Source: Bacillus sp. (in: firmicutes) (GTDB lineage: Bacteria; Bacillota; Bacilli; Bacillales; DSM-1321). Taken from it: a stretch of DNA of 64,000 nt. The DNA lies in assembly GCA_051874035.1 (NCBI GenBank), contig JBJEFM010000077.1, positions 1,557-65,556 on the forward strand. Reading direction: 5' to 3'. Positions within the stretch are counted from its first letter, which is position 1; the number at the start of each line of letters is the position of its first letter. The translations under genes and the position numbers were made by a program. Shown piece after piece: positions 1-64,000 of this stretch. Below the pieces are notes generated by a model. That model made no database searches and was not told the origin of the DNA. It saw nothing but the letters and a program-made list of their open reading frames with translations.

Positions 1-362
1 AAATCTTCATCCAGCAGAATCAGTTTCTCATCCAATTTCGCTTGTATTCCTGAATAATCGGCCAGGATAGCCGTAATTTCCGAACGCCATCTCTTCGCTC
101 CGGCATCCTTCATATTTTGCGCTTCCAGACACCCTATATAACTATCACTTTGGCTCAATTTCTTCTCGACACTGGCGATTAAACGCAAAACTTCAGATAA
201 CTCGCGCTCGTCTTGCTTGCACGAAACAACTTTCCAATTATTCAAATGCGCCTCCAATTGCTCCATCTCTTGCTTGATTTCTCTTATGTAGGCAGCAAAT
301 TGCTCTGAATTACTTCCACCTTCAAAAAACACATCTAAATTCCAAATAGGTGAATAAGACAT
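1..362 (-). CDS. M3-family oligoendopeptidase (PepF-like), 5' part only; runs off the window edge
   Basis: Manual translation from ATG at 362, with RBS GAGGAGG upstream: MSYSPIWNLDVFFEGGSNSEQF..., open to base 1. The W(D/N)LDxFFxGGSxS start is typical of Bacillus M3B oligoendopeptidases. The catalytic HExxH is not in the window. Confidence 0.7.
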   Translation of the reverse strand, partial: MSYSPIWNLDVFFEGGSNSEQFAAYIREIKQEMEQLEAHLNNWKVVSCKQDERELSEVLRLIASVEKKLSQSDSYIGCLEAQNMKDAGAKRWRSEITAILADYSGIQAKLDEKLILLDED

Positions 363-422
363 ATACTTCTCCTCCTCTTCAAAGTTATCTACATTTTACC
401 ATTAGTAGCTCATCTAAACCAA

Positions 423-449
423 AGAAAGCTTATGCAAGATAAGCTTTCT
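423..449 (-). terminator. Stem-loop terminator after the small 452-658 gene
   Basis: AGAAAGCTTAT-GCAAG-ATAAGCTTTCT, an 11-bp perfect stem 2 nt after the stop codon. Confidence 0.75.
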
Positions 450-451
450 AA

Positions 452-658
452 TCAGCAACAGCTATTATTCCACCAGCCATTGCAAAACCACCATCCACCG
501 AATATTAATAAAATCACGATGATGATAATGAATAGCGCACAGCTTCCTCCTGCTCCATTTCCACAGCATGGGACAGCCCTGGGGGGAATCGGCGGGGGCG
601 GGGGCGCTGGCGGCGGCAACGGGCAGCCATATCCATATGAAGCATATCCATATCCCAT
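452..658 (-). CDS. Small Gly/Tyr-, Pro- and Cys-rich membrane peptide (68 aa), loosely YjcZ-like
   Basis: Strong RBS AAGGAGG(AG) just upstream of ATG, its own terminator, a hydrophobic segment ALFIIIIVILLIFGG and a GYGY start as in YjcZ-type sporulation peptides. Confidence 0.7.
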   Translation of the reverse strand: MGYGYASYGYGCPLPPPAPPPPPIPPRAVPCCGNGAGGSCALFIIIIVILLIFGGWWFCNGWWNNSCC

Positions 659-688
659 TCAAGCTCCTCCTTCCTGCTTTCTCCTTAT

Positions 689-715
689 TAAAATATGTAA
701 CTAAGCCCGCATTGT
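689..715 (-). promoter_or_regulatory. Putative sigma-K-type promoter for the 452-658 gene
   Basis: Minus strand reads AC-N16-CATATTTTA, matching the AC-N16/17-CATANNNTA consensus. Confidence 0.45.
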
Positions 716-782
716 TCCTTATTTCGCTTGTCCTTTCTTGAAAAGATACAAGCCTTTTTTAGAAAACCTATGTTGTACAGAC

Positions 783-810
783 ACGATTACTATCTCAGCA
801 ACATAGTATA
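783..810 (+). promoter_or_regulatory. Putative sigK promoter (sigma-E/sigma-K type)
   Basis: AC(783-784)-N17-CATAGTATA(802-810). The upstream GTACAGACAC resembles my recollection of the B. subtilis sigK promoter region. Confidence 0.6.
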
Positions 811-850
811 GGATTATAGGCGAATGTCCGAATAAAGCGGGGGTGATCGA

Positions 851-1564
851 TTGTCTGGATTATTCATGGCACTTGGATATATCATAAAAGAATTTGTACT
901 GCTCGTTTCATATGTGAAGAATAATGCCTTTCCACAACCTTTATCGGCAAAGGATGAACAAAAATACTTACAATTAATGAGCAAAGGAGATCCTGAAGCA
1001 CGAAATATTTTAATCGAACATAATTTGCGTCTTGTCGCCCATATCGTGAAGAAGTTTGAAAATACGGGCGAAGAAACAGAAGATTTGATTTCCATAGGTA
1101 CCATCGGCCTCATCAAAGCTATTGAAAGCTACTCAGATGGAAAAGGAACAAAACTTGCCACCTATGCCGCGCGCTGTATCGAAAATGAAATCCTTATGCA
1201 TCTGCGCGCAACGAAGAAAACAAAAAAAGATGTATCCCTCCACGACCCGATTGGACAGGATAAAGAAGGAAATGAAATATCCCTGATAGATGTGTTGAAA
1301 TCAGAATCCGAAGATGTAATTGATACCATTCAATTGAATCTGGAGATTGAAAAAGTGAAGAAATATATTGATGTACTCGATGAAAGAGAAAAAGAAGTCA
1401 TTGTGAACCGCTTCGGACTCGGGACGTTCAAAGAAAAAACACAACGGGAAATCGCCAAAGAGCTGGGAATTTCACGAAGTTATGTATCACGCATCGAAAA
1501 GCGTGCACTCATGAAAATGTTCCATGAATTCTACAGAGCGGAAAAAGAGAGAAAAAAATCATAA
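851..1564 (+). CDS. sigK: Pro-sigma-K, mother-cell sporulation sigma factor, uninterrupted
   Basis: TTG start after GGGGTGA. The 20-aa pro-sequence ...[16 protein letters not shown] is followed by [35 protein letters not shown] and the region-4 [17 protein letters not shown]. Confidence 0.97.
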
Positions 1565-1902
1565 AGTGAATCTTTGATAAGCGGGTTCTTCACCTCAGCC
1601 TATCATTAGATGAACCAATCGGGTTGTTATAGGCACTTTGATCTCCCGCTTGCTCATCTATGTCTTCACTTCTGTGCCGGAGCGGGAATCTTAGTGCCTG
1701 TTAAACGGGATAAAGTGAATCTTTGATAGGCGGTTCTTTACCCCCGCCTATCATTAGATGAACCAATCGGGTTGTTATAGGCACTTTGATCTCCCGCTTG
1801 CTCATCTATGTCTTCACTTCTGTGCCGGAGCGGGAATCTTAGTGCCTGTTAAACGGGATAAAGTGAATCTTTGATAGGCGGTTCTTTACCCCCGCCTATC
1901 AT
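1561..1902 (+). repeat. Head-to-tail array of ~148-bp bcr1-like structured repeats (2 full copies plus a 5' fragment)
   Basis: ATAAAGTGAATCTTTGATA starts at 1561, 1710 and 1858. The sequence 1598-1902 has an exact 148-bp period, with internal inverted repeats. Confidence 0.92.
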
Positions 1903-1977
1903 ATTACATGTCCGCCTTCCTCCTTATGCACCCTCAACCAATAGAAAAAAAGCCCCCTATTCTAGAGAGCTTTTACT

Positions 1978-2232
1978 TTACTGTATAGAATCCTGTTCTT
2001 CCGCTTGAATGGCTTTTTTCTTATAACGAATCGATAACGTAAAGAATAAAGCGGAACTACATAAAAAAACAAACGTGGATATAATCAATATAGTTGTATT
2101 CATTGTTCCTTCAATAAGGGAAATGGACGTTCCTAAATAAAGAAAGACACTTAAACATAGAAGTGTAAAACCATAGCGTTTATAATCAACCATCTTCTCA
2201 TGAAAGACTGTATTATTGGTAGACTGTTTCAC
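1978..2232 (-). CDS. yrhC: YrhC-family small membrane protein
   Basis: 84 aa with the K..DYKRYGFTLL motif and two hydrophobic segments, in the syntenic position downstream of mtnN. Confidence 0.75.
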   Translation of the reverse strand: MKQSTNNTVFHEKMVDYKRYGFTLLCLSVFLYLGTSISLIEGTMNTTILIISTFVFLCSSALFFTLSIRYKKKAIQAEEQDSIQ

Positions 2233-2347
2233 AAAGAATCACCTACACTCTCTATAATTTGTACTTTTACACTGTAACATAATCATAGAGGGCATATCCT
2301 ATGTAATAGTTGGCAGCTTTGGCATTGAAAACTTAACCAAAATCAAA

Positions 2348-2386
2348 AACCCCCTAAGTTGAATTTTCAGTCCAACTTAAGGGGTT
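2348..2386 (-). terminator. Intrinsic terminator after mtnN
   Basis: AACCCCCTAAGTTG...CAACTTAAGGGGTT stem, followed on the minus strand by TTTTTGATTT. Confidence 0.75.
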
Positions 2387-2429
2387 CACTTCATGGCCGG
2401 CAGCTTTTTATGTGGATAAAGATATGCCC

Positions 2430-3128
2430 TTATGCTTTTAATTCCGCGACGATATTCATAACAAGCTGCGAGGAGTTCACAGCGGCTGTTTCTAGGAATT
2501 TATCGAATGAAATATTGGATTCTTTCCCTGCAATATCCGATAAAGCGCGGATGACAACAAAAGGAATCCCGAATTGGTACGCCACTTGCGCGATTGCCGC
2601 AGCTTCCATTTCCACTGCTTGCAGGTCTTGAAATTTCGTTCTTACAAATTCTACACGCTCAGGATCATTCATGAATGAATCCCCTGTAGCAATCAGGCCT
2701 TTAGCAACTTGCATGCCTTGAATATGTTCAGCGGCTCTTTCCGATGCCTCGATTAACTTCTCGTCAGCTACATAAGTTGGCGGCATTTGCGGAACTTGAC
2801 CATAAGCATAACCGAAGATTGTTGCATCCACATCATGATGCACAACTTCTGAAGAAATAACCACATCGCCTACTTCCAGATTTTTTGCATATCCGCCCGC
2901 TGAACCTGTATTAATAACGGCTGTCGGCTGATATTTCTCCAATAGAATAGTCGTCGACATCGCTGCATTCACTTTACCGATCCCTGATTTAAGTAAAACG
3001 ACATCCACACCGTCCAATGTACCGACATTGAATTCGCAACCGGCGATTACCTCTTGTTGTACATCTTCCATTTTGTTTCGTAGTATTTGTACCTCTTCTT
3101 CCATTGCTCCAATGATTGCGATTTTCAT
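2430..3128 (-). CDS. mtnN: 5'-methylthioadenosine/S-adenosylhomocysteine nucleosidase
   Basis: [33 protein letters not shown] and RALSDIAG motifs. Confidence 0.97.
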
Positions 3129-3146
3129 TATTTAACACCCTTCTCT

Positions 3147-3788
3147 TTATAATTTAATAGCTTCAAGCATCCACACAAACCGATTGCACGGCTTGAATGA
3201 AACCACAAAGCCATTGTCGTCAAATAGACTTTGCAAATAAGGAATTGTTGTATAGTATTCTGTTCGAAGATCCTTCGCCAATTGGGTAAAACCACTGATT
3301 TCCGCATCTGAAATCGCTCGCTGATGGGCTTCTCCCGTTTCATACATCGTATCTGCAAACACTATTTTACCACCTTTTATTAACAAGTTGCCATATCGTT
3401 TCACAGCAACGGCTTTTTCTTGGTCGGTTAAATGATGAAAGGCATATGTGCTGACAATCGAATCGACGGATTCCACAGCCGGGAACTCCAGAAAATCCCC
3501 TTCATGAAAAACAACATTTCCTTGTTGGATTTTCCGCTCGGCAATTTCACGCATAGGCATGGATGGTTCAATGGCGGTGACACTACGGCCTTTATCAAGC
3601 AACTTGACTGTCAGGTTGCCTGTCCCGGCCCCGAACTCCAGCACATGTCCTGCAGATGCTGCCGCTACGCTTTCCAGAATTTGCTCATACCCACGGAAAA
3701 CTTCTTCATATTCTACATCGTGCCCACTTACCGTCCGATCATAATCTTCTGCCCACTCTTCAAAAATCGGTAAAAATTCTCTCCCCAT
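3147..3788 (-). CDS. yrrT: Class I SAM-dependent methyltransferase YrrT
   Basis: Start MGREF at 3788; the ORF track extension lacks an RBS. Contains motif I VLEFGAGTGNLT and STYAFHHL. Directly upstream of mtnN as in B. subtilis. Confidence 0.88.
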   Translation of the reverse strand: MGREFLPIFEEWAEDYDRTVSGHDVEYEEVFRGYEQILESVAAASAGHVLEFGAGTGNLTVKLLDKGRSVTAIEPSMPMREIAERKIQQGNVVFHEGDFLEFPAVESVDSIVSTYAFHHLTDQEKAVAVKRYGNLLIKGGKIVFADTMYETGEAHQRAISDAEISGFTQLAKDLRTEYYTTIPYLQSLFDDNGFVVSFKPCNRFVWMLEAIKL

Positions 3789-3913
3789 TCTTCTCGCCCC
3801 TTTGTTGATTATTCTGATTAACATACTATGTTTTAAAATTCTATTCGATTTAAGAAAAAACGTGCCGAACATGATATAATTTTTTGTACATATTATCCGA
3901 CCAGGAGGAAGAA

Positions 3914-4123
3914 ATGAATATTTCGTTTGATTTAATTGAAGATAAAGTGGAATTCTTTGAAGCGACAACCCTGCAAGACCTTGAGAAGAAGATTCAAGCG
4001 CAAATCGACATCAACAAAACCATTCTACTCACCGTTCATTCTGTCTCTCATCAGTTGCATGTAAGCGAAGACGGCCGGAAGCTATATAGCGCAGTCGTCC
4101 ATTTCAAAAATAAAAAAGCCTGA
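3914..4123 (+). CDS. yrzA: YrzA / DUF2536 family protein
   Basis: RBS AGGAGG then MNISFDLIEDKVEFFEA...YSAVVHFK; divergent from yrrT as in B. subtilis. Confidence 0.85.
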   Translation: MNISFDLIEDKVEFFEATTLQDLEKKIQAQIDINKTILLTVHSVSHQLHVSEDGRKLYSAVVHFKNKKA

Positions 4124-4164
4124 TGCGCTTCCTATTTGTAAATAGAGAAGAGCGTCAGGCTTTT
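4114..4164. terminator. Bidirectional terminator between convergent yrzA and yrrS
   Basis: AAAAGCCTGATGCGCTTC...GAAGAGCGTCAGGCTTTT, with an A-run and a T-run on the two sides. Confidence 0.75.
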
Positions 4165-4173
4165 CTTTTATAG

Positions 4174-4866
4174 TCACTTCAGTTTTTCCACTTTTGTCGG
4201 TTTCCAGCCTTGGCCATCAACCCATTGAATATATACTTTATATTTTGATCCATCGCCTTTTGATAAAACGGTGCCTTCCGCTTTATCCGGAGCGCCGCCA
4301 TTCCCCAACCAGAGAACGGTCATGCCGCTTTGATCGATGCCCGCCCCGTAAGCCAAGGCTTTCTCCATTTCATTCCAGTCCGTAGTTCCTTGTGTATATG
4401 TTGTTACATGCTCGCCGGTTTGTTCCGTGCCGATAGGCTCCCAGCTCTCATTCACGCGTGTTTCTTCCACCGATGGGTTGCCGCTGTTCTCGACAATCCG
4501 GTCATCTTCCTCCGGTTTCTTTTCTACATCTGCAGAATCCTCTTTATCCTCATCGGTTGTATCTTCTTCATCTGTTTTTTCCGGATCATTCGTCTTTTCA
4601 TCGTCTGCATCCTGATCCAAACCATTGGTAGTATCTTCATCATCTTTAGCTGTTTCTTTCTCATCATCTTGTACTTGCTGCGATTTATTCTCTTTATTCG
4701 GAGTGGCTGTTTCTTTATCGTCTTTCCCTAAGAAGATCGAAGCGCTCACAATGATAATCGCAACAATAACAATAGTTAGAAGAATATTATAAACAGTATT
4801 TGCTTTTCTTTTTTTACCCACTTTTTCAGAACGAGAAGTAAGTCTAGATGGTTTATCGTCTCTCAT
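4174..4866 (-). CDS. yrrS: YrrS family protein (N-terminal TM, acidic linker, DUF1510 C-terminus)
   Basis: TM segment at aa ~25-46 and a C-terminal WEPIGTEQ...WLGNGG...YKVYIQWVDGQGWKP. Confidence 0.88.
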   Translation of the reverse strand: MRDDKPSRLTSRSEKVGKKRKANTVYNILLTIVIVAIIIVSASIFLGKDDKETATPNKENKSQQVQDDEKETAKDDEDTTNGLDQDADDEKTNDPEKTDEEDTTDEDKEDSADVEKKPEEDDRIVENSGNPSVEETRVNESWEPIGTEQTGEHVTTYTQGTTDWNEMEKALAYGAGIDQSGMTVLWLGNGGAPDKAEGTVLSKGDGSKYKVYIQWVDGQGWKPTKVEKLK

Positions 4867-4942
4867 TCATATCACCCCACCTTTTTATTCAACCCTTATT
4901 GTAACAGTCTTGTTTCCGATTTTGAAGTAAATACGTATTTTT

Positions 4943-6727
4943 CTACTCTTCGTTTTTATTCGAAGGCTTGTTTTTCTGCAATTCCATGATACGTCCGATA
5001 TACTCCTTTGCCGCCTTTGTGGCACTTCCGTTGGGCAATTGCCCATCCTCGTCCAGTTTCACTACAGCAATCGCATATTTAGGATTTTCCACAGGAAAAT
5101 ATCCGCCAAACCAGCTGTTCACTTTTCCTTTAGCTTGGTTTGTTTGCGCCGTTCCCGTCTTGCCTGCCACCTCAATCGGCAAATCGCGCATATGCATGGC
5201 CGCTGTCCCTTTCTCATTCTGGGTCACACCTGTCAGCAATTGTTGAAGTTGCTTCGCTGTCCGAGGCGCAATTTTTTTCCCATCGATATCTATATCTTCG
5301 AATTCTGCCGCTGTCGTACCATTTGCAAATTGAATCTTACTGACTGCTTTCACCATTTTTCTTTCCCCATTACGGGCGATTGTGGCCATCATATTCGCCA
5401 CGCCCAATGGGGTCGCTTGCACATCCTTCTGTCCAATGGCTGTTTGGGAGACGAAATTCACATCTTTCCGATCCGTTTCTTCTAACCAGACACGGCCTGC
5501 TTCTTCACGGAACAATTGCTTAACATGCGAATGAAAGACAGTGCCATTCCATCCCGATTGACCGATGAGCTGCAGTTTCTCCGCGTATTCCTCTACCAGA
5601 CCAGGATTTTTCTTGGATAGCTCTACAGCCACGTCGGCAAACGTCCGATTGCAGCTTTGGGCGAAGCTATCCGTGAAATTCAACATCCCTAATGGTTCGG
5701 AACGGTTTTGATCGACCATTCCATTGATGGTAAGATTGCAATTATATAACGTTTGCTCATCTATTAGGTGTTCTTCAATGGCCGCAGCAGCGACTACTGT
5801 TTTAAATACAGAGCCGAGTGCCGCTTGCGTAAACATCGCATTCTTGGCTCCATCGCCTTCATTCGGATCGGACCCGACTTGCGGCCTCGAAACAGACGCT
5901 GCGATTTCGCTTGATTCGATATCGATAAGAATGAGCCCGCCTTTTCGTATATGGTTCTGGTCCACAATTTCCTCGGCGGCTTGTTGCAATTCCGAATCCA
6001 ATGTCGTCATAACACGTACCGGATATAACGGGTTGCCCGGCGCTAAATATTTCACATTAATGCCGAATAAAGGCCCCCCTATGCCATCCACATGATAAAC
6101 AAGCTTCGATTCACCTTCTGAGAGCAAGAATTCATCCAGCGTTTGTTGTAAGCCTTTATCGCCCACTTTCGTCTGGGGAGAAAGATATCGACCTCCATAA
6201 CGCTGCTGTTTCAACTCAGCGGATTCACTTAACCCTCCGATTAAATGTTGAGCAATTGTATGCTTGGTCGGCATATTGCGAATTGCTGCGAATACACCTG
6301 GCGTCTTCAATTCGTTGATTTGTTCCATTTGCCGTTCAGTAAGAAGAACCGGTTGATCGTCTATTGAAAAAATAAAGGGTTCCTTCGCATGCTGCAGCGC
6401 TTCTGTTACATTTGACGCCGGTACATCTATAATGTCCGCTAACTCTTCCACAGGCCATGCCATCTTCTTTAGAAACGGAAACAGAATGAGCGTCGGCACT
6501 TGTTCATGGTTGAGCGGTTCCCCTATGCGGTCGTAAAACTTGCCCCGCCCGTCATCGAGTTCGATGCTCTGTATACGCTGGTCCACACTTGCTTCAATTA
6601 AGTCAATATGGTGCTTCCCGAATGTTTCCGTGCTCACTAGCTGAATTTGAACAAGCCTTGCTATCAGTACACATAAAAGAAAAAGAAACAGGCCGGCGAT
6701 ACCTATCGCTCTTTTTTTCTTCAGCAT
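4943..6727 (-). CDS. pbpI: Class B penicillin-binding protein (PbpI/YrrR type)
   Basis: N-terminal TM and RG.FYDR motif, with intact SxxK (SVFK), SxN (SCN) and KTG motifs; synteny with yrrS. Confidence 0.85.
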   Translation of the reverse strand: MLKKKRAIGIAGLFLFLLCVLIARLVQIQLVSTETFGKHHIDLIEASVDQRIQSIELDDGRGKFYDRIGEPLNHEQVPTLILFPFLKKMAWPVEELADIIDVPASNVTEALQHAKEPFIFSIDDQPVLLTERQMEQINELKTPGVFAAIRNMPTKHTIAQHLIGGLSESAELKQQRYGGRYLSPQTKVGDKGLQQTLDEFLLSEGESKLVYHVDGIGGPLFGINVKYLAPGNPLYPVRVMTTLDSELQQAAEEIVDQNHIRKGGLILIDIESSEIAASVSRPQVGSDPNEGDGAKNAMFTQAALGSVFKTVVAAAAIEEHLIDEQTLYNCNLTINGMVDQNRSEPLGMLNFTDSFAQSCNRTFADVAVELSKKNPGLVEEYAEKLQLIGQSGWNGTVFHSHVKQLFREEAGRVWLEETDRKDVNFVSQTAIGQKDVQATPLGVANMMATIARNGERKMVKAVSKIQFANGTTAAEFEDIDIDGKKIAPRTAKQLQQLLTGVTQNEKGTAAMHMRDLPIEVAGKTGTAQTNQAKGKVNSWFGGYFPVENPKYAIAVVKLDEDGQLPNGSATKAAKEYIGRIMELQKNKPSNKNEE

Positions 6728-6735
6728 AAATAAAA

Positions 6736-6762
6736 CACCTCGTCACTATTGTCGACGAGGTG
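6736..6762 (-). terminator. Stem-loop after greA
   Basis: CACCTCGTC/GACGAGGTG 9-bp stem, with TTTTATTT following on the minus strand. Confidence 0.65.
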
Positions 6763-6779
6763 CCTTTATTTAAAACCTA

Positions 6780-7256
6780 TTATTTAACAGAGATGATACG
6801 TACATTCATTTCACCGGCCGGTGTCTGAACAGCAACTTCCTCGCCAACAGCTTTGCCGATTAAACTCTTTGCGATTGGGGAGTCATTTGAGATCTTTCCT
6901 TCAAACGGATCGGCTTCTGCACTGCCCACGATTGTATATGTTTCTTCATCGCCATCAGGAAGCTCTACAAATGTCACAGACTTCCCTAAAGTTACAGTAT
7001 CAGAATCCAATTCGCTTTCTTCGATGATTTTCGCATTGCGGATCATATTCTCGATCGTTGTGATGCGGCCTTCAACGAATGCTTGCTCCTCTTTAGCTGA
7101 ATCATATTCCGAGTTCTCTGACAAATCCCCAAAGCTACGAGCGATTTTAATGCGCTCAACTACTTCTTTACGCTTAACGGATTTCAGATTTTCTAATTCC
7201 TGCTCTAATTTCTGTTTACCTTCTTTAGTCATTGGGAAAACCTTTTCAATTGCCAA
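6780..7256 (-). CDS. greA: Transcription elongation factor GreA
   Basis: TTG start after AAGGAGTG. Contains [31 protein letters not shown] and ISNDSPIA. Confidence 0.97.
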
Positions 7257-7449
7257 AACCATTCACTCCTTCTACGGATTACAACGAGTCCACTCGTTTT
7301 TCTATACAATTATGTAAAAATACATAATTGCGCGTCCTTTTAAAAAGGGCGCGCATCATCACTTTTCTAGAATGACTTTACGAAGTATTCCCAAGCGGAA
7401 TTACCATTATCATCCTTTAATAAATATATACAGTATACAAGACATGTTA

Positions 7450-8085
7450 TTACAAAATTGTCTTTTGTTCAAGGATTGTTTTAATTTTCGTTACTAATAA
7501 ATCAATCGCAACCCGATTCTGTCCGCCTTCAGGAATGATAATATCCGCATATTTCTTCGTAGGCTCGATGAATTGATTGTGCATCGGACGAACAGCGGTC
7601 ACGTATTGGTCGATCACTGATTCAATGGAACGGCCACGTTCTTTGATATCCCTTACTAAGCGTCTAAGAATGCGGATGTCCGCATCTGTATCTACAAATA
7701 GCTTCATGTCCATAAGGTCGCGGAGTCTTTTATCTTCTAAAATCAGAATGCCTTCTAGAATAATGACATCCTTCGGCTCCACATTGATGACTTCTTTTGA
7801 GCGTGTATGAAGAGCGTAGTCATATACAGGCTTCTCGATGCTTTGGTAGTCCAGCAGTTTATTGATATGTTCGACCAATAAATCATTATCGAACGCTAAA
7901 GGATGGTCATAATTCGTCGTTAAACGTTCCTCGAACGGCACATGACTTTGATCCTTATAATAATAATCCTGTTCCAGCATCAAAATTGAACGGCCTGTAA
8001 AGCTTTCAATAATCGCTCTTGTTACACTTGTCTTTCCGGAGCCTGAACCTCCCGCTACACCTATGACGATCGGCTTTTGTTTCAT
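7450..8085 (-). CDS. udk: Uridine kinase
   Basis: Walker [18 protein letters not shown] and VIILEGIL. Confidence 0.96.
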
Positions 8086-8088
8086 ATA

Positions 8089-9357
8089 TTAGTTCTCCTT
8101 CCGCATCATGTTGAATGGATGAACTGGCGTGGACATCTTAAATTTCACAATTTGCAATGGGTGACGTGCCGCATCAAGTTCATTACCTTTTTCATCCCAG
8201 ATTTTATCGATTTTATATAAGAAGTTGTCAATCTCTGGACCGAAAAATTCCACCTCATCGCCTGGTTTGAAATAATTTCTTTGTTGTAAAGTAACCATTT
8301 GTGTTTCTTTGTCGTAATCAAGAACCATACCTACGAACTCAAAAGTCGTCTTCTTGCTATGGTTTCCAAACATTTGCTCCTTATACCCCGGTATCCCTTC
8401 AAAGAATGCAGGAGCTGTATCACGGTTCGCACATTTATCCAACTCTTCAAGCCATTCTCGCTTGATTGTGAAGTTCTCGGGATCGGCACAATACGCATCG
8501 ATCACTTTGCGATATACACTCACTACCGTAGCAACATAATGGATTGATTTCATACGTCCTTCAATCTTCAATGAATCGATTCCTAGTTCGATCATTTGCG
8601 GAATCGATTCAACCAATTTCAGGTCTTTCGGGCTCATAGCGAAATGCTCATCGCCTTCATCGAACATCGCCACTTCGCCATCTGCCGTATTTTCATATAA
8701 ATCATAGTCCCAACGGCAGGACTGGCAGCAGCCCCCGCGGTTCGAATCGCGCGCTGTCATATGGTTAGACAGTGTGCATCTGCCGGAATAAGCGATACAC
8801 ATTGCTCCGTGGATAAATGTTTCGATTTCAATATCGACTTTCTCTTTCATCTCACGGATATCATCAGCGCTCGCTTCACGGGCAAGCACAACACGGTGCA
8901 TACCCGCCTCCTTCCAGAACTCAACAGCTTTCCAGTTAGAAAGTGACTGCTGCGTGCTTAAATGCACTTCTATATTCGGTGCTACGCGGCGGCATGTTTC
9001 AATGATTAATGGATCTGCTACAATAATGCCTGTAACCCCTGTTTCTTCAAGGCCTTTTAAGTAGTCTTCCAAGCCATCTATATTCTCATTGTGCGCATAA
9101 ATATTGGTTGTCACATAAATCTTCGCCCCATATTGCTTAGCGAATTCTACGCCTTCCTTCATTTCTTCGAAAGTGAAGTTTCCGGCGTTTGATCGAAGAC
9201 CATATTCCTGTCCACCGATGTATACAGCATCTGCTCCGTAACGAACAGCGATTTTCAACTTTTCTAAGTTTCCAGCCGGAGCAAGAAGCTCTGGTTTTTT
9301 CACAATTACTCGTTTTCCATCGATTATTTTTGAAATTTTATCAGTAATAGCTTTCAA
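8089..9357 (-). CDS. yrrO: U32 peptidase-family tRNA hydroxylation protein YrrO (TrhP2)
   Basis: PELLAPAG, HGAMCIAYSGRC, GGCCQSCRW and SLKIEGRMKS, the U32 Fe-S Cys pattern. Confidence 0.92.
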   Translation of the reverse strand: MKAITDKISKIIDGKRVIVKKPELLAPAGNLEKLKIAVRYGADAVYIGGQEYGLRSNAGNFTFEEMKEGVEFAKQYGAKIYVTTNIYAHNENIDGLEDYLKGLEETGVTGIIVADPLIIETCRRVAPNIEVHLSTQQSLSNWKAVEFWKEAGMHRVVLAREASADDIREMKEKVDIEIETFIHGAMCIAYSGRCTLSNHMTARDSNRGGCCQSCRWDYDLYENTADGEVAMFDEGDEHFAMSPKDLKLVESIPQMIELGIDSLKIEGRMKSIHYVATVVSVYRKVIDAYCADPENFTIKREWLEELDKCANRDTAPAFFEGIPGYKEQMFGNHSKKTTFEFVGMVLDYDKETQMVTLQQRNYFKPGDEVEFFGPEIDNFLYKIDKIWDEKGNELDAARHPLQIVKFKMSTPVHPFNMMRKEN

Positions 9358-9383
9358 GGCTATTCCTCCATTTCATCTTTTCA

Positions 9384-10313
9384 TTAATATACCGTTTCTT
9401 TAAAGAAAAATCCTGTATCTAGTTTGCGGTTCTTAGGCTGCAAACTCTCCACCTGTTCCAACAGCTCTTCTTTGATTTCGTCATAGGCCTCTATATCAGT
9501 GGCACACGTATCGATTGCCTTGCGGTATAATTTCGTTACTTCCACAAGATAGCGCTGCTCTTTCAAAACGCCATCGATTTTAAAACTATGGATACCCGCT
9601 TCCATCATCTCTTGAAGTTCATCAATAATGCAAATATCATTTGGGCTCATGATATGTGTCCCATTAAAGTCTTCAAAAATCGGATATTTATTATTGCGCT
9701 CCGGATCATGAAGGAACATATTCTTATTCTCTTGGCGATTCTCGATAGCCAGCGCTTTGCCTTGATATTCATAATAGTTGCCAAGCAATGTGCGGCGGGA
9801 TTGGAACATGCATGTCATGCCATGCACTTGCACCTCTAGCTCAACTTCCGCATGTTCCGCCATTTCAACGATAGCATCCATGTTGATTTCACGGGCAAGA
9901 ACCGCCCGTTTAGCCCCTTTACTGCCCCAATAGTTACATGTGAACCAGTTTGTCGCAGTAGTTTCCGTATTCCAATGCAGCTTCATATCCGGTGCTACTT
10001 CTTTTACTGTCATCAAGACTGCCGGATCGCCAAAGATAATAGCATCGGCACCTGCATCACGTACAAATATTATATAATCTGCAAGTTCATCCACTAAATT
10101 GTTATGGAAGATGGCATTCATAGCTACATATACTTGTTTGCCATGTTGATGTGCTGTCTGGATCGCTTGTTCAACATCCGTACGGGAGAACTCTCCAGCA
10201 AGGCGCAAACCATAACGCTGTTCTCCTATAACAAAAGCATCCGCCCCTGCTTCAATCAACGGCAGGATATCATCCACGCTTGTTGGTGTAACCAATAGTT
10301 CTGGTTTTTTCAA
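9384..10313 (-). CDS. yrrN: U32 peptidase-family tRNA hydroxylation protein YrrN (TrhP1)
   Basis: KKPELLVTP, VHGMTCMFQS and HIMSPNDIC. Start placed at TTG 10313 from RBS spacing. Confidence 0.9.
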   Translation of the reverse strand: MKKPELLVTPTSVDDILPLIEAGADAFVIGEQRYGLRLAGEFSRTDVEQAIQTAHQHGKQVYVAMNAIFHNNLVDELADYIIFVRDAGADAIIFGDPAVLMTVKEVAPDMKLHWNTETTATNWFTCNYWGSKGAKRAVLAREINMDAIVEMAEHAEVELEVQVHGMTCMFQSRRTLLGNYYEYQGKALAIENRQENKNMFLHDPERNNKYPIFEDFNGTHIMSPNDICIIDELQEMMEAGIHSFKIDGVLKEQRYLVEVTKLYRKAIDTCATDIEAYDEIKEELLEQVESLQPKNRKLDTGFFFKETVY

Positions 10314-10351
10314 CACAATCACCTCTTTGTATAGTCAATATATAAGTAAAA

Positions 10352-10993
10352 CTATTTCTTTTTCGAAATAGCCATTCCATCTCCAATAGGAAGGATGACC
10401 GTATGATAATCGGGATGGCTCATCAGCCATGTATTGTAATTCTTGATTTTACGAACAAGCGACCTTGTCCCGCGCTTCTGGATTGCTTCTTCCGGTACAA
10501 CCACTTGTTCTTTATACAACACATTATCCGAAATGATGATTCCGCCTTCATTAAGAAGCGGAGAATATAATTCAAAGAACTTCACATACTGGCCTTTTGC
10601 CGCATCTATAAAAATCACGTCATAAGGCCCCAGCGGCGCGGCACTTGGAGCAAGCTCCAACGCATCGCCTTCCAGCAAAGTGATGGAATCTTCCTTACCG
10701 GCTTCTTTAATAAATGCGCGTGCCATTTTAATCCGTTCAGCATCTCTTTCCAACGTTACGATCTTCGCGTGCGGAAGCGTATCGGACATCCGCAGTGATG
10801 AATAACCGATTGCGGCGCCGATTTCTAAGATAGATGCCGGATTATGGATTCTAAACAATTGCAGCAATGCTTCTATGCCGATCAAATCCATAATCGGAAC
10901 ATAGTTTTCCTCAGCATACTGTTCCATACGCGTGAACAATTCATTTCTAGAAGGCGTAAGGCTAACAAGGTACTCATTGATCGCCTTGTTCAT
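10352..10993 (-). CDS. trmR: O-methyltransferase YrrM (TrmR, tRNA mo5U methyltransferase)
   Basis: ILEIGAAIGYS, FIDAAKGQY and IISDNVL; first gene of the yrrM-N-O-udk cluster. Confidence 0.88.
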   Translation of the reverse strand: MNKAINEYLVSLTPSRNELFTRMEQYAEENYVPIMDLIGIEALLQLFRIHNPASILEIGAAIGYSSLRMSDTLPHAKIVTLERDAERIKMARAFIKEAGKEDSITLLEGDALELAPSAAPLGPYDVIFIDAAKGQYVKFFELYSPLLNEGGIIISDNVLYKEQVVVPEEAIQKRGTRSLVRKIKNYNTWLMSHPDYHTVILPIGDGMAISKKK

Positions 10994-11157
10994 TCAGACA
11001 ACTCCTTTCTGGTGAACAATACTATTGTTCTCACTGCATTTCACTTTATCAAGAAAAAACTCGGCAAAAGCCGAGGGAAAAGTCAAAAGTCTTCTTTTTG
11101 AGACAAACTTTTATTATTGTAACATACTCATAATGCAAAAGTGAAATAGACTTTTAC

Positions 11158-12285
11158 TTATTTTTTATCATGTATGTGCTCCGCCTCTAATTTTTGGTGC
11201 TCTTCATAGGTCTTAGAGAAGAATACTTTACCTTCTTTATTGGCTAGGAAATAAAAATAATCCGTATCGGCAGGCTCTAGTGCCGCCTGTATGGAAGTTT
11301 CACCGGCATTGGAGATCGGGCCAGGCGTCAGCCCTTTAATCTTATACGTATTATACGGGTCTTCTATTTCATAGTCGGAATAGAACAGTCGATTTTTATG
11401 TTTGCCCATCGCGTATATGACAGTCGGGTCGGTTTGCAATGGCATTCCTGACTCCATGCGGTTATAGAATACGGATGCAATCTCCTTGCGGTCTGTCTGG
11501 GCTGTTGCTTCTTTCTCGATTAATGATGCCATCGTCAGGAGCTTGTGGGCCGACATATTCTTCGCTTCCATTTGCGCTTGATATTTCTGCAGCACTTTAT
11601 TGGTCGTCTCGAGCATATCCTTCACGACCCTTTCAACAGTAGGCTTCTCATCGTACTCATACGTAGCTGGATATAGATAACCTTCTAGAGGATATTTTAT
11701 ATCTTTGCCGAAGATTTCTGAAGTAAGCAGCTCTGGAAATTGCGCTTGCATCTTCTTAATGAATTCTTGGTCATTCAATTGATTGAATACCGTTTTTTCA
11801 TCTTGGCCTGTCTTATCAGCGATGATCTTGGCAATTTCTTTTAATTGCCTTCCTTCAGGTACAGTCATTTTTAGAACCGCTTCTTTTACAAGTTTGCCCG
11901 ATTTGATTGTAGCGATAATTTCATCAAGTGTCATGGAAGGTGATAGCTCATACTTTCCGGCCTGAAATCCGGATTCATTCTTAAACTTAATATAATACTT
12001 AAATACACGAGCATTCTTAATAATCTCATTTTCTTCAAGAATTGCGGAGATTGTTGATGTTGAAGAACCAATCGGTATTTCAACTTGCTTAGTGGTCTTA
12101 TCATCAGCGTCAACCGGTTTTAATGCTGAATTGATGTAGAAGAATACACCAACCCCTGTAACTGCAATGAGCAAGAAAATGGATAATGCGGTTATCATCA
12201 CAATCTTTCTCACCGTCTTCGCTTCACCTTGCCTTTCAACAAGGTTTTGCATCATTATTTCTTTTTTCGAATGTTTATCATCCAT
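11158..12285 (-). CDS. mltG: Endolytic transglycosylase MltG (YceG/YrrL)
   Basis: N-terminal TM, LEGYLYPATY, ASLIEKE, MPLQTDPTV, YNTY...GLTPGPI and YFYFLA. Confidence 0.95.
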   Translation of the reverse strand: MDDKHSKKEIMMQNLVERQGEAKTVRKIVMITALSIFLLIAVTGVGVFFYINSALKPVDADDKTTKQVEIPIGSSTSTISAILEENEIIKNARVFKYYIKFKNESGFQAGKYELSPSMTLDEIIATIKSGKLVKEAVLKMTVPEGRQLKEIAKIIADKTGQDEKTVFNQLNDQEFIKKMQAQFPELLTSEIFGKDIKYPLEGYLYPATYEYDEKPTVERVVKDMLETTNKVLQKYQAQMEAKNMSAHKLLTMASLIEKEATAQTDRKEIASVFYNRMESGMPLQTDPTVIYAMGKHKNRLFYSDYEIEDPYNTYKIKGLTPGPISNAGETSIQAALEPADTDYFYFLANKEGKVFFSKTYEEHQKLEAEHIHDKK

Positions 12286-12466
12286 GAATGTTCCCCCTTG
12301 AAATTCAGAGGCTTCCGTCTACTCTTCTCTTTGATATAATCTGCAGACCACCTTTGTTTCAATCACTACAACATTATACTAAAAATCATATAAAATTACA
12401 CAGCATTCAACATTTTTTTCACATACGCCCTCCAAGAATCGGCTTTCCCCCGAATGCGGCGGCAAT

Positions 12467-12500
12467 AAAAAAACCTTGCCCGTATTTCAGGCAAGGTTTT
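12467..12500 (-). terminator. Intrinsic terminator after the yrzL-yrrK-yrzB cluster
   Basis: AAAACCTTGCC...GGCAAGGTTTT with a long A-run (U-tract on the minus strand). Confidence 0.75.
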
Positions 12501-12516
12501 CTTCAGTTATGATTGT

Positions 12517-12828
12517 TTACTCTTCTTCTTGAAACTCGTTTACCATGAATGTATTGTACACTTCTTCAACAATATCCCATTCATCGTCTGTTTCGATTGG
12601 TTGTAATCCCGCTTCAGTATCTTCTTCGTTCTCGCTTTCAAGCAATACAGATGCATGGACAAGAATTTCGCCGTTCTCATCTTCTTCACCGATCGGATAG
12701 TAAAGAATGTATGTGCGGTCAAAGTCTTCAGAATAGAAAGAGAAAAGCGTTTGATGAAGTTGCTCGTTGCCGTTCTCGTCTATGATTGTAATTTGCTCAT
12801 CTATTGGATTGTAGTTAACTTTGCTCAT
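12517..12828 (-). CDS. yrzB: DUF1292 / YrzB family acidic protein
   Basis: ITIIDENGNE...L.PIETDDEWDIVEEVYNTF, in the conserved trio with yrrK and yrzL. Confidence 0.85.
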   Translation of the reverse strand: MSKVNYNPIDEQITIIDENGNEQLHQTLFSFYSEDFDRTYILYYPIGEEDENGEILVHASVLLESENEEDTEAGLQPIETDDEWDIVEEVYNTFMVNEFQEEE

Positions 12829-12842
12829 TTTGTACACCTCTG

Positions 12843-13262
12843 TCAGTTATTTTGGCTATCCAAATATCCTTGTAAAATCATTATGGCAGCCATTTTATCA
12901 ATGACTTTCTTGCGCTTGCCCCGGCTTACATCCGCTTCCAGCAATACGCGCTCCGCAGCCATTGTTGTTAAACGCTCATCCCATAGCACTACAGGTATTT
13001 TGAATTTCTTCTCAATTGTCTTCGCGAACTCTTGGCAGATTTCACCGCGAGGCCCGATTGTGCCATTCATGTTTTTCGGCAGTCCCACAACTACTTGCGT
13101 GACTTCGTACTCTTTGATCAATTCTTTCAATCGTTTGTAGCCGAAGTCTTGGACTTGCTCATTAATTTTGATTGTTTCGATGCCTTGCGCCGTCCAGCCC
13201 ATCGCATCGCTTATAGCGACCCCAATCGTTTTGGAGCCTACATCTAAACCCATACTCCGCAT
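12843..13262 (-). CDS. yrrK: YqgF/RuvX family nuclease (pre-16S rRNA processing)
   Basis: [31 protein letters not shown] and [11 protein letters not shown]. Confidence 0.94.
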
Positions 13263-13263
13263 T

Positions 13264-13533
13264 CTACTTGTCACCACGATTATGCTTTAAATAAGATTTT
13301 ACCAATTCTTCAATAATCTCATCTCTTTCAAGTTTGCGAATAATGTTTCTAGCATCTTGATGTCTAGGAATATAGGCTGGATCGCCGGATAATAAATAAC
13401 CGACAATTTGATTGATAGGGTTGTATCCCTTCTCCTGCAGAGCGCTATACACTTGCATCAAAACCTCTTGAACATCTCTTTCAAATGGTTCTTCTTGAAA
13501 ATGAAATTGCATGGTTTTATCAAAGGAACTCAT
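13264..13533 (-). CDS. yrzL: IreB/ReoM family regulatory phosphoprotein (YrzL)
   Basis: MSSFDKT (conserved Thr7) and [24 protein letters not shown]. Confidence 0.95.
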
Positions 13534-13621
13534 TTGGATACACCTCGCTTCTATCCGTGCCCTTCTTTTTTAGAAGGGCCGATAAGATTATTAATTTATT
13601 GTACACCAATAAATTGCTTAT

Positions 13622-16255
13622 TTAAATTGATTTTACCCATTCTTCAACAAATTTAAGCGCAGAATCTACTTCATTTGGGTTTTTACCGCCAGCTTGCGCC
13701 ATATCCGGGCGACCGCCGCCACCGCCGCCGCAGCGTGTAGCCACTTCTTTAATCAGTTTTCCGGCATGATATCCCTTAGGAATCAGATCACCTGTAACAG
13801 CTGCAATAATGTTTACTTTATCGCCTTGAACAGCCGCCAATACAATGACGCCTGATTCAAGCTTTTGTTTAAGCTCATCAGCCATTGTGCGCAGGTTGTT
13901 CATGTCAGTAGCTTGTACTTTTGCCGCTAAGACGTTTACGCCGTTGATTTGCTGTACAGAAGACATAAGGTTTCCAGCTTCGATATTTCCAAGTTTCGCT
14001 TTTAATGATTCATTTTCACGATGAGCCTCTTTTAACTCCGCCAGTAATGAATCAACGCGGGCCGGAACATCCTTCATATTTGTTTTTAATTCTGTTGCCG
14101 CTTCTTTTAGAATGTTGATTTGATCGTTCATTTGCTTGTAAGCAGCTGCGCCTGTCACCGCTTCGATACGGCGGGTTCCTGCACCGATCCCGCTCTCGGA
14201 AACGATTTTGAATATGCCGATTGTCGCTGTATTGTCAACATGGCAGCCGCCGCAAAGCTCGATGCTGTAATCCGATACTTGAACAACACGTACAACGTCA
14301 CCGTACTTCTCGCCGAATAACGCCATTGCGCCCATGGCTTTCGCTTCGTCAATATTCTTGCTTTCGATTACGACAGGGATGCTTTCCCAAATCTTTTCAT
14401 TTACAATTTGCTCGATTTTCTCTAATTCATCTGGTTTAACTTGTCCGAAATGAGAGAAGTCGAAACGTAAACGATCTTTTTGTACAAGTGAACCGGCCTG
14501 GTTAACGTGAACGCCTAATACATCCTTTAATGCTTGGTGCAGAAGGTGAGTCGCTGTATGGTTTTTCGTAATATGGCTGCGGTTATTCTGATCGACGATT
14601 GATATAACGGTAGCTCCTTCTTCCAACGTTCCGCTTTCCACTTTTACTCTATGAAGGTTTTGTCCGTTCGGCGCTTTTTGTACATCAAGTACATTTGCTT
14701 TCACATCAACGCTTGTCATGATTCCTTGGTCGGCAATCTGTCCGCCGCTTTCTGCGTAGAATGGAGTCACATCAAGGATAACTTGCACTTCTTCGCCTTC
14801 TGATGCTGAAACGGCTTTTTCACCATTTTTTACGATTGCAAGAACTTTGGATTCCACTTCCAATTCAGTATAACCAACAAATGTGCTTTCATCTTTAATA
14901 TCGCCAAGCACACCGCCTTGAACTTGCATGGAGTCTACATCTTGGCGAGCGGCGCGAGCGCGTTCACGCTGCTCCTCCATTTCTTTCTCAAAGCCATCAT
15001 GGTCCACGTTCATGCCTTGTTCTTCTGCGTACTCTTCTGTCAGTTCAACCGGGAAACCGTATGTATCGTATAAACGGAATACATCTTTGCCCGTGATTGT
15101 ATTACTGCCTTTTTCTTTTTCCTTCTTCATTACATCGCCCAAGATTTGCAGGCCGTCATGCAATGTTTCATGGAAGCGTTCTTCTTCATTCTTTACAACT
15201 TTCATAATGAAATCTTTCTTCTCAAGTACTTCCGGATAGAAATCTTTCATGATTTCGCCCACTACAGGAACTAATTCGTACATAAACGGTTTATGGATGC
15301 CGATATGCTTCGCATAACGAACAGCGCGGCGCAATAATCTTCTTAATACATATCCACGCCCTTCATTAGAAGGCAGCGCTCCATCACTAACAGCAAATGT
15401 TACTGTACGAATGTGATCAGCGATTACTTTAAACGCCGTATCATGTTCTTTCAACTGGCCGTATTTCGTTCCGGAAATCTCTTCTGTCGCTTTAATAATC
15501 GGCATGAAAAGGTCCGTATCAAAGTTAGTCGGTACATTCTGCACAACAGAGGCCATACGCTCCAGACCCATGCCTGTATCAATGTTTTTCTTTGGAAGCG
15601 GCGTATATGTTCCATCCGGATTATGGTTGAATTGTGAAAACACCAGGTTCCACACTTCTAAATGGCGCTCATTCTCGCCTCCAGGATATAATTCCGGATC
15701 ATTAGGGTCATCCCCGTATTCAGGTCCACGATCGTAGAAGATCTCTGTATTCGGGCCGCTTGGACCTTCACCGATATCCCAGAAATTCTCTTCCAGACGA
15801 ATAATTCTTTCTTCAGGAATGCCTACTTTTTTGTTCCAGATTTCAAATGCTTCATCATCTTCCGGATGGATTGTTACAGCCAATCTCTCCGGATCAAAGC
15901 CAATCCACTTCTCATCCGTAAGAAATTCCCAAGCCCATAGAATCGCTTCTTCTTTGAAATAATCCCCGATTGAGAAGTTTCCTAGCATTTCGAAGAATGT
16001 ATGGTGGCGTGCTGTTTTACCAACATTTTCGATATCATTTGTACGGATTGATTTTTGAGCGTTGGTAATACGGGGGTTTGCAGGGATTACACGACCATCG
16101 AAATATTTCTTCAGCGTTGCTACACCTGAGTTAATCCATAATAATGTTGGGTCTTCATGCGGTACCAGTGAAGCACTCGGTTCTACACTATGACCTTTTT
16201 CTTTAAAGAAATCTAAATACATTTGGCGAATCTGGGCGCCTGTTAATTCTTTCAT
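13622..16255 (-). CDS. alaS: Alanyl-tRNA synthetase
   Basis: [21 protein letters not shown], editing motifs NHTATHLLH and ELCGGCHV, and GGGGGGRP. Confidence 0.99.
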
Positions 16256-16314
16256 TTATATTTCCTCCTTATAAGAAAAACCAGCAAAGGTTTATGTATT
16301 TTCAGATTAAACTA

Positions 16315-16570
16315 CAAAAAAAACCCCCATCCCTCAAAAAGGGACGAGAGCAACTCGCGGTACCACCCTAATTATGAACAAATAACACTCCAAGTATTCA
16401 TTCATCACTTTAGACGCCTTAACGCGGCGAACGGTAGGGATTAGCTACACTCCAGATTAGCTTTCTGTTATCCTTCATCTAGAATTTCTTTCAGCCTAGG
16501 GAAATTCCTCTCTTTAGTACATTGTTTGTACCTTTAGATGGTCTATAACATACTCGATCTTTCATCGTTT
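16315..16570 (-). promoter_or_regulatory. T-box riboswitch leader of alaS, specifier GCU (Ala)
   Basis: T-box AATTAGGGTGGTACCGCG near 16356-16373, with AGAGA and GGCTGAAAG stem-I motifs. AGUA/GAAA loop followed by GCU at 16459-16461. Terminator with U-run near 16316-16350. Confidence 0.95.
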
Positions 16571-16592
16571 TTTACAAATTCACCTATTAAGG

Positions 16593-16621
16593 ATTATAGG
16601 CACTACAATCCTATTTGTCAA
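16593..16621 (-). promoter_or_regulatory. Consensus sigma-A promoter of alaS
   Basis: TTGACA(16621-16616)-N17-TATAAT(16598-16593). Confidence 0.92.
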
Positions 16622-16643
16622 ACGGATATGTTATTTTCAGAAA

Positions 16644-16791
16644 CCGTTTAACAGGTACTAAAACTCCCGCTCCAGCACAGCAGTGAAAACACAGATATAC
16701 AATCGGGAGATCAAGTACCTGCAACAGCTAAGATTGGTTCATCTTTGATAGCTGCGGGATAAAAACCCCCACTATCAAAGATTCACTTTAT
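16644..16791 (-). repeat. bcr1-like structured repeat, minus orientation, terminal GATAAA missing
   Basis: Minus strand ATAAAGTGAATCTTTGATAGTGGGGG...AGATGAACCAATC...CAGGTACTTGATCTCCCG...GAGCGGGAGTTTTAGTACCTGTTAAACGG. Confidence 0.9.
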
Positions 16792-17864
16792 AAACGTTGT
16801 CTTTGTCTTACTTTCATAAAATGCACTTTAGCATGCATAATCGCCACTTTAGCCACAGCCAGCACAGGAACCGCGACTATCAATCCAAGCACTCCTCCCA
16901 CTTCTCCGCCAATGAACAAGCTAAGCATAATGAGCAAAGGGTGCATATGAAGGCTCTTGCCGACAATCAAAGGCGAGAGAATATTGCCTTCGATGAATTG
17001 CAGCCCAAAGACAATCACCGCCACCCAAATGATATGGTGGGGATTGGTCGCCGCAGCAATCACCATAGCCGGGATCGCTCCGATAATCGGACCGAAATAA
17101 GGAATAACGTTGGTAATCCCGATAATAATCCCCAAGAGCAAAGAATATTTCACTTTAATCAACCATAACAATAATGCAGAAATCGCACCGACTAAGATGC
17201 AAACTATAATTTGGCCGCGTATATAGTTTCCTAATGATTGTTCAACATCTTGCATGAATGCCGCACTTTGCTTTCGAATTTTAGCGGGTGTGATATACCA
17301 GGCCGCCCTTTTCATAAGCTCCCAATCTTTCAGGAAATAGAATGCGATCAAAGGAACAATCGCAAAGATAACAACGAAGTCAAACATATTCACTAAATAA
17401 CCCATAACTTTTGAGAGGAGCGACTCCACCTTCTTCTCGAAGAAAAGGATTCCATCCTGAATGCGTTCTTTATACTCACTTGGCCAATTGGACGTTTTCT
17501 GGTCAATGGAATCCAGGATGGACGTATATTTCTCCGTGAAATAAGGAGTACTTTTCATTAAATCATCCAATTCATGCACAACAACCGGAATTCCTTTATA
17601 TATAGAGAAACCTAAACCTCCGAAAAACACGAAATAAATAAGTAAAATACTGATGCTGCGATGCAATCCCCGCTTATATAGCTTCTCTACTACCGGATGC
17701 AATAAATAAGAAATAAATGCGGCTAGTACAAAGGGCAGCAACGCGAGTCCGAAGATTTCCAATATTGGAAGCCAAATCGGCTTTAACTTAAAAAATAATA
17801 AAATAGTAAAGAACACTAGCAATAAAAAACCTAATCGGTAAAACCAATTGACACTTATCTTCAT
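16788..17864 (-). CDS. yrrI: AI-2E family (PerM-like) transporter YrrI
   Basis: Multi-TM protein with NVIPYFGPIIG and QFIEGNILSP. Start ATG 17864 after AAGGAGG. Confidence 0.9.
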   Translation of the reverse strand: MKISVNWFYRLGFLLLVFFTILLFFKLKPIWLPILEIFGLALLPFVLAAFISYLLHPVVEKLYKRGLHRSISILLIYFVFFGGLGFSIYKGIPVVVHELDDLMKSTPYFTEKYTSILDSIDQKTSNWPSEYKERIQDGILFFEKKVESLLSKVMGYLVNMFDFVVIFAIVPLIAFYFLKDWELMKRAAWYITPAKIRKQSAAFMQDVEQSLGNYIRGQIIVCILVGAISALLLWLIKVKYSLLLGIIIGITNVIPYFGPIIGAIPAMVIAAATNPHHIIWVAVIVFGLQFIEGNILSPLIVGKSLHMHPLLIMLSLFIGGEVGGVLGLIVAVPVLAVAKVAIMHAKVHFMKVRQRQRL

Positions 17865-17943
17865 ATGCCGGCCTCCTTGCCCATAGCTTTTGTACAAAAA
17901 AAGTTTTTCATGCACAATAAAGCTGTATTTCCGGGAAATAAGC

Positions 17944-17991
17944 AAAAAAAGGCAGCCTGCAAGTAGCGATTACTTATCAGGCTGCCTTTTT
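17944..17991 (-). terminator. Terminator after yrzR-yrzQ
   Basis: AAAAAAAGGCAGCCTG...CAGGCTGCCTTTTT. Confidence 0.8.
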
Positions 17992-18020
17992 GGCTTTTGT
18001 CAAATTAGATGATAAATGAA

Positions 18021-18152
18021 TTAGAAGAGTGATTTGACTTTCCTTTTCATTTTTCGCATTGACTTTTTAGAAAAACTTTTTGAGTTCATATAAGATGCAG
18101 CAACTACTCCCGCACCAAAACTCATCATCGAAGAAATCGGCATTCTTCCCAT
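18021..18152 (-). CDS. yrzQ: YrzQ-family small protein (43 aa; not in ORF track)
   Basis: Manual translation MGRMPISSMMSFGAGVVAASYMNSKSFSKKSMRKMKRKVKSLF, with RBS GAGGTGG, in the syntenic position after yrzR. Confidence 0.75.
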   Translation of the reverse strand: MGRMPISSMMSFGAGVVAASYMNSKSFSKKSMRKMKRKVKSLF

Positions 18153-18170
18153 ATATTCCACCTCTTCCAT

Positions 18171-18359
18171 TTACATGGTGTAGCGGCGATCGTCTTCGGA
18201 GAATAAATCATCCAAAGAACTGAGACTCCCATCTTCCTCAACTTGATGTGTATGAATAACCCCATCGGATATGGACAGTTCTATTAGACAATTCCAGCAA
18301 TAATATTGGCTTACGCCAATTTTGCCGATATCTTTACTGCTACAATTCGGACACTTCAT
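18171..18359 (-). CDS. yrzR: YrzR-like small zinc-finger protein
   Basis: MKCPNCSSKDIGKIG..QYYCWNC (CxxC...CxxC), with RBS GAGGTG. Confidence 0.8.
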   Translation of the reverse strand: MKCPNCSSKDIGKIGVSQYYCWNCLIELSISDGVIHTHQVEEDGSLSSLDDLFSEDDRRYTM

Positions 18360-18372
18360 AAAATTAAACACC

Positions 18373-18846
18373 TCAATACATTATTGGAGAAATCTCGATG
18401 GTTTCTGCCTCTAATGATGGAGGTCGTCTCGTATGCACTGTTTTCTTGCCATCGGTTATGTCAGAGAAAAAACCATTGGAAATTTCATATGCTACGATTG
18501 TGCCCGCTTGTTCAGAAAAATATACATCATCCAATAGCCCCATTTCTTCTCCTTGATCCGTAATAATCATTTTATTGGCAATCGCTCGTTGATGTTGAAG
18601 CGTATATACCTTGTCATGCATCGAAGGAGAACGTTCACTTATTTCCTTAACCGTAATCTTATTAGGGTTAAACGACTTAACATTTTGTAGAGGAAGCAGG
18701 AATGTTTTCTTAAAAAGCGCTTTCCTGTTGATGAGCAGCCCCGACACAGAGCCTTCTTCAGAAATAACCAAGTCACACACATGACCAAGCAGCTTTCCTG
18801 ATTCATCATAAACAGGCAGGCCTTTCAACAAAGAGAGCGTTCGCAA
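18373..18846 (-). CDS. yrrD: PRC-barrel domain protein YrrD
   Basis: TTG start after AAAGGTGG; LKGLPVYD..G..LG.V.D and a second repeat G.LDDVYF...G.IVAYEISNGFFSD. Confidence 0.8.
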   Translation of the reverse strand: MRTLSLLKGLPVYDESGKLLGHVCDLVISEEGSVSGLLINRKALFKKTFLLPLQNVKSFNPNKITVKEISERSPSMHDKVYTLQHQRAIANKMIITDQGEEMGLLDDVYFSEQAGTIVAYEISNGFFSDITDGKKTVHTRRPPSLEAETIEISPIMY

Positions 18847-19042
18847 AGTACATCCCACCTTTCCGAACATTCTTAGTATGGTTTCTGTAGACCTTTTTAT
18901 GTTTTGTATTTTTTTCAATGCGATAAAATAAATTCCATCTCATCCGCATTTTGATATATGGAAAGCGGTATGAACTTAATTGATTCGCTTATCACTTGGA
19001 GATATATGAAAAAGGCAAAGCGACTGTAAAATCACCTTGCCT

Positions 19043-21466
19043 TTACTTACTCATAAAATCATAGGGAGTAATATTATCCATCCCAATCATCGGATCGGTA
19101 TTAAGCAAATCACGTATATAGTCTTCTGCCGTTGTTATAGCTTCTTCACGAACTGTACCAAGAGCAACTTGAGGAGCCTGCTCAATTGAAAAGGCTTGCC
19201 GCAATTTTGCAACCAATGTTGTGTTGCGATCATGGTCTTGGGTTCGCTCAACCCCTATCCTGAGCGCTTCTTCCTCCCCGCAAAGTATAAGGAATTGTTT
19301 ACTGCGCGTAATTCCTGTATAGATTAGTTTCCGCCTAAGCATTCTATAATAACTCTTGACGATTGGCATAATCACAATGGGAAATTCACTGCCTTGCGAC
19401 TTATGGATAGAGCAGCAATAAGCGTGTGTGATCTGTGTTAAATCCTGCTTCGTATAAGCCACTTCAATCCCATCGAAAGAAATATAAAGCATATCTTGCT
19501 TCTCCGTATTCTCCTTGGCATATGAAATCGAAATAATTTCCCCCATATCTCCATTGAATACGTTGCTTTCCGGCTGGTTCACTAGCTGCAGCACTTTATC
19601 GCCGATGCGATACACACTGTCGCCAAACGCCAGCTCACGGCGCTTGCCGTCGCTATTCGGGTTGAATATTTCCTGCAGCAGCTTATTGAGCGCATCGATT
19701 CCAGCCGGTCCCCGGTACATAGGGGCCAATACTTGAATGTCTTTTGCGGCATAACCTTTCTTCTTGGCATTGGCTACAACCTTTTCAACCACTTCCGCGA
19801 TTTGGGATGTGTTGCAAGAAAAGAATGAACGGTCTTTCTGTTGAGCGGTTATGTTGGCAGGCAAACGGCCCTTTTTCATTTCATGGGCGAGTTCGATAAT
19901 AGAAGAACCATCCGCTTGGCGGTAAATGCTTTCAAGTTTAATGGTCGGCACGCATTCCGATTCCAATAAATCTTTTAGCACTTGTCCGGGCCCCACCGAA
20001 GGAAGCTGGTCCTCATCACCTACAAAGATGACTTGCACATGATCCGGCAATGCTTTCAATAATTGATGGGCAAGCCATGTATCGACCATGGACATCTCAT
20101 CGATGATCACAATCCTGCCTTCAATCGGATTCTCTTCATCATAGGTGAAGCCCTCACTGCCATTCCAGCCTAATAGGCGGTGGATTGTCACAGCCGGCAG
20201 GCCTGTCGATTCCGCCATCCGCTTCGCCGCCCTTCCTGTCGGAGCGGCTAAAACGAATGGAAACGGGTCTTTATCTTTGTAGGCATGAACATCCATCGAT
20301 ACTCCATGAAGTTCACTATACAATTCGACAATCCCTTTAATAACAGTCGTTTTCCCTGTACCCGGCCCTCCTGTCAGAATCATCATCGGCGACATGAGGG
20401 CTGTCTGGATGCCCTCTTTCTGAGCAGGCGCATATTCCACTTCGAGCCTTTCTTCCAACTCACCCAGCGCCAGCAAGAATTCAGATTCAGGGAAGGCATC
20501 GCTATATTCGGTTTGCGCAAGAATGCGCTTGATATGTGTGGCGATGCCCTTCTCTGCGTAATAAAGGGACGGGGAGTAGACCTTCATATCCTCAACAATG
20601 ATTTTCCCTTCTCCTTGCAGCTGTGTAACACCGGCGGAAATATCAGGAAAGGCAATCTCATCCCGCTTGTTTCCTTCAAGCAGCTGCTGTACATTTTCAA
20701 GCAGCTGTTTTGCTTCTATGTAGACATGTCCTTCTTGCATACAGTCTTGTTCCAATGTAAAAAGGATTCCGGCTTTAATACGGTCCATATGGCTGCCGCT
20801 GATCCCCAGCTGAAATCCAAGCTCATCCGCCCTTCCAAAGCCGATTCCTTCAATATCTTCCACTAGCTTATAAGGATTTGTTTGGATCACGTGCAATGTT
20901 TCCTGTTTGTACACTTGATAAATCTTCATTGACAGCTGTGGGCCGAAGCCATATTGATTAAGGGCGATCATGACTTGCTCTAGGCCTTGATGCTCAATAA
21001 GAGTATCATATAAGGTCTTCGCTTTCTCAGGCGATAATCTTGGCACCGAATCAAGTATGGAAGGAGTCGCCAGGATTTTGGAGATTGCATCATCACCGAT
21101 GGAATCGACAATGTTCTCGGCTGTTTTTTTGCCGATGCCTTGGAACAAGGCACTCGATAGATAACTGACAATCCCTTCCTTTGTATGCGGCATATCTTTC
21201 TGGAAATGGTCCACAGCGAATTGTACGCCGAATTTTGGATGTTCCTTCAGCTTGCCGTAGAAGATATACGTTTCATGTTCATAAATAGGAGGGAAATAGC
21301 CGACAATCACCACCTCTTTCTCATCGTAGGCAGCATTTGTTTCATCGACGCGAATACGCACAACAGAATATAAATTCTGCTCATTATGAAAGATTGTAAC
21401 GAGATGGCGTCCCTTCATATAAATCTTCGTCGGTTCTTCAAACAAGTTCATTTCATCCTGTTGCAC
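19043..21466 (-). CDS. recD2: ATP-dependent RecD-like helicase RecD2
   Basis: GGPGTGKTT, AAPTGRAAKR, IIDEMSM, VGDEDQLPSVGPG and IHKSQGSEF. Confidence 0.96.
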   Translation of the reverse strand: MQQDEMNLFEEPTKIYMKGRHLVTIFHNEQNLYSVVRIRVDETNAAYDEKEVVIVGYFPPIYEHETYIFYGKLKEHPKFGVQFAVDHFQKDMPHTKEGIVSYLSSALFQGIGKKTAENIVDSIGDDAISKILATPSILDSVPRLSPEKAKTLYDTLIEHQGLEQVMIALNQYGFGPQLSMKIYQVYKQETLHVIQTNPYKLVEDIEGIGFGRADELGFQLGISGSHMDRIKAGILFTLEQDCMQEGHVYIEAKQLLENVQQLLEGNKRDEIAFPDISAGVTQLQGEGKIIVEDMKVYSPSLYYAEKGIATHIKRILAQTEYSDAFPESEFLLALGELEERLEVEYAPAQKEGIQTALMSPMMILTGGPGTGKTTVIKGIVELYSELHGVSMDVHAYKDKDPFPFVLAAPTGRAAKRMAESTGLPAVTIHRLLGWNGSEGFTYDEENPIEGRIVIIDEMSMVDTWLAHQLLKALPDHVQVIFVGDEDQLPSVGPGQVLKDLLESECVPTIKLESIYRQADGSSIIELAHEMKKGRLPANITAQQKDRSFFSCNTSQIAEVVEKVVANAKKKGYAAKDIQVLAPMYRGPAGIDALNKLLQEIFNPNSDGKRRELAFGDSVYRIGDKVLQLVNQPESNVFNGDMGEIISISYAKENTEKQDMLYISFDGIEVAYTKQDLTQITHAYCCSIHKSQGSEFPIVIMPIVKSYYRMLRRKLIYTGITRSKQFLILCGEEEALRIGVERTQDHDRNTTLVAKLRQAFSIEQAPQVALGTVREEAITTAEDYIRDLLNTDPMIGMDNITPYDFMSK

Positions 21467-21485
21467 TCCCTTTCCCCCCTTATCC

Positions 21486-22154
21486 TTATTGCTCTGCTAA
21501 CATTTGTTCCATAATCTTCTTGCCATTAGCAGCTAATATGTGGTCGCTTTGCGCTTCAAGCGCTTTGGTGAAGCATTCCAATGCTTTCTCGGCGTCTTCA
21601 AGATGCCCCGCATATGCCACCCCTAAATTATAAAGCGCATCAGCATGCTTCGGATCTCTCTCCAATACTTCTTCCAATACAGTGATCAGCTCTTCGTATA
21701 GCTCTGCCTCCGCCAAGCATAAAGCATACTGGAAGCGTGCATCGTTGTCTTCCGGATTTAATTCAAGGCTGCGTTGGATATACGGCATTGCCAATTTCGC
21801 TTGGCCAAGCTGCTGCAACGTCATGCCAAGCATGAAATAGCAATCGCTATTCTGCAGTCCGACCTTAATGGCCTTCTCGAACTCATCTTTTGCTTCCATC
21901 AATTTATCATTATCATAATATAAGTTGCCTAATGCATAATAAGCTGCACCGGCATTCTCATCGATTGAAATGGCTTTTCTATAGAAATTCTCAGCTTTGG
22001 CCGCTTCCCCTACCGCTGTCAGCACATTCCCGAAGTTAATATAAGATACTGCATCATTCGGATTTTCTTCAATGGCCTCCGAGAATACTTTGGCCGCTTC
22101 TTCCCACTTGCCTTCCTGCATGTATTGAATGCCTTGCTCATTTTTATTCACCAT
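21486..22154 (-). CDS. yrrB: Tetratricopeptide repeat protein YrrB
   Basis: Multiple TPR repeats; syntenic position upstream of recD2. Confidence 0.88.
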   Translation of the reverse strand: MVNKNEQGIQYMQEGKWEEAAKVFSEAIEENPNDAVSYINFGNVLTAVGEAAKAENFYRKAISIDENAGAAYYALGNLYYDNDKLMEAKDEFEKAIKVGLQNSDCYFMLGMTLQQLGQAKLAMPYIQRSLELNPEDNDARFQYALCLAEAELYEELITVLEEVLERDPKHADALYNLGVAYAGHLEDAEKALECFTKALEAQSDHILAANGKKIMEQMLAEQ

Positions 22155-22234
22155 ATTCACACTCCATTTTTTCTATAAGAAAGTATATCACATTTCCTTC
22201 CATCCGTTATCTGGAACAGCATAGGAAATACTAA

Positions 22235-22804
22235 TCAAGCCTCAATCGGATGCTTCTTGAAGAACTTCTCCACTTCTTCATTCTCGCCTATTGTACTTTG
22301 CAGTATTTCTTCTTCCCAAGCTTCAGCGTTCTCACTATACTGGCGTACGTCTTTTCCATAGAAGTCCTCAATATCTTTCCTTGTTACTTTGAATGTTTTA
22401 GGGCTTGCTGTATGTAATTTAAATTCAACAACATCAACGTTTTTTACTAATATAAAAAGAGTGGTGGCATTATTCAAAAACGCTCTTTTCGTTACTTCCT
22501 CCTTCCAATACTTTTCGAAAACCTCTTCTTTTATGTTGGTCCCTTCTTTAATGCCATAATCCAATTTGATTTCATAAGGCTGTTTTTCCGTCTGCAGCGA
22601 TACTTGTTTCACATATTCGCCGCCCGGAAGCAGATAACTCATGTTCACTACTGCACTTGCATCTCCAATAGAAGAATCCTTAAATGCCAGTAACTCTTCA
22701 ACTGTATTCTCTTTCGCTTCTTCTTTGGATTGACAAGCCACTAACGTCATCCCGAAACATATGATTGTACTGATCACCAATATCCATCTTTTCAATGATC
22801 TCAT
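22235..22804 (-). CDS. Lipoprotein, DUF4825-like
   Basis: Signal peptide with lipobox LVA-C, then FKDSSIGDASAVV...LPG...LQT...PY.I. Start is either ATG 22804 or TTG 22795. Confidence 0.7.
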   Translation of the reverse strand: MRSLKRWILVISTIICFGMTLVACQSKEEAKENTVEELLAFKDSSIGDASAVVNMSYLLPGGEYVKQVSLQTEKQPYEIKLDYGIKEGTNIKEEVFEKYWKEEVTKRAFLNNATTLFILVKNVDVVEFKLHTASPKTFKVTRKDIEDFYGKDVRQYSENAEAWEEEILQSTIGENEEVEKFFKKHPIEA

Positions 22805-22896
22805 TCTCCTTTTATATAAAATCCGTAAAAAAATATAAAAATGAAAACCCCATCTCGTATTCGGACCGGGGTTTTCATTTTTCAAACGTTGCCTGA

Positions 22897-24033
<1,137 letters not shown>

Positions 24034-25176
24034 TTATTGTTTCGTCAGCCGCTTTACAATCTTGGCGATATCATACGCGGCTCTTTCTATTTGGTCCATT
24101 GTATTATTCAAGCCGAAACTGAATCGGATTGAATTCGTTGTTGATTCATGATCCTTGCCAAACATAGCGACTAAAACATGCGAAGGATCAATTGTTCCGG
24201 CTGTACAAGCGGAACCGCTTGATGCCGCAATTCCAGCTAAATCTAAATTTGCAAGCATCGCCTCAATATTTGTCCCACTAAAACTAATGTTCAAAACATG
24301 AGGTAACGAATGGGAAGAACCGTTCACCGAGAAAACCAGCTGCTCTTCCTCAAAAACGCGGAGCATCCGCTCTTTGAATTGCTTGTATAGAACTTGCTTC
24401 TCCTGCATTTGTTCCTGGGCAATAGCAGCCGCAAGTGCCATGCCGGTAATCGCCGGCACATTTTCTGTTCCCGCCCGGCGTTTTTTCTCTTGCTCTCCGC
24501 CATACAAAACAGGCGTAAGTGCAATGCCTTCCCGGCAATAAAGAAAGCCGATTCCTTTAGGGCCGTTTATTTTATGTGAAGAAACGGATAATAAATCGAT
24601 ACTCATCTTTTGTACATCAATCGGTAAAATACCATAGGCCTGCACTGCATCCGTATGGAAGAATGCTTGGTGCCCCTGCAATAAAGACCCGATTGCATGT
24701 ACATCTTGAATCGTTCCTACTTCATTATTGCCAAACATAATAGAAACCAGTATTGTATCATCTCTTAAGGCATTTTGTAAGTCTTCCAGTGAAACTGTTC
24801 CTTGCTCGTCAACCGGCAGATAAGTCACTTCAAACCCTTGTTTCTCTAAATATTGGCATGTATGCAAGACAGCATGATGCTCTATGGCAGTAGTGATAAT
24901 ATGCTTGCCTTTATGCTGATAGGCACGGGCAACTCCCGTTATTGCATGATTATCACTCTCCGTACCGCCGCTTGTAAAAATAATTTCATTTTCTTTAGCC
25001 GCAATGGTGCCCGCTAACCTTCTCCGTGCATCATTCACAGCTTTGCGCGCTTCCCTGCCGAAGAAGTGCACGCTTGAAGCATTTCCATAATTCGCTTGCA
25101 TCGCTTTCATCATTTCATGTGCTACATCTGGATGCATAGGAGTTGTAGCGGCATGATCGAGATAGATTCTTTCCAC
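24034..25176 (-). CDS. iscS: Cysteine desulfurase (IscS-like, YrvO)
   Basis: IYLDHAATTP, HTDAVQ, SSHKINGPKG (PLP Lys) and SSGSACT (catalytic Cys). GTG start after AAGGAGG. Confidence 0.95.
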   Translation of the reverse strand: MERIYLDHAATTPMHPDVAHEMMKAMQANYGNASSVHFFGREARKAVNDARRRLAGTIAAKENEIIFTSGGTESDNHAITGVARAYQHKGKHIITTAIEHHAVLHTCQYLEKQGFEVTYLPVDEQGTVSLEDLQNALRDDTILVSIMFGNNEVGTIQDVHAIGSLLQGHQAFFHTDAVQAYGILPIDVQKMSIDLLSVSSHKINGPKGIGFLYCREGIALTPVLYGGEQEKKRRAGTENVPAITGMALAAAIAQEQMQEKQVLYKQFKERMLRVFEEEQLVFSVNGSSHSLPHVLNISFSGTNIEAMLANLDLAGIAASSGSACTAGTIDPSHVLVAMFGKDHESTTNSIRFSFGLNNTMDQIERAAYDIAKIVKRLTKQ

Positions 25177-25224
25177 TACCTCTTCCTCCTTACTATCTTT
25201 CACTATCTTTCCAATATCTCTTCC

Positions 25225-25644
25225 TTAAATATAATACATATAAGAATCTATATTACCATCTTCCTTATAATTGGCTAAATCTTCTAATGTTGTTGTATCG
25301 AGTACATCTTTCACAGCATCACGAATGCGGATCCATAGGGAACGTTTGGCCGGTTCTTCATCTTCAATGCCTTCAACCGGACTGATGGGCCCTTCCAATA
25401 CGCGGATGATATCACCGGATGTGATCATATTCGGATCTTTCGCCAACACATACCCGCCATAAGCGCCTCTGATGCTCCTTACTAACCCGGCATTCCGAAG
25501 CGGTGCGATCAACTGCTCTAAATAATGTTCGGATAAATCATGCGTTTGAGCGATCGACTTCAAAGAAGTCGGACCTTCTCCATGCTTCTTCGCAAGTTCA
25601 ATCATAATCGTCAGACCATAACGCCCTTTAGTAGAAATTTTCAT
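25225..25644 (-). CDS. cymR: Cysteine metabolism regulator CymR (Rrf2 family)
   Basis: MKISTKGRYGLTIMIELA, LSEHYLEQL and SIRGAYGGY; cymR-iscS-mnmA order. Confidence 0.96.
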   Translation of the reverse strand: MKISTKGRYGLTIMIELAKKHGEGPTSLKSIAQTHDLSEHYLEQLIAPLRNAGLVRSIRGAYGGYVLAKDPNMITSGDIIRVLEGPISPVEGIEDEEPAKRSLWIRIRDAVKDVLDTTTLEDLANYKEDGNIDSYMYYI

Positions 25645-25891
25645 AATACAGCACCCCAATTAGTTTTATTACAATGTTTATCATTTATGTGAGATTGTTT
25701 ATTCATTTGCCTTTACATACAAAACAGACTTTTGAAATTATAGCATATATAGATATAACAATACATTTTCTTTTATTATACCGTATTGCCGCAAGCTACA
25801 AACAATATAAACTCATAAATGTAAATAATCCCCTGATTTTTTCCATGATATAAAGCAACAAGCACCGGCCGATGACCGATGCTTGCCCTTG

Positions 25892-26803
25892 TTATTGTGT
25901 TACTAGCTTTAATGGAGCCGCGATATATTCCTCTACTTTTTTACCTTGCAGAACATCCGTCGCCGCATCGACCGCCAATTGCCCGATCAAATCCGGCTGC
26001 TGCGCCACAGTAGCCGCCAGCTTGCCGGCCTTAACTGCATTCAGCGCATCTTCATTGCCATCAAAGCCAACTACCAATATATCTTTGCCTGTACTATTAA
26101 TCGCTTCAATTGCCCCTAAGGCCATTTCATCGTTATGAGCGAAAACAGCCTGAATATCCGGCTTGCCTTGAAGCATATTCTCCATGACCGTCAGACCCTT
26201 CGTACGGTCAAAATCTGCTGTTTGCTTGCCGATTACATCTAACTTCTGATCCGCGACATTATGGAAACCTTTTCCTCGTTCGCGTGTCGCCGATGCGCCC
26301 GGCACTCCTTCAAGCTCAACCACTTTCGCATTCTCGCCTAACTTCTCCACTAAATAGTTCCCGGCCATTTCTCCTCCCTTGACATTATCGGAAGCAACTA
26401 ATGTTGCAACCTCGCCTTTATCAGAAGAGCGATCCAATGTGATAACCGGAATCCCTACGCTATTCGCCGACTCGACGGCTGCGGAGATTGCAGCTGAATC
26501 TGCCGGATTAATAAGCAATACATCGACACCTTGTTGAATTAAATCCTCTACATCATTTACCTGCTTAGCAGAATCATTTTGAGCATCGACAACTACAGTG
26601 TCCATTCCTTTTGCCTTTGCTTGATTCACTACTCCATCTTTTAACGATACGAAGAATGGATTGTTTAGCGTCGATACAGATAAGCCGATTTTCACGTCTT
26701 CTAATTTATCCTTCTTAGCCGGCTTGGCCCATTCAGGCGGTTCTAATGAACAACCGCTTAAGACCAGTAAAGCTAAAGACAGCAGTACCCATATTTTTTT
26801 CAT
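25892..26803 (-). CDS. rbsB: Ribose ABC transporter substrate-binding lipoprotein
   Basis: Lipobox LSG-C-SLEPPEW, STLNNPFFV, DRTKGL and AHNDEMALGA. Confidence 0.95.
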   Translation of the reverse strand: MKKIWVLLSLALLVLSGCSLEPPEWAKPAKKDKLEDVKIGLSVSTLNNPFFVSLKDGVVNQAKAKGMDTVVVDAQNDSAKQVNDVEDLIQQGVDVLLINPADSAAISAAVESANSVGIPVITLDRSSDKGEVATLVASDNVKGGEMAGNYLVEKLGENAKVVELEGVPGASATRERGKGFHNVADQKLDVIGKQTADFDRTKGLTVMENMLQGKPDIQAVFAHNDEMALGAIEAINSTGKDILVVGFDGNEDALNAVKAGKLAATVAQQPDLIGQLAVDAATDVLQGKKVEEYIAAPLKLVTQ

Positions 26804-26814
26804 CTGTCACCCTC

Positions 26815-27768
26815 CTAAGCCGCTTTCTTGCGGTCAATCATAACAGCCGCAAGTATAACTAAACCTTTCACAACCATTTGGAAAAACGATGATACACCAA
26901 GCAGATTCAGTCCATTGTTTAATGTACCGATAATCAAAGCCCCGACCAGCGTGCCGACAATCCAGCCGCGGCCGCCCGTAAGGCTTGTACCGCCCAGCAC
27001 AACCGCCGCAATGGCATCCAGCTCATACGAACTCCCCGCTGTCGGCTGTGCCGAGTTCAAGCGTGAAGTCAGAATCGCCCCCGCTAAAGCTGCAAGAAAG
27101 CCTGCCAACGAATAAATCATGATTTTCACACGATCGACTTTAATGCCTGAAATCAACGCAGCTTTCTCATTGCCCCCGATGGCATATGTTTTACGCCCGA
27201 AAGCTGTTTTCTGAAGAATGACCCATAGGACAGTAAATGTAATGATCATCGTGATCGCCGGAACAGGAATGCCAAGGAAGTAGCCGCGGCCAAATAACTG
27301 GAACGCATAGTTATCTCCTAATCCTGTAATCGGATTGCCGTCTGTATAAACAAGCGTCAACCCTCTGAATATAGTCATAGTTGCCAATGTTGCGATAAAT
27401 GGAGCCATTTTGCCTTTCGTAACGAGCAATCCATTAATCGCTCCCATAATAGCCCCTAATAGACATCCTACGAGTATAGCGATAATTGGATCTAAACCTG
27501 AAACAATCATGCCGGCCATCAGCGCGCTGGATAGCGCCAATATGCTCCCTACCGATAAATCGATTCCGCCTGTTAAGATTACAAATGTCATGCCATATGC
27601 TATAAGAGCGTTAATCGCTACTTGACGCAATAAATTCAAAATATTGAGCGGCGCCAAAAAACTAGGATTGATAATCGAAACAATAGCAATAAGTAATAAT
27701 AAACCTAATAAGGGCCCTAGTTTCTGCGTTATCGAACGAAGATGGTTCGTTTCTTGGATTGCATTCAT
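26815..27768 (-). CDS. rbsC: Ribose ABC transporter permease
   Basis: GGIDLSVGS, PFIATL and YELDAIAAVVLGGTSL.GG.G. Confidence 0.95.
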   Translation of the reverse strand: MNAIQETNHLRSITQKLGPLLGLLLLIAIVSIINPSFLAPLNILNLLRQVAINALIAYGMTFVILTGGIDLSVGSILALSSALMAGMIVSGLDPIIAILVGCLLGAIMGAINGLLVTKGKMAPFIATLATMTIFRGLTLVYTDGNPITGLGDNYAFQLFGRGYFLGIPVPAITMIITFTVLWVILQKTAFGRKTYAIGGNEKAALISGIKVDRVKIMIYSLAGFLAALAGAILTSRLNSAQPTAGSSYELDAIAAVVLGGTSLTGGRGWIVGTLVGALIIGTLNNGLNLLGVSSFFQMVVKGLVILAAVMIDRKKAA

Positions 27769-27769
27769 T

Positions 27770-29251
27770 TCACTGTCCTCCTGTTGCTAATGTCATAATC
27801 TTTTCTTGTGTTGCCTCTTCCTTCATTAATTCACCTGTGATCTTACCTTCGTGGAAAACAAGGATTCGATCGCTCATCCCCAATATTTCCGGCAATTCAG
27901 AGGAAACCATGATAATGGCGACACCGCGGTCCGTAAGCTCATTCATCAATTGATAAATTTCCCGCTTGGCCCCTACATCGACTCCCCTCGTCGGTTCATC
28001 AAGGATGAGCACTTTAGGACCGATGCCGATCCATTTAGCGATTACCACTTTTTGCTGATTGCCGCCTGATAGATTACTAGCTTTCATTTCAGAAGATTGC
28101 GTTTTAATGCTTAACCTCTCAATCAATAAAGAAACAAAATCCCGCTCCGTTTTCTGATCGATATACCCTTTCAGCGCAAAGCTCTTTAAATTCGGCAGCG
28201 CCATATTTTCCCGTATCGAGAAATCCAGCACCAGACCTTCATCTTTACGGTCTTCGGTAATAAAGCCGATGCCAAGTTCAACCGCTTGACTGGGATTCTG
28301 AATACGTACAAGCTTGCCGTTCAGATAAATCTCGCCTGCCGATTTCTTATCAAGGCCAAAAAGCGTGCGCATGATTTCGGTTCTGCCTGCGCCCATCAAA
28401 CCTGAAAATCCCACAATTTCGCCTGCTCGAACAGAGAAACTAACATTCTCGAACTCATTCTTCCGAGTGAGTCCTTTCACTTCCAGTGCTGTATCCCCAA
28501 TAGAACTCTCCCTCTTAGGAAAGCGATCTGTTAATTCCCTTCCAACCATCTTCTTCACCACTTCATTGAAATCCGTCTCCGGAATCCGCTTAGTGTCTAC
28601 TGTTTTCCCATCACGCATCACAGTGATCCGATCGCAAATGGTAAAAATCTCTTCCATTCGATGGGAAATATAAACGATGCTCACCCCTTGTTCTTTCAGG
28701 GAGCCGATCACTTCAAATAATTTAACAATTTCTCTTTCAGTTAATGCCGCTGTCGGTTCATCCATGATGATTACTTCTGCATTTGTCATGAGCGCCTTTG
28801 CGATCTCTATCATTTGCTGTTCTCCGACAGAGCATGCACCCGCCGGTTCATCAAGCGGAATATTGACGGATAATCTTTCAAACTGCTTTTCAGCGAGCGC
28901 TTTCATTTCTTTCGTCTTTAATAAACCGAATGGAGACTTGCGTTCTTTGCCGATGAATAAATTCTCAAGAACTGTCATCTCCGGCCAAATAAGCAACTCT
29001 TGATGAATAAATGTTATCCCATTTTGTTCAGCTTCTTTCGGATTAGCGAAATACTTCTCTTGCCCATTGATTTCGATTGTGCCCGCATCGCGCTTATGCA
29101 GACCGGTAAGCACATTCATCATTGTCGACTTCCCTGCCCCATTTTCCCCCATTAAAGCATGGACCTCACCGGGCAGCAGCTCAAAGTCAACGCCTGTCAA
29201 AACTTTATTCGTACCAAACGCCTTTTGAATCTCTTTCATTGCAATTCGCAT
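27770..29251 (-). CDS. rbsA: Ribose ABC transporter ATP-binding protein
   Basis: Two NBDs: [26 protein letters not shown] and [10 protein letters not shown]. Confidence 0.96.
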
Positions 29252-29267
29252 CTAAAGTCACCACTCC

Positions 29268-29663
29268 TTAAAAGAATACACCTGCTTGCAAAATGCAATT
29301 GGCATATGGGGTAATTTCACCGGTTCGAATAATTGCTTTCGCTTTTTTTGTAAGATCTTTAAACGTTTCATGACTAACATACGTCATTGATGTATCCGGA
29401 AAACGATTTTGCATAAATACATGGACGCGTTCATTCTTCGCCTTCATTTCTTCCGCTACTATAATCGCTTCAACCACCATATCATCAACAATAGCCGAAA
29501 CTGTCGCTTGATAGCTTGGAACACCCGGCGTCAAAGCTAAATCGATTTTCTTCACACCCTCCGGCACCGGCAAACCGGCATCTCCCACAACGATTAAATC
29601 GGTATGGCCTAAATCAGCCAGCACCTTAGCGATATGGCTGTTCAATATTCCATGTTTCTTCAT
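29268..29663 (-). CDS. rbsD: D-ribose pyranase
   Basis: [15 protein letters not shown] and [11 protein letters not shown]. Confidence 0.96.
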
Positions 29664-30541
29664 AACAGAGGTTCCTCTATTTCTCCGCGATATGGCATAC
29701 CGCCTTGTGCACCGAATTTGGTCACTGATAAAGAAGCGGCGCGATTTGCGAACAATAACGCTTCATCAAATGATTTTCCTTCTGCTACAGCAACCGCAAA
29801 TGCGGCATTAAAGGTATCTCCCGCGCCAGTCGTATCAACCGCCTCTACGGCAAAGGAAGGAATTACTTTTTCTTCTGTCCCATCGAAGTATCTTACCCCA
29901 TTTTCCCCCTCTGTAATGAATAGTTTATTGGGATGAAGCCGCAATGCTTCTTTTATACCCAATTCTGGAAATAATAATGATGCTTCATGTTCATTCGGTG
30001 TCAGGATTGTCGCTCTCTCGATGACTTCAAGCGATATAGGGCGCGCCGGAGCCGGGTTCAGCAATAATGTTATTTGATGCCGCTCACATAATTCACTCAC
30101 ATATTCTACTGTTTCAACAGGGATTTCTTGTTGAATTAAAACGATGTGCGCGGATTGTATCAATTCCAGAGCTTCTTCGACATATTCGGGAGTAACATAA
30201 TCATTTGCCCCTTTCACGACGACAATAGAATTGTCGCCTTCCGCCAAAATGATATGTGCGGTCCCTGAATGAGAGCCTGTAACGGGTTTCACATAGTCGA
30301 TATGAACTCCATTGTCCTTAAAGTTCTGTAAAATTTGCTCGCCGTACGCATCATCGCCGACACAGCCGACCATATACACTTCGGCCCCTAAACGAGCGGC
30401 CGCCACTGCCTGGTTCGCTCCTTTCCCTCCAGGCACAGTCCGAAAGTCCTGTCCCAGCACTGTTTCACCCGCTTTGGGGCGTATGGGGGATGTAACAACC
30501 AAATCCATAGAGGAACTGCCGATCACTACTACTTTAACCAT
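29660..30541 (-). CDS. rbsK: Ribokinase
   Basis: [15 protein letters not shown] and the PfkB signature DTTGAGDTF. Confidence 0.96.
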
Positions 30542-31524
30542 TCTTCTTCCACCTTCCTTGTAGTATCTCTTTCTATAAATGCAACAGGAAGACGCACGCT
30601 TTGCTGGCCGACCTGTTTTTTCCGGATTAATCCTATCAATAATTGTGCGGCTGCTTTTCCCATATCATAGGCCGGTTGCCTGATGGTTGATAGCGCCGGG
30701 AACATGAAGCGGCTTAATGGAATATCATCAAATCCGATGATTTGCACTTCTTCCGGAATGCGTTTACCCAGCAACAAGGCTTCATGCAAAACAGCAGCGG
30801 CCGTAATATCATTGCTTGCTATTATGCCATCCGTATCAGGAAATGCAGCGAAGAGACCTTTAGCCCATTCTTGTGCATCTTGAAAAGAAAATGAAGTAGT
30901 ATGAATTACATGAAATTCAACATTTGATTCAGCCAAAACCTCCATGGAGCCTTGAAAACGCTCTTGGGCCGGCTCTACTTCAACCGGTCCTCGTATGACC
31001 GTAATTTTTTTACTGTTGCGAAGCAGCAGTTGCTGTGCGGCTATTCTTCCGCCTTCCCTGCCGTCGGCATACACTGAATATGTTTGCTTCATGCCACGGT
31101 CCAAGAAGACAGTAGGAACCTTCACATCCAGATACTGCGCTTTACCTTCTGTAGTTGTTGCAGAGATAAAACCAACGACATTATTTTTCGTAAAGGTTTG
31201 GATATAATCAAGTTCTTTCTCTAATTGTTCATCGCTATTCCCTAATAATAAGTGATAGCCTTGAGCTTGGACTTCATCTTCCACACCTCTTGCCAATTCA
31301 GGGAAAAATGGATTTGTAATATCAGGAAGCAACAAACCGATTAAACGGGATTCTTTCTTAAACAGCGACCTCGCCACTTCATTGGGAGTGTAATCCAACT
31401 CTTGAATAGCCGCTTCCACTTTCTTGCGCGTATCTTCATGCACATATCCATTCTGATTGAGTACGCGTGATACAGTAGCGACAGACACCCCCGCCGCCTT
31501 TGCCACATCTCTAATCGTAGACAT
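30529..31524 (-). CDS. rbsR: LacI-family ribose operon repressor
   Basis: TIRDVAKAAGVSVATVSRVLN HTH; first gene of rbsRKDACB. Confidence 0.93.
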   Translation of the reverse strand: MSTIRDVAKAAGVSVATVSRVLNQNGYVHEDTRKKVEAAIQELDYTPNEVARSLFKKESRLIGLLLPDITNPFFPELARGVEDEVQAQGYHLLLGNSDEQLEKELDYIQTFTKNNVVGFISATTTEGKAQYLDVKVPTVFLDRGMKQTYSVYADGREGGRIAAQQLLLRNSKKITVIRGPVEVEPAQERFQGSMEVLAESNVEFHVIHTTSFSFQDAQEWAKGLFAAFPDTDGIIASNDITAAAVLHEALLLGKRIPEEVQIIGFDDIPLSRFMFPALSTIRQPAYDMGKAAAQLLIGLIRKKQVGQQSVRLPVAFIERDTTRKVEEEWLK

Positions 31525-31551
31525 ACTAAAACATCCTTTTCATCTAGCTTG

Positions 31552-31565
31552 TGTAACCGTTTACA
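31552..31565. promoter_or_regulatory. cre / RbsR operator
   Basis: Near-palindrome TGTAACCGTTTACA between the promoter and the rbsR start; fits LacI-family cre-type sites. Confidence 0.8.
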
Positions 31566-31583
31566 TCTTTTTTTGCATTATTA

Positions 31584-31612
31584 ATGCTACCACTTTTATT
31601 CTGAGATAGCAA
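31584..31612 (-). promoter_or_regulatory. Putative sigma-A promoter of the rbs operon
   Basis: TTGCTA-N17-TAGCAT, with an extended -10 TG. Confidence 0.6.
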
Positions 31613-31695
31613 TAATTACGTTTTCCTCACTGTCATTCTATAAAAACAAAAGGACTTCCATATGGATTTTATCATCCACGAAGAAGTCCTTCTCT

Positions 31696-33006
31696 TTAAT
31701 TCTGTTTTGCTTGCAGCGCTCTTACAGCAACTACCGTTGCTTGCGCACGCGTCGTCGGTGTATGAAGGTCGAATCTTCCATTTTTGTTGCCGATCATAAT
31801 TCTATGGGTAGATACCGCCTGAACATGGTGATATCCCCAATAGGACTTAGGAACATCTTTGAAGGCAATCGAGGTTCCTGCCGCTTTCAATCCGAATATT
31901 GAAGCGACGACTTTCGCCATTTGGATTCGAGTAAGCGGATCATTGGGCTTGAAAGTCTCCGTTTTCGAAAAGACACCTAGAGCTGTTAGTTTCGCTATAG
32001 CCATATACACCGGGTGATTTTCTCCTATATCCTTAAATCCAGGATTAGGCGGGATTTCTTGTGTCATCGGAATCGCTCCATACAGAAGCTGTGCCGCCTC
32101 TGCTCTTGTTATCGCCTTATCCGGATATGCGAGCCCTTGAGAATCTATCGGCAGCAATTTAGCTGTTAGTGCATATTGAAGCTCTTTCTCAGCCCAATGC
32201 CCCTTAATATCAACCGGCATTGCCGCCCCATGATCCGGCGTCGGGGCCAAGGCTCCCTCAATCGCTTCTATCAATGCTTCACCTATTGCCTGATATCCTT
32301 CCGCATTCGGATGCACATCCGCCGGATTCGGAACGTACTTCTTGGAATCAAGCCCGCCGAACTGATCATATAGCGGAACAAATACAACCCCTTGTTCGAG
32401 TGCAAGGTCTGAAACTGCCTTATTCATTGCAGCGGCTATATTCGCAAGAACGGGAACCACCTGTTTGTATTCCTCATTCTCCGTTAAACTTGGAAACGGA
32501 AAGTAATATCCTAGGACAAATACTTTAGCATCCTTATTCAAACTCTTAATCGTTTGTAGAATTTCGATATAATTATTGGATGCGGCTTCAATCGTTGCTT
32601 GAATAATGGCCGCGTCAGTAACAACCATTCCTTTCTGAAGATTAATCAACTTCCTGAAAAGATCATTGGCTCCCGCGGAAATAGAAATTATATCCGCCTT
32701 TTTGATGGCTGCCTGTACTTCCGGCTTCGTGCCGATTTCATTTAGAATTTGTTCCGTTGTATAACCTGATTTCGCAAACTCCTTCGATGAACTCCCTAGG
32801 GTCTCGTTTGCTTCCAAGTATGCTGTAATCCATTCTGAATATCCCATCCCAAATGATTGATCCGGATACTGACCGGCGGCTAATGAATCTCCCAATGAAA
32901 GATAATGGACAGGTTTCGTTTCGGCGGCCGAAACAGGCATACTCAAACCAACCAGTAAAACAAACACGAAAAATACAGTGGCCATTCTTCTGGACACCCT
33001 TTTCAT
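31696..33006 (-). CDS. Secreted SGNH/GDSL hydrolase with three C-terminal SLH domains
   Basis: Signal peptide ending VSA-AE. SGNH blocks GDSLAAG, SAGAND and DVHPN; SLH motifs ITRAEAA, LTRIQMA and TTRAQAT. True start is ATG 33006; the longer track ORF runs into the repeat. Confidence 0.88.
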   Translation of the reverse strand: MKRVSRRMATVFFVFVLLVGLSMPVSAAETKPVHYLSLGDSLAAGQYPDQSFGMGYSEWITAYLEANETLGSSSKEFAKSGYTTEQILNEIGTKPEVQAAIKKADIISISAGANDLFRKLINLQKGMVVTDAAIIQATIEAASNNYIEILQTIKSLNKDAKVFVLGYYFPFPSLTENEEYKQVVPVLANIAAAMNKAVSDLALEQGVVFVPLYDQFGGLDSKKYVPNPADVHPNAEGYQAIGEALIEAIEGALAPTPDHGAAMPVDIKGHWAEKELQYALTAKLLPIDSQGLAYPDKAITRAEAAQLLYGAIPMTQEIPPNPGFKDIGENHPVYMAIAKLTALGVFSKTETFKPNDPLTRIQMAKVVASIFGLKAAGTSIAFKDVPKSYWGYHHVQAVSTHRIMIGNKNGRFDLHTPTTRAQATVVAVRALQAKQN

Positions 33007-33102
33007 TTCCCCACTCTCCTTATTTTTCATATGACTCCATATGCTTATGTAGATTCTAGCTGAATATGACTCTATCAAGCTTCCGGCGACAACATAGCAC
33101 AC

Positions 33103-33262
33103 ATAAAGTGAATCTTTGATAGGTGGGGGGTTGCCTTCATCCCCCACCTATCATTAGATGAACCAACCTTAGTTGTTACAGGTACTTGATCTCCCACTTA
33201 CACATCTACGCTTTCACTGCTGTGTTGAAGTGGGAACCTTAGTACCTGTTAAACGGGATAAA
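33103..33262 (+). repeat. Complete bcr1-like element, 155 bp plus a duplicated ATAAA
   Basis: ATAAA at 33103-33107 and 33258-33262. Stems TGATAGGTGGGGG/CCCCCACCTATCA, ACAGGTAC/GTACCTGT and TCCCACTT/AAGTGGGA. Confidence 0.92.
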
Positions 33263-33312
33263 AAAAGGCAACACCTTCATACTTGTTTGGACAGTACAAT
33301 GGTGTCGCCTTT
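33259..33312 (-). terminator. Probable terminator of tcdA-rarA
   Basis: GGCAACACC...GGTGTCGCC stem; its minus-strand U-tract merges into the TTTAT end of the repeat. Confidence 0.6.
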
Positions 33313-33382
33313 CACTCTCGGCTCTCAATATCATATTGTTGCACTTTGACTTCACTTTAACAAAAATCTTGGGAGCTGTATA

Positions 33383-34666
33383 TTATTTTTTAGCGTTTTT
33401 TCGCAAGTCTGCCAATCTTTGATTGATAAGAACCAATTTCTTCTCTTCACCCGAATTTTTAGGCTCATAATATATAGTGTCTTGCAATTCCTTAGGCAAG
33501 TACTCTTGATATACCCAGCTATTAGGATAATCATGTGGATACTTATAGCCTATGCCGTGCCCTAATTCTTTCGCTCCTTGATAGTGGGCATCCTTTAAGT
33601 GTGCCGGAATATCGCCTGTCCGCCCTTTTTTCACATCGGCAATAGCGGCATCCAGCGCTTTATAAGCAGAGTTTGATTTAGCGGATAAGCATAATTCGAT
33701 CACTACGTTCGCCAATGGAATCCGTGCTTCCGGAAGCCCTAACCTCTCTACCGTTTGAATCGCCGGCAACACCCGCGCGCACAGCTCCGGATTTGCCAGC
33801 CCGATATCTTCATATCCAATCACTAACAGCCGGCGGCAGATTGCAACCAAGTCCCCGCCTTCCAGGAGACGGGCCAAATAATGCAAAGCCGCATTGACAT
33901 CACTGCCCCGGATGCTTTTCTGAAAGCTAGAAAGCAAGGAATAATAGATATCCCCTTTCTTGTCATGGCTGAAACCTTTGTTTTCAATACTTTGGTTTAC
34001 GATTTCTTCCTCTACAACAATCTTGCCTTCTTCGTTCCGGTCCGAAGCCATAACAATGTCTTCCAATAGATTCAAAGCAGTCCGGCCATCACTTGTAGTA
34101 GCGGCGATTTTGTCCATTAAAGCAGTATCCATTGTGACAGCCATCTTACCCAGCCCTTTATCACAATCCGTGATCGCACGCTCTAATAGTTTCCTAATAT
34201 CTTTTGCGGCTAAAGGCTGCAACTGCTTGATTTGCCCGCAACGCGAACGGATGGCGCTATTCACGCTATGAAACGGATTCTCAGTCGTAGCCCCGATCAA
34301 GACAAATACTCCCTCTTCCAATGCTTTTAAAAGAGAGTCCTGCTGGCTTTTATTAAATCGATGGATTTCATCAAGAAAGAGAAGCGCATTTCTAGTCAAA
34401 CGCGCTTCTTCAATCACATTCTCGACATCTTTCTTGCCGCAAGTAGTCGCATTCAGCGCATAGAAATCACGTTTTGTACTGCCTGCAATTGCATAAGCTA
34501 ATGACGTCTTTCCCGTTCCGGGCTCTCCATATAGAAGCATAGAAGGGACATGGCCGTTCTTAATCATTTTATATAGTGCGGAATGCGGTCCTATAATATG
34601 CTCTTGCCCTACTACTTCTTCGATTGTGGAAGGTCTTAATCGATGCGATAAAGGTTCATGATACAT
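33383..34666 (-). CDS. rarA: Replication-associated recombination protein A (RarA/MgsA, AAA+)
   Basis: RLRPSTIEEVVGQEH, GEPGTGKT, DEIHRFNK, FQKSIRGSD and YKYPHDY. Confidence 0.95.
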   Translation of the reverse strand: MYHEPLSHRLRPSTIEEVVGQEHIIGPHSALYKMIKNGHVPSMLLYGEPGTGKTSLAYAIAGSTKRDFYALNATTCGKKDVENVIEEARLTRNALLFLDEIHRFNKSQQDSLLKALEEGVFVLIGATTENPFHSVNSAIRSRCGQIKQLQPLAAKDIRKLLERAITDCDKGLGKMAVTMDTALMDKIAATTSDGRTALNLLEDIVMASDRNEEGKIVVEEEIVNQSIENKGFSHDKKGDIYYSLLSSFQKSIRGSDVNAALHYLARLLEGGDLVAICRRLLVIGYEDIGLANPELCARVLPAIQTVERLGLPEARIPLANVVIELCLSAKSNSAYKALDAAIADVKKGRTGDIPAHLKDAHYQGAKELGHGIGYKYPHDYPNSWVYQEYLPKELQDTIYYEPKNSGEEKKLVLINQRLADLRKNAKK

Positions 34667-34694
34667 AACCTGCCACTCCTTCTTCATCTACTCA

Positions 34695-35465
34695 TTACTT
34701 GTTATCATCACTCATACGTACAATTTTAACATCTTTTACAATTTCCCGCACAACCCAGCTCGCTGCGATCAATCCCGCTACAGAAGGAACAAATGCATTG
34801 GAAGAAGGCGGCATCTTCGCTTTGCGGATTTCCGCCTCATCATTGCCCACCACTTTACGTACATCTTCTCTTATTACAATCGGACTTTCATCGGAGAATA
34901 CGACTGTAACACCTTTTCGGATGCCTTCCTTACGCAGTCTGGTACGGATCACTTTCGCAAGCGGATCCGTGTGGGTTTTGGAAATATCGGCGATTTGAAA
35001 GCGGGTAGGGTCCATTTTATTGGCGGCACCCATGCTTGAGATGATTGGAATATCACGCTTTAGGCATTCCTTCATCAAATGGATCTTATACGAAATCGTA
35101 TCAGATGCATCTACCACATAATCCAATCCGTAACTGAAGAATTGCTCGTACGTTTCTTCCGTATAGAACATCTTTAAAGAAATCACTTCACATTCCGGGT
35201 TGATATCGGCGATTCTTTCCTTCATCAAGTCCGCCTTGAATTTGCCCACTGTCGACAAAAGCGCATGCAGTTGACGATTCACGTTTGTGATATCCACATC
35301 GTCTTTATCAACAAGAATTAAACGCCCTACGCCCGAACGTGCCAACGCCTCAGCAGCGAAAGAACCAACCCCGCCGATCCCTAATACAGCAACTGTTGTA
35401 TTCTTTAATGCCTCAAGGCCTTCTTTCCCAATCGCTAATTCGTTTCTTGAAAATTGATGCAACAT
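34695..35465 (-). CDS. tcdA: tRNA threonylcarbamoyladenosine dehydratase (YrvM)
   Basis: GIGGVGSFAAEALARSGVG, DITNVNRQ, SSMGAANKMDP and SNAFVPSVAG. Confidence 0.93.
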   Translation of the reverse strand: MLHQFSRNELAIGKEGLEALKNTTVAVLGIGGVGSFAAEALARSGVGRLILVDKDDVDITNVNRQLHALLSTVGKFKADLMKERIADINPECEVISLKMFYTEETYEQFFSYGLDYVVDASDTISYKIHLMKECLKRDIPIISSMGAANKMDPTRFQIADISKTHTDPLAKVIRTRLRKEGIRKGVTVVFSDESPIVIREDVRKVVGNDEAEIRKAKMPPSSNAFVPSVAGLIAASWVVREIVKDVKIVRMSDDNK

Positions 35466-35559
35466 ATTTTCCAACTCCATTTTCTATTAAGTAAGAGCTT
35501 GTCCAGGGTACAAGCCCAATCATTATCCATAATACCGACCAATAATGTAGGTTTTATTT

Positions 35560-35588
35560 ATTATAAAGGATACCTCTGGAAATCACAA
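35560..35588 (-). promoter_or_regulatory. Putative sigma-A promoter of tcdA
   Basis: TTGTGA-N17-TATAAT. Confidence 0.65.
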
Positions 35589-35607
35589 AGCCTTTACAAT
35601 TATAAAC

Positions 35608-35656
35608 AAAAGACGGGGAAACTATATGCGACTAGCATATAGGCTTCCCCGTCTTT
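35608..35656 (-). terminator. Terminator downstream of 6S RNA
   Basis: AAAGACGGGGAA...TTCCCCGTCTTT long stem. Confidence 0.8.
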
Positions 35657-35703
35657 AAACGAAAACCCTCTCATACATAGGGTATATATACAAATCAAAG
35701 CGC

Positions 35704-35891
35704 AAGAGTCCCGATTATGCCGTTTCCGCCTTCGTTTTGAACCCGCTCTACGCAGGTGGGTGCCCTGTTCACAAACTTTGTAAGTCCACTATGAAAGAGG
35801 CATTTACGCATTTGCGAAACTGCGAGCTCCCGAAACTATAAGTGTTCGGTCAAAACTTATAGGTGAAGATAACGTACACATCAGGACTCTT
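35704..35891 (-). ncRNA. ssrS: 6S RNA (6S-1 / bsrA type)
   Basis: Ends AAGAGUCCUGAUGUG... and ...GGCGGAAACGGCAUAAUCGGGACUCUU pair to close a ~188-nt rod. Located between aspS and yrvM, as is B. subtilis 6S-1. Confidence 0.92.
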
Positions 35892-35904
35892 ACTTGTTGA
35901 AAGT

Positions 35905-35934
35905 ATCATATCATATTGAAATGCTCTTTTTCAA
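35905..35934 (-). promoter_or_regulatory. Putative sigma-A promoter of 6S RNA
   Basis: TTGAAA-N18-TATGAT with an extended -10 TG; +1 falls near the RNA 5' end. Confidence 0.65.
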
Positions 35935-35952
35935 GAGTTCCAATATCCTTCT

Positions 35953-37728
35953 TTAGTCCTTTTTTTGTCCAGTTAATGCCAAACGAAGCTCGATTAATTG
36001 ATCTACACTTACCGGGCTTGGAGCGTTTGTCAGCAAGCAGCTTGCGCTTGCTGTCTTAGGAAACGCAATCGTATCTCTCAGGTTCGATCTGCCGGCCAAT
36101 AGCATAACAAGACGGTCTAAGCCAAGGGCGATACCGCCGTGTGGAGGCGTACCGTATTCGAAAGCATCCAATAAGAAACCGAATTGCTCTTGTGCTTCTT
36201 CAGCAGAGAATCCAAGAACTTTGAACATTTTCTCTTGAACGTCCCTTTCAAAGATACGCAGTGAACCGCCGCCAAGCTCATAACCATTCAATACTAAGTC
36301 ATATGCTTGCGCACGAACATGCTGAGGCTCTGAATCCAGCTTATCAAGATCTTCCCTAAATGGCATTGTAAATGGATGGTGAGCCGCGAAGTAACGGCCT
36401 GATTCTGCATCATATTCCAGAAGCGGCCAATCTGTCACCCATAGGAAATTGAATACACTTTCATCAATTAGTCCTAAATCTTTGCCCAATTTCACACGGA
36501 GAGCACCTAATGTATCCGCTACAACTGTCTTGTTATCAGCTACGAATAGCAATAAGTCACCATCTTCTGCTTCTAACGCAGAGATTAATGCTTGTCCGTC
36601 TTCACCTTCAAAGAATTTCGCGATTGGACCTTTCAGCCCTTCCGCATCAACCTTCAACCAAGCTAACCCTTTCGCTCCATAAACAGCTGCGAATGCGCCT
36701 AATGCATCGATATCTTTACGGGAATATTTCTCCGCAGCACCTTTCACATTAATTGCTTTCACCTGTCCGCCTGTGGCAACAGCGCTTGTGAATACTTTAA
36801 AGTTGGAGTCTTTTACGATTTCCGATACATCCACAAGTTCTAAACCAAAACGGGTATCCGGCTTGTCGGAACCGAAGCGGCTCATTGCTTCGTTATATGT
36901 CATGCGTGGCAGGGGCAATGTAAGATCGATGCCTTTAACGTCTTTCATAACCTTTTGCATCATGCGCTCTGCCATATCCATAATATCTTCCTGGCTCATG
37001 AAGCTTGTCTCGATATCGATTTGTGTGAATTCAGGTTGGCGGTCGGCACGTAAATCTTCATCACGGAAACAACGCGCGATTTGATAATAACGTTCGAATC
37101 CGGCAACCATCAATAATTGTTTGAATAATTGCGGACTTTGCGGCAATGCATAGAATTCTCCGTCATGTACACGGCTAGGCACTAAATAGTCGCGCGCGCC
37201 TTCCGGTGTGCTTTTCGTTAACATCGGTGTCTCGATATCCAAGAAACCTTCCGCATCCAAGTAGTTGCGCACAGTTTTCGTTACATCATGGCGCATTTTG
37301 AATGTTTCATACATTTTCGGACGGCGAAGGTCCAAATAACGATATTTCAAACGAAGATCTTCAGAAACGTCACCTTTATCCTCAATTACAAACGGTGGTG
37401 TTTTCGCTTCATTTAGAATTGTTACTTCTTCGGCTGTCACTTCGATTTTCCCTGTTTTCAAGCTCGTGTTAATCGTTCCTTCAGCACGGGCAACAACAGT
37501 GCCTACCACACTTAATACATATTCATTGCGGATTTTCTCCGCTTTCGCTAAAGCTTCTTGTGATAGATCCGGATTGAATACAACTTGAACAAGGCCGGTG
37601 CGGTCGCGAAGATCGATGAAGATCAGCCCTCCAAGATCTCTTCTTTTCTGCACCCATCCTTTCAGTGTTACTTTTTCTCCAATGGCACTTTCAGAAACTT
37701 CGCCACAAAAATATGATCTGCCAAACAT
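35953..37728 (-). CDS. aspS: Aspartyl-tRNA synthetase
   Basis: [42 protein letters not shown] and [12 protein letters not shown]. Confidence 0.99.
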
Positions 37729-37743
37729 CCCTTTTTTCCTCCC

Positions 37744-39015
37744 TTATTGCTGTTCTTTTTTGAACTCTTCGATGAAACTTGCTAGGTTAAGCTCTTTTTG
37801 CTCTCCGGATTCCATGTTTTTCAATGTAATCTTGTTATTATTCAGTTCATCGTCGCCAAGTACCGCTACAAAACGCGCCTTAGCACGGTCTGCCGCTTTA
37901 AATTGCGCTTTCACTTTTCGATCATTATAATCTTTATCTACTGAGAAGCCATTTTGGCGTAATTCATTGACTAATTTAACGCTATAATCTTTTGCTGCAT
38001 CGCCAAGCGCCACTACATAAACATCAATCGCTTGTTCAATCGGCAATTCAACACCTTCAGCATTCAATGCTGCAATCAACCGCTCGATACTTAGCGCAAA
38101 GCCGATTCCCGGAACTTCCGGACCGCCGAAATTTTCTACCAGACCATTGTAACGGCCGCCTCCGCAAAGCGTCGTAATCGCTCCGAAGCCCTTCGCATTA
38201 CTCATGATTTCAAACGCAGTATGGTTGTAATAATCCAATCCGCGCACTAAAGTCGCATCAATTGTATATGGAACACCCATCGCATCTAAATGCTTCAATA
38301 CTTTATCGAAGTAAGCGCGGGACTCTTCGTTTAAATAATCGAAGATCGAAGGCGCTGTTCTCATAAGTTCGTTGTCGCGGTCTTTCTTGCAATCTAGGAT
38401 ACGAAGCGGATTCTTCTCTAAACGATTCTGGCAATCGCTGCAGAATTCGCCGATATGAGGCTTGAAGTGCTCTATCAAAGCTGCACGGTGCGCAGTGCGG
38501 CTTTCAATATCGCCTAAAGAATTAATAACAAGCTTCAATTCTTGTAATCCGAGTGCGCGGTACAGATTCATAGCCAAGCTGATAACTTCTGCATCAATCG
38601 CTGGATCTTCACTGCCGATTGCTTCCACTCCGAATTGTACGAATTGGCGGAAACGGCCTGCCTGTGGTCGCTCATAGCGGAACATCGGTCCATTATAGAA
38701 CAACTTCACCGGCTGTGAGGCCCATCCGAACATTTTATTTTCAACGAAGGAACGCACAACAGAAGCTGTGCCTTCAGGACGAAGTGTCAAGCTTCGATCA
38801 CCGCGATCAGTGAACGTGTACATTTCTTTCTGTACGATATCTGTTGTTTCACCTACACCTCTTTGAAATACTTCTGTATGTTCAAAGATCGGCGTGCGTA
38901 TTTCATTATATTGATATCTTCTGCACAAGTCTCTTGCTACATTTTCAATGTATTGCCAAATCGCCGCTTGTTCAGGAAGAATATCTTGCGTCCCTCTAGG
39001 GATTTGCATTTTCAT
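37744..39015 (-). CDS. hisS: Histidyl-tRNA synthetase
   Basis: [27 protein letters not shown] and LVRGLDYYN. Confidence 0.99.
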
Positions 39016-39040
39016 TGGTTTTCCTCCTTTTTATCACATA

Positions 39041-39310
39041 CAAAAAAACCCTCGCCTCTTGTAAACTAATATTACAAGGGACGAGAGTTATTAATTCCCG
39101 TGGTACCACCCTAATTCAAAATGCATTATGCATTTCCTCAAAAGAAACAGTTAACGCCTGCCTACGTTCTTCTCCTACTAAAGACCGCTCTTTCAGAGAG
39201 AAACCTACGAAGTGTTCGTTCATTAAGCGACGATGTAGGAAAGCTTGCAGCCTATGACTTTCCCTCTCTTTACCCGAGCATCTTAACTACTTTTCTCCAT
39301 CTCTGGTTTT
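39041..39310 (-). promoter_or_regulatory. T-box riboswitch leader of hisS-aspS, probable specifier CAC (His)
   Basis: T-box AATTAGGGTGGTACCACGG near 39098-39116, with AGAGAGG and GGCTG stem-I motifs. GAA-CAC at 39212-39217; terminator with U-run at 39041-39088. Confidence 0.92.
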
Positions 39311-39338
39311 CAAATTATAATGTATGATTATTTTACTA

Positions 39339-39367
39339 ATGATAATTGTCTCTTCAAGTATTGTCAA
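39339..39367 (-). promoter_or_regulatory. Sigma-A promoter of hisS
   Basis: TTGACA-N17-TATCAT. Confidence 0.85.
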
Positions 39368-39490
39368 GAACTTGCCTAAAGATTCATGAAGCCTTTATAC
39401 TTTTTTGGATCCCCGCCGCGGCCTGGGCAACCTTTCCCTGCGCATGCCAACTTTATCTTTTTTTTATCTTCCGAAAAAAGTTATAATACC

Positions 39491-39667
39491 TTATGAGCGC
39501 CCTAGGTATTTTTTTAGTTTTTTCACATCGCCGACGTGCAGGCCGAACTCGCTGGCTAATTCGACCATATTGTTATTTTGTTCTCTCTGGATAAAGTCAT
39601 GGAAATCAACACCGAATAATTGATTCATCCCCGATTGAGTCAAACTGTTCTTTTCACTGCATTTCAT
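39491..39667 (-). CDS. yrzK: YrzK-family small protein (58 aa; not in ORF track)
   Basis: Manual translation MKCSEKNSLTQSGMNQLFGVDFHDFIQREQNNNMVELASEFGLHVGDVKKLKKYLGRS, with RBS AGGAGG, syntenic between yrvJ and hisS. Confidence 0.8.
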   Translation of the reverse strand: MKCSEKNSLTQSGMNQLFGVDFHDFIQREQNNNMVELASEFGLHVGDVKKLKKYLGRS

Positions 39668-39806
39668 TTCTTATCCTCCTAATGATATGTTCGCTAATCA
39701 TTATTTATCCTGTCCTGTTTAAAGGAATTCTTTCACAGGAAACTGGATTTTTTTCATCAGCAAAAAAATCATGACGTAAGTCTACAAATATAGAGGTGTC
39801 ACCACG

Positions 39807-41084
39807 TTGAAGAAAACAAGCATTCTTGTATGGAGCATTATCATCCTATGGATTTCTTCCGCTAATGTAAGCTATGCAGAAGGAGAAACCATTACCATCA
39901 ATAAATCAGGTGTGAACGCAAGAAGCGGTCCCGGCTTGGAATATGGGGTGATTATGCAATTGCCGGCAGGCAAAACCTATCCAATCATTGAGCAGAAAAA
40001 TGACTGGGTCAAAATCAAGGCAAACGGCCGGGAAGAAGCATGGGTTGCGGAATGGCTTGTAACGAGGGATGAATCCCAACAGAAGTTGAAGCCTCCTTAT
40101 GCGACCATCACAGCCTCTTCCATAGCCGTCTATAGCAAACCTTCCTTCCAAGGAAAAAAAGTAGCAGCGGCCAAAAAAGGCGAAAACTACAAAGTGGTTC
40201 AAGAAAAAAACAATTGGTATCAAATACAGCTATCCGAAAAGGAAAAAGGCTGGGTGCCTAAGTGGTTCACACGCAGCGAAGTGAAAGCCGCTGCTAAATC
40301 CACCAAAGAAAAACAGCGGGTCACTGTGCTCTACGATGAAGTGCCATTGCGAAAAACAACATCCCTTTACAGCGACAGTATAAAAACGGTCAATCAAGGA
40401 GATGAACTGACAGTTACTGCCTTAAACAGCGATACATACGAAATCAAACGTTTCTGGGGCAGAAAAGCATACATAGCAGGCTGGCTTGTCCAAGCAGCCG
40501 AAAACACACAACAAATTACAAGACAGGGCAAACAACATGACTTTACCGGTAAAACCATTATCATTGACCCTGGTCACGGTGGAAATGATAGCGGAACAAT
40601 TGGATACAGCGGTGCATTGGAGAAAGATGTGACGAAAGAAACCGCACAGCTGTTGCAGCGGATGCTGGTCGCTTCCGGCGCGAACGTGGTCATGACGCGT
40701 GAAGGCGATGAATACCAGCCTCTCTCTTCACGTGTGAAATTATCCAACATGAACCGGGCCGATGCCTTTATAAGCATTCATTATGACAGCAATGAACAAC
40801 GCAATCTAAAAGGTATTACGCCGTACTATTACCACAGTTTCCAGAAACCGCTGGCTAACGCGATTTATTACAGCTTGCAGAAAGAAAGCGGCCTGACGAT
40901 TAAAGACACGCGCTATGGAGACTATCACGTACTGCGCCATAACAGCCGGCCTTCTGTCTTACTTGAGCTCGGCTATTTAAGCAATAAGGAAGAAGAGCAA
41001 ATCGTCACGTCCTATTCTTATCAAAAAAGCGTTGTAGCGGCTATTTATGATGGTTTAGGCAATTATTTTACAGGCGGCAAGTAA
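39807..41084 (+). CDS. yrvJ: SH3b-domain N-acetylmuramoyl-L-alanine amidase (YrvJ-like)
   Basis: Signal peptide, SH3b repeats (VNARSGPG) and Amidase_3 motifs IDPGHGG, EKDV, FISIHYD and LLELGYLSN. Confidence 0.88.
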   Translation: MKKTSILVWSIIILWISSANVSYAEGETITINKSGVNARSGPGLEYGVIMQLPAGKTYPIIEQKNDWVKIKANGREEAWVAEWLVTRDESQQKLKPPYATITASSIAVYSKPSFQGKKVAAAKKGENYKVVQEKNNWYQIQLSEKEKGWVPKWFTRSEVKAAAKSTKEKQRVTVLYDEVPLRKTTSLYSDSIKTVNQGDELTVTALNSDTYEIKRFWGRKAYIAGWLVQAAENTQQITRQGKQHDFTGKTIIIDPGHGGNDSGTIGYSGALEKDVTKETAQLLQRMLVASGANVVMTREGDEYQPLSSRVKLSNMNRADAFISIHYDSNEQRNLKGITPYYYHSFQKPLANAIYYSLQKESGLTIKDTRYGDYHVLRHNSRPSVLLELGYLSNKEEEQIVTSYSYQKSVVAAIYDGLGNYFTGGK

Positions 41085-41230
41085 CGATTCGAAAAAAATG
41101 CTGCCGTAAAGAAAATATAGCTGATCCGCTCCGGAATATATGGGATACGTATCCTTTATTTTATATCCTGTGAAACGGATGACAATAAAAAAGACACTCA
41201 ATTATTCGAGTGTCTTTTTTATGTTTCCGA

Positions 41231-41668
41231 TCATTTCTCTAATATAAGCGTCACCGGTCCATCGTTAATAAGTTGTACATCCATCATTGCGCCAAATATA
41301 CCGGTTTCCACTTTGACGCCTTTTTGCTTCAATGCTTCATTGAAGCCGTTGTATATTTCCAGCGCATGATCCGGCCTTGCCGCCGCCATAAAATTAGGTC
41401 TTCTGCCTTTTTGGCAATCACCGTATAGTGTGAACTGCGATACAGATAAGATATCGCCCCCTACATCCAGAAGCGAATGATTCATCTTGCCGCCTCCATC
41501 TTCAAATATACGAAGATTAACAATTTTATCAGCCAGGAAGCCCGCGGCTTCCATTGTATCTTCATGTGTAACACCGACAAGAAGGACAAGGCCCCGTTCT
41601 ATGCGGCCCACCACTTCGCCATCGACTTTCACGCTTGCTTGCTTAGCTCGTTGCAATACTACCTTCAT
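41231..41668 (-). CDS. dtd: D-aminoacyl-tRNA deacylase
   Basis: [27 protein letters not shown] and NDGPVT. Confidence 0.97.
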
Positions 41669-41679
41669 GACTAAACCCC

Positions 41680-43872
41680 TTAATTCATAATCCTTCTTAC
41701 TGCATACACATCAGGAATTTGTTTGATCCGGTCGACTACTTTCTGTAGATGGCTCACATTTTGGATTGAAATCGACATATTGATAACAGCCAGCTTGTTA
41801 CGGTCTGTTTTACCGGAAACCGCTGAAATATTTGTCTTTGTTTCAGTAACGACTTGCAGGACTTCATTCAATAGACCTCTGCGGTCATAACCGTTGATCT
41901 CGATGTCCACATTATATTCTTTCGAATCATTATAGCTGGTTTCCCATTCAACCGGAATCAAACGCGCCTCTACGTCCTCCCCGACCACATTCGGGCAGTC
42001 GCTTCTGTGCACTGAAACGCCCCGGCCTTTCGTAATAAAGCCTACAATTTCATCGCCTGGCACAGGGTTGCAGCATCTCGATAAACGAATCAATAAATTA
42101 TCTATTCCTTTTACACGGACACCTGACTCGCGTTTCCTTGGCGTTGTGTATGCCTTTAATGAAGAAGTGGCCTCTGTAATGGTCGACAGTTGCTCTTGCT
42201 CTTTCAGCTTACGCCATTTCTCTGTTAAACGGTTGGCAATTTGCAGAGCAGTGATGCCATTATATCCGACCGCAGCATACATATCTTCATTATTGGTGAA
42301 GTTGAATTTTTCGGCTACACGCTTAACGTTCTCCGGTGTAAGAATTTCTTTCAGGTCGAAGCCCATATTCTTGATTTCTTTCTCAACAAGCTCTCGCCCT
42401 TTATCCACGTTCTCTTCACGGCGCTGTTTCTTGAAGTATTGACGGATTTTATTCTTCGCTTGTGAAGTTTGCGTAATCTTAAGCCAATCCTGGCTTGGTC
42501 CATACGAGTGTTTTGATGTAAGGATTTCAACGATATCGCCTGTCTTCAATTTGTAATCAAGAGGCACCATCTTACCGTTCACTTTCGCCCCGATTGTTTT
42601 GTTTCCGATTTCGGAATGGATGCGGTAAGCAAAATCAATCGGAATCGAACCGGACGGCAATTCAATGACATCGCCTTTCGGTGTGAAGATAAATACCATA
42701 TCGGAAAACAAGTCGATTTTTAAAGATTCCATGAATTCTTGGGCATTTGTCGCATCATCCTGGAATTCCAGAATCTCTCTGAACCATGTAAGCTTTTCTT
42801 CCAATGGCTCCGCTTTTATTTCCTTGCCTTCTTTATAAGCCCAATGCGCCGCGATACCATACTCGGCAATTCGGTGCATTTCAAACGTCCGGATCTGCAC
42901 TTCAAGCGGATCTCCTTTTGGACCGATTACTGTTGTATGAAGCGATTGATACATATTCGGCTTAGGCATTGCGATATAGTCTTTAAAACGGCCGGGCATC
43001 GGCTTCCAGCACGTATGGATGATTCCAAGGACCGCATAGCAATCTTTGATGCTATTTACTTGGATGCGTACGGCCAATAAATCATAAATTTCGCTGAATT
43101 GTTTATTCTGCAGCGCCATTTTGCGATAGATACTATAAATATGTTTCGGGCGTCCATATATTTCCGCTTTGATATTGACATCTTCTAAACGCTCCCGCAC
43201 TTCATCCACTACGTCTTCTAAATACTCTTCCCGCTCGTTCCGCTTCTTCTTCATCAGATTCACAATCCGGTAATACTGCTGTGGATTTAAATACCGGAGC
43301 GCGATATCTTCAAGCTCCCATTTGATTGTGGAAATCCCGAGACGATGGGCAAGCGGAGCAAAGATTTCCAGTGTTTCATTCGAAATACGGCGTTGCTTCT
43401 CGACCGGCAGATGCTTAAGTGTACGCATATTATGCAGACGGTCGGCAAGCTTAATCAAAATTACACGGATATCCTGGGCCATGGCCACAAACATTTTGCG
43501 GTGATTCTCCGCTTGCTGCTCTTCGTGCGATTTATACTTGATCTTACCAAGCTTTGTCACGCCATCTACGAGCATCGCCACTTCGTGGTTAAAATTCTCG
43601 CTCAGGTCCTCCAATGTCACATCAGTATCTTCCACAACATCGTGAAGAAAACCAGCTGCAACCGTCGACGCATCCAGTTCAAGATTGGCAAGGATACCCG
43701 CCACTTGGATCGGATGGATAATATATGGCTCCCCCGATTTTCTATATTGTTCCTTATGGGCATCCTCCGCATATAGGAATGCCTTTTCCACTATTGCAAC
43801 ATCTTCCGGTTGCAAATACGCCTTTGTTCGTTCAATCACTTGTTTTGAGGTTAATATTTGTTCGTTCGCCAT
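41680..43872 (-). CDS. relA: Bifunctional (p)ppGpp synthetase/hydrolase Rel
   Basis: HD domain LHDVVED, RPKHIYS, YQSLHTT, and TGS and ACT domains. Confidence 0.98.
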
Positions 43873-44059
43873 GAAACCACCTTAAATGTATAGTAGAATG
43901 CTTGGTCAATTACTTCTAAGCTAAAAAGCAAATTCCGACTTTTCTATGTTAAAACGGTTGTTCAGATCACTAATCCGTTCGGCTCTGAAAATAAATATAA
44001 ATTTATATTATATGAGCTGTATAAAAAATAAAACATCATTTTTTTAATGTATTGTTACT

Positions 44060-44088
44060 ATTATCGAGAAAAAATGAAGGAATGTAAA
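44060..44088 (-). promoter_or_regulatory. Putative sigma-A promoter of rel-dtd
   Basis: TTTACA-N17-GATAAT, implying a ~180-nt 5' UTR. Confidence 0.5.
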
Positions 44089-44226
44089 GTGGTTAATACT
44101 TCATTTTCCATATATAATTATCTAAAGCGCTTACATATCTAATAAACCGCCTGCAATTATCTACCATTATTTTCATTTCATTCAAAAACAAACACAAAAA
44201 ACCTGCCTATATTTATTTATTTTGCC

Positions 44227-44261
44227 AAGTGGGAGCCTTAGTACTTGTTAAACAGGATAAA
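44227..44261 (+). repeat. Truncated right end of the bcr1-like element
   Basis: AAGTGGGAGCCTTAGTACTTGTTAAACAGGATAAA versus AAGTGGGAACCTTAGTACCTGTTAAACGGGATAAA (33228-33262): 32 of 35 identical. Confidence 0.85.
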
Positions 44262-44295
44262 AAAATGGATGCAGGCAAGCCATGCCTACATCCAT
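44258..44295 (-). terminator. Terminator after apt
   Basis: ATGGATGCAGGCA...TGCCTACATCCAT stem; the U-tract merges into TTTAT of the repeat fragment. Confidence 0.78.
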
Positions 44296-44303
44296 ACTAT
44301 TTT

Positions 44304-44816
44304 TTAGAAATCCATTAAAGTCAATACATCATAGCCATCCAATTTAGAGCGGCCGTCCAAATCTTTTAATTCGATTAAGAATGCGATACCGGCAACGATT
44401 CCGCCAAGCTCTTCTACAAGCTTGATTGTCGCTTCAATTGTACCGCCTGTCGCCAATAGGTCATCTGTGATCAGGACGCGCTGCCCAGGTTTGATCGCAT
44501 CTTTATGGATTGTCAATACGTCACTTCCATATTCAAGACCATATTGAACTTTAATCGTTTCGCGAGGAAGTTTGCCTTCTTTACGAACAGGAGCAAAACC
44601 CACTCCTAAAGAATAAGCGACCGGACATCCTATAATAAACCCGCGGGCTTCCGGTCCCACAACTAGATCTATTTGATGTTCTCTGGCATATAGAACGATT
44701 TGATCCGTCGCATAACGGTACGCTTCCCCATTATCCATTAAAGTCGTAATATCCTTGAATACAATACCTGGTTTTGGCCAATCAGGTACAATCGTAATAA
44801 ATTGCTTTAAATCCAT
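44304..44816 (-). CDS. apt: Adenine phosphoribosyltransferase
   Basis: [29 protein letters not shown] and DDLLATGGT. Confidence 0.98.
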
Positions 44817-47170
44817 GACTTAGTATCCTCCTTGAGTTCTTGTCCTTCCAGATAGCCTTGCATCGTTGCATAGAGCTGTTCATAGGAAGAGTACAGAAGC
44901 TCATTTTCCAATTTAATTTGCTGCTGTTTCTTTATATATGATGGAGCTTCACTCACATCTCGTTTATTCGCTTGTTTGATTATGGAAATGAATCCATTCT
45001 CTATTGTAACAAAACCTAATTCAAAAAACACCCGGCAAATGAATTCAACAGTATCCAATGACCATCCTTTATGCTTGGCGATATCATTGCTATAGCGTTT
45101 CACATCAAACGGGCCTTTCTTCATAATCAGGGCATACATCCATTTGAAGTGATCTCTTGTAGGCAATGTACTGAAGAAATGTTGCTGGCTCTGATAGAAA
45201 TGCGTATATAATCGACTAGGCTGTTTACCGGCCAAAAGGCGAGTAAGGATGGCTTCATCGGTTGGCATATCAACAAGAACAATATTTTGATCCTTCAATT
45301 CTTCCATAGCCGCCGCTTGTTCATCCTCTACAAGAACGACCGGCCACTTCTCATCCGGGGCCAGTTGCTTTAAAACTTGGCGATTGAAAACAATGAGCTT
45401 CGTATTTAACAAAGGAATCGCCTTCAATATTTGCGCAATATTTTTATTCCCCCGCACATCGAATAATTGCCAATGATTCACCGCCACATCCTGCAAGAAT
45501 AGCTGCGGCTTTTTAATATTATTCCACTCGTTGATCGATAATTCTCCGATAGCGGATAAAGTGGCATTAGGTGTAATTTCATCGCAAATGTCCCCGAGTC
45601 CGAAACCGACGGCATCCAATGATCGGCCCTCATCTTTAAACATCGCTTTCAGATGATTGCCTTCCGCTCCAATCCGTTTGATCGAGGAGAGCTTTACATT
45701 GTGAAGCAGCACGCGCGGTTTGGGATTATCCACGCCGAATGGAGCAAGCCGTCCCATTTCCTCAATCGTATCGATGGTCGCTTCTTGCAGTTTAATAGAC
45801 GCATCAATCTTCGTGATCGGAATATAGTCTTCTTCACACAAACATTCTTCGGCAAGTGTATTCAAGCGTTGTCTAAGCTCTTCCACATCATCAATCTTCA
45901 ATGTCATACCGGCTGCCATCGGGTGCCCTCCGAAATGCGGAAGAAGCTCACGGCACTGTGATAGATTATGATATAAATCAAAACCGGCGATACTTCTGGC
46001 AGAACCTTTCGCCAAGCCTTTCTCCCGGTCATAGCTTAATACAATTGTCGGCCGGTAATATTTCTCTACTAATTTAGAAGCGACAATGCCAATGACACCC
46101 GCATTCCAGCCTTCCGCACCGACAATCAGAACATGGTTATCCTCAATCGGATAACGCTCTTCCACTTGGCGAATCGCCTCTTTGGAAATTTCCGAAACAA
46201 TGGTTTGCCTTTCTTTATTTAACGAATCGATTTCATCGGCGATAGCAGAAGCCAACGCCACATCATCCGTTAATAATAAATCAACTGCCGGATCGGCATC
46301 GCCTAAACGGCCCGCCGCATTGATTCGGGGTGCAATCCCGAATCCGACGCTATCTTCATTCAAGCTTTGAACATCAATGCCCGCTTTTCTGAATAGAGCA
46401 AGCAATCCCGGCCGTGCCGTCTGCTTCAAACGTTTTATCCCTTGTGCCGCGATAAGGCGATTTTCGCCCTTTAATGGCACCAAGTCAGCGATTGTTCCGA
46501 TTGCCGCGATTTCCAAAAGGTGCGTAGGGACTTCGCCTAATAGCGCCTGCGCCAATTTAAACGCAACTCCTACCCCCGCTAAGTCCTTACATGGATACTC
46601 GCTGTCTTCCAACTTAGGATGGATGATGGCATATGCCTCAGGCAGCTCCGTTCCTGGTTCATGGTGGTCGGTAATGATATAATCCATGCCAAGTTCTTTT
46701 GCAAGCTTAGCCTCCGCCAATGCGGAAATGCCCGTATCGACAGAAATGATTAAATCCGTGCCATGATTCTTGGCCAGGCGAAATGCTCCTTCATTCGGCC
46801 CGTAACCTTCCGTAAAACGGTTAGGTATATAAAAGTCAACATTTGCATGTAATGATGTAAGAGTTTCCATTAGAACGGTTGTACTGCTTACACCATCTGC
46901 ATCATAGTCGCCAAAAATCAATATATTCTCACTTTCAGAAATAGCATGCCGAATTCGTTGCACGGCTTTATCCATATCCTTTAATAGATATGGATCATGA
47001 AATTCAAGGTTTTCTAAAAATAAAAATGACCGCGCATCCTCAACAGTATTAATACCACGGTTCACTAATAATTGTGCTACTAACGGTGTAATATGTAATG
47101 CATGAGTCAACTGTTCCACAGTATACTTGTCGGATTGTTCAAGATTCCAACGAGTTCTTGACTGTAACAT
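44807..47170 (-). CDS. recJ: ssDNA exonuclease RecJ
   Basis: GDYDADG, DTG, TDHH (DHH) and GGHPMAAG (DHHA1), with the long Bacillus-type C-terminus; overlaps the apt start. Confidence 0.97.
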
Positions 47171-47193
47171 AAAATCACCCCTCAACCTTCCTC

Positions 47194-47222
47194 ATTATAC
47201 AGAAGAGAATAAAGGCTTGCAA
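47194..47222 (-). promoter_or_regulatory. Sigma-A promoter of recJ-apt
   Basis: TTGCAA-N17-TATAAT. Confidence 0.75.
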
Positions 47223-47270
47223 TCGATTTAGGAACTTCCAATCTTTGGTTTTGGATGCATTTTCCTTGTT

Positions 47271-48164
47271 TTAATCATCCCCCAACGGATTGATATGGAC
47301 AAATACATCATGGATATTCGGCTGTTGCAGCAATCTTGCTTTCACCCGCTTTCCGATTGCATGTCCTTGCTCGACAGTAAGCTTGGGATCAACGGAAATC
47401 TTTAAATCCACAATCACATAATGCCCATGCTCCCTTGCATGCAGTGAATTGATTCGTTTCACTTCTTCATCCTGTAATATCAACTGCTTATAAGGCGCGA
47501 TCTTCTCTTCCGGCAAGACATGGTCCATCGTTGTATGAATCGCTTCTTTTCCTAAAGAATAAGCCATCTTCACTACAAGAATAGAGACGAACAGCCCCGC
47601 AATCGGATCACCATATAATAGCCATGGAATATCGATCTTTTCGCTTAACACCGCTGCACCTACCCCTATCAAAGCTGCGATTGAAGAGTATACATCCGAC
47701 CTATGCTCATATGCATTTATAATCAGTGCTTGACTTCCTAATTTTTTGCCTAGCCTATATTTATATTGAAACATGGCTTCCTTTACAAGAATGGATACAA
47801 CGATTGCATAAAGCGCAATTGTTTTCGGTGGTTCAAGATGATGAAAGAAAGCATTGATAGATGATGTCCCTATTTTGATCCCTACAAGAAATAATAGTAC
47901 AGCAACAATAATTGCCGCAATCGATTCCGCCTTGCCATGCCCATAAGGATGATCCTCATCAGGCGGCTGTTTGGCAGCCCTCAATCCCACAAATACCGCC
48001 AGTGAACCCACAACATCCGAAGCGGAGTGGGCGGCATCCGCAATCAACGCTTTACTATTCGCAAATATTCCTACAACACCTTTAAGAATAGCCAGTGCGA
48101 TATTTCCGACAATGCCAATCATCGCTGCAAATTCAGCTTGTTTAAAACGATCTTTCTCAGCCAT
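47271..48164 (-). CDS. Cation diffusion facilitator family transporter
   Basis: ADAAHSASD, HPYGHGKAE, HRSD and the C-terminal dimerisation domain (HVNP-like HINP). Confidence 0.93.
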   Translation of the reverse strand: MAEKDRFKQAEFAAMIGIVGNIALAILKGVVGIFANSKALIADAAHSASDVVGSLAVFVGLRAAKQPPDEDHPYGHGKAESIAAIIVAVLLFLVGIKIGTSSINAFFHHLEPPKTIALYAIVVSILVKEAMFQYKYRLGKKLGSQALIINAYEHRSDVYSSIAALIGVGAAVLSEKIDIPWLLYGDPIAGLFVSILVVKMAYSLGKEAIHTTMDHVLPEEKIAPYKQLILQDEEVKRINSLHAREHGHYVIVDLKISVDPKLTVEQGHAIGKRVKARLLQQPNIHDVFVHINPLGDD

Positions 48165-48278
48165 AACTTTCCTCCCATAATTACAAACATTTCTTTTATT
48201 GTTCCCGAAAAAACCAATCGAATAAGAGAAATTATCAGGAAGCTCGCATACTGTCCGAGAAATCTCGCCGAATAGAAA

Positions 48279-48303
48279 GAGAGGCCGCTGACAGCGGCCT
48301 CTC
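48279..48303 (-). terminator. Stem-loop after secDF
   Basis: GAGAGGCCGC-TGACA-GCGGCCTCTC. Confidence 0.7.
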
Positions 48304-48313
48304 CTATCGTACT

Positions 48314-50572
48314 TTATACTTGTGCTTCATCCGTGTTCTTTTTCTTCTCCACATATGTGATTAGAACACCTTTTTTCTTCAGTTCTTTAATCTTAAAGTC
48401 CAGCCATAATTGTGATGCAATAAATACAGATGAGTACGCACCGCATATTAGGCCGATTAATAGTGCAACTGAGAATGTAAAGATAGACTCGCTGCCGAAA
48501 ATCACAAGGGCAACTACAGTAATAAGAACCGTCAGGATTGTATTAATCGTACGCATCATCGTTTGTCGAGTCGAGACATTAACGATTTCTTCCAACTCGG
48601 CAACCGTTTTAATTTTGCGTTTCTTCCTCATATTCTCACGAACACGGTCAAACGTAACAATTGTATCATTGATCGAGTAACCGATAATCGTCAGAATCGC
48701 TGCAATGAAATTCAAATCAACTTCCAACCGCAATACGCTGAATAGTGTAATGATGAAAAATGCATCATGAAGCAAGGCGATAACAGCCGGCAATCCCATT
48801 CTCCATTCGAAACGGATGGATACATAAAGGATGATACCCAGAGATGCAATTAATACCGAGATAAACGCATTCTTTGCCAACTCTTTACCTACCGTCGGAG
48901 AAACTGCACTGATATTAGGCTCATGATTATATTTATCTTTGAAATAATCTTTCACCTCTAAGATTTCCGCTTTATCAAGAACATCCTGTGTGCGAACAAC
49001 CGCTACTTCATTTTTGTCTCCTGATAAAACAATGTCATCATCACTTATTTTTAATGCTTTTAAATCTTTTTCTACTTGTTCTGCAGTAAACGGTTGATCC
49101 GCTGTAATTTCAAGACGAGTACCGCTTGTAAAGTCGATGCTTAAATTCAACTTAAATACAAACAAGAAAATGATGCCGATAATTGTCACAACCGAAGAAA
49201 TCGTATAGAAAATTTTACGCTTGCTTACAAAATCGAGGCGATCAAATTTCGTTGGTAATGAAAGTACGTCAACTGATTTATGGATTGGGTGGATATCTTT
49301 CTTCTTCACCCCGAACCAGCCTGGACGTTTATCCAGCAATCCGCTGTCTACACATAATGTTAACAGAAGGCGGGTAACAAACACATTCGTGAAGATACCT
49401 GTGATAATGCTGATGATCAGCATGGTCGCAAAGCCTTTTACAGAGCTTGTCCCGAAATAGAACATAACACCCGCTGCCAGCAGCGTTGTCAAGTTGGCAT
49501 CAATAATTGTAATGAATGATGTTTTGTTCCCGTTTTTATTCGCTGATTTGATGCTTCTTCCGATCCGGATTTCTTCTTTAATCCGTTCATATGTGATAAC
49601 GTTGGAATCCACCGCCATACCGACCCCGAGAATCAATGCCGCTATACCCGGCAACGTCAGCGTTGCATTCATCCATTCGAATATAAGCAGCAATAGGTAT
49701 ACATATGCCGATAATGTAACCGTTGCAATCAAACCAGGGAAGCGGTAGAAGAAAATCATGAATAAGAACACCGCGATGATGCCGACAGCACCTGCGAAGA
49801 CCGTTTCATTCAATGCTTTCTCACCGAATTTAGCGCCCACGGATGTGGAGTAGATTTCTTCCAAATCTACAGGCAGCGCCCCTGCTTTAAGCATATTTGC
49901 CAAATTCTGCGCTTCTTCAATCGTGAAGCCTCCTGTAATCAATACAGTATCCTGGTCGAACACTTGGCTCACAGTAGGAGCGGAAACCAAATTATCCTGT
50001 GTTTCAGGCTTTTGAAGTGAATCTTCGCCCTCTTTGAAATCCAGCCAAATCGCAAGCACATTCGTCGGCGATGGCATTGAGGAAATCTGCTGTGTTACTT
50101 CTTTGAACTTATCAGCGTCCTTTAACGTAACTTCCACGACAGGGTTATTATTCTCATCGAATGACTGCTTCGCGCCGCCTTCTTTAAGATCTTTCCCTGT
50201 CATCATTTCCTTGTCGTTATAATCCCGGAAAGACAGCTTAGCCGATGTCGACAGGATTTCACGCGCTTCGTTCTGATCTTTGACCCCCGCTAATTGGACG
50301 CGGATACGGTCCTTTCCTTCAATGGAAATGATCGGCTCATTGACGCCTAATACGTCAATCCTTTTTGTCAAAGCACTGACCGTATTTTTGAGGACATCCT
50401 CGGTGACTTTGCTGCCATCTTCCGTTTTCACTTCGTATAAAACTTCAAAACCGCCTTGAAGATCTAAACCAAGTTTAATATCTTTGACAATTCCTGTTGA
50501 TGTCGTTCCTATCAATGAAAAAACCGTAATGACAAGGATAAGGAACGCGACGATTCTCGATCTTTTTACCAT
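48314..50572 (-). CDS. secDF: Fused protein translocase subunit SecDF
   Basis: LGLDLQGG, GMAVDSNVITYERIKEE, IDFTSGT and GYSINDTIVTFDRVREN. Confidence 0.97.
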   Translation of the reverse strand: MVKRSRIVAFLILVITVFSLIGTTSTGIVKDIKLGLDLQGGFEVLYEVKTEDGSKVTEDVLKNTVSALTKRIDVLGVNEPIISIEGKDRIRVQLAGVKDQNEAREILSTSAKLSFRDYNDKEMMTGKDLKEGGAKQSFDENNNPVVEVTLKDADKFKEVTQQISSMPSPTNVLAIWLDFKEGEDSLQKPETQDNLVSAPTVSQVFDQDTVLITGGFTIEEAQNLANMLKAGALPVDLEEIYSTSVGAKFGEKALNETVFAGAVGIIAVFLFMIFFYRFPGLIATVTLSAYVYLLLLIFEWMNATLTLPGIAALILGVGMAVDSNVITYERIKEEIRIGRSIKSANKNGNKTSFITIIDANLTTLLAAGVMFYFGTSSVKGFATMLIISIITGIFTNVFVTRLLLTLCVDSGLLDKRPGWFGVKKKDIHPIHKSVDVLSLPTKFDRLDFVSKRKIFYTISSVVTIIGIIFLFVFKLNLSIDFTSGTRLEITADQPFTAEQVEKDLKALKISDDDIVLSGDKNEVAVVRTQDVLDKAEILEVKDYFKDKYNHEPNISAVSPTVGKELAKNAFISVLIASLGIILYVSIRFEWRMGLPAVIALLHDAFFIITLFSVLRLEVDLNFIAAILTIIGYSINDTIVTFDRVRENMRKKRKIKTVAELEEIVNVSTRQTMMRTINTILTVLITVVALVIFGSESIFTFSVALLIGLICGAYSSVFIASQLWLDFKIKELKKKGVLITYVEKKKNTDEAQV

Positions 50573-50788
50573 TATGTAAAAGCCTCCTTACAACTTTTAG
50601 GCCTGATCTTGCAGTATGAAAGAAAGTGATGTTTTTGGATATTTTTTATTCAAAAGACAAATTTCATCATAGAAAGATAGGGCACAAACAAAACTCATTT
50701 TCACAAACCGCGAACGATTACAAAAACTTTATGCATAACACGAAGTATTCAGAAAAATCCCATAAATACCAATTTAGCTCCAAACATT

Positions 50789-50817
50789 ATTATGAAACAA
50801 TTTAAAGACAGTGTCAA
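50789..50817 (-). promoter_or_regulatory. Sigma-A promoter of secDF
   Basis: TTGACA-N17-CATAAT, implying a ~210-nt 5' leader. Confidence 0.75.
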
Positions 50818-50829
50818 TTTCTGATTTTA

Positions 50830-51000
50830 TCATCTATTCATTCGTTTCATGATATCTTCTCTTGGCTGCCAGCAATTGAACTGATAACGTGTTTTTGTTT
50901 CAAACCCTAGACGTGAACACCGATAGGCGATTTGGTTATTCGCTTTGCCAATTTTAAAATGGATACATGTCGCACAGCAATGGTAGTTTTTCTTGCTCAT
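50830..51000 (-). CDS. Small Cys-rich hypothetical protein (56 aa; not in ORF track)
   Basis: RBS AGGGGAG then MSKKNYHCCATCIHFKIGKANNQIAYRCSRLGFETKTRYQFNCWQPREDIMKRMNR, 29 nt downstream of comN. Confidence 0.75.
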   Translation of the reverse strand: MSKKNYHCCATCIHFKIGKANNQIAYRCSRLGFETKTRYQFNCWQPREDIMKRMNR

Positions 51001-51029
51001 TCCCGCTCCCCTGCCTTCATAAGGCCCAT

Positions 51030-51323
51030 CTACGTGAGCAAATCACGAAAAGCGTCCATATCGATCTCTTCCCTCTGTGAAGCCTTGAATGCTTCTACCG
51101 TATTATAAGTCATATATTCCCCGATAGTGATCGTGAGGATATCATTGATCAACTGATAAAGCATGCGGTCCTCTTCTTTTTTCCATTTCTTTTTTTTCAA
51201 GAACTCCCACAGATGCTCCACTTTCATATCCTTATAACCTAACAGTATGAACTCCTCTCGTTTGCTATGCAGTGCCGGCAATAATATACTACGATATTGT
51301 TCAAAAACATGCTCGTTCCCCAT
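51030..51323 (-). CDS. comN: Post-transcriptional regulator ComN (YrzD)
   Basis: SKREEF.LLGY...LWEFL.KKKWKK...YQLINDIL...GEYMTY; divergent from spoVB. Confidence 0.88.
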   Translation of the reverse strand: MGNEHVFEQYRSILLPALHSKREEFILLGYKDMKVEHLWEFLKKKKWKKEEDRMLYQLINDILTITIGEYMTYNTVEAFKASQREEIDMDAFRDLLT

Positions 51324-51367
51324 CGCGACCGAATCCCCTTCGTATTAAAGAATATACTGTAATACTT

Positions 51368-51400
51368 GTCATGCTTTGTCCACTATGCTGCATATAAATC
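51368..51400 (+). promoter_or_regulatory. Possible sigma-E promoter of spoVB
   Basis: GTCATGC...CATATAAATC, an imperfect match to the sigma-E consensus. Confidence 0.4.
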
Positions 51401-51444
51401 ATTGTAGAGTATTCGAACAATTTTGAGAAGGCAGGTAATCTTAA

Positions 51445-52974
51445 ATGTCAAAGTTTTTTCAAGGAACTCTCATCCTTTTGGTTGCCGGCTTTATTACGCG
51501 TATTCTAGGCTTCGTTAACCGTATCATCATCGCAAGAGCCATCGGCAGCGAAGGAGTGGGCTTATATATGATGGCTTTGCCGTCCCTGTTTCTTGTTATT
51601 ACCTTTACTCAACTGGGACTGCCTGTAGCGATTGCCAAATTTGTAGCCGAAGCGAACGCGGCGGGCGATGAGAAGAAAATCAAAAAGATTCTTGTTGTTT
51701 CTCTCAGTGTTACGCTCGGCCTTTCTTTCATATTTACCCCGGCTTTATTCTGGCTTGCGCCTTGGCTTTCTGAAACCATGTTTACAGATGCGAGAATCTA
51801 TTGGCCTTTGATTGCCATTACGCCGATTATCCCTATTGTCGCTGTTTCAGCTGTCATAAGAGGGTACTTTCAAGGCAAGCAAAACATGAAGCCCGCCGCT
51901 GTATCGCAAATCATCGAACAAGCTGTCAGAATAGGGCTGATCATTACCGCGACAAGAGAATTCCTTCCATATGGCATTGAATACGCCGCAGCGGCCGCCA
52001 TGTGTGCTTCCGTCATCGGCGAGCTCGCTTCGCTCCTGTATTTGCTTACACTATTCAAATTAAAGAAGCACTTCGAAGTACGCAAACATTTCTTCGCCTT
52101 CGTTGCAAATGGGAAAGAAACGCTAAAGCAGTTATTAAGCATCGCATTGCCTTCAACCGGAAGCCGGATCGTCGGCAACGTTTCTTGGTTTCTCGAGCCC
52201 ATTGTCGTTGCACAAAGCTTAGCCATCGCCGGCATTTCCAGTTCACTAGCGACACAGCAATATGGAGAACTAACAGGGTTCGCCTTGCCGCTGCTAATGC
52301 TGCCGTCGTTCATCACGCTTGCTCTATCAACATCGCTTGTGCCGGCCGTAAGCGAAGCTCAGTCCATCGGCAAAATGAACCTTGTCGCCCACAGGCTCCA
52401 TCAGGCATTGCGCATTACTTTCATAACAGGCTGTTTAGCCGTTGTCATCCTCTTTGTATTCGCCGACCCTCTCATGAAACTGATGTACGGTGAAACAAAA
52501 GCGGCCGTATACATTACGTTCTTGGCGCCTATCTTTATCTTTTCTTACTATCAGACGCCATTGCAATCTGTACTTCAAGCTCTGAATTTAGCAAAGGCCG
52601 CTATGTATAATAGCTTGATTGGAGCGATAGTGAAGTTGGTTTTGATTTTCATTCTCTCTTCTCAGCCCCAATTCGGCATTATGGGGACAGCAATCGCGTT
52701 CGCGGCCAGCATTGTGCTTGTTACATTTCTGCACTTCTCTACCATCGCCAAAGTCGTCCACTTATCCATAGAAATCCGCGGCTACCTGTTAGCGTTGATT
52801 GCTACTATACTATCAGGTTGGATCGGCCACCTTTTCTACACAAACATCCATATGGCAGGCTCCCTTTACATAGCGATTCTTATTACATGCGTTAGCTTCT
52901 TCATCCTGTCGCTCTGCTTTAAAGTCGTTTCGCGGAAAGAACTGGCGATGATGATTCCCTTCGTAAAAAAATAA
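51445..52974 (+). CDS. spoVB: Stage V sporulation protein B (MurJ/MOP-family flippase)
   Basis: GTLILLVAGFITRILGFVNR, GYFQG, AVSQIIEQ and ATQQYGELTG. Confidence 0.95.
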   Translation: MSKFFQGTLILLVAGFITRILGFVNRIIIARAIGSEGVGLYMMALPSLFLVITFTQLGLPVAIAKFVAEANAAGDEKKIKKILVVSLSVTLGLSFIFTPALFWLAPWLSETMFTDARIYWPLIAITPIIPIVAVSAVIRGYFQGKQNMKPAAVSQIIEQAVRIGLIITATREFLPYGIEYAAAAAMCASVIGELASLLYLLTLFKLKKHFEVRKHFFAFVANGKETLKQLLSIALPSTGSRIVGNVSWFLEPIVVAQSLAIAGISSSLATQQYGELTGFALPLLMLPSFITLALSTSLVPAVSEAQSIGKMNLVAHRLHQALRITFITGCLAVVILFVFADPLMKLMYGETKAAVYITFLAPIFIFSYYQTPLQSVLQALNLAKAAMYNSLIGAIVKLVLIFILSSQPQFGIMGTAIAFAASIVLVTFLHFSTIAKVVHLSIEIRGYLLALIATILSGWIGHLFYTNIHMAGSLYIAILITCVSFFILSLCFKVVSRKELAMMIPFVKK

Positions 52975-53034
52975 AGAAAAGCGAACGATTCCTGTAAAAG
53001 ATCGTTCGTTTTTCAACTAAAATGCGCGATTATT

Positions 53035-53679
53035 TCATTCATCTTTCTCATCAATATAGAGTTTGCCATTACGGTATATACAAAATGAAATCGAATGAAT
53101 CGAATAGTGCCCTCTTTCATGCAATTCCCGAAATAGCCATTCTTTCGTTCGATTCATATATTTTACATTTTGCAGTTGAATCTCGCCGTCCAATATTAAC
53201 GGAAGAGCCAGCTCCGCTTCTTTCCCCGGCGGCTTCTTCATAACCGTCAATTCCCCGGAAGGTTCAAGAAGAGCAAAAGCCACCTCTGACAAATCAAAAA
53301 TATCCTTGGTTCGCAGTTGTTGCAATAAATCATCAAAATTGTAGCGCTCTTTCCTCATCGCCTTTTCATCTATTTTTCCATTATAGATAATAATCGTCGG
53401 CTTCCCATCTAATAGCTCACGTATTTTTCTATTCTTCAATGAAATATAGGCGAGTGTAATCTGGATTCCGAGCAGAATCAACATTGGTATGAAAGCCTCG
53501 ATCAAGCTTATTTTTAAATCGACAATCGCAACAACCGCCATCTCGGCAATCATCATGAAAACAACTAGATCCAATATGCCAAGCTCGCCGATTTCACGCT
53601 TACCCATCACTCGGAATATCAATAAAATGACAAAGTACATAACAATTGTGCGAAAACTTAAAACCGCTAATGTATTCAT
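53035..53679 (-). CDS. yrbG: DUF421 (YetF/YrbG) membrane protein
   Basis: RVMGKREIGEL, GKPTIII.NGKI, LR.K.IF and LEPSGEL. Confidence 0.88.
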   Translation of the reverse strand: MNTLAVLSFRTIVMYFVILLIFRVMGKREIGELGILDLVVFMMIAEMAVVAIVDLKISLIEAFIPMLILLGIQITLAYISLKNRKIRELLDGKPTIIIYNGKIDEKAMRKERYNFDDLLQQLRTKDIFDLSEVAFALLEPSGELTVMKKPPGKEAELALPLILDGEIQLQNVKYMNRTKEWLFRELHERGHYSIHSISFCIYRNGKLYIDEKDE

Positions 53680-53754
53680 CCATCCACCACCTTACAATCA
53701 TAAGTTCTAGTTCGTCTGATGACTCCCATATTAAAAGGATAGTTTAGGTTATCG

Positions 53755-53783
53755 TTCTAATTATTATTCATCATTCATATGCT
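53755..53783 (+). promoter_or_regulatory. Putative sigma-E promoter of yrzE
   Basis: TTCTAAT-N14-CATATGCT. Confidence 0.5.
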
Positions 53784-53822
53784 TGTACTAAAGTTGGTCT
53801 ACACGACGAAAGGAGTATCCAT

Positions 53823-54212
53823 ATGGAAACACGGAATTTTGGAGTTGCCATTCTTTATGGCACCATGAGCATTTTTATAATGGCTGTTTTTTTTAGTTTC
53901 ATTTTTGCCCTCCTTTTACGTTTCACTTCCCTGACAGAATCATCTCTTTCTTATATGATTTTAATTTTGTCTTTTATTTCCATCTTTATCGGAGGAATTA
54001 TTTCCGGGGGGAAAGGAAAAAGGCAAGGTTGGATCCTGGGCGGGGGAACAGGGCTTTTGTACACAATCATTCTGCTGCTTTTCCAATACCTCGGATATGA
54101 TTCCATGTTCACCACGCGGGAATGGATTCAATCCCTTTGCTATATTGTGACCTGTATGATGGGAGGCATTCTCGGCGTGAACCTCTCCGGCGGCCCTTCT
54201 TCAGCGAAGTGA
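53823..54212 (+). CDS. yrzE: TIGR04086 / YrzE family membrane protein
   Basis: Four TMs with GG.ISG.KGKRQGW..G and GGILGVN. Confidence 0.85.
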   Translation: METRNFGVAILYGTMSIFIMAVFFSFIFALLLRFTSLTESSLSYMILILSFISIFIGGIISGGKGKRQGWILGGGTGLLYTIILLLFQYLGYDSMFTTREWIQSLCYIVTCMMGGILGVNLSGGPSSAK

Positions 54213-54301
54213 TGCGACAATATAAAAGCGTCCCCAGGCAATCTGATTACTTCCGATCACCGGGGACGCTTTCTAATCATATTCAATTTCAATCGCATAG
54301 C

Positions 54302-54514
54302 TTATAAAAACAAATTCAAGATAATAGCTGCCAGCACTATGCATACCATGAGCCCGACCATCGTAAAACCGATAATACGCGTTCCTGACGCTTGCTTTTC
54401 ATCTTTGTGCTTGTGTGCATCCAGCTGATCGATTTCTTCGAATTTCTCATTGGGAGAATAGGTGTGATCATGTTCATTATATGTTTGCTGATGATTTTTT
54501 TTCTGTTTTGCCAT
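54302..54514 (-). CDS. Hypothetical 70-aa protein with a C-terminal TM
   Basis: RBS AAAGGAG, ATG 54514; charged His-containing N-terminus and a hydrophobic C-terminal helix. Confidence 0.6.
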   Translation of the reverse strand: MAKQKKNHQQTYNEHDHTYSPNEKFEEIDQLDAHKHKDEKQASGTRIIGFTMVGLMVCIVLAAIILNLFL

Positions 54515-54619
54515 GTCATTCTCTCCTTTATTTCCGTCCTGCCATCCATTACACGGACTATCCATAAGAACACTTGGGTTTTTCTGATAATTTTACATAA
54601 CCTTACCCTGCTCCATTGT

Positions 54620-54681
54620 TAAATAAACAAAAAAGGAAGCTGTCCCGGTTAACCGGGACAGCTTCCTTTTTTGTTTATTTA
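54620..54681. terminator. Perfect 62-bp palindrome acting as the queA-tgt-yajC terminator
   Basis: TAAATAAACAAAAAAGGAAGCTGTCCCGGTT|AACCGGGACAGCTTCCTTTTTTGTTTATTTA, with no spacer. Confidence 0.85.
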
Positions 54682-54951
54682 GATTGTTTTAGCTTTCTCT
54701 AATACATCGCGGATTGCCGCACGATCGTATGTAAGACGGCTTCCATCGCCACATTTGATGACAACTGTACCTTCATCGATTGCATCCACTAAACCGTGCA
54801 AGCCTCCGATTGTTACAACTTTGTCGCCTTTTTGAAGTTCATTTTGCATAGTAGCAATTGCTTTTTGTCTCTTTTGCTGAGGGCGGATCAATAAGAAGTA
54901 GAACAATACAAACATTAATAGTAAAGGTCCGATAGTACTTAATAGTTCCAT
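54679..54951 (-). CDS. yajC: Preprotein translocase subunit YajC
   Basis: FYFLLIRPQQKRQK and KGDKVVTIGGLHG. Confidence 0.96.
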   Translation of the reverse strand: MELLSTIGPLLLMFVLFYFLLIRPQQKRQKAIATMQNELQKGDKVVTIGGLHGLVDAIDEGTVVIKCGDGSRLTYDRAAIRDVLEKAKTI

Positions 54952-54981
54952 TCCTGTCACTCCTTTCACATTATATTTATT

Positions 54982-56145
<1,164 letters not shown>

Positions 56146-56148
56146 TTA

Positions 56149-57177
56149 CTAAAGAATAAACATCGCATCGCCGAAACTGAAGAAACGGTATTCTTCTTGA
56201 ACGGCATGTTCATAAGCCGCCAGCACCCGTTCTCTTCCGGCTAAAGCGCTAATGAGCATCATTAGCGTCGACTTAGGCAAATGGAAATTTGTAATCATTG
56301 AATCAATCGCTTTAAACTCATAGCCCGGGAAAATAAAAATATCCGTCCAGCCGCTTTCGGCTTTAAACTCGCCGCCATGTCTAGTCGCGATTGTTTCTAG
56401 CGTTCTTGTCGACGTTGTACCGACTGTAATGATCCGTCCATTCTCACGTTTCACTTTATTCAGAAGTTCCGCTGTTTCTTCTGTCATATGATAATATTCA
56501 GCATGCATATCATGGTCGGCAATATCATCCACACTTACAGGACGGAATGTTCCAAGGCCCACGTGCAATGTGATAAATGCTACATGGACGCCCATAGCGC
56601 GCACCTCGTCCAACAATCGTTCCGTGAAATGCAGGCCGGCAGTCGGCGCCGCAGCTGAGCCCCGTTCTTTGGCATAGACCGTTTGGTAGCGGTCTTGTTC
56701 CGCCAGCTGTTCTTTAATATATGGAGGCAGCGGCATTGTGCCCAGTTGATCCAACACTTCGTAGAATACACCATTATAGTCGAACTTTACAATACGTCCA
56801 CCCTGTTCCAGTTCATCCAGACACGTTGCTTTCAATGCTCCGTCGCCGAATACGACTGTTGTTCCCGCCTTCACACGTTTCGCAGGTTTCACAAGCACTT
56901 CCCATACATCTTCTTCATCTTGCTTCAAAAGCAGCATTTCCACTTTGGCGCCTGTATCTTCTTTGATGCCGAAAAGGCGCGCCGGCAATACTTTCGTATC
57001 ATTTAATACAAGGCAATCGCCAGGATTCAGATGCTTTGTAATATCGCTGAATACTTCATCACTTGTTTCTCCTGTTTCTTTGTTCAATACCATTAAACGA
57101 CTAGCTTCTCTATTTTTCAAAGGAGTTTGAGCAATCAATTCCTCCGGTAAATGGAAGTCAAATAAATCGACCTTCAA
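56149..57177 (-). CDS. queA: S-adenosylmethionine:tRNA ribosyltransferase-isomerase
   Basis: [37 protein letters not shown] and FSFGDAM. Start is TTG 57177 or GTG 57186. Confidence 0.97.
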
Positions 57178-57235
57178 CTTTGTCACATCCCGTTTCTATC
57201 TATACTATTTTTATTGTAAACCAATCTGCTTCTTT

Positions 57236-57442
57236 TTATCTAAATTTACCAATGATAAAAAATATAGCCGATAACATAACACTTACCACTATACACGTCA
57301 CAACCGGAAAATAAAACGTCGCGTTCTCTTTTTTAATAATAATATCTCCGGGCAGCTTCCCTAATTTAACGAATTGCATGAGAAAGCCCACAACAAGAAG
57401 AACACCGCCAATGACCATCAGTATCTTAGGCAAGCTATTCAT
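57236..57442 (-). CDS. yrzS: DUF2905 family small membrane protein (YrzS)
   Basis: LGKLPGDI......[12 protein letters not shown], between ruvB and queA. Confidence 0.88.
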
Positions 57443-58446
57443 GAAGGGGCCGCCTCCAGTCCAAAGTGTTCATATGCACTGGCTGTAGCCATTCTACCAC
57501 GCGGCGTCCGCTGCAAGAAACCAATCTGCAATAGATAAGGTTCATATACTTCTTCGATCGTTGCCGCTTCTTCGCCTATGCTAGAGGCGATTGTTTCTAC
57601 ACCGACCGGGCCGCCTCTGAACTTCTCTATAATTCCTTTTAATAGCTTATGATCAATATGATCCAATCCCAGGCGGTCCACTTGCATCAACTCTAACGAA
57701 TAATGAGCCAGCTCAATAGTGATTTCGCCCGTTCCCTTTACCTGAGCAAAATCACGGACACGGCGAAGCAGGCGATTCGCAATCCTTGGCGTCCCTCTCG
57801 ACCTTCTGGCGATTTCAAGAGCTGCCACATCCTCTAGATCCGTTTGCAGCAGATTGGCCGTCCTGGTGACGATGCTTTGCAATTGCTCTTCCGTATAATA
57901 TTCCAAGCGGCTCAGCACACCGAATCGATCTCTAAGCGGCGCCGATAAAGCCCCCGCCCGCGTCGTTGCGCCAACCAATGTAAACGGAGGCAGGTCTAAA
58001 CGGACACTGCGGGCTTGCGGACCTTTTCCGATGACAATATCCAAGCAGAAGTCCTCCATCGCCGGATACAGGACTTCTTCCACCGCTCTCGGCAAACGGT
58101 GGATTTCATCTATGAACAGCACATCCCCCGGCTCGAGCGCCGTCAGAATAGCCGCCAAATCGCCCGGCCTTTCGATGGCAGGACCGGCCGTCGTCCGGAT
58201 GTTCACGCCCATCTCGTTCGCAATGATGGTAGCAAGCGTTGTTTTCCCTAAACCTGGAGGACCATAAAGAAGAACATGGTCCAATGTTTCTTGCCTCATC
58301 TTTGCGGCTTCGATAAATACTTGTAGATTTTCTTTTACTTTGCTTTGTCCGATATATTGCTTGAGCTGCTGCGGACGTAAGCTTGTTTCGAAAGAAAGTT
58401 CTTCTGATTCTGCTTCCGATTGAACAATACGTTCACGTTCTTCCAT
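57439..58446 (-). CDS. ruvB: Holliday junction branch migration ATPase RuvB
   Basis: LRPQ...[19 protein letters not shown] and RTPRGR. Confidence 0.98.
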
Positions 58447-58458
58447 GCCTCACACCTC

Positions 58459-59058
58459 CTATTTCAAAAGCAGCTGCAATGCCATTTTAATATACTCTTC
58501 TGTTGTTTTGATTTCTTTTTGCAATACCTTGCTTACTTTTGTAATTTCTCTATCTGAATAGCCTAGTGCTTTCAACGCCTCCATCGCTTCTTCCAGTTGC
58601 TCATTCGTCGTTGGCATGACTTCTACATCATTAAATAGATTCGGGAAGTAATCCGGCACGATATTCTCTAGTTTCCCTTTTAAATCAAGAATCATTTGGC
58701 TGGCTGTCTTCTTGCCTACGCCGGGAAATTTAACGAGGAATTTATCATCTTCATTCTCGATTGCCTGGACGACCTGAGCCACTTGTCCGGAAGCAAGGAT
58801 CGCCAATGCCCCTTTCGGCCCGATTCCCGTTACATTGAGCAGCTTCTCAAACAACGCTTTCTCTTCACGCGTCTTGAACCCATACAATGCCACTAGGTCT
58901 TCCCTTACATAATGATACGTATATACGCATTCTTGTTTTCCGTTCACAGAAAAAATAAAAGGATTAGGTGTCATGATGCGATACCCGATCCCGCCATTTT
59001 CGATGACAATATATTGCGGTGCGATGAATTCGACCGTTCCTTTAATATAATCGTACAA
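58459..59058 (-). CDS. ruvA: Holliday junction binding protein RuvA
   Basis: GGIGY, LYGF, HhH motifs GIGPKGA and GVGKKTA, and AL.ALGY. Confidence 0.97.
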
Positions 59059-59166
59059 ACTCGCTCTCTCCTATCGTTTACTGTTACTAATTTTAACATA
59101 GTTTATATAAGATGTTTACAGTTTAGGAACAAAGAAAAAATGGAGCTCCCAAATAGCTCCATTCTC

Positions 59167-59673
59167 TTATTCCCTATATGGTTTAAACGTCTCCAATACC
59201 TCTTCATACCGCTTCCTGTCTTTCACCCGGATGCCTTCTACAAGCTCGTGGTGCGCTTTGGCTTCCAACATTTCCACATTTATATGAAAGAAAGATTGAA
59301 TAACATCCGCTTCTGTGGGCTTGCCATTAAAAATAGAAAGCGCCCCCTCCTCGGTAATGCCGAAATATCCATTCGCCTTCAACAAAGGGGAAATATCATC
59401 GCTATATTTTTGAAAAACAAACTCTTTATCTGACTGGGATAGAAGAGTATAATCCTTATACTCTGAAATGATCGCTTGGGAATCCGCTTCCTTGAAGAGA
59501 ATTTCCTCACTATATTCGCCATCTAGATACATAGTTTGGATAATTATTTTCTTCAAGTGGTCGCTGTAGAAAGTAGGACTATCTTTCATATCCCAAGCCG
59601 ACAAAAAGAATAATACAATTATACTTATGAGACAAGTGACATACGCCTTTTTGCTAATGTGCCTTCTATACAT
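59167..59673 (-). CDS. bofC: Bypass-of-forespore protein C
   Basis: YLDGE.SEE, DDISPLLKANGYFG and IQSFF.I; upstream of ruvA as in B. subtilis. Confidence 0.9.
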   Translation of the reverse strand: MYRRHISKKAYVTCLISIIVLFFLSAWDMKDSPTFYSDHLKKIIIQTMYLDGEYSEEILFKEADSQAIISEYKDYTLLSQSDKEFVFQKYSDDISPLLKANGYFGITEEGALSIFNGKPTEADVIQSFFHINVEMLEAKAHHELVEGIRVKDRKRYEEVLETFKPYRE

Positions 59674-59829
59674 ATTCTCACCTCAAGATTAACCGATTTA
59701 ATCATCATTGCATTATCATTCCCATTCTTACTGAATCTATCCCAGACAAAAAAACCAACCCTTTCGCCAATCAACAGACGATGGTCAGTTTTTTCGCACT
59801 TTATCCAATGAAAAAATGGCTTCTTTCCC

Positions 59830-60798
59830 CTATAACATCCCGGCAATCTCTTTGTATAGCTTTGTGCGGTGCTTCCATTCCCCGGCTGTCAATTTCCAAA
59901 CCGAATGCAAATACCGATTATCTTTCAAAGCGTTATCCTTAATGATCCGATTCCACTCACGGAAAATATCTGTAGGAAATAGTAACGCATAGAGAAAGGC
60001 CGGATTGTCTTTATAACGCTGTAATTGCTTATAAGAAAATAGCTCTTTGCTATCTGCCAAGAACGGCATAATACGGTTGCTGTACTGCAAATAATCGATA
60101 AGCGGAGGAGCTTTACTGATCAAATCGAAATCAATAATATTCAAGGAGCCGTCCGCTTTCAAGAAGAAATTATGATGAGCCACATCGCCATGTACGATGC
60201 ATAGCGGTTCCTTATATAAATCCCGTTCGTATTTCACTAAACCGGCAAGCGACTTCTTTCCCCAATCCAGCCATGATTCAATATAAGAAGATTTCACATA
60301 CTTGCGGACGATTGAGCTATTATATTTGAAATCATCCAGCCGCTCCTCCCATTTTTCCACCTGATCGAAGCGGTTTACCGGAATTTGCTCATAGAACGTG
60401 CTTGTCGCAGAATGAAATTCCTCCAATAAATAAAGCCCTTTCGATCGATTGCTGGAGGTTTGGAATGAGAATTTCTCACTTTTCGGCTTTAAATATTCAA
60501 TCCACGCATATATTTCACCGTCATATTTAAATGTGGGCATATCCCTGACAAAATTATATGTTTTATAAAAACCTCTATCTTCCAACTTCTTTAGCAACAC
60601 GCTTTGCGCTTCCAACTTGTGGCGATTGTGGAAACCTTTTAAAAGATACTTGCCGCGCGTCGTATAAATGATAAATACATTGCTTCTTAACTCTTTGATT
60701 TTCCGAACCCGTTCTCCCGTTTCTTTTATAGCCTTTTCGAGACGCGTGCGGAAGACACCGTCTCCTCTATTATAATTAATAGAACTCACCGCTTTCAT
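59830..60798 (-). CDS. APH/choline-kinase-fold phosphotransferase (spore-kinase-like)
   Basis: YLLK, HGDVAHHN (Brenner motif) and IIDFD. The probable start ATG 60798 overlaps the end of safA by 23 nt. Confidence 0.8.
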   Translation of the reverse strand: MKAVSSINYNRGDGVFRTRLEKAIKETGERVRKIKELRSNVFIIYTTRGKYLLKGFHNRHKLEAQSVLLKKLEDRGFYKTYNFVRDMPTFKYDGEIYAWIEYLKPKSEKFSFQTSSNRSKGLYLLEEFHSATSTFYEQIPVNRFDQVEKWEERLDDFKYNSSIVRKYVKSSYIESWLDWGKKSLAGLVKYERDLYKEPLCIVHGDVAHHNFFLKADGSLNIIDFDLISKAPPLIDYLQYSNRIMPFLADSKELFSYKQLQRYKDNPAFLYALLFPTDIFREWNRIIKDNALKDNRYLHSVWKLTAGEWKHRTKLYKEIAGML

Positions 60799-62458
60799 CC
60801 GCATATTTTGGCATATGGAACGCTTCAGAAGCTGCGGCTTGGCGCTGTTCATCCGCGAATAATGGCTCTTCGTCTCTTCCGAACATCGCTTGCTGTCCAA
60901 ACGGGGTCAGAACGGGTTGACTACTGTTCTCTGGACCTGGCACTTGTCTCATATTCATTTGGCTCGGCTGAAGTTGTTGCGGCGCATTCATTGGATTTAT
61001 TTGATACATCGGCTGTGAGGTATTCATCGGATTCATCTGATACGGTTGCTGCGGCATTTGCGGTGCGTTCATCGGGTTCATTTGATACGGCTGCTGCGGC
61101 ATTTGCGCTGCATTCATCGGGTTCATTTGATACGGCTGCTGCGGCATTTGCGGTGCGTTCATCGGGTTCATTTGATACGGCTGCTGCGGCATTTGCGGTG
61201 CGTTCATCGGATTTGTTTGATACGGCTGCTGCGGCATTTGCGGTGCGTTCATCGGCTTCGTTTGATATGGCTGCTGCGGCATTTGCGGTGCGTTCATCGG
61301 CTTCGTTTGATATGGCTGCTGCGGCATTTGCGGCGTGTTCATTGAGGCCTCTTTATACATTGGCTGCGATATTGTCTTCGCTTGGCTCATGACTGGACTG
61401 CTGCTGGAAGACTCCTCGCATCCGCAGTCTGACTCCTGCCCTACTTGCGGGTGATAAGTCATCATCGGCTGCATCATCGTTGGTGAATAATGCCCCGGAT
61501 AGTTTGAAGATTCAACCCCAATATGCGAAGAAGACTCCATAGTAAAAGAAGACGAAGATTCAATATGATGATGCATTCCATGCGCCGGCGTTTCCGGAGC
61601 CGGGGATGTATATTGATAAGGGCTGTAATTATAGATAGGCGCCATTGCCATCGGCTCCGGCGATCCCGCCATGTATGTTCCATAGTATGGCTTTGCCATA
61701 TGTGCATGTGATTCGAAAAGACTTGAACTTTCTTTCTCGCACAACGGTTGAATCATCTGATTAGGCACCGGCTCGCAGAATTGATGGCAAATGGGATAAA
61801 TCGGCATACAGAACCCATCCCCCGGCATAATCGGTGTAACGGCGACACACTCTTCTTGCACCATCGGCATTTTTGGCTGTGGTATCGGCTTTGGCGCTTC
61901 CTTTACAATTGGTTTTGGCTGTGGCTTCGGAACAGTCATATGTGCCATATTGACCGTGTAATAATTATTGATGTCGATTTCAGAAATAATCGGTTGCGGC
62001 ATCACCGGCATCGGCTTTTCTTTCACGACCGGGGCCATGGGTTTCGGTGCCTCTTTCACAATTGGCTTTGCCACAATCGGCTTTGGCGCCTCTTTCACGA
62101 TTGGCTGCACTACACTTGGCTTCGGTGCCTCTTTTACGATTGGCTGCACTACACTTGGCTTCGGTGCCTCTTTTACGATTGGCTGCACTGCGCTCGGCTT
62201 CGGCGCTTCTTTCACTATAGGTTTCAATACATTCGGCTTAATTGCCTCTTTTTTTGAACCTACATTTATTTTCGTGTTGGGCGAGGCTGAAGGGCTTTTC
62301 GCTGCCCCTGCGCTTGGAATTTTAAGTTTCATGCCCGGCATGATCATGTCCGGATTACTGAGCTGGGAATTCATCTTTTTCAACTCTTCGAAATCTACAC
62401 CATACTTCTTAGCGAGTTTCCAAAGTGTGTCTCCTTTTTGGACAATGTGTATCTTCAC
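60776..62458 (-). CDS. safA: Spore coat morphogenetic protein SafA/ExsA
   Basis: N-terminal LysM MKIHIVQKGDTLWKLAKKYGVDFEELKK.N..LSNPD.IMPGMK, IDINNYY motif and Pro/Gln/Met-rich repeats. Confidence 0.92.
   Translation of the reverse strand: MKIHIVQKGDTLWKLAKKYGVDFEELKKMNSQLSNPDMIMPGMKLKIPSAGAAKSPSASPNTKINVGSKKEAIKPNVLKPIVKEAPKPSAVQPIVKEAPKPSVVQPIVKEAPKPSVVQPIVKEAPKPIVAKPIVKEAPKPMAPVVKEKPMPVMPQPIISEIDINNYYTVNMAHMTVPKPQPKPIVKEAPKPIPQPKMPMVQEECVAVTPIMPGDGFCMPIYPICHQFCEPVPNQMIQPLCEKESSSLFESHAHMAKPYYGTYMAGSPEPMAMAPIYNYSPYQYTSPAPETPAHGMHHHIESSSSFTMESSSHIGVESSNYPGHYSPTMMQPMMTYHPQVGQESDCGCEESSSSSPVMSQAKTISQPMYKEASMNTPQMPQQPYQTKPMNAPQMPQQPYQTKPMNAPQMPQQPYQTNPMNAPQMPQQPYQMNPMNAPQMPQQPYQMNPMNAAQMPQQPYQMNPMNAPQMPQQPYQMNPMNTSQPMYQINPMNAPQQLQPSQMNMRQVPGPENSSQPVLTPFGQQAMFGRDEEPLFADEQRQAAASEAFHMPKYADESGEFY
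61016..61330 (-). repeat. Seven 45-bp coding tandem repeats in safA (QMPQQPYQxxPMNAP)
   Basis: ATTTGCG anchors at 61056, 61101, 61146, 61191, 61236, 61281 and 61326. Confidence 0.93.
62030..62225 (-). repeat. Five 39-bp coding tandem repeats in safA (xPIVKEAPKPxxx)
   Basis: KPIVKEAPKPSAV/QPIVKEAPKPSVV x2/QPIVKEAPKPIVA/KPIVKEAPKPMAP. Confidence 0.92.
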
Positions 62459-62489
62459 GGTGTTTTCCCTCCTATGCGAATGTCCTTAT

Positions 62490-62497
62490 ATACTATG
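62490..62497 (-). promoter_or_regulatory. Sigma-E-like -10 element upstream of safA
   Basis: CATAGTAT ~30 nt upstream of the start; no clear -35. Confidence 0.4.
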
Positions 62498-62663
62498 AAG
62501 AATTAGGCAAAGTGCTAATGTTTTTCAAGAAAACTTATGCTTTTCCGTTACTGAATATGAATGGAGAAGTGTGCTTTATGAAAATATAGGAGTCTCTTAT
62601 ATTTTCTACAAAGAAAAAAGAGGTTGGCCAAAAACGTCTTACGTATCTGGCAACCTCTTTTTC

Positions 62664-63269
62664 TTATAAAGTTACTTTACTTTTATTAGCCATTACTTTT
62701 CTCACGGCAATATATCCGGCAATAATCACCACAAGGGCTCCGGCAATCGGAAATGCATACTTATCAAAGACTTGTCCAGCTTGTTCCCAATTCTCCCCAA
62801 GCTTGAATCCTAAATAAAGATAGAAGTATGTAATGGGATACATCGCAATAAAAGTGTACATACTGAATTTCGTCAAACTCATCTTCATCATCCCACAAGG
62901 AATGGATATGGCTGTACGGACTACCGGCAGGAATCTTGCAAAGAAAGCCACACCCGGTCCATACTTATCGAAGAATTGGTCTGCCGCCTTAATTTGCTTA
63001 TCATTCACCAAGAAGTATTTACCGTACTTCACCACTAACGGTCTTCCCCCATAACGGCCTAATGCATATAACGTTATCGGCCCGATTGTACCGCCGACCG
63101 TCCCGGCAAGCGCCAATAAGTGGATATTGAAATCGCCTTGCGAGACCCAATAACCAGCCATCGGCAACACAATCTCGGCTGGTATAAATTCAAAACATAA
63201 CGCTAACAACACGCCGAAATATGAAAACTGCTGAAAAAACTCTATAAACATTAAGATATAATCTGACAT
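62664..63269 (-). CDS. DedA family membrane protein
   Basis: FIPAEIVLPMAGY, YALGRYGGR and FFARFLPVVRTAISIPCG. Confidence 0.93.
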   Translation of the reverse strand: MSDYILMFIEFFQQFSYFGVLLALCFEFIPAEIVLPMAGYWVSQGDFNIHLLALAGTVGGTIGPITLYALGRYGGRPLVVKYGKYFLVNDKQIKAADQFFDKYGPGVAFFARFLPVVRTAISIPCGMMKMSLTKFSMYTFIAMYPITYFYLYLGFKLGENWEQAGQVFDKYAFPIAGALVVIIAGYIAVRKVMANKSKVTL

Positions 63270-63355
63270 ATATTCACCCCTAAATGTTCTACAATTTCTA
63301 ATTATAATTTTTATTCACCAAAAAATAAAACGTTTTGTCGGATTTTAAGAAAAAC

Positions 63356-63407
63356 TTAATAATAGAAAAACCTTATATCCGCAAATATAAGGTTTTTCTA
63401 TTATTAA
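63356..63407. terminator. Perfect 23-bp-arm inverted repeat / terminator after queF
   Basis: TTAATAATAGAAAAACCTTATAT-CCGCAA-ATATAAGGTTTTTCTATTATTAA. Confidence 0.82.
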
Positions 63408-63910
63408 CGATTATCGATTTTCTCCGGATACAGATCATGGTTCATCAAGCGATGATGGGCCATTTCTTCAAACTTAGTGCCCGGCTTTCCGTAATTGCAA
63501 TAAGGATCAATACTGATGCCTCCGCGAGGTGTGAATTTCCCCCACACTTCAATGTATTTCGGATCCATCAGGCTGATTAAGTCTTTCATGATGACATTCA
63601 TGCAGTCTTCGTGGAAATCCCCATGATTTCTGAAGCTGAATAGATACAACTTCAATGATTTACTTTCCACCATTTTCGGTCCGGGAATGTAACTGATATA
63701 AATCGTCGCGAAATCAGGCTGTCCTGTGATTGGGCAAAGGCTGGTGAATTCAGGGCAGTTGAGTTTAACGAAATAATCGTTGCCGCTATGCTTGTTATCG
63801 AACACTTCCAGAATACCGGGGTCATACATGTATGTATACTTTGTCCCTTGATTGCCGAGCAGTGTCACCCCCTCTAATTCCTCGTTGCTTCTGCCTTGAT
63901 TATGCATCAT
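63404..63910 (-). CDS. queF: NADPH-dependent 7-cyano-7-deazaguanine reductase (type I QueF)
   Basis: [16 protein letters not shown] (catalytic Cys), [14 protein letters not shown] and FTPRGG. Confidence 0.97.
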
Positions 63911-64000
63911 GATTGCTCCTTTCTTCTATTTAAATATGTTTTCAACCCCTTGCTTCTAAGCTTGCAGGCGGGGCATTCCCCACAGCCGTCCCCTATAATG
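63907..64000 (-). CDS. queC: 7-cyano-7-deazaguanine synthase QueC, 3' end only (not in ORF track)
   Basis: Manual translation ...[30 protein letters not shown] carries the QueC Zn motif [10 protein letters not shown]. Its TGA overlaps the queF ATG (ATGA). Confidence 0.9.

Follow-up and report, generated by a model that had tools for sequence, protein, structure and literature searches.

The dispersed repeat in the window, that is, the whole 64,000-nt stretch of Bacillus sp. DNA that was analysed, belongs, on sequence grounds, to the bcr1 family of group A 'Bacillus cereus repeats', its host being a Bacillaceae species that is not part of the B. cereus group. The hairpin-B half of the repeat, read TTTAT-first, shows homology by alignment with the left end found in tnpA/tnpB elements of the IS605 family, and the repeat has recently burst to about 300-440 copies in the host genome. 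It is probably a non-autonomous, PATE-like element that relies on a Y1 TnpA acting in trans for its movement, TTTAT being an adjacent target motif and not a duplication. That half of the element corresponds to an IS605-family left end starting at the TTTAT motif is new, and suggests how a long-unexplained repeat may move.

An earlier note had described a dispersed ~150-bp repeat in this DNA, and the repeat is real. The copies were located by nhmmer on the genome, with their sequences also read directly. Six copies or fragments lie at precisely the positions where that note had placed them, and the genome search returned no further copies in the window:

1561-1709, plus strand: array unit 1 (nhmmer match 1561-1714, E 2e-40)
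1710-1857, plus strand: array unit 2, full-length (nhmmer match 1710-1862)
1858-1902, plus strand: array unit 3, 5' module (nhmmer)
16644-16791, minus strand: minus-strand copy (nhmmer, model positions 1-154)
33103-33262, plus strand: full-length young copy, 160 nt with both ATAAA pentamers (nhmmer); P1 33108-33115 with 33156-33163, hairpin A 33118-33152, hairpin B ~33178-33248
44227-44261, plus strand: 5'-truncated fragment (nhmmer, model positions 126-160)

Array unit 1 has a diverged hairpin A and an intact hairpin B, and its 5' ATAAA (1561-1565) includes the TAA stop of a sigK-like ORF (851-1564). Unit 2 has one ATAAA in common with each adjoining unit, while unit 3 consists only of ATAAA, the 5' strand of P1 and hairpin A, being truncated after CCTATCAT. 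The array has a 148-nt period, with 98% identity across 1584-1879; this period is offset from the element ends, which points to tandem duplication. The minus-strand copy, in which the final ~6 nt including ATAAA are missing, sits between ORF 16788-17945 (minus strand), whose stop codon its 5' ATAAA overlaps, and the alanyl-tRNA synthetase T-box leader at 16337-16574. The copy at 33103-33262 is flanked by two minus-strand genes, to which it is antisense, and merges at its 3' ATAAA into an A-tract terminator. The fragment at 44227-44261 extends from the 3' arm of the inner hairpin-B stem up to the terminal GGATAAA. The window holds no mobilising enzyme, as had been stated before.

Across the genome, nhmmer returned 437 matches, 165 of them full-length, which together occupy 45.6 kb or ~1.2% of 3.74 Mb and bear out a very high copy number, far beyond chance. 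As many as 143 of the 486 contig ends (29%) fall inside a copy; that a bcr1-type repeat can exceed 1% of a genome and break short-read assembly to this extent is a new observation. The distribution is intergenic and terminator-proximal, with only 3 of 323 copies inside ORFs in a genome that is 83% coding. Mobility, as suggested earlier, is indicated by the orthologous sigK 3' site, from which the repeat is absent in at least eight congeners. Deletion derivatives retain both termini. In addition, ~20 short-form copies without any hairpin B occur, which reflect either recurrent slippage or movement without the left-end hairpin. The TTTAT-first strand is the leading-strand sequence, as predicted for an IS605-type element, in 64-70% of copies (p = 0.001-0.03); the availability of T-tract plus TTTAT sites by itself predicts 53-62%, and the replication-orientation bias is weak.

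The consensus measures 160 nt with both pentamers and 155 nt counting one, and a subfamily with a short hairpin-A loop has the 148-nt array period. The unit ends in ATAAA (TTTAT on the opposite strand), at a frequency of 98-100% for the 5' end (266 ends) and 95-100% for the 3' end (227 ends). Its fold consists of a closing helix with tandem G-A pairs, a G-rich-arm-first hairpin A and a long hairpin B. Terminal inverted repeats are absent, the termini GTGAATCTTT and GTTAAACGGG not being inverted repeats of one another. The closing helix GTGAATCT/AGATGAAC pairs GTTCAWC with GWTTCAC; the earlier description of it as conserved holds, with 23 of 26 cross-species copies keeping it, and it covaries (T11:A58 vs A11:T58). 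The compensatory changes named in the earlier note were recovered among the own-genome copies at three pairs: 22/44 in hairpin A (T-A 88, C-G 30), 81/142 in outer hairpin B (T-A 113, C-G 10) and 94/129 in inner hairpin B (A-T 86, G-C 10). Covariation also holds in a cross-species alignment, A2, comprising 26 copies from ~15 species that include B. hominis, B. cereus and B. pseudomycoides. Here, 88.4% of cells are paired, compared with 38-46% when the partners are slid, and changes on both sides are present at 26 of 44 pairs, values that none of 500 shuffles reached.

Full-length blastn matches with 71-76% identity (E down to 1e-20) were obtained to B. cereus, B. mycoides and B. thuringiensis plasmids, and the consensus aligns end to end with the repeat of ~155 bp, high-copy and TTTAT-bounded, that occurs on chromosomes and plasmids of the B. 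cereus group, whose genomes each carry at least 40 full copies (179-326 first-look candidates). The bcr1 repeat is described as ~155 bp long, TTTAT-bounded and folding into two stem-loops (PMC6542083, PMC6199540, PMC3184786), and compensatory changes together with the two-stem-loop fold were previously reported for it (PMC3184786). The present repeat agrees in its length and TTTAT on both sides, in two independent 'cruciform-like' stem-loops with compensatory changes, in its intergenic, high-copy and genome-variable occurrence on chromosomes and plasmids, and in direct homology across the whole unit; its assignment to bcr1 over bcr2 or bcr3 is based on length, bounds, fold and abundance and not on a published consensus. 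It differs in being 71-76% identical to the B. cereus-group copies, in exceeding the reported maximum of 130 full copies, and in its host, since bcr1 was reported as restricted to the B. cereus group. That restriction appears outdated, so a host outside the group does not exclude membership: relatives of the repeat were also found in Lysinibacillus, Oceanobacillus and congeners, the host genus including Bacillus massiliigorillae, B. testis, 'Peribacillus' faecalis and Bacillus sp. JJ722. The reach of the family well past the B. cereus group is likewise new. Of the earlier interpretation, the bcr1-like, structured, non-autonomous interspersed repeat stands, whereas a distinct family and selection for RNA structure are not supported; the former falls with the full-length match to the B. 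cereus-group repeat.

The mode of movement of bcr1 has been called unknown since 1999, and its mobilisation was 'yet to be investigated' in reviews as late as 2019. The earlier lead towards an HUH/Y1 transposase with the same ends proved right with respect to the hairpin-B half. Matches of the bcr1 HMM lie directly upstream of tnpB, TTTAT-first, in L183 (same genus) and L192 (B. bingmayongensis), and alignment A3 reads TTTAT, a spacer, AAGA, C(C/T)CCCAC(C/T)TC...A(G/A)G(T/C)GGG(G/A)G and AT(G/C)AA. The covariance model R1, generated only from five left ends of tnpB insertion sequences (IS) from B. cereus-group genomes and congeners, matches 26 bcr1-family copies along the entire model, in one register and always TTTAT-first. 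Most of these matches begin at the terminal TTTAT and a few 3-10 nt inside, with E-values from 1e-5 to 0.3, 15 of them at or below 0.003; in the window, R1 matches 33172-33262 on the minus strand, within the copy at 33103-33262. In Bacillus sp. JJ722, the same model recovers the left end of a tnpA+tnpB element, ahead of its Y1 tnpA (E 1.6e-13); the right end of this element terminates in TTCAC. The model also matches upstream of Y1 tnpA remnants (partial or stop-containing) in B. cereus and B. bingmayongensis. The IS family is present in the host genome as well, where a tnpB remnant, cut by a contig end, carries its right end (R2 E 2e-6, ...GGTGGGGGTAGTTCAC).

A right-end counterpart of hairpin A was not detectable in any IS end examined. 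The IS right-end model re-matches only hairpin B of the repeat, weakly, and what the repeat shares with the IS right ends is confined to two short motifs, TTCAC and TGGTTCAA. The host's own assembly, which is fragmented, yielded no Y1 TnpA gene; since it contains no contig below 1.5 kb and no repeat of at least 400 bp, insertion sequences are probably missing from it. An intact Y1 gene is also missing in bcr1-bearing B. cereus AFS087218, Lysinibacillus xylanilyticus and B. massiliigorillae.

Under the proposed mechanism, the element would be a PATE-like derivative of an IS200/IS605-family insertion sequence (IS605 group, tnpA + tnpB), and the flanking TTTAT, on the TTTAT-first strand, would represent the transposon-adjacent motif (TAM). 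Following this TAM, hairpin B would constitute the left end, with a spacer, AAGA at the 'guide' position and a C-rich-arm-first hairpin as in autonomous elements. Transposition would depend on a Y1 (HUH) TnpA provided in trans, which would cut out the top strand in single-stranded form and insert it on the 3' side of a further TTTAT. In the element terminus ...TTCAC-TTTAT, TTCAC would correspond to the right-end cleavage motif of related elements and the terminal TTTAT may serve as the right cleavage site, which would leave TTTAT at both sides without a true target duplication; a real 5-bp duplication would leave the same final sequence. Each insertion would create a new TAM, which together with slippage could give rise to head-to-tail arrays with one common pentamer, and compensatory changes would preserve the hairpins because the transposase recognises them as ssDNA and co-evolves with them. 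Three parts of this scheme are inferred: that TnpA catalyses the movement, where exactly cleavage takes place, and that hairpin A and the closing helix act as the right end. The wider proposition describes bcr1-type repeats as ssDNA 'peel-and-paste' parasites of the IS605-family tnpA/tnpB lineage, in a family spanning several Bacillaceae genera; TTTAT would act as TAM and as identical right-end cleavage motif, the left-end hairpin as TnpA recognition site, and hairpin A with the G-A helix as a new kind of right end that lets one left-end guide serve both cleavages. Its chances of being right or wrong are evenly divided. If true, compensatory evolution in such repeats would record co-evolution of DNA hairpins and transposase and would not be evidence for structured RNA, and the copies would mark sites of past action of a tnpB/omega-RNA system and TnpA.

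That the family is instead maintained mainly as a functional structured RNA from the ATAAA-first strand (a 3'-UTR stabiliser, terminator module or small RNA), with its spread being secondary, is quite improbable. Three helices covary strongly, the tandem G-A pairs form only on the ATAAA-first strand, with two B. cereus-group variants using Watson-Crick G-C and A-T instead, and 13% of the 5' ATAAA pentamers include the stop codon of the upstream ORF vs a background of 4.5%. However, copies in tandem gene contexts are sense in 68 and antisense in 70 cases. Folding with RNA parameters favours the ATAAA-first strand by 4.75 kcal/mol in 80% of copies, whereas both strands fold equally well with DNA parameters, and no discriminating signal is left in either after allowing for mutation bias. 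The preferential G-U wobbles on the ATAAA-first strand that the earlier note had reported are not confirmed across species, where G-T mismatches (40) equal A-C mismatches (43), unlike in functional RNAs. The own-genome excess of G-T (450) over A-C (346) is attributed to mutation or subfamily bias, because the same C>T excess is present at unpaired positions, loops included (C>T 0.133 vs G>A 0.057). Strand-symmetric mismatches and unbiased gene orientation leave selection for RNA structure without specific support and, together with the 64-70% replication direction, are consistent with constraint at the DNA level. Among Rfam covariance models, no family reached the gathering score, and permissive E-values gave only chance miRNA-like hairpins. 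In B. cereus, bcr1 copies are transcribed inside UTRs, but mRNA decay correlated with bcr3 only and not with bcr1 (PMC3446304).

Movement by another mechanism, either a site-specific recombinase or a TTTAT-duplicating transposase, with the left-end likeness going back to a captured IS605 end or to shared ancestry with one, and no current dependence on TnpA, is unlikely. In the literature, TTTAT is a 5-bp direct repeat duplicated at insertion, and a site-specific recombination-like process was proposed (PMC6199540, PMC6542083). This reading accommodates TTTAT at both sides of nearly all copies, a hairpin A unlike all IS605 ends, the poor correlation between Y1 genes and repeat copy number across genomes, and the multi-copy short forms. 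Nevertheless, a candidate enzyme is neither known nor found, and the element has no terminal inverted repeats. Furthermore, the IS left-end homology starts exactly at the TAM position with the guide-position bases kept, which is hard to explain for an unused end, and the target preference is one-sided, with a T-rich tract preceding TTTAT and random sequence on the 3' side, as in IS200/IS605. It is extremely improbable that the copies never transposed and are inert remnants whose spread was due to recombination and tandem duplication alone. The exact array period in the window, 14 head-to-tail junctions in the genome and many internal deletions between short direct repeats agree with such a history, but hundreds of copies sit in unrelated flanks, 51 of the 165 full copies match the consensus at 95% identity or more, boundaries are precise, identical and always TTTAT, and copy numbers and subfamilies are species-specific.

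The preferred reading, a PATE-like element moved by TnpA, invites comparison with ISGst2 of Geobacillus, whose TAM is TTTAT and whose TEM is TTCAC; TnpA mobilises it in trans, and PATEs occur alongside it (PMC10055086). As in the PATEs/ISGst2 of Geobacillus stearothermophilus (ISGst2 compared by description), TTTAT adjoins the left end, subterminal hairpins occur without inverted terminal repeats or protein-coding capacity, the left end is homologous to that of tnpA/tnpB elements in the genome itself and in related ones, TTCAC is found close to the right terminus, and tnpB elements coexist. In contrast, the right half of the repeat, made up of hairpin A and the closing helix, is not recognisable as an IS605 right end, the repeat ends in TTCAC-TTTAT and not TTCAC, it has no omega-RNA-like scaffold, and its copy number is far above the ~47 ISGst elements. 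For IS200/IS605-derived PATEs, a strong replication-orientation bias is expected, with the top strand on the lagging-strand template, whereas the bias of the repeat is weak.

REP/BIME sequences with RAYT, a domesticated Y1, are also extragenic, palindromic and often clustered, and are thought to be mobilised by a Y1 HUH enzyme on single-strand hairpins. REPs, however, measure 20-40 bp and have a GTAG or CGTC head, while the repeat is 155 bp long with two unlike hairpins and TTTAT bounds; the host's own assembly yielded neither a RAYT nor any other Y1 gene. Like the repeat, classical bacterial MITEs (Correia/nemis, RUP, BOX) can be co-transcribed with neighbouring genes; they have terminal inverted repeats matching a DDE-transposase IS as well as a duplicated target. 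Classification as a classical MITE was rejected, as the termini GTGAATC... and ...AAACGGG are not inverted repeats; with these elements the repeat has in common that it is small, non-coding, intergenic, high-copy and foldable.

The repeat copies in the window were mapped with an iterated nhmmer profile, run over the whole assembly (3.74 Mb in 243 contigs, 42.8% G+C), and by direct reading of four window regions. Every coordinate of the earlier note was borne out by both approaches, and the iterated profile detected no copies in the window beyond these:

1561-1714, 1710-1862 and 1858-1902: head-to-tail repeat array (nhmmer and reading)
16644-16791, minus strand: repeat copy (nhmmer and reading)
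33103-33262: repeat copy (nhmmer and reading)
44227-44261: repeat fragment (nhmmer and reading)

Genome-wide, nhmmer returns 437 matches that total 45.6 kb (1.2% of the genome), 165 of which extend across the whole 160-nt model. The full copies include 51 with at least 95% identity to the consensus and 47 with less than 80%, a spread that shows young and old layers of copies. Contig ends lie within 60 nt of a copy in 143 of 486 cases. At 14 head-to-tail junctions across the genome, a single pentamer is common to both units. The window array repeats exactly every 148 nt, out of step with the element ends, which indicates that the array grew, at least partly, by tandem duplication. Two further assemblies of the same species, GCA_034150105.1 and ERZ27258020, are 99.85-99.98% identical and contain the same copies; no presence/absence polymorphism within the species was found in this comparison.

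The repeat matches no Rfam family at gathering or permissive thresholds. A pattern scan of species genomes that used the conserved 5' end of the repeat identified it in the congeners Bacillus massiliigorillae, B. testis, 'Peribacillus' faecalis and Bacillus sp. JJ722 and, beyond these, in many B. cereus-group species, Lysinibacillus and Oceanobacillus. Copies from the B. cereus group align collinearly, block by block, with the own-genome repeat, each of these genomes contains at least 40 full copies, the ceiling of the scoring (179-326 first-look candidates), and plasmids of B. cereus, B. mycoides and B. thuringiensis match the consensus over all 160 nt at 71-76% identity. The most abundant repeat of the B. 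cereus group is bcr1, a TTTAT-flanked element of ~155 bp with two independent stem-loops preserved by compensatory changes, which is transcribed within UTRs and whose mobility has been put down to an uninvestigated 'site-specific recombination-like' process (PMC6542083, PMC6199540, PMC3184786, PMC3446304). Taken together, the collinearity, the plasmid matches and this published description identify the window repeat as a member of the bcr1 family outside its supposed host group. Length, bounds, fold and abundance are the grounds for assigning it to bcr1 and not to the related bcr2 or bcr3. The earlier reading of a bcr1-like, non-autonomous and structured element thus stands. Two of its points are wrong: the repeat does not form a distinct family, being homologous over its full length to the B. 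cereus-group repeat, and selection on RNA has no specific evidence in its favour.

An intact copy consists of ATAAA, GTGAATCTTT, hairpin A, ATTAGATGAACCAA.., the long hairpin B, GTTAAACGGG and a second ATAAA; read from the other strand, it runs TTTAT, CCCGTTTAACAGG...hairpin B...hairpin A...AAAGATTCAC, TTTAT. Terminal inverted repeats are absent from the element. Since the consensus that RNAalifold derived from 70 copies in a plain MAFFT alignment was poor, three helices were set by hand on an alignment of 26 copies (A2) from the window, five congeners, another genus of the family, Oceanobacillus and several B. cereus-group species, and the pairs were then counted. In this alignment, 88.4% of the cells are paired, compared to 38-46% when partners are slid, double-sided changes occur in 26 of 44 pairs (118 cells), and none of 500 shuffles matches the observed covariation. 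The outer stem of hairpin A alone occurs as GATAGG/CCTATC, AATCGG/CCGATT, GCTCGG/CCGAGC, GTTTGG/CCAAAC, GAATGG/CCATTC and CATTTGG/CCAAATG, among others. The closing helix with tandem G-A pairs noticed previously is real and covaries (T:A versus A:T), and two B. cereus-group variants carry G-C and A-T in place of the G-A pairs. A strand-specific signal of G-U wobbles, as claimed for the ATAAA-first strand, is absent: cross-species mismatches comprise 40 G-T and 43 A-C, and for the G-T excess in the own genome (450 versus 346 A-C) there is a matching excess of C>T among unpaired positions. RNA parameters, but not DNA parameters, give the ATAAA-first strand the better fold. Overall, specific evidence for selection on an RNA structure was not obtained. 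At the unpaired positions of own-genome copies, read ATAAA-first, departures from the consensus of the C>T type are 2.3 times as frequent as those of the G>A type (0.133 versus 0.057), which could reflect a strand-asymmetric mutation pattern or a subfamily effect; the excess runs opposite to that expected from deamination of a single-stranded TTTAT-first strand.

Many copies that seem to be halves have instead lost an internal segment between short direct repeats of the element; the following forms occur, all of which retain both termini:

~91-nt form: hairpin B deleted between two CTTAGT repeats, about 20 copies by a strict pattern
chimeric forms: joined between CCCCCAC(C/T)T segments of hairpins A and B
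mini form: ~55 nt

Hairpins A and B (e.g. 33118-33152 and 33178-33248) share one 8-9-bp helix whose arms are exchanged between them, GGTGGGGG...CCCCCACC and then C(C/T)CCCAC(C/T)...(A/G)GTGGG(G/A)G, and this common helix provides the direct repeats where the internal-deletion variants arise. In Lysinibacillus xylanilyticus (L092:3250-3800), a tandem array comprises at least four short (~112-nt) variant units in which hairpin B is cut down to GGGGCAGTTA...TACTGCCCC and adjacent units have one ATAAA in common; this genome yielded no Y1 or tnpB match.

Nearly all copies are intergenic. Just 3 of 323 fall within ORFs of 100 aa or longer, though the genome is 83% coding; copies are enriched between convergent gene pairs (25% versus 11.5% expected from ATAAA sites) and depleted between divergent pairs, and tandem contexts contain 68 sense and 70 antisense copies. 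The flank 5' of ATAAA is random and the flank 3' of the element is A-rich, i.e. on the other strand a T-tract precedes TTTAT. For 13% of 5' pentamers, against a background of 4.5%, the upstream ORF has its stop codon within the pentamer; two cases lie in the window, a sigK-like gene (stop at 1562-1564) and a transporter gene ending at 16788. Congener sigK sequences are just 78-83% identical, and at least eight of the congeners have no repeat at the orthologous site. Just 3' of sigK in Bacillus sp. JJ722 (L151), a bcr1-family copy runs from the stop codon on (CTATAAAGTGATCC...), representing either an old shared insertion or a recurrent insertion at the same TAA-containing pentamer. In 64-70% of copies the TTTAT-first strand is on leading-strand sequence, as insertion into the lagging-strand template would predict. 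The availability of T-tract plus TTTAT sites alone predicts 53-62%, and the bias is thus real but weak and largely accounted for by the sites.

A possible source of mobility is provided by the IS605 family. ISGst2 of Geobacillus, a member of this family, uses TTTAT as its target-adjacent motif and TTCAC as its right-end motif; a Y1 TnpA mobilises it in trans, and protein-less PATEs occur beside it (PMC10055086). Scanned with the repeat HMM, the Y1 transposase loci of congeners and of further bcr1 hosts gave no match. Among 30 tnpB loci, those of a congener (L183) and of B. bingmayongensis (L192) have an HMM match immediately upstream of tnpB, TTTAT-first in both cases, and the link surfaced only through such tnpB loci and a left-end model. 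The left ends of these tnpB elements read TTTAT, 18 nt ending GAGAA(G/T)A, C(C/T)CCCACCTC...AGG(T/C)GGG(G/A)G and ATGAAT. When aligned with them (A3), the bcr1-family counterpart reads TTTAT, 21-22 nt ending (C/G)TAAGA, C(C/T)CCCAC(C/T)TC...A(G/A)GTGGG(G/A)G and ATCAA, and the outer stem is common to both. A covariance model built from five tnpB-element left ends, without any repeat copies (R1), gave 27 matches in 191 kb, 26 of which are bcr1-family copies. These are matched TTTAT-first over the whole model, mostly from the terminal TTTAT and in a few cases 3-10 nt inside, with E-values of 1e-5 to 0.3 (15 at 0.003 or below). This reciprocal search is the strongest evidence for the relationship between the repeat and the IS605 family. 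R1 also matches the left end ~100 nt upstream of the Y1 tnpA in a complete tnpA+tnpB element of the congener Bacillus sp. JJ722 (E 1.6e-13), as well as left ends that precede partial or stop-containing Y1 tnpA remnants in B. cereus and B. bingmayongensis. Immediately 5' of the IS left-end hairpin, the bases track the target motif (TTTAT with ...A, TTTAA with ...T), as expected of the DNA 'guide' described for the IS605 family, and those of bcr1 are of the TTTAT type (AAGA). Right ends of the IS family read CCCCCACTTC...AAGTGGnGGG, T(A/G)G and TTCAA or TTCAC. In the own genome, a tnpB remnant outside the window (L031, C32:2830-3472) encodes a Cas12f-like TNB domain and is interrupted where the contig stops. 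The right end of this remnant, ...GGTGGGGGTAGTTCAC, fits the right-end model with E 2e-6 and belongs to the same lineage whose left end resembles the repeat.

In the best-supported mechanism, which we consider somewhat probable, an IS605-family Y1 TnpA would act in trans to move the repeat by single-strand transposition, with TTTAT as the adjacent target motif and hairpin B as the left-end recognition hairpin. No Y1 gene was found in the own assembly. This absence says little, since the assembly has no contig below 1.5 kb and no repeat of at least 400 bp, and intact IS copies are therefore probably missing from it. An intact Y1 gene is likewise missing from several other bcr1 hosts. In hairpin A, unlike in IS hairpins, the G-rich arm comes first, and no IS counterpart of this hairpin is detectable; only TGGTTCA(A/T) in the linker and TTCAC at the terminus recall IS right ends. 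A weak point of the left-end-hairpin model is that short forms without hairpin B are multi-copy. No paper linking bcr1 with IS200/IS605, TnpB or PATEs was found in the literature searched, and the link is thus a testable new proposal and not an established fact.

Other readings were considered and set aside. Retro-mobility would leave 5'-truncated copies, and this polarity was rejected, as most 3'-only and 5'-only matches are internal-deletion forms with both termini; true truncations occur at both element ends, without the polarity expected from reverse transcription. Integron attC sites, IS110 bridge RNAs, IS91/Helitron elements and XerCD/dif-type recombination each misfit in target length, end motifs or genomic context. 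A search of the own genome for an autonomous version, with 5' and 3' modules 0.5-4 kb apart, returned a single candidate on contig C158, which was rejected as two truncated copies around housekeeping genes (gnd, dinB).

Further features were annotated in the window:

16337-16574, minus strand: T-box leader (94.5 bits)
35704-35890, minus strand: 6S RNA (106.7 bits)
39074-39312, minus strand: T-box leader (116 bits)
54620-54681: perfect palindrome of 31+31 nt without spacer (TAAATAAACAAAAAAGGAAGCTGTCCCGGTT/...)
60933-61418: in-frame tandem repeat, period 45 nt, 8 copies
61884-62252: in-frame tandem repeat, period 39 nt, 4-6 copies

Of the two T-boxes, the one at 16337-16574 sits ahead of an alanyl-tRNA synthetase gene and immediately downstream of the repeat copy on the minus strand, and the palindrome looks like a bidirectional terminator.

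Follow-up and report, generated by a model that had tools for sequence, protein, structure and literature searches.

In the present study, the array of hairpin-forming repeats that begins within the stop codon of sigK in this Bacillus sp. genome was found, very probably, to consist of 2.3 units, arranged head to tail, of a mobile bcr1-type repeat that carries no gene; this is the best explanation of the data as a whole. Two further results are of wider use. First, the family is very large and recently expanded in this genome, and provides statistics on how repeats of this kind move. Second, it reaches well beyond the Bacillus cereus group.

Structure of the array and its neighborhood

Tandem Repeats Finder placed the array at positions 1561-1902 of the window (the whole stretch of 64,000 nt of DNA analyzed), with a period of 148, 2.3 copies, 97% matches, and a score of 647. 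The pentamer ATAAA occurs at 1561, 1710, and 1858, and neighboring units have one ATAAA in common at each junction, as expected from the head-to-tail arrangement described in the initial annotation of this DNA. The exact 148-bp period that had been claimed for 1598-1902 (plus strand) was likewise recovered by self-comparison, as 1746-1902 repeats 1598-1754 letter for letter over 157 bases, and this periodicity may be read as the trace of one in-place duplication between two hairpin-A modules. Unit 1 (1561-1714, plus strand) is a full-length family copy (nhmmer model positions 1-157, 143 bits) composed of ATAAA, a leader, hairpin A, a linker, hairpin B, and a closing ATAAA. It is 97% identical to unit 2, and its hairpin A (about 1575-1605) is decayed, in agreement with the earlier observation that the first hairpin A has diverged: all five differences between units 1 and 2 fall within 1580-1597, and this hairpin folds at only -8.1 kcal/mol, compared with -16.2 kcal/mol in the later copies. 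Unit 2 (1710-1862, plus strand), which is also full length, holds ATAAA 1710-1714 jointly with unit 1 and ATAAA 1858-1862 jointly with unit 3, and contains a perfect 10-bp hairpin A at 1724-1753 and a long hairpin B at about 1777-1849. Unit 3 (1858-1902, plus strand) is a 45-nt 5' fragment consisting of ATAAA, the leader, and hairpin A (1872-1901); it stops after CCTATCAT without a right terminus and matches the start of unit 2 with no differences. Both of these units were delimited by the period, the folds, and nhmmer. Folding of the array was stronger than that of shuffled sequences on both strands (z -7.3 and -6.6). In the sequence and the terminator scan, no T run follows either unit hairpin on either strand, indicating that these hairpins are not intrinsic terminators. 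A search of window positions 1-5000 against Rfam gave no family match to the array at E values up to 1, and the two array junctions had no match in an exact-pattern scan of metagenome contigs.

The gene upstream is sigK (851-1564, plus strand), an uninterrupted reading frame of 237 aa in the ORF list (TIGR02846, 381 bits against a cut-off of 299), with a TAA stop codon (1562-1564) that forms part of the first ATAAA of the array. On the other side, a short unique spacer (1903-1947), recognized by comparison with nine same-genus loci and named relatives, leads to the intrinsic terminator (1948-1974, minus strand) of a yrhC-like gene of 84 aa (1978-2232, minus strand; PF14143, 60.9 bits against a cut-off of 27) that converges on sigK. 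The terminator scan and the folds located this convergent terminator after the array, where the initial annotation had expected it; the hairpin reaches -13.1 kcal/mol (z -2.9) on the minus strand and is weak on the plus strand (-6.7 kcal/mol, z -1.5). A consensus scan also confirmed that no plus-strand terminator is present between sigK and the minus-strand terminator at 1974-1948. At the place of the spacer, the relatives have sigK's own terminator and a gene for a hydrophobic peptide of ~27 aa. Unlike in the nine same-genus loci and the named relatives, this terminator is missing here, and the peptide gene was found nowhere in the assembly. Since the first ATAAA overlaps the stop codon and no terminator comes before the array, the latter is almost certainly part of the sigK transcript, which supports, on sequence grounds, what had been proposed earlier, and the sigK mRNA would read through about 340 nt of hairpins.

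Reliability of the assembly

The genome is a fragmented short-read draft of 243 contigs, the repeat family breaks the assembly at 131 places, and units 2 and 3 are identical, so that the copy number is not fixed by sequence alone. These features might favor the explanation that the second unit is an assembly artefact, produced when a loop in the graph was walked once too often or when reads from other copies were mixed in. However, we regard such an artefact as extremely improbable. No array k-mer of length 45 or more recurs elsewhere in the genome, and a loop would need reads joining the end of the second hairpin A to the linker before hairpin B. Moreover, the same 2.3-copy array is found in two further assemblies, GCA_034150105.1 and ERZ27258020, both of which encode an identical SigK. 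The two array units of ERZ27258020 differ at two sites and are thus distinguishable, so that the second one cannot be the invention of a k=141 assembler. The three assemblies, with flanks that are 99.96-99.98% identical, differ solely in which B units carry the two-site variant, and no insertion polymorphism between near-identical assemblies was observed within 40 kb. Judged from these comparisons, the array is no artefact of this assembly, and the true copy number could be higher where the assembled units are identical.

The repeat family and its conserved fold

Searches with nhmmer revealed 439 matches to the family of the array unit in this genome, 168 of them full length, which together amount to 1.2% of the genome; 131 of the 439 touch contig ends. 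Thus, the initial reading of the sigK unit was only partly upheld: the head-to-tail order and the local duplication stood, but the unit is not specific to sigK and belongs to a dispersed mobile family. The family consensus is 160 bp long, compared with 153-154 bp for the sigK units and 148-163 bp for most copies, and has no coding capacity. Conservation begins and ends sharply at the two ATAAA pentamers, which read TTTAT on the opposite strand. The ends of the family, ATAAAGTGAATC... and ...AACGGGATAAA, are direct repeats with the hairpins lying 14 and about 20 nt inside them, and no terminal inverted repeats were observed in the family copies. Internally deleted variants retain both termini, and distinct subfamilies are present in this genome, including a ~92-bp form with hairpin A only. 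An exact-pattern scan of a genome-contig database for the family termini returned no match.

The copies are mostly intergenic, with only 2 of the 168 full copies inside crude ORFs. About 14 other head-to-tail junctions with one common pentamer were found and none head to head, and one tandem junction of the common-pentamer kind occurs in a genome of another family. As at sigK, 22 elements have an ATAAA that encloses the stop codon of the gene upstream, and this is the favored setting of the family. Elsewhere in the window, nhmmer detected another copy at 16644-16791 on the minus strand (model positions 1-151, 127 bits), a full-length young copy at 33103-33262 on the plus strand that is 96% identical to the consensus, and a 3'-terminal fragment at 44226-44261 on the plus strand (model positions 122-157).

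Folding of the family unit gave two independent hairpins, A and B. When 145 copies were aligned plainly with MAFFT, indels in the loops misaligned the arms and made the alignment unsuited to RNAalifold; covariation was instead tested with a named structure on a diverse 24-sequence alignment. For 23 diverse copies, representing 15 or more GTDB families, the proportion of cells that pair was 90.4%, compared with 81.6% in shuffles, and 23 of the 53 pairs have changed on both sides. The covariation score of 0.284 (against 0.130) was reached by none of 500 shuffles, and slid controls scored at most 0.077. The top-strand fold is the more stable in 122 of 154 copies. Isolated mismatches in the genome copies (G:T vs. 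A:C, 60:48) showed no significant excess, and the top-strand wobble excess in the cross-genus alignment vanishes when four apical or fold-derived pairs are left out.

Origin of the array

The site at the sigK stop is empty in the named relatives and in 8 of 9 readable same-genus species. The closest sister species, G001, does have an element there, with its left end at the stop codon (contig C222) and a decayed right end that starts another contig (C57). The array partners are 97-100% identical, and the nearest copy elsewhere in the genome reaches 86%. The extra unit arose in place, as unit 2 is far closer to its array neighbors (97-100%) than to any other copy (at most 86%), and this local duplication is consistent with the earlier proposal of a duplicated unit that is out of register with the ends of the element.

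Herein, we propose the following history of the locus. First, an element would have settled at the sigK-stop pentamer before the split from the closest sampled relative, and because the element itself begins with ATAAA, the stop of SigK would have been kept within about one codon of its old place. Second, in this lineage, the locus would then have consisted of one full element and a 5' fragment of a second element, the right part of which was lost, probably in the same deletion that took the terminator of sigK and the small peptide gene. Third, recombination or slippage between hairpin-A modules 148 bp apart would have led to the duplication of one unit. Finally, gene conversion would now keep the units of the array alike. 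The two-site variant sits on different B units across the three assemblies, which indicates that the units are being homogenized.

Mobility of the family

Of 177 copies, 162 have ATAAA as the left pentamer and 140 as the right, and in 133 the pentamers of the two ends agree. Non-consensus pentamers were counted 15 times on the left and 37 times on the right, with an identical variant on both sides in only 2 of the 44 copies concerned. The orientation of the copies follows replication (90:44): of 134 copies, 90 have the TTTAT-first strand on the G-rich strand (p 9e-5), and this relation persists within every gene context. Relative to the flanking genes, no orientation bias was observed (48:45). 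In relatives, empty sites hold a single pentamer-like sequence, and one of these sites fits target-side insertion without duplication slightly better. Near-identical strains yielded no recent pair of filled and empty sites. In addition, an insertion sequence carrying TnpB (contigs C158/C32) lies directly 3' of the TTTAT of a family copy, and its left-end hairpin aligns with hairpin B at an equal offset from TTTAT, with a score of 28 compared with 15.1 +/- 2.2 in shuffles (0 of 1000). The similarity of this left end to the family is modest, with an nhmmer score of 7.9 bits (E 6e-4 for a search of 1 kb), and that of the right end is not significant.

Elements of the bcr1 type are usually described as classical miniature inverted-repeat elements that are mobilized by a DDE transposase and duplicate a 5-bp TTTAT target. 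Several observations agree with this description, including the same pentamer at both ends in 133 of the 177 copies, the single pentamer-like sequence at the empty sites of relatives, and the possible duplication of TTTAT upon bcr1 insertion (PMC6199540). Nevertheless, we consider it unlikely for the present family. Its termini form direct repeats, with subterminal hairpins and no terminal inverted repeats, departures from the consensus pentamer are 2.5 times as frequent at one end, with the variant matched on both sides in only 2 of 44 copies, the orientation is biased by replication, every tandem junction is head to tail, and no longer element with both termini was found.

The asymmetric pentamers, the replication-linked orientation, and the hairpin end of the TnpB insertion sequence point instead to single-strand transposition like that of IS200/IS605 elements. 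According to this proposal, the family would move as single-stranded DNA, inserting into the lagging-strand template on the 3' side of a TTTAT-like target. The element would carry its own TTTAT at the 3' end and thereby re-create a target, which might give rise to the head-to-tail arrays. Repeats of the bcr1 type have been orphan "MITEs" since 1999. We tentatively hypothesize, with somewhat less than even confidence, that they may represent a Bacillales-wide family that derives from TTTAT-targeting IS200/IS605 elements, encodes no protein, and moves as single-stranded DNA. If true, this IS200/IS605 reading would explain why arrays with a common pentamer arise, why TAA stop codons are so often taken over, and how the family expanded in a burst to 1.2% of the genome. 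The asymmetry of the pentamers could also be due in part to selection on left pentamers that serve as stop codons.

The possible source of a transposase was also investigated. The only tnpB in this genome is a degraded pseudogene, which is interrupted by an in-frame stop codon and has its parts on two contigs. The Y1 transposase domain PF01797 was found neither in this draft, which is 97% complete, nor in the copy-rich genome G009; it is present in 7 of 12 genomes of the genus and does not track with element abundance. A blastn-short comparison of the family consensus with four tnpA loci revealed chance words only, and the flanks of the tnpA loci in genus relatives gave no clear match save for a similar right-end hairpin motif in G001. 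As a candidate autonomous partner, the only pair of left and right termini more than 200 bp apart was rejected, as it encloses housekeeping genes.

Possible effect on sigK expression

The initial annotation had further suggested that the copy number of the array acts as a tuning knob. In such an explanation, the array is a functional cis-acting module of the sigK mRNA, in which the hairpins serve as substrates of RNase III or block 3' exonucleases and the number of copies tunes the half-life. The array starts in the stop codon with no plus-strand terminator before the weak hairpin at 1948-1974 and should be transcribed with sigK, its fold is strong (z -7.3), and an element occupies the same site in the closest sister species, all of which are consistent with a regulatory module. 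Also, about half of the bcr copies in B. cereus are parts of mRNAs, and bcr3 has been associated with longer half-lives (PMC3446304). Despite these observations, we consider a regulatory module very unlikely. The same element has about 440 copies and shows no orientation preference relative to neighboring genes (48:45), the wobble pairs give no clear sign of selection on one RNA strand, and the orientation tracks replication, a property of DNA. Insertions that overlap a stop codon occur in 22 elements besides the sigK setting, the site is empty in 8 of the 9 readable species of the genus, and the copy number is equal in three assemblies. In B. cereus, moreover, the presence of bcr1 in a transcript was uncorrelated with mRNA half-life, and bcr3 alone was correlated (PMC3446304). 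The tuning-knob claim was thus not borne out, given the lack of variation among three near-identical assemblies, the 48:45 orientation ratio, and the behavior of bcr1 in B. cereus.

With about 440 copies genome-wide, there is no sign that the array was placed to regulate sigK, although an effect of the array on the sigK mRNA is possible. These results also call for caution, as even a conspicuous structured extension at the 3' end of a master sporulation regulator may be the by-product of a selfish repeat landing at ATAAA stop contexts throughout the genome. Because sigK here is without its own terminator and has about 340 nt of stable hairpins to read through, the locus might provide a natural test case for the effect of such repeats on mRNA fate.

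Comparison with known repeat elements

IS200/IS605 elements and their derivatives without protein genes (PATEs) move as single-stranded DNA through a Y1 HUH transposase. The present family resembles them in having subterminal hairpins instead of terminal inverted repeats, a fixed adjoining pentanucleotide, and a target-side pentamer that is more variable than the element-side pentamer. It also resembles them in its replication-linked orientation, which has the direction expected for insertion into the lagging-strand template, and in a left-end hairpin similar to that of the TnpB-carrying insertion sequence in this genome. Unlike these elements, the family is without a Y1 transposase here, its replication bias is only 2:1, and its transposition is putative. 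A bias of 2:1 is weaker than that reported for members of the IS200/IS605 family such as IS608.

Small dispersed repeats are also known from other hosts, including Correia/NEMIS in Neisseria, ERIC in enterobacteria, BOX, RUP, and SPRITE in pneumococcus, and REP/BIME in Escherichia coli. Among them, BOX and BIME also build tandem modular arrays, and effects on RNA processing or stability have been measured for several of these elements. Like the present family, they are small, hairpin-forming, dispersed repeats found in UTRs (PMC3184786), but they have no sequence relation to it.

A further comparison is with the bcr1 element. The family consensus can be aligned from one end to the other with a ~157-bp repeat of B. 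cereus-group plasmids, to which it is about 75% identical. This TTTAT-flanked repeat was seen on plasmids of B. mycoides, B. cereus, and B. thuringiensis and has at least 42 matches in one B. cereus genome; it appears to be bcr1, a name assigned from its length, ends, structure, and copy number instead of the published consensus. Published summaries describe bcr1 as the most abundant bcr element, about 155 bp long, with TTTAT at its ends and two independent stem-loops with compensatory changes (PMC6542083, PMC3184786), and place it in group A of the Bacillus cereus repeats, bcr1-bcr3 (PMC6542083, PMC3184786, PMC6199540). According to a claim of 2004, bcr1 is restricted to the B. cereus group. 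In the present study, full-length homologues were found in 47 of 401 sampled Bacillales genomes and in 22 of 132 genera, including B. benzoevorans. The restriction is therefore taken as outdated and not as grounds to exclude the present repeats from the bcr1 family. Searching the literature for elements like bcr1 in hosts other than the B. cereus group yielded nothing relevant.

Both repeats are about 155-160 bp long, with TTTAT/ATAAA ends and two independent stem-loops kept by compensatory changes, and both are intergenic, occur in many copies at variable positions, and are often found in UTRs. The present family differs from bcr1 in its host, which is a Neobacillus-like genus and not a member of the B. 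cereus group, and in its size, with 168 full copies and 439 matches compared with 11-130 full copies for bcr1. It is further distinguished by its subfamilies, including the short form with hairpin A only, and by the head-to-tail arrays documented here.

Structure and setting of the repeat array at sigK

The initial annotation described a head-to-tail array with a single ATAAA at each junction and an exact 148-bp period, and this description was borne out by a repeat finder and by direct comparison. Tandem Repeats Finder reported one array, at 1561-1902 (period 148, 2.3 copies, 97% matches), comprising units 1 and 2 and a 5' fragment of unit 3. ATAAA is found at 1561, 1710 and 1858, with one pentamer per junction common to both neighbouring units, and 1598-1754 is identical to 1746-1902 over 157 bases. 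The divergence noted for the first hairpin-A region was also observed: units 1 and 2 differ at five positions, all in 1580-1597 within hairpin A of unit 1, and because these differences fall inside the hairpin, its fold is weak (-8.1 kcal/mol, not above shuffles) compared with the later hairpin A copies (-16.2 kcal/mol, z -4.6). The whole array folds far more stably than shuffled sequence (z -7.3 and -6.6 for the two strands).

The array directly follows sigK (851-1564, plus strand; TIGR02846, 381 bits versus a cut-off of 299), whose TAA stop codon is bases 2-4 of the first ATAAA, and a YrhC-like gene (PF14143; 1978-2232, minus strand) converges on sigK. A terminator scan of the interval between the two genes found no plus-strand terminator, consistent with the earlier claim that none serves sigK before the convergent terminator of yrhC; the sole terminator-like site, at 1974-1948, is on the minus strand. 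In the minus-strand reading its hairpin has -13.1 kcal/mol (z -2.9), and in the plus-strand reading it has two A-C mismatches and -6.7 kcal/mol (z -1.5). The GC skew of the plus strand is -0.14 across window 1-64000, and therefore sigK is on the lagging strand, head-on to replication. Upstream of sigK, a minus-strand frame of 68 aa (452-658), rich in Gly, Tyr, Pro and Cys and with a hydrophobic tail, is reminiscent of the tiny YjcZ-like membrane peptides; an overlapping 45-aa frame (514-651, minus strand), which has no family match, is favoured by public gene calls.

Authenticity of the array

The window derives from a 243-contig draft, and two indirect tests support the view that the array is not an artefact of this assembly. 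First, all array 45-mers and 55-mers are confined to the array in a k-mer comparison with its own genome, so that no other locus could supply the join from the second hairpin A to the linker. Second, an identical SigK protein is present in NCBI GCA_034150105.1 (414-kb contig) and ENA ERZ27258020 (k141 metagenome contig), both of which carry the same 2.3-copy array. The three assemblies are 99.96-99.98% identical across two 20-kb stretches, but their array sequences are not all alike. Hairpin B varies in its 5' arm by two linked changes, a substitution and a 1-nt indel at window 1630-1640 and 1778-1788 (compared with loci L153 and L154), which give a first form, TTATAGGCACTTTGATC, and a second form, TTACAGGCAC-TTGATC, the latter being the family consensus. 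Both units have the first form in this window and the second form in GCA_034150105.1, and in ERZ27258020 unit 1 has the second form and unit 2 the first; the units are distinguishable in ERZ27258020, and its copy number is therefore fixed by sequence. Gene conversion or unequal exchange between units would produce such a distribution, and the occurrence of every possible pattern (three, homogenised or mixed) among near-identical assemblies indicates fast exchange between units. The array copy number is equal in all three assemblies, which speaks against the proposal that copy number acts as a tuning knob. The assemblies also show a G/A difference at about 1927.

A dispersed repeat family

The array gave 45 BLAST matches in its own genome and 471 segments with a more sensitive BLAST, and a profile built from 145 full-length copies gave 439 matches, 168 of them full length, occupying 1.2% of the 3.74-Mb genome. 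Since 131 matches reach contig ends, the family is the main cause of assembly fragmentation. The 160-bp consensus opens with ATAAA and a 9-nt leader; hairpin A, with a 13-bp stem, is joined by a linker to hairpin B (about 35 bp, interrupted by internal loops), and a further 10 nt lead to the closing ATAAA. Conservation starts and stops abruptly at the two pentamers. Short forms without hairpin B (about 92 bp, about 30 copies) and others without hairpin A keep both termini, as expected if a transposition enzyme needs them. Identity to the consensus is 96-99% for many copies, indicating a recent burst; the sigK units, only about 81% identical to it, are members of an older, shorter subfamily.

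About 14 other head-to-tail junctions with one shared pentamer were observed in the genome, and no head-to-head junction was found among the family junctions there. A genome from a different Bacillales family (L143, G413:C36:167231-167536) likewise contains a head-to-tail pair of full copies that overlap by 5 bases, so that the formation of shared-pentamer tandems is characteristic of the repeat family as a whole. Judged from sequence similarity, the tandems may have arisen in two ways. The partners at sigK (97-100%), C201 (95%) and C211 (91%) are closest to each other, pointing to local duplication, and those at contigs C111, C9 and C62 are closer to dispersed copies than to each other, pointing to independent insertion into the terminal pentamer of a resident element.

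The sigK setting is nothing unusual for the family. Elements are enriched between convergent genes (38/147 versus 14% of all intergenic spaces), and in 22 elements, as at sigK, the TAA of the upstream gene is that of the left ATAAA, an overlap involving 15% of elements versus 4.8% of free non-disruptive ATAAA sites. A young full-length copy (C91:86930-87090; L165:10834-10994) is located about 330 nt downstream of comK in the same orientation, so that a second developmental regulator has a family element in or near its 3' region.

History of the sigK locus

No element occupies the post-sigK site in the named relatives or in eight further species of the genus. In most of these, an ordinary hairpin with a T run follows sigK, and then a convergent gene for a hydrophobic peptide of about 27 residues (for example, MLMIVGSLIITSVIGIIIATEISVVDA), both lying between sigK and yrhC or mtnN (L112-L119, L123). 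The terminator and the peptide gene are missing at window 1903-1977, and the peptide gene was not found anywhere in the window's own assembly. In the closest sister species, G001 (SigK 96% identical), the sigK contig stops 30 nt into an element starting at the stop codon. Another G001 contig starts with a decayed hairpin B ending GGATAAA, followed by a hairpin and T run, the peptide gene and yrhC. The insertion therefore probably predates the split of the two species, and in G001 the element is inside the sigK transcription unit.

In the window, the second element copy (unit 3) is cut off after hairpin A, and a single deletion, abutting this truncated third unit, probably removed the right part of the element, the terminator and the peptide gene. 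In a later single event, the two hairpin-A modules, which lie 148 bp from each other and have CCTATCAT in common at the 3' edge, would have mispaired, so that hairpin B together with hairpin A was duplicated. Such an event fits because units 1 and 2 differ in hairpin A only and are otherwise identical, which also upholds the earlier view that the duplicated unit is out of register with the element ends.

Possible mode of movement of the family

A strand-specific mechanism of the IS200/IS605 kind, without target duplication, stands at a roughly even balance of probability. Four results speak for it. Instead of inverted repeats, the element has direct repeats at its ends, with subterminal hairpins. 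Among 177 copies located by internal anchors, ATAAA is present on the left in 162 and on the right in 140, and the non-consensus pentamers (15 left versus 37 right) agree between the two sides in only 2 copies. Target duplication would be expected to leave matching variants, unlike what is seen here; the pattern points to the right pentamer (5' TTTAT on the other strand) as the target and to the left one as part of the element. An empty-site comparison at one site, C91:15928, fits this slightly better. In addition, the TTTAT-first strand is on the G-rich strand (lagging-strand template) in 90/134 copies (p 9e-5), in tandem, convergent and divergent gene contexts alike. Relative to neighbouring genes no preference was found (48 versus 45), and the sigK array is oriented like most copies (local GC skew -0.14).

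The only tnpB of the genome (IS200/IS605-type; C158:24-1097 and C32:3183-3470, minus strand, outside the window) belongs to a single insertion sequence, which is divided between the two contigs and inactivated by an in-frame TAA. On its 5' side it directly adjoins the TTTAT of a truncated family copy (C158:1093-1159), and its left-end hairpin aligns with hairpin B at equal distance from TTTAT (local score 28 versus 15.1 +/- 2.2 shuffled, 0/1000); in a 1-kb search the profile matched it with 7.9 bits (E 6e-4). Against such a mechanism, however, the right ends of the insertion sequence and the repeat have no significant match, no Y1 transposase (PF01797) was found in the own genome or in G009, a genome with many copies of the element, and Y1 transposase presence across the genus does not track element abundance. 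In the tnpA-tnpB insertion sequence of G001 (L129, G001:C104), tnpB is followed at a distance of about 85 nt by a hairpin, GAAGCCCCCACTT...AAGTGG; this hairpin and the end motif, GGTAGTTCAC, together resemble the right end of the own-genome insertion sequence and, loosely, hairpin B.

Meaning for sigK

Transcripts of sigK almost certainly run into the array, and because no good terminator precedes yrhC, sigK mRNA probably continues into a long 3' extension with much secondary structure and may read on into yrhC as antisense. mRNAs can be protected by stable hairpins at the 3' end, and in B. cereus bcr3 elements correlated with longer half-lives, as would suit an array selected as a regulatory module of sigK. 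Such a role is nevertheless improbable: bcr1 (Bacillus cereus repeat) copies showed no such correlation in B. cereus (PMC3446304), the family has neither a transcription-related orientation bias nor a strand-specific wobble signal, copy number does not vary among the three assemblies, and most of the genus has no element at this site. The array may affect sigK mRNA as an unselected side effect. The initial annotation was accurate in its observations and partly supported in its interpretation.

Relationship to bcr1

Across its entire length the consensus is about 75% identical to an unannotated repeat of about 157 bp on plasmids of B. mycoides, B. cereus, B. tropicus and B. thuringiensis, with at least 42 matches (about 28 full length) in one B. 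cereus genome. Termini and both hairpins are alike, with three compensatory double changes in hairpin A alone. In a structure alignment of 23 distinct copies from at least 15 GTDB families, the two hairpins pair in 90.4% of cells versus 81.6 +/- 0.5% shuffled, 23/53 pairs have changes on both sides, and the covariation score is 0.284 versus 0.130, reached by 0/500 shuffles (slid controls at most 0.077).

The family was also found in 8/11 other species of the same genus and in B. benzoevorans, and full-length homologues are present in 47/401 genomes and 22/132 genera in an even sample of the order. By SigK, the closest named relatives are Bacillus sp. JJ1609 and Neobacillus species. In published descriptions (PMC6542083, PMC3184786, PMC6199540), bcr1 measures about 155 bp, has 5-bp direct repeats (TTTAT) on either side and is cruciform-like, with two independent stem-loops whose fold is preserved by compensatory changes; it is transcribed, is the commonest bcr element (11-130 full copies) and is reportedly limited to the B. 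cereus group. By its match to these features the family can be assigned to the bcr1 type, and its range is much wider than the B. cereus group. On this assignment, the array unit at sigK is a mobile repeat of bcr1 type, and the present genus is a new host for such elements.
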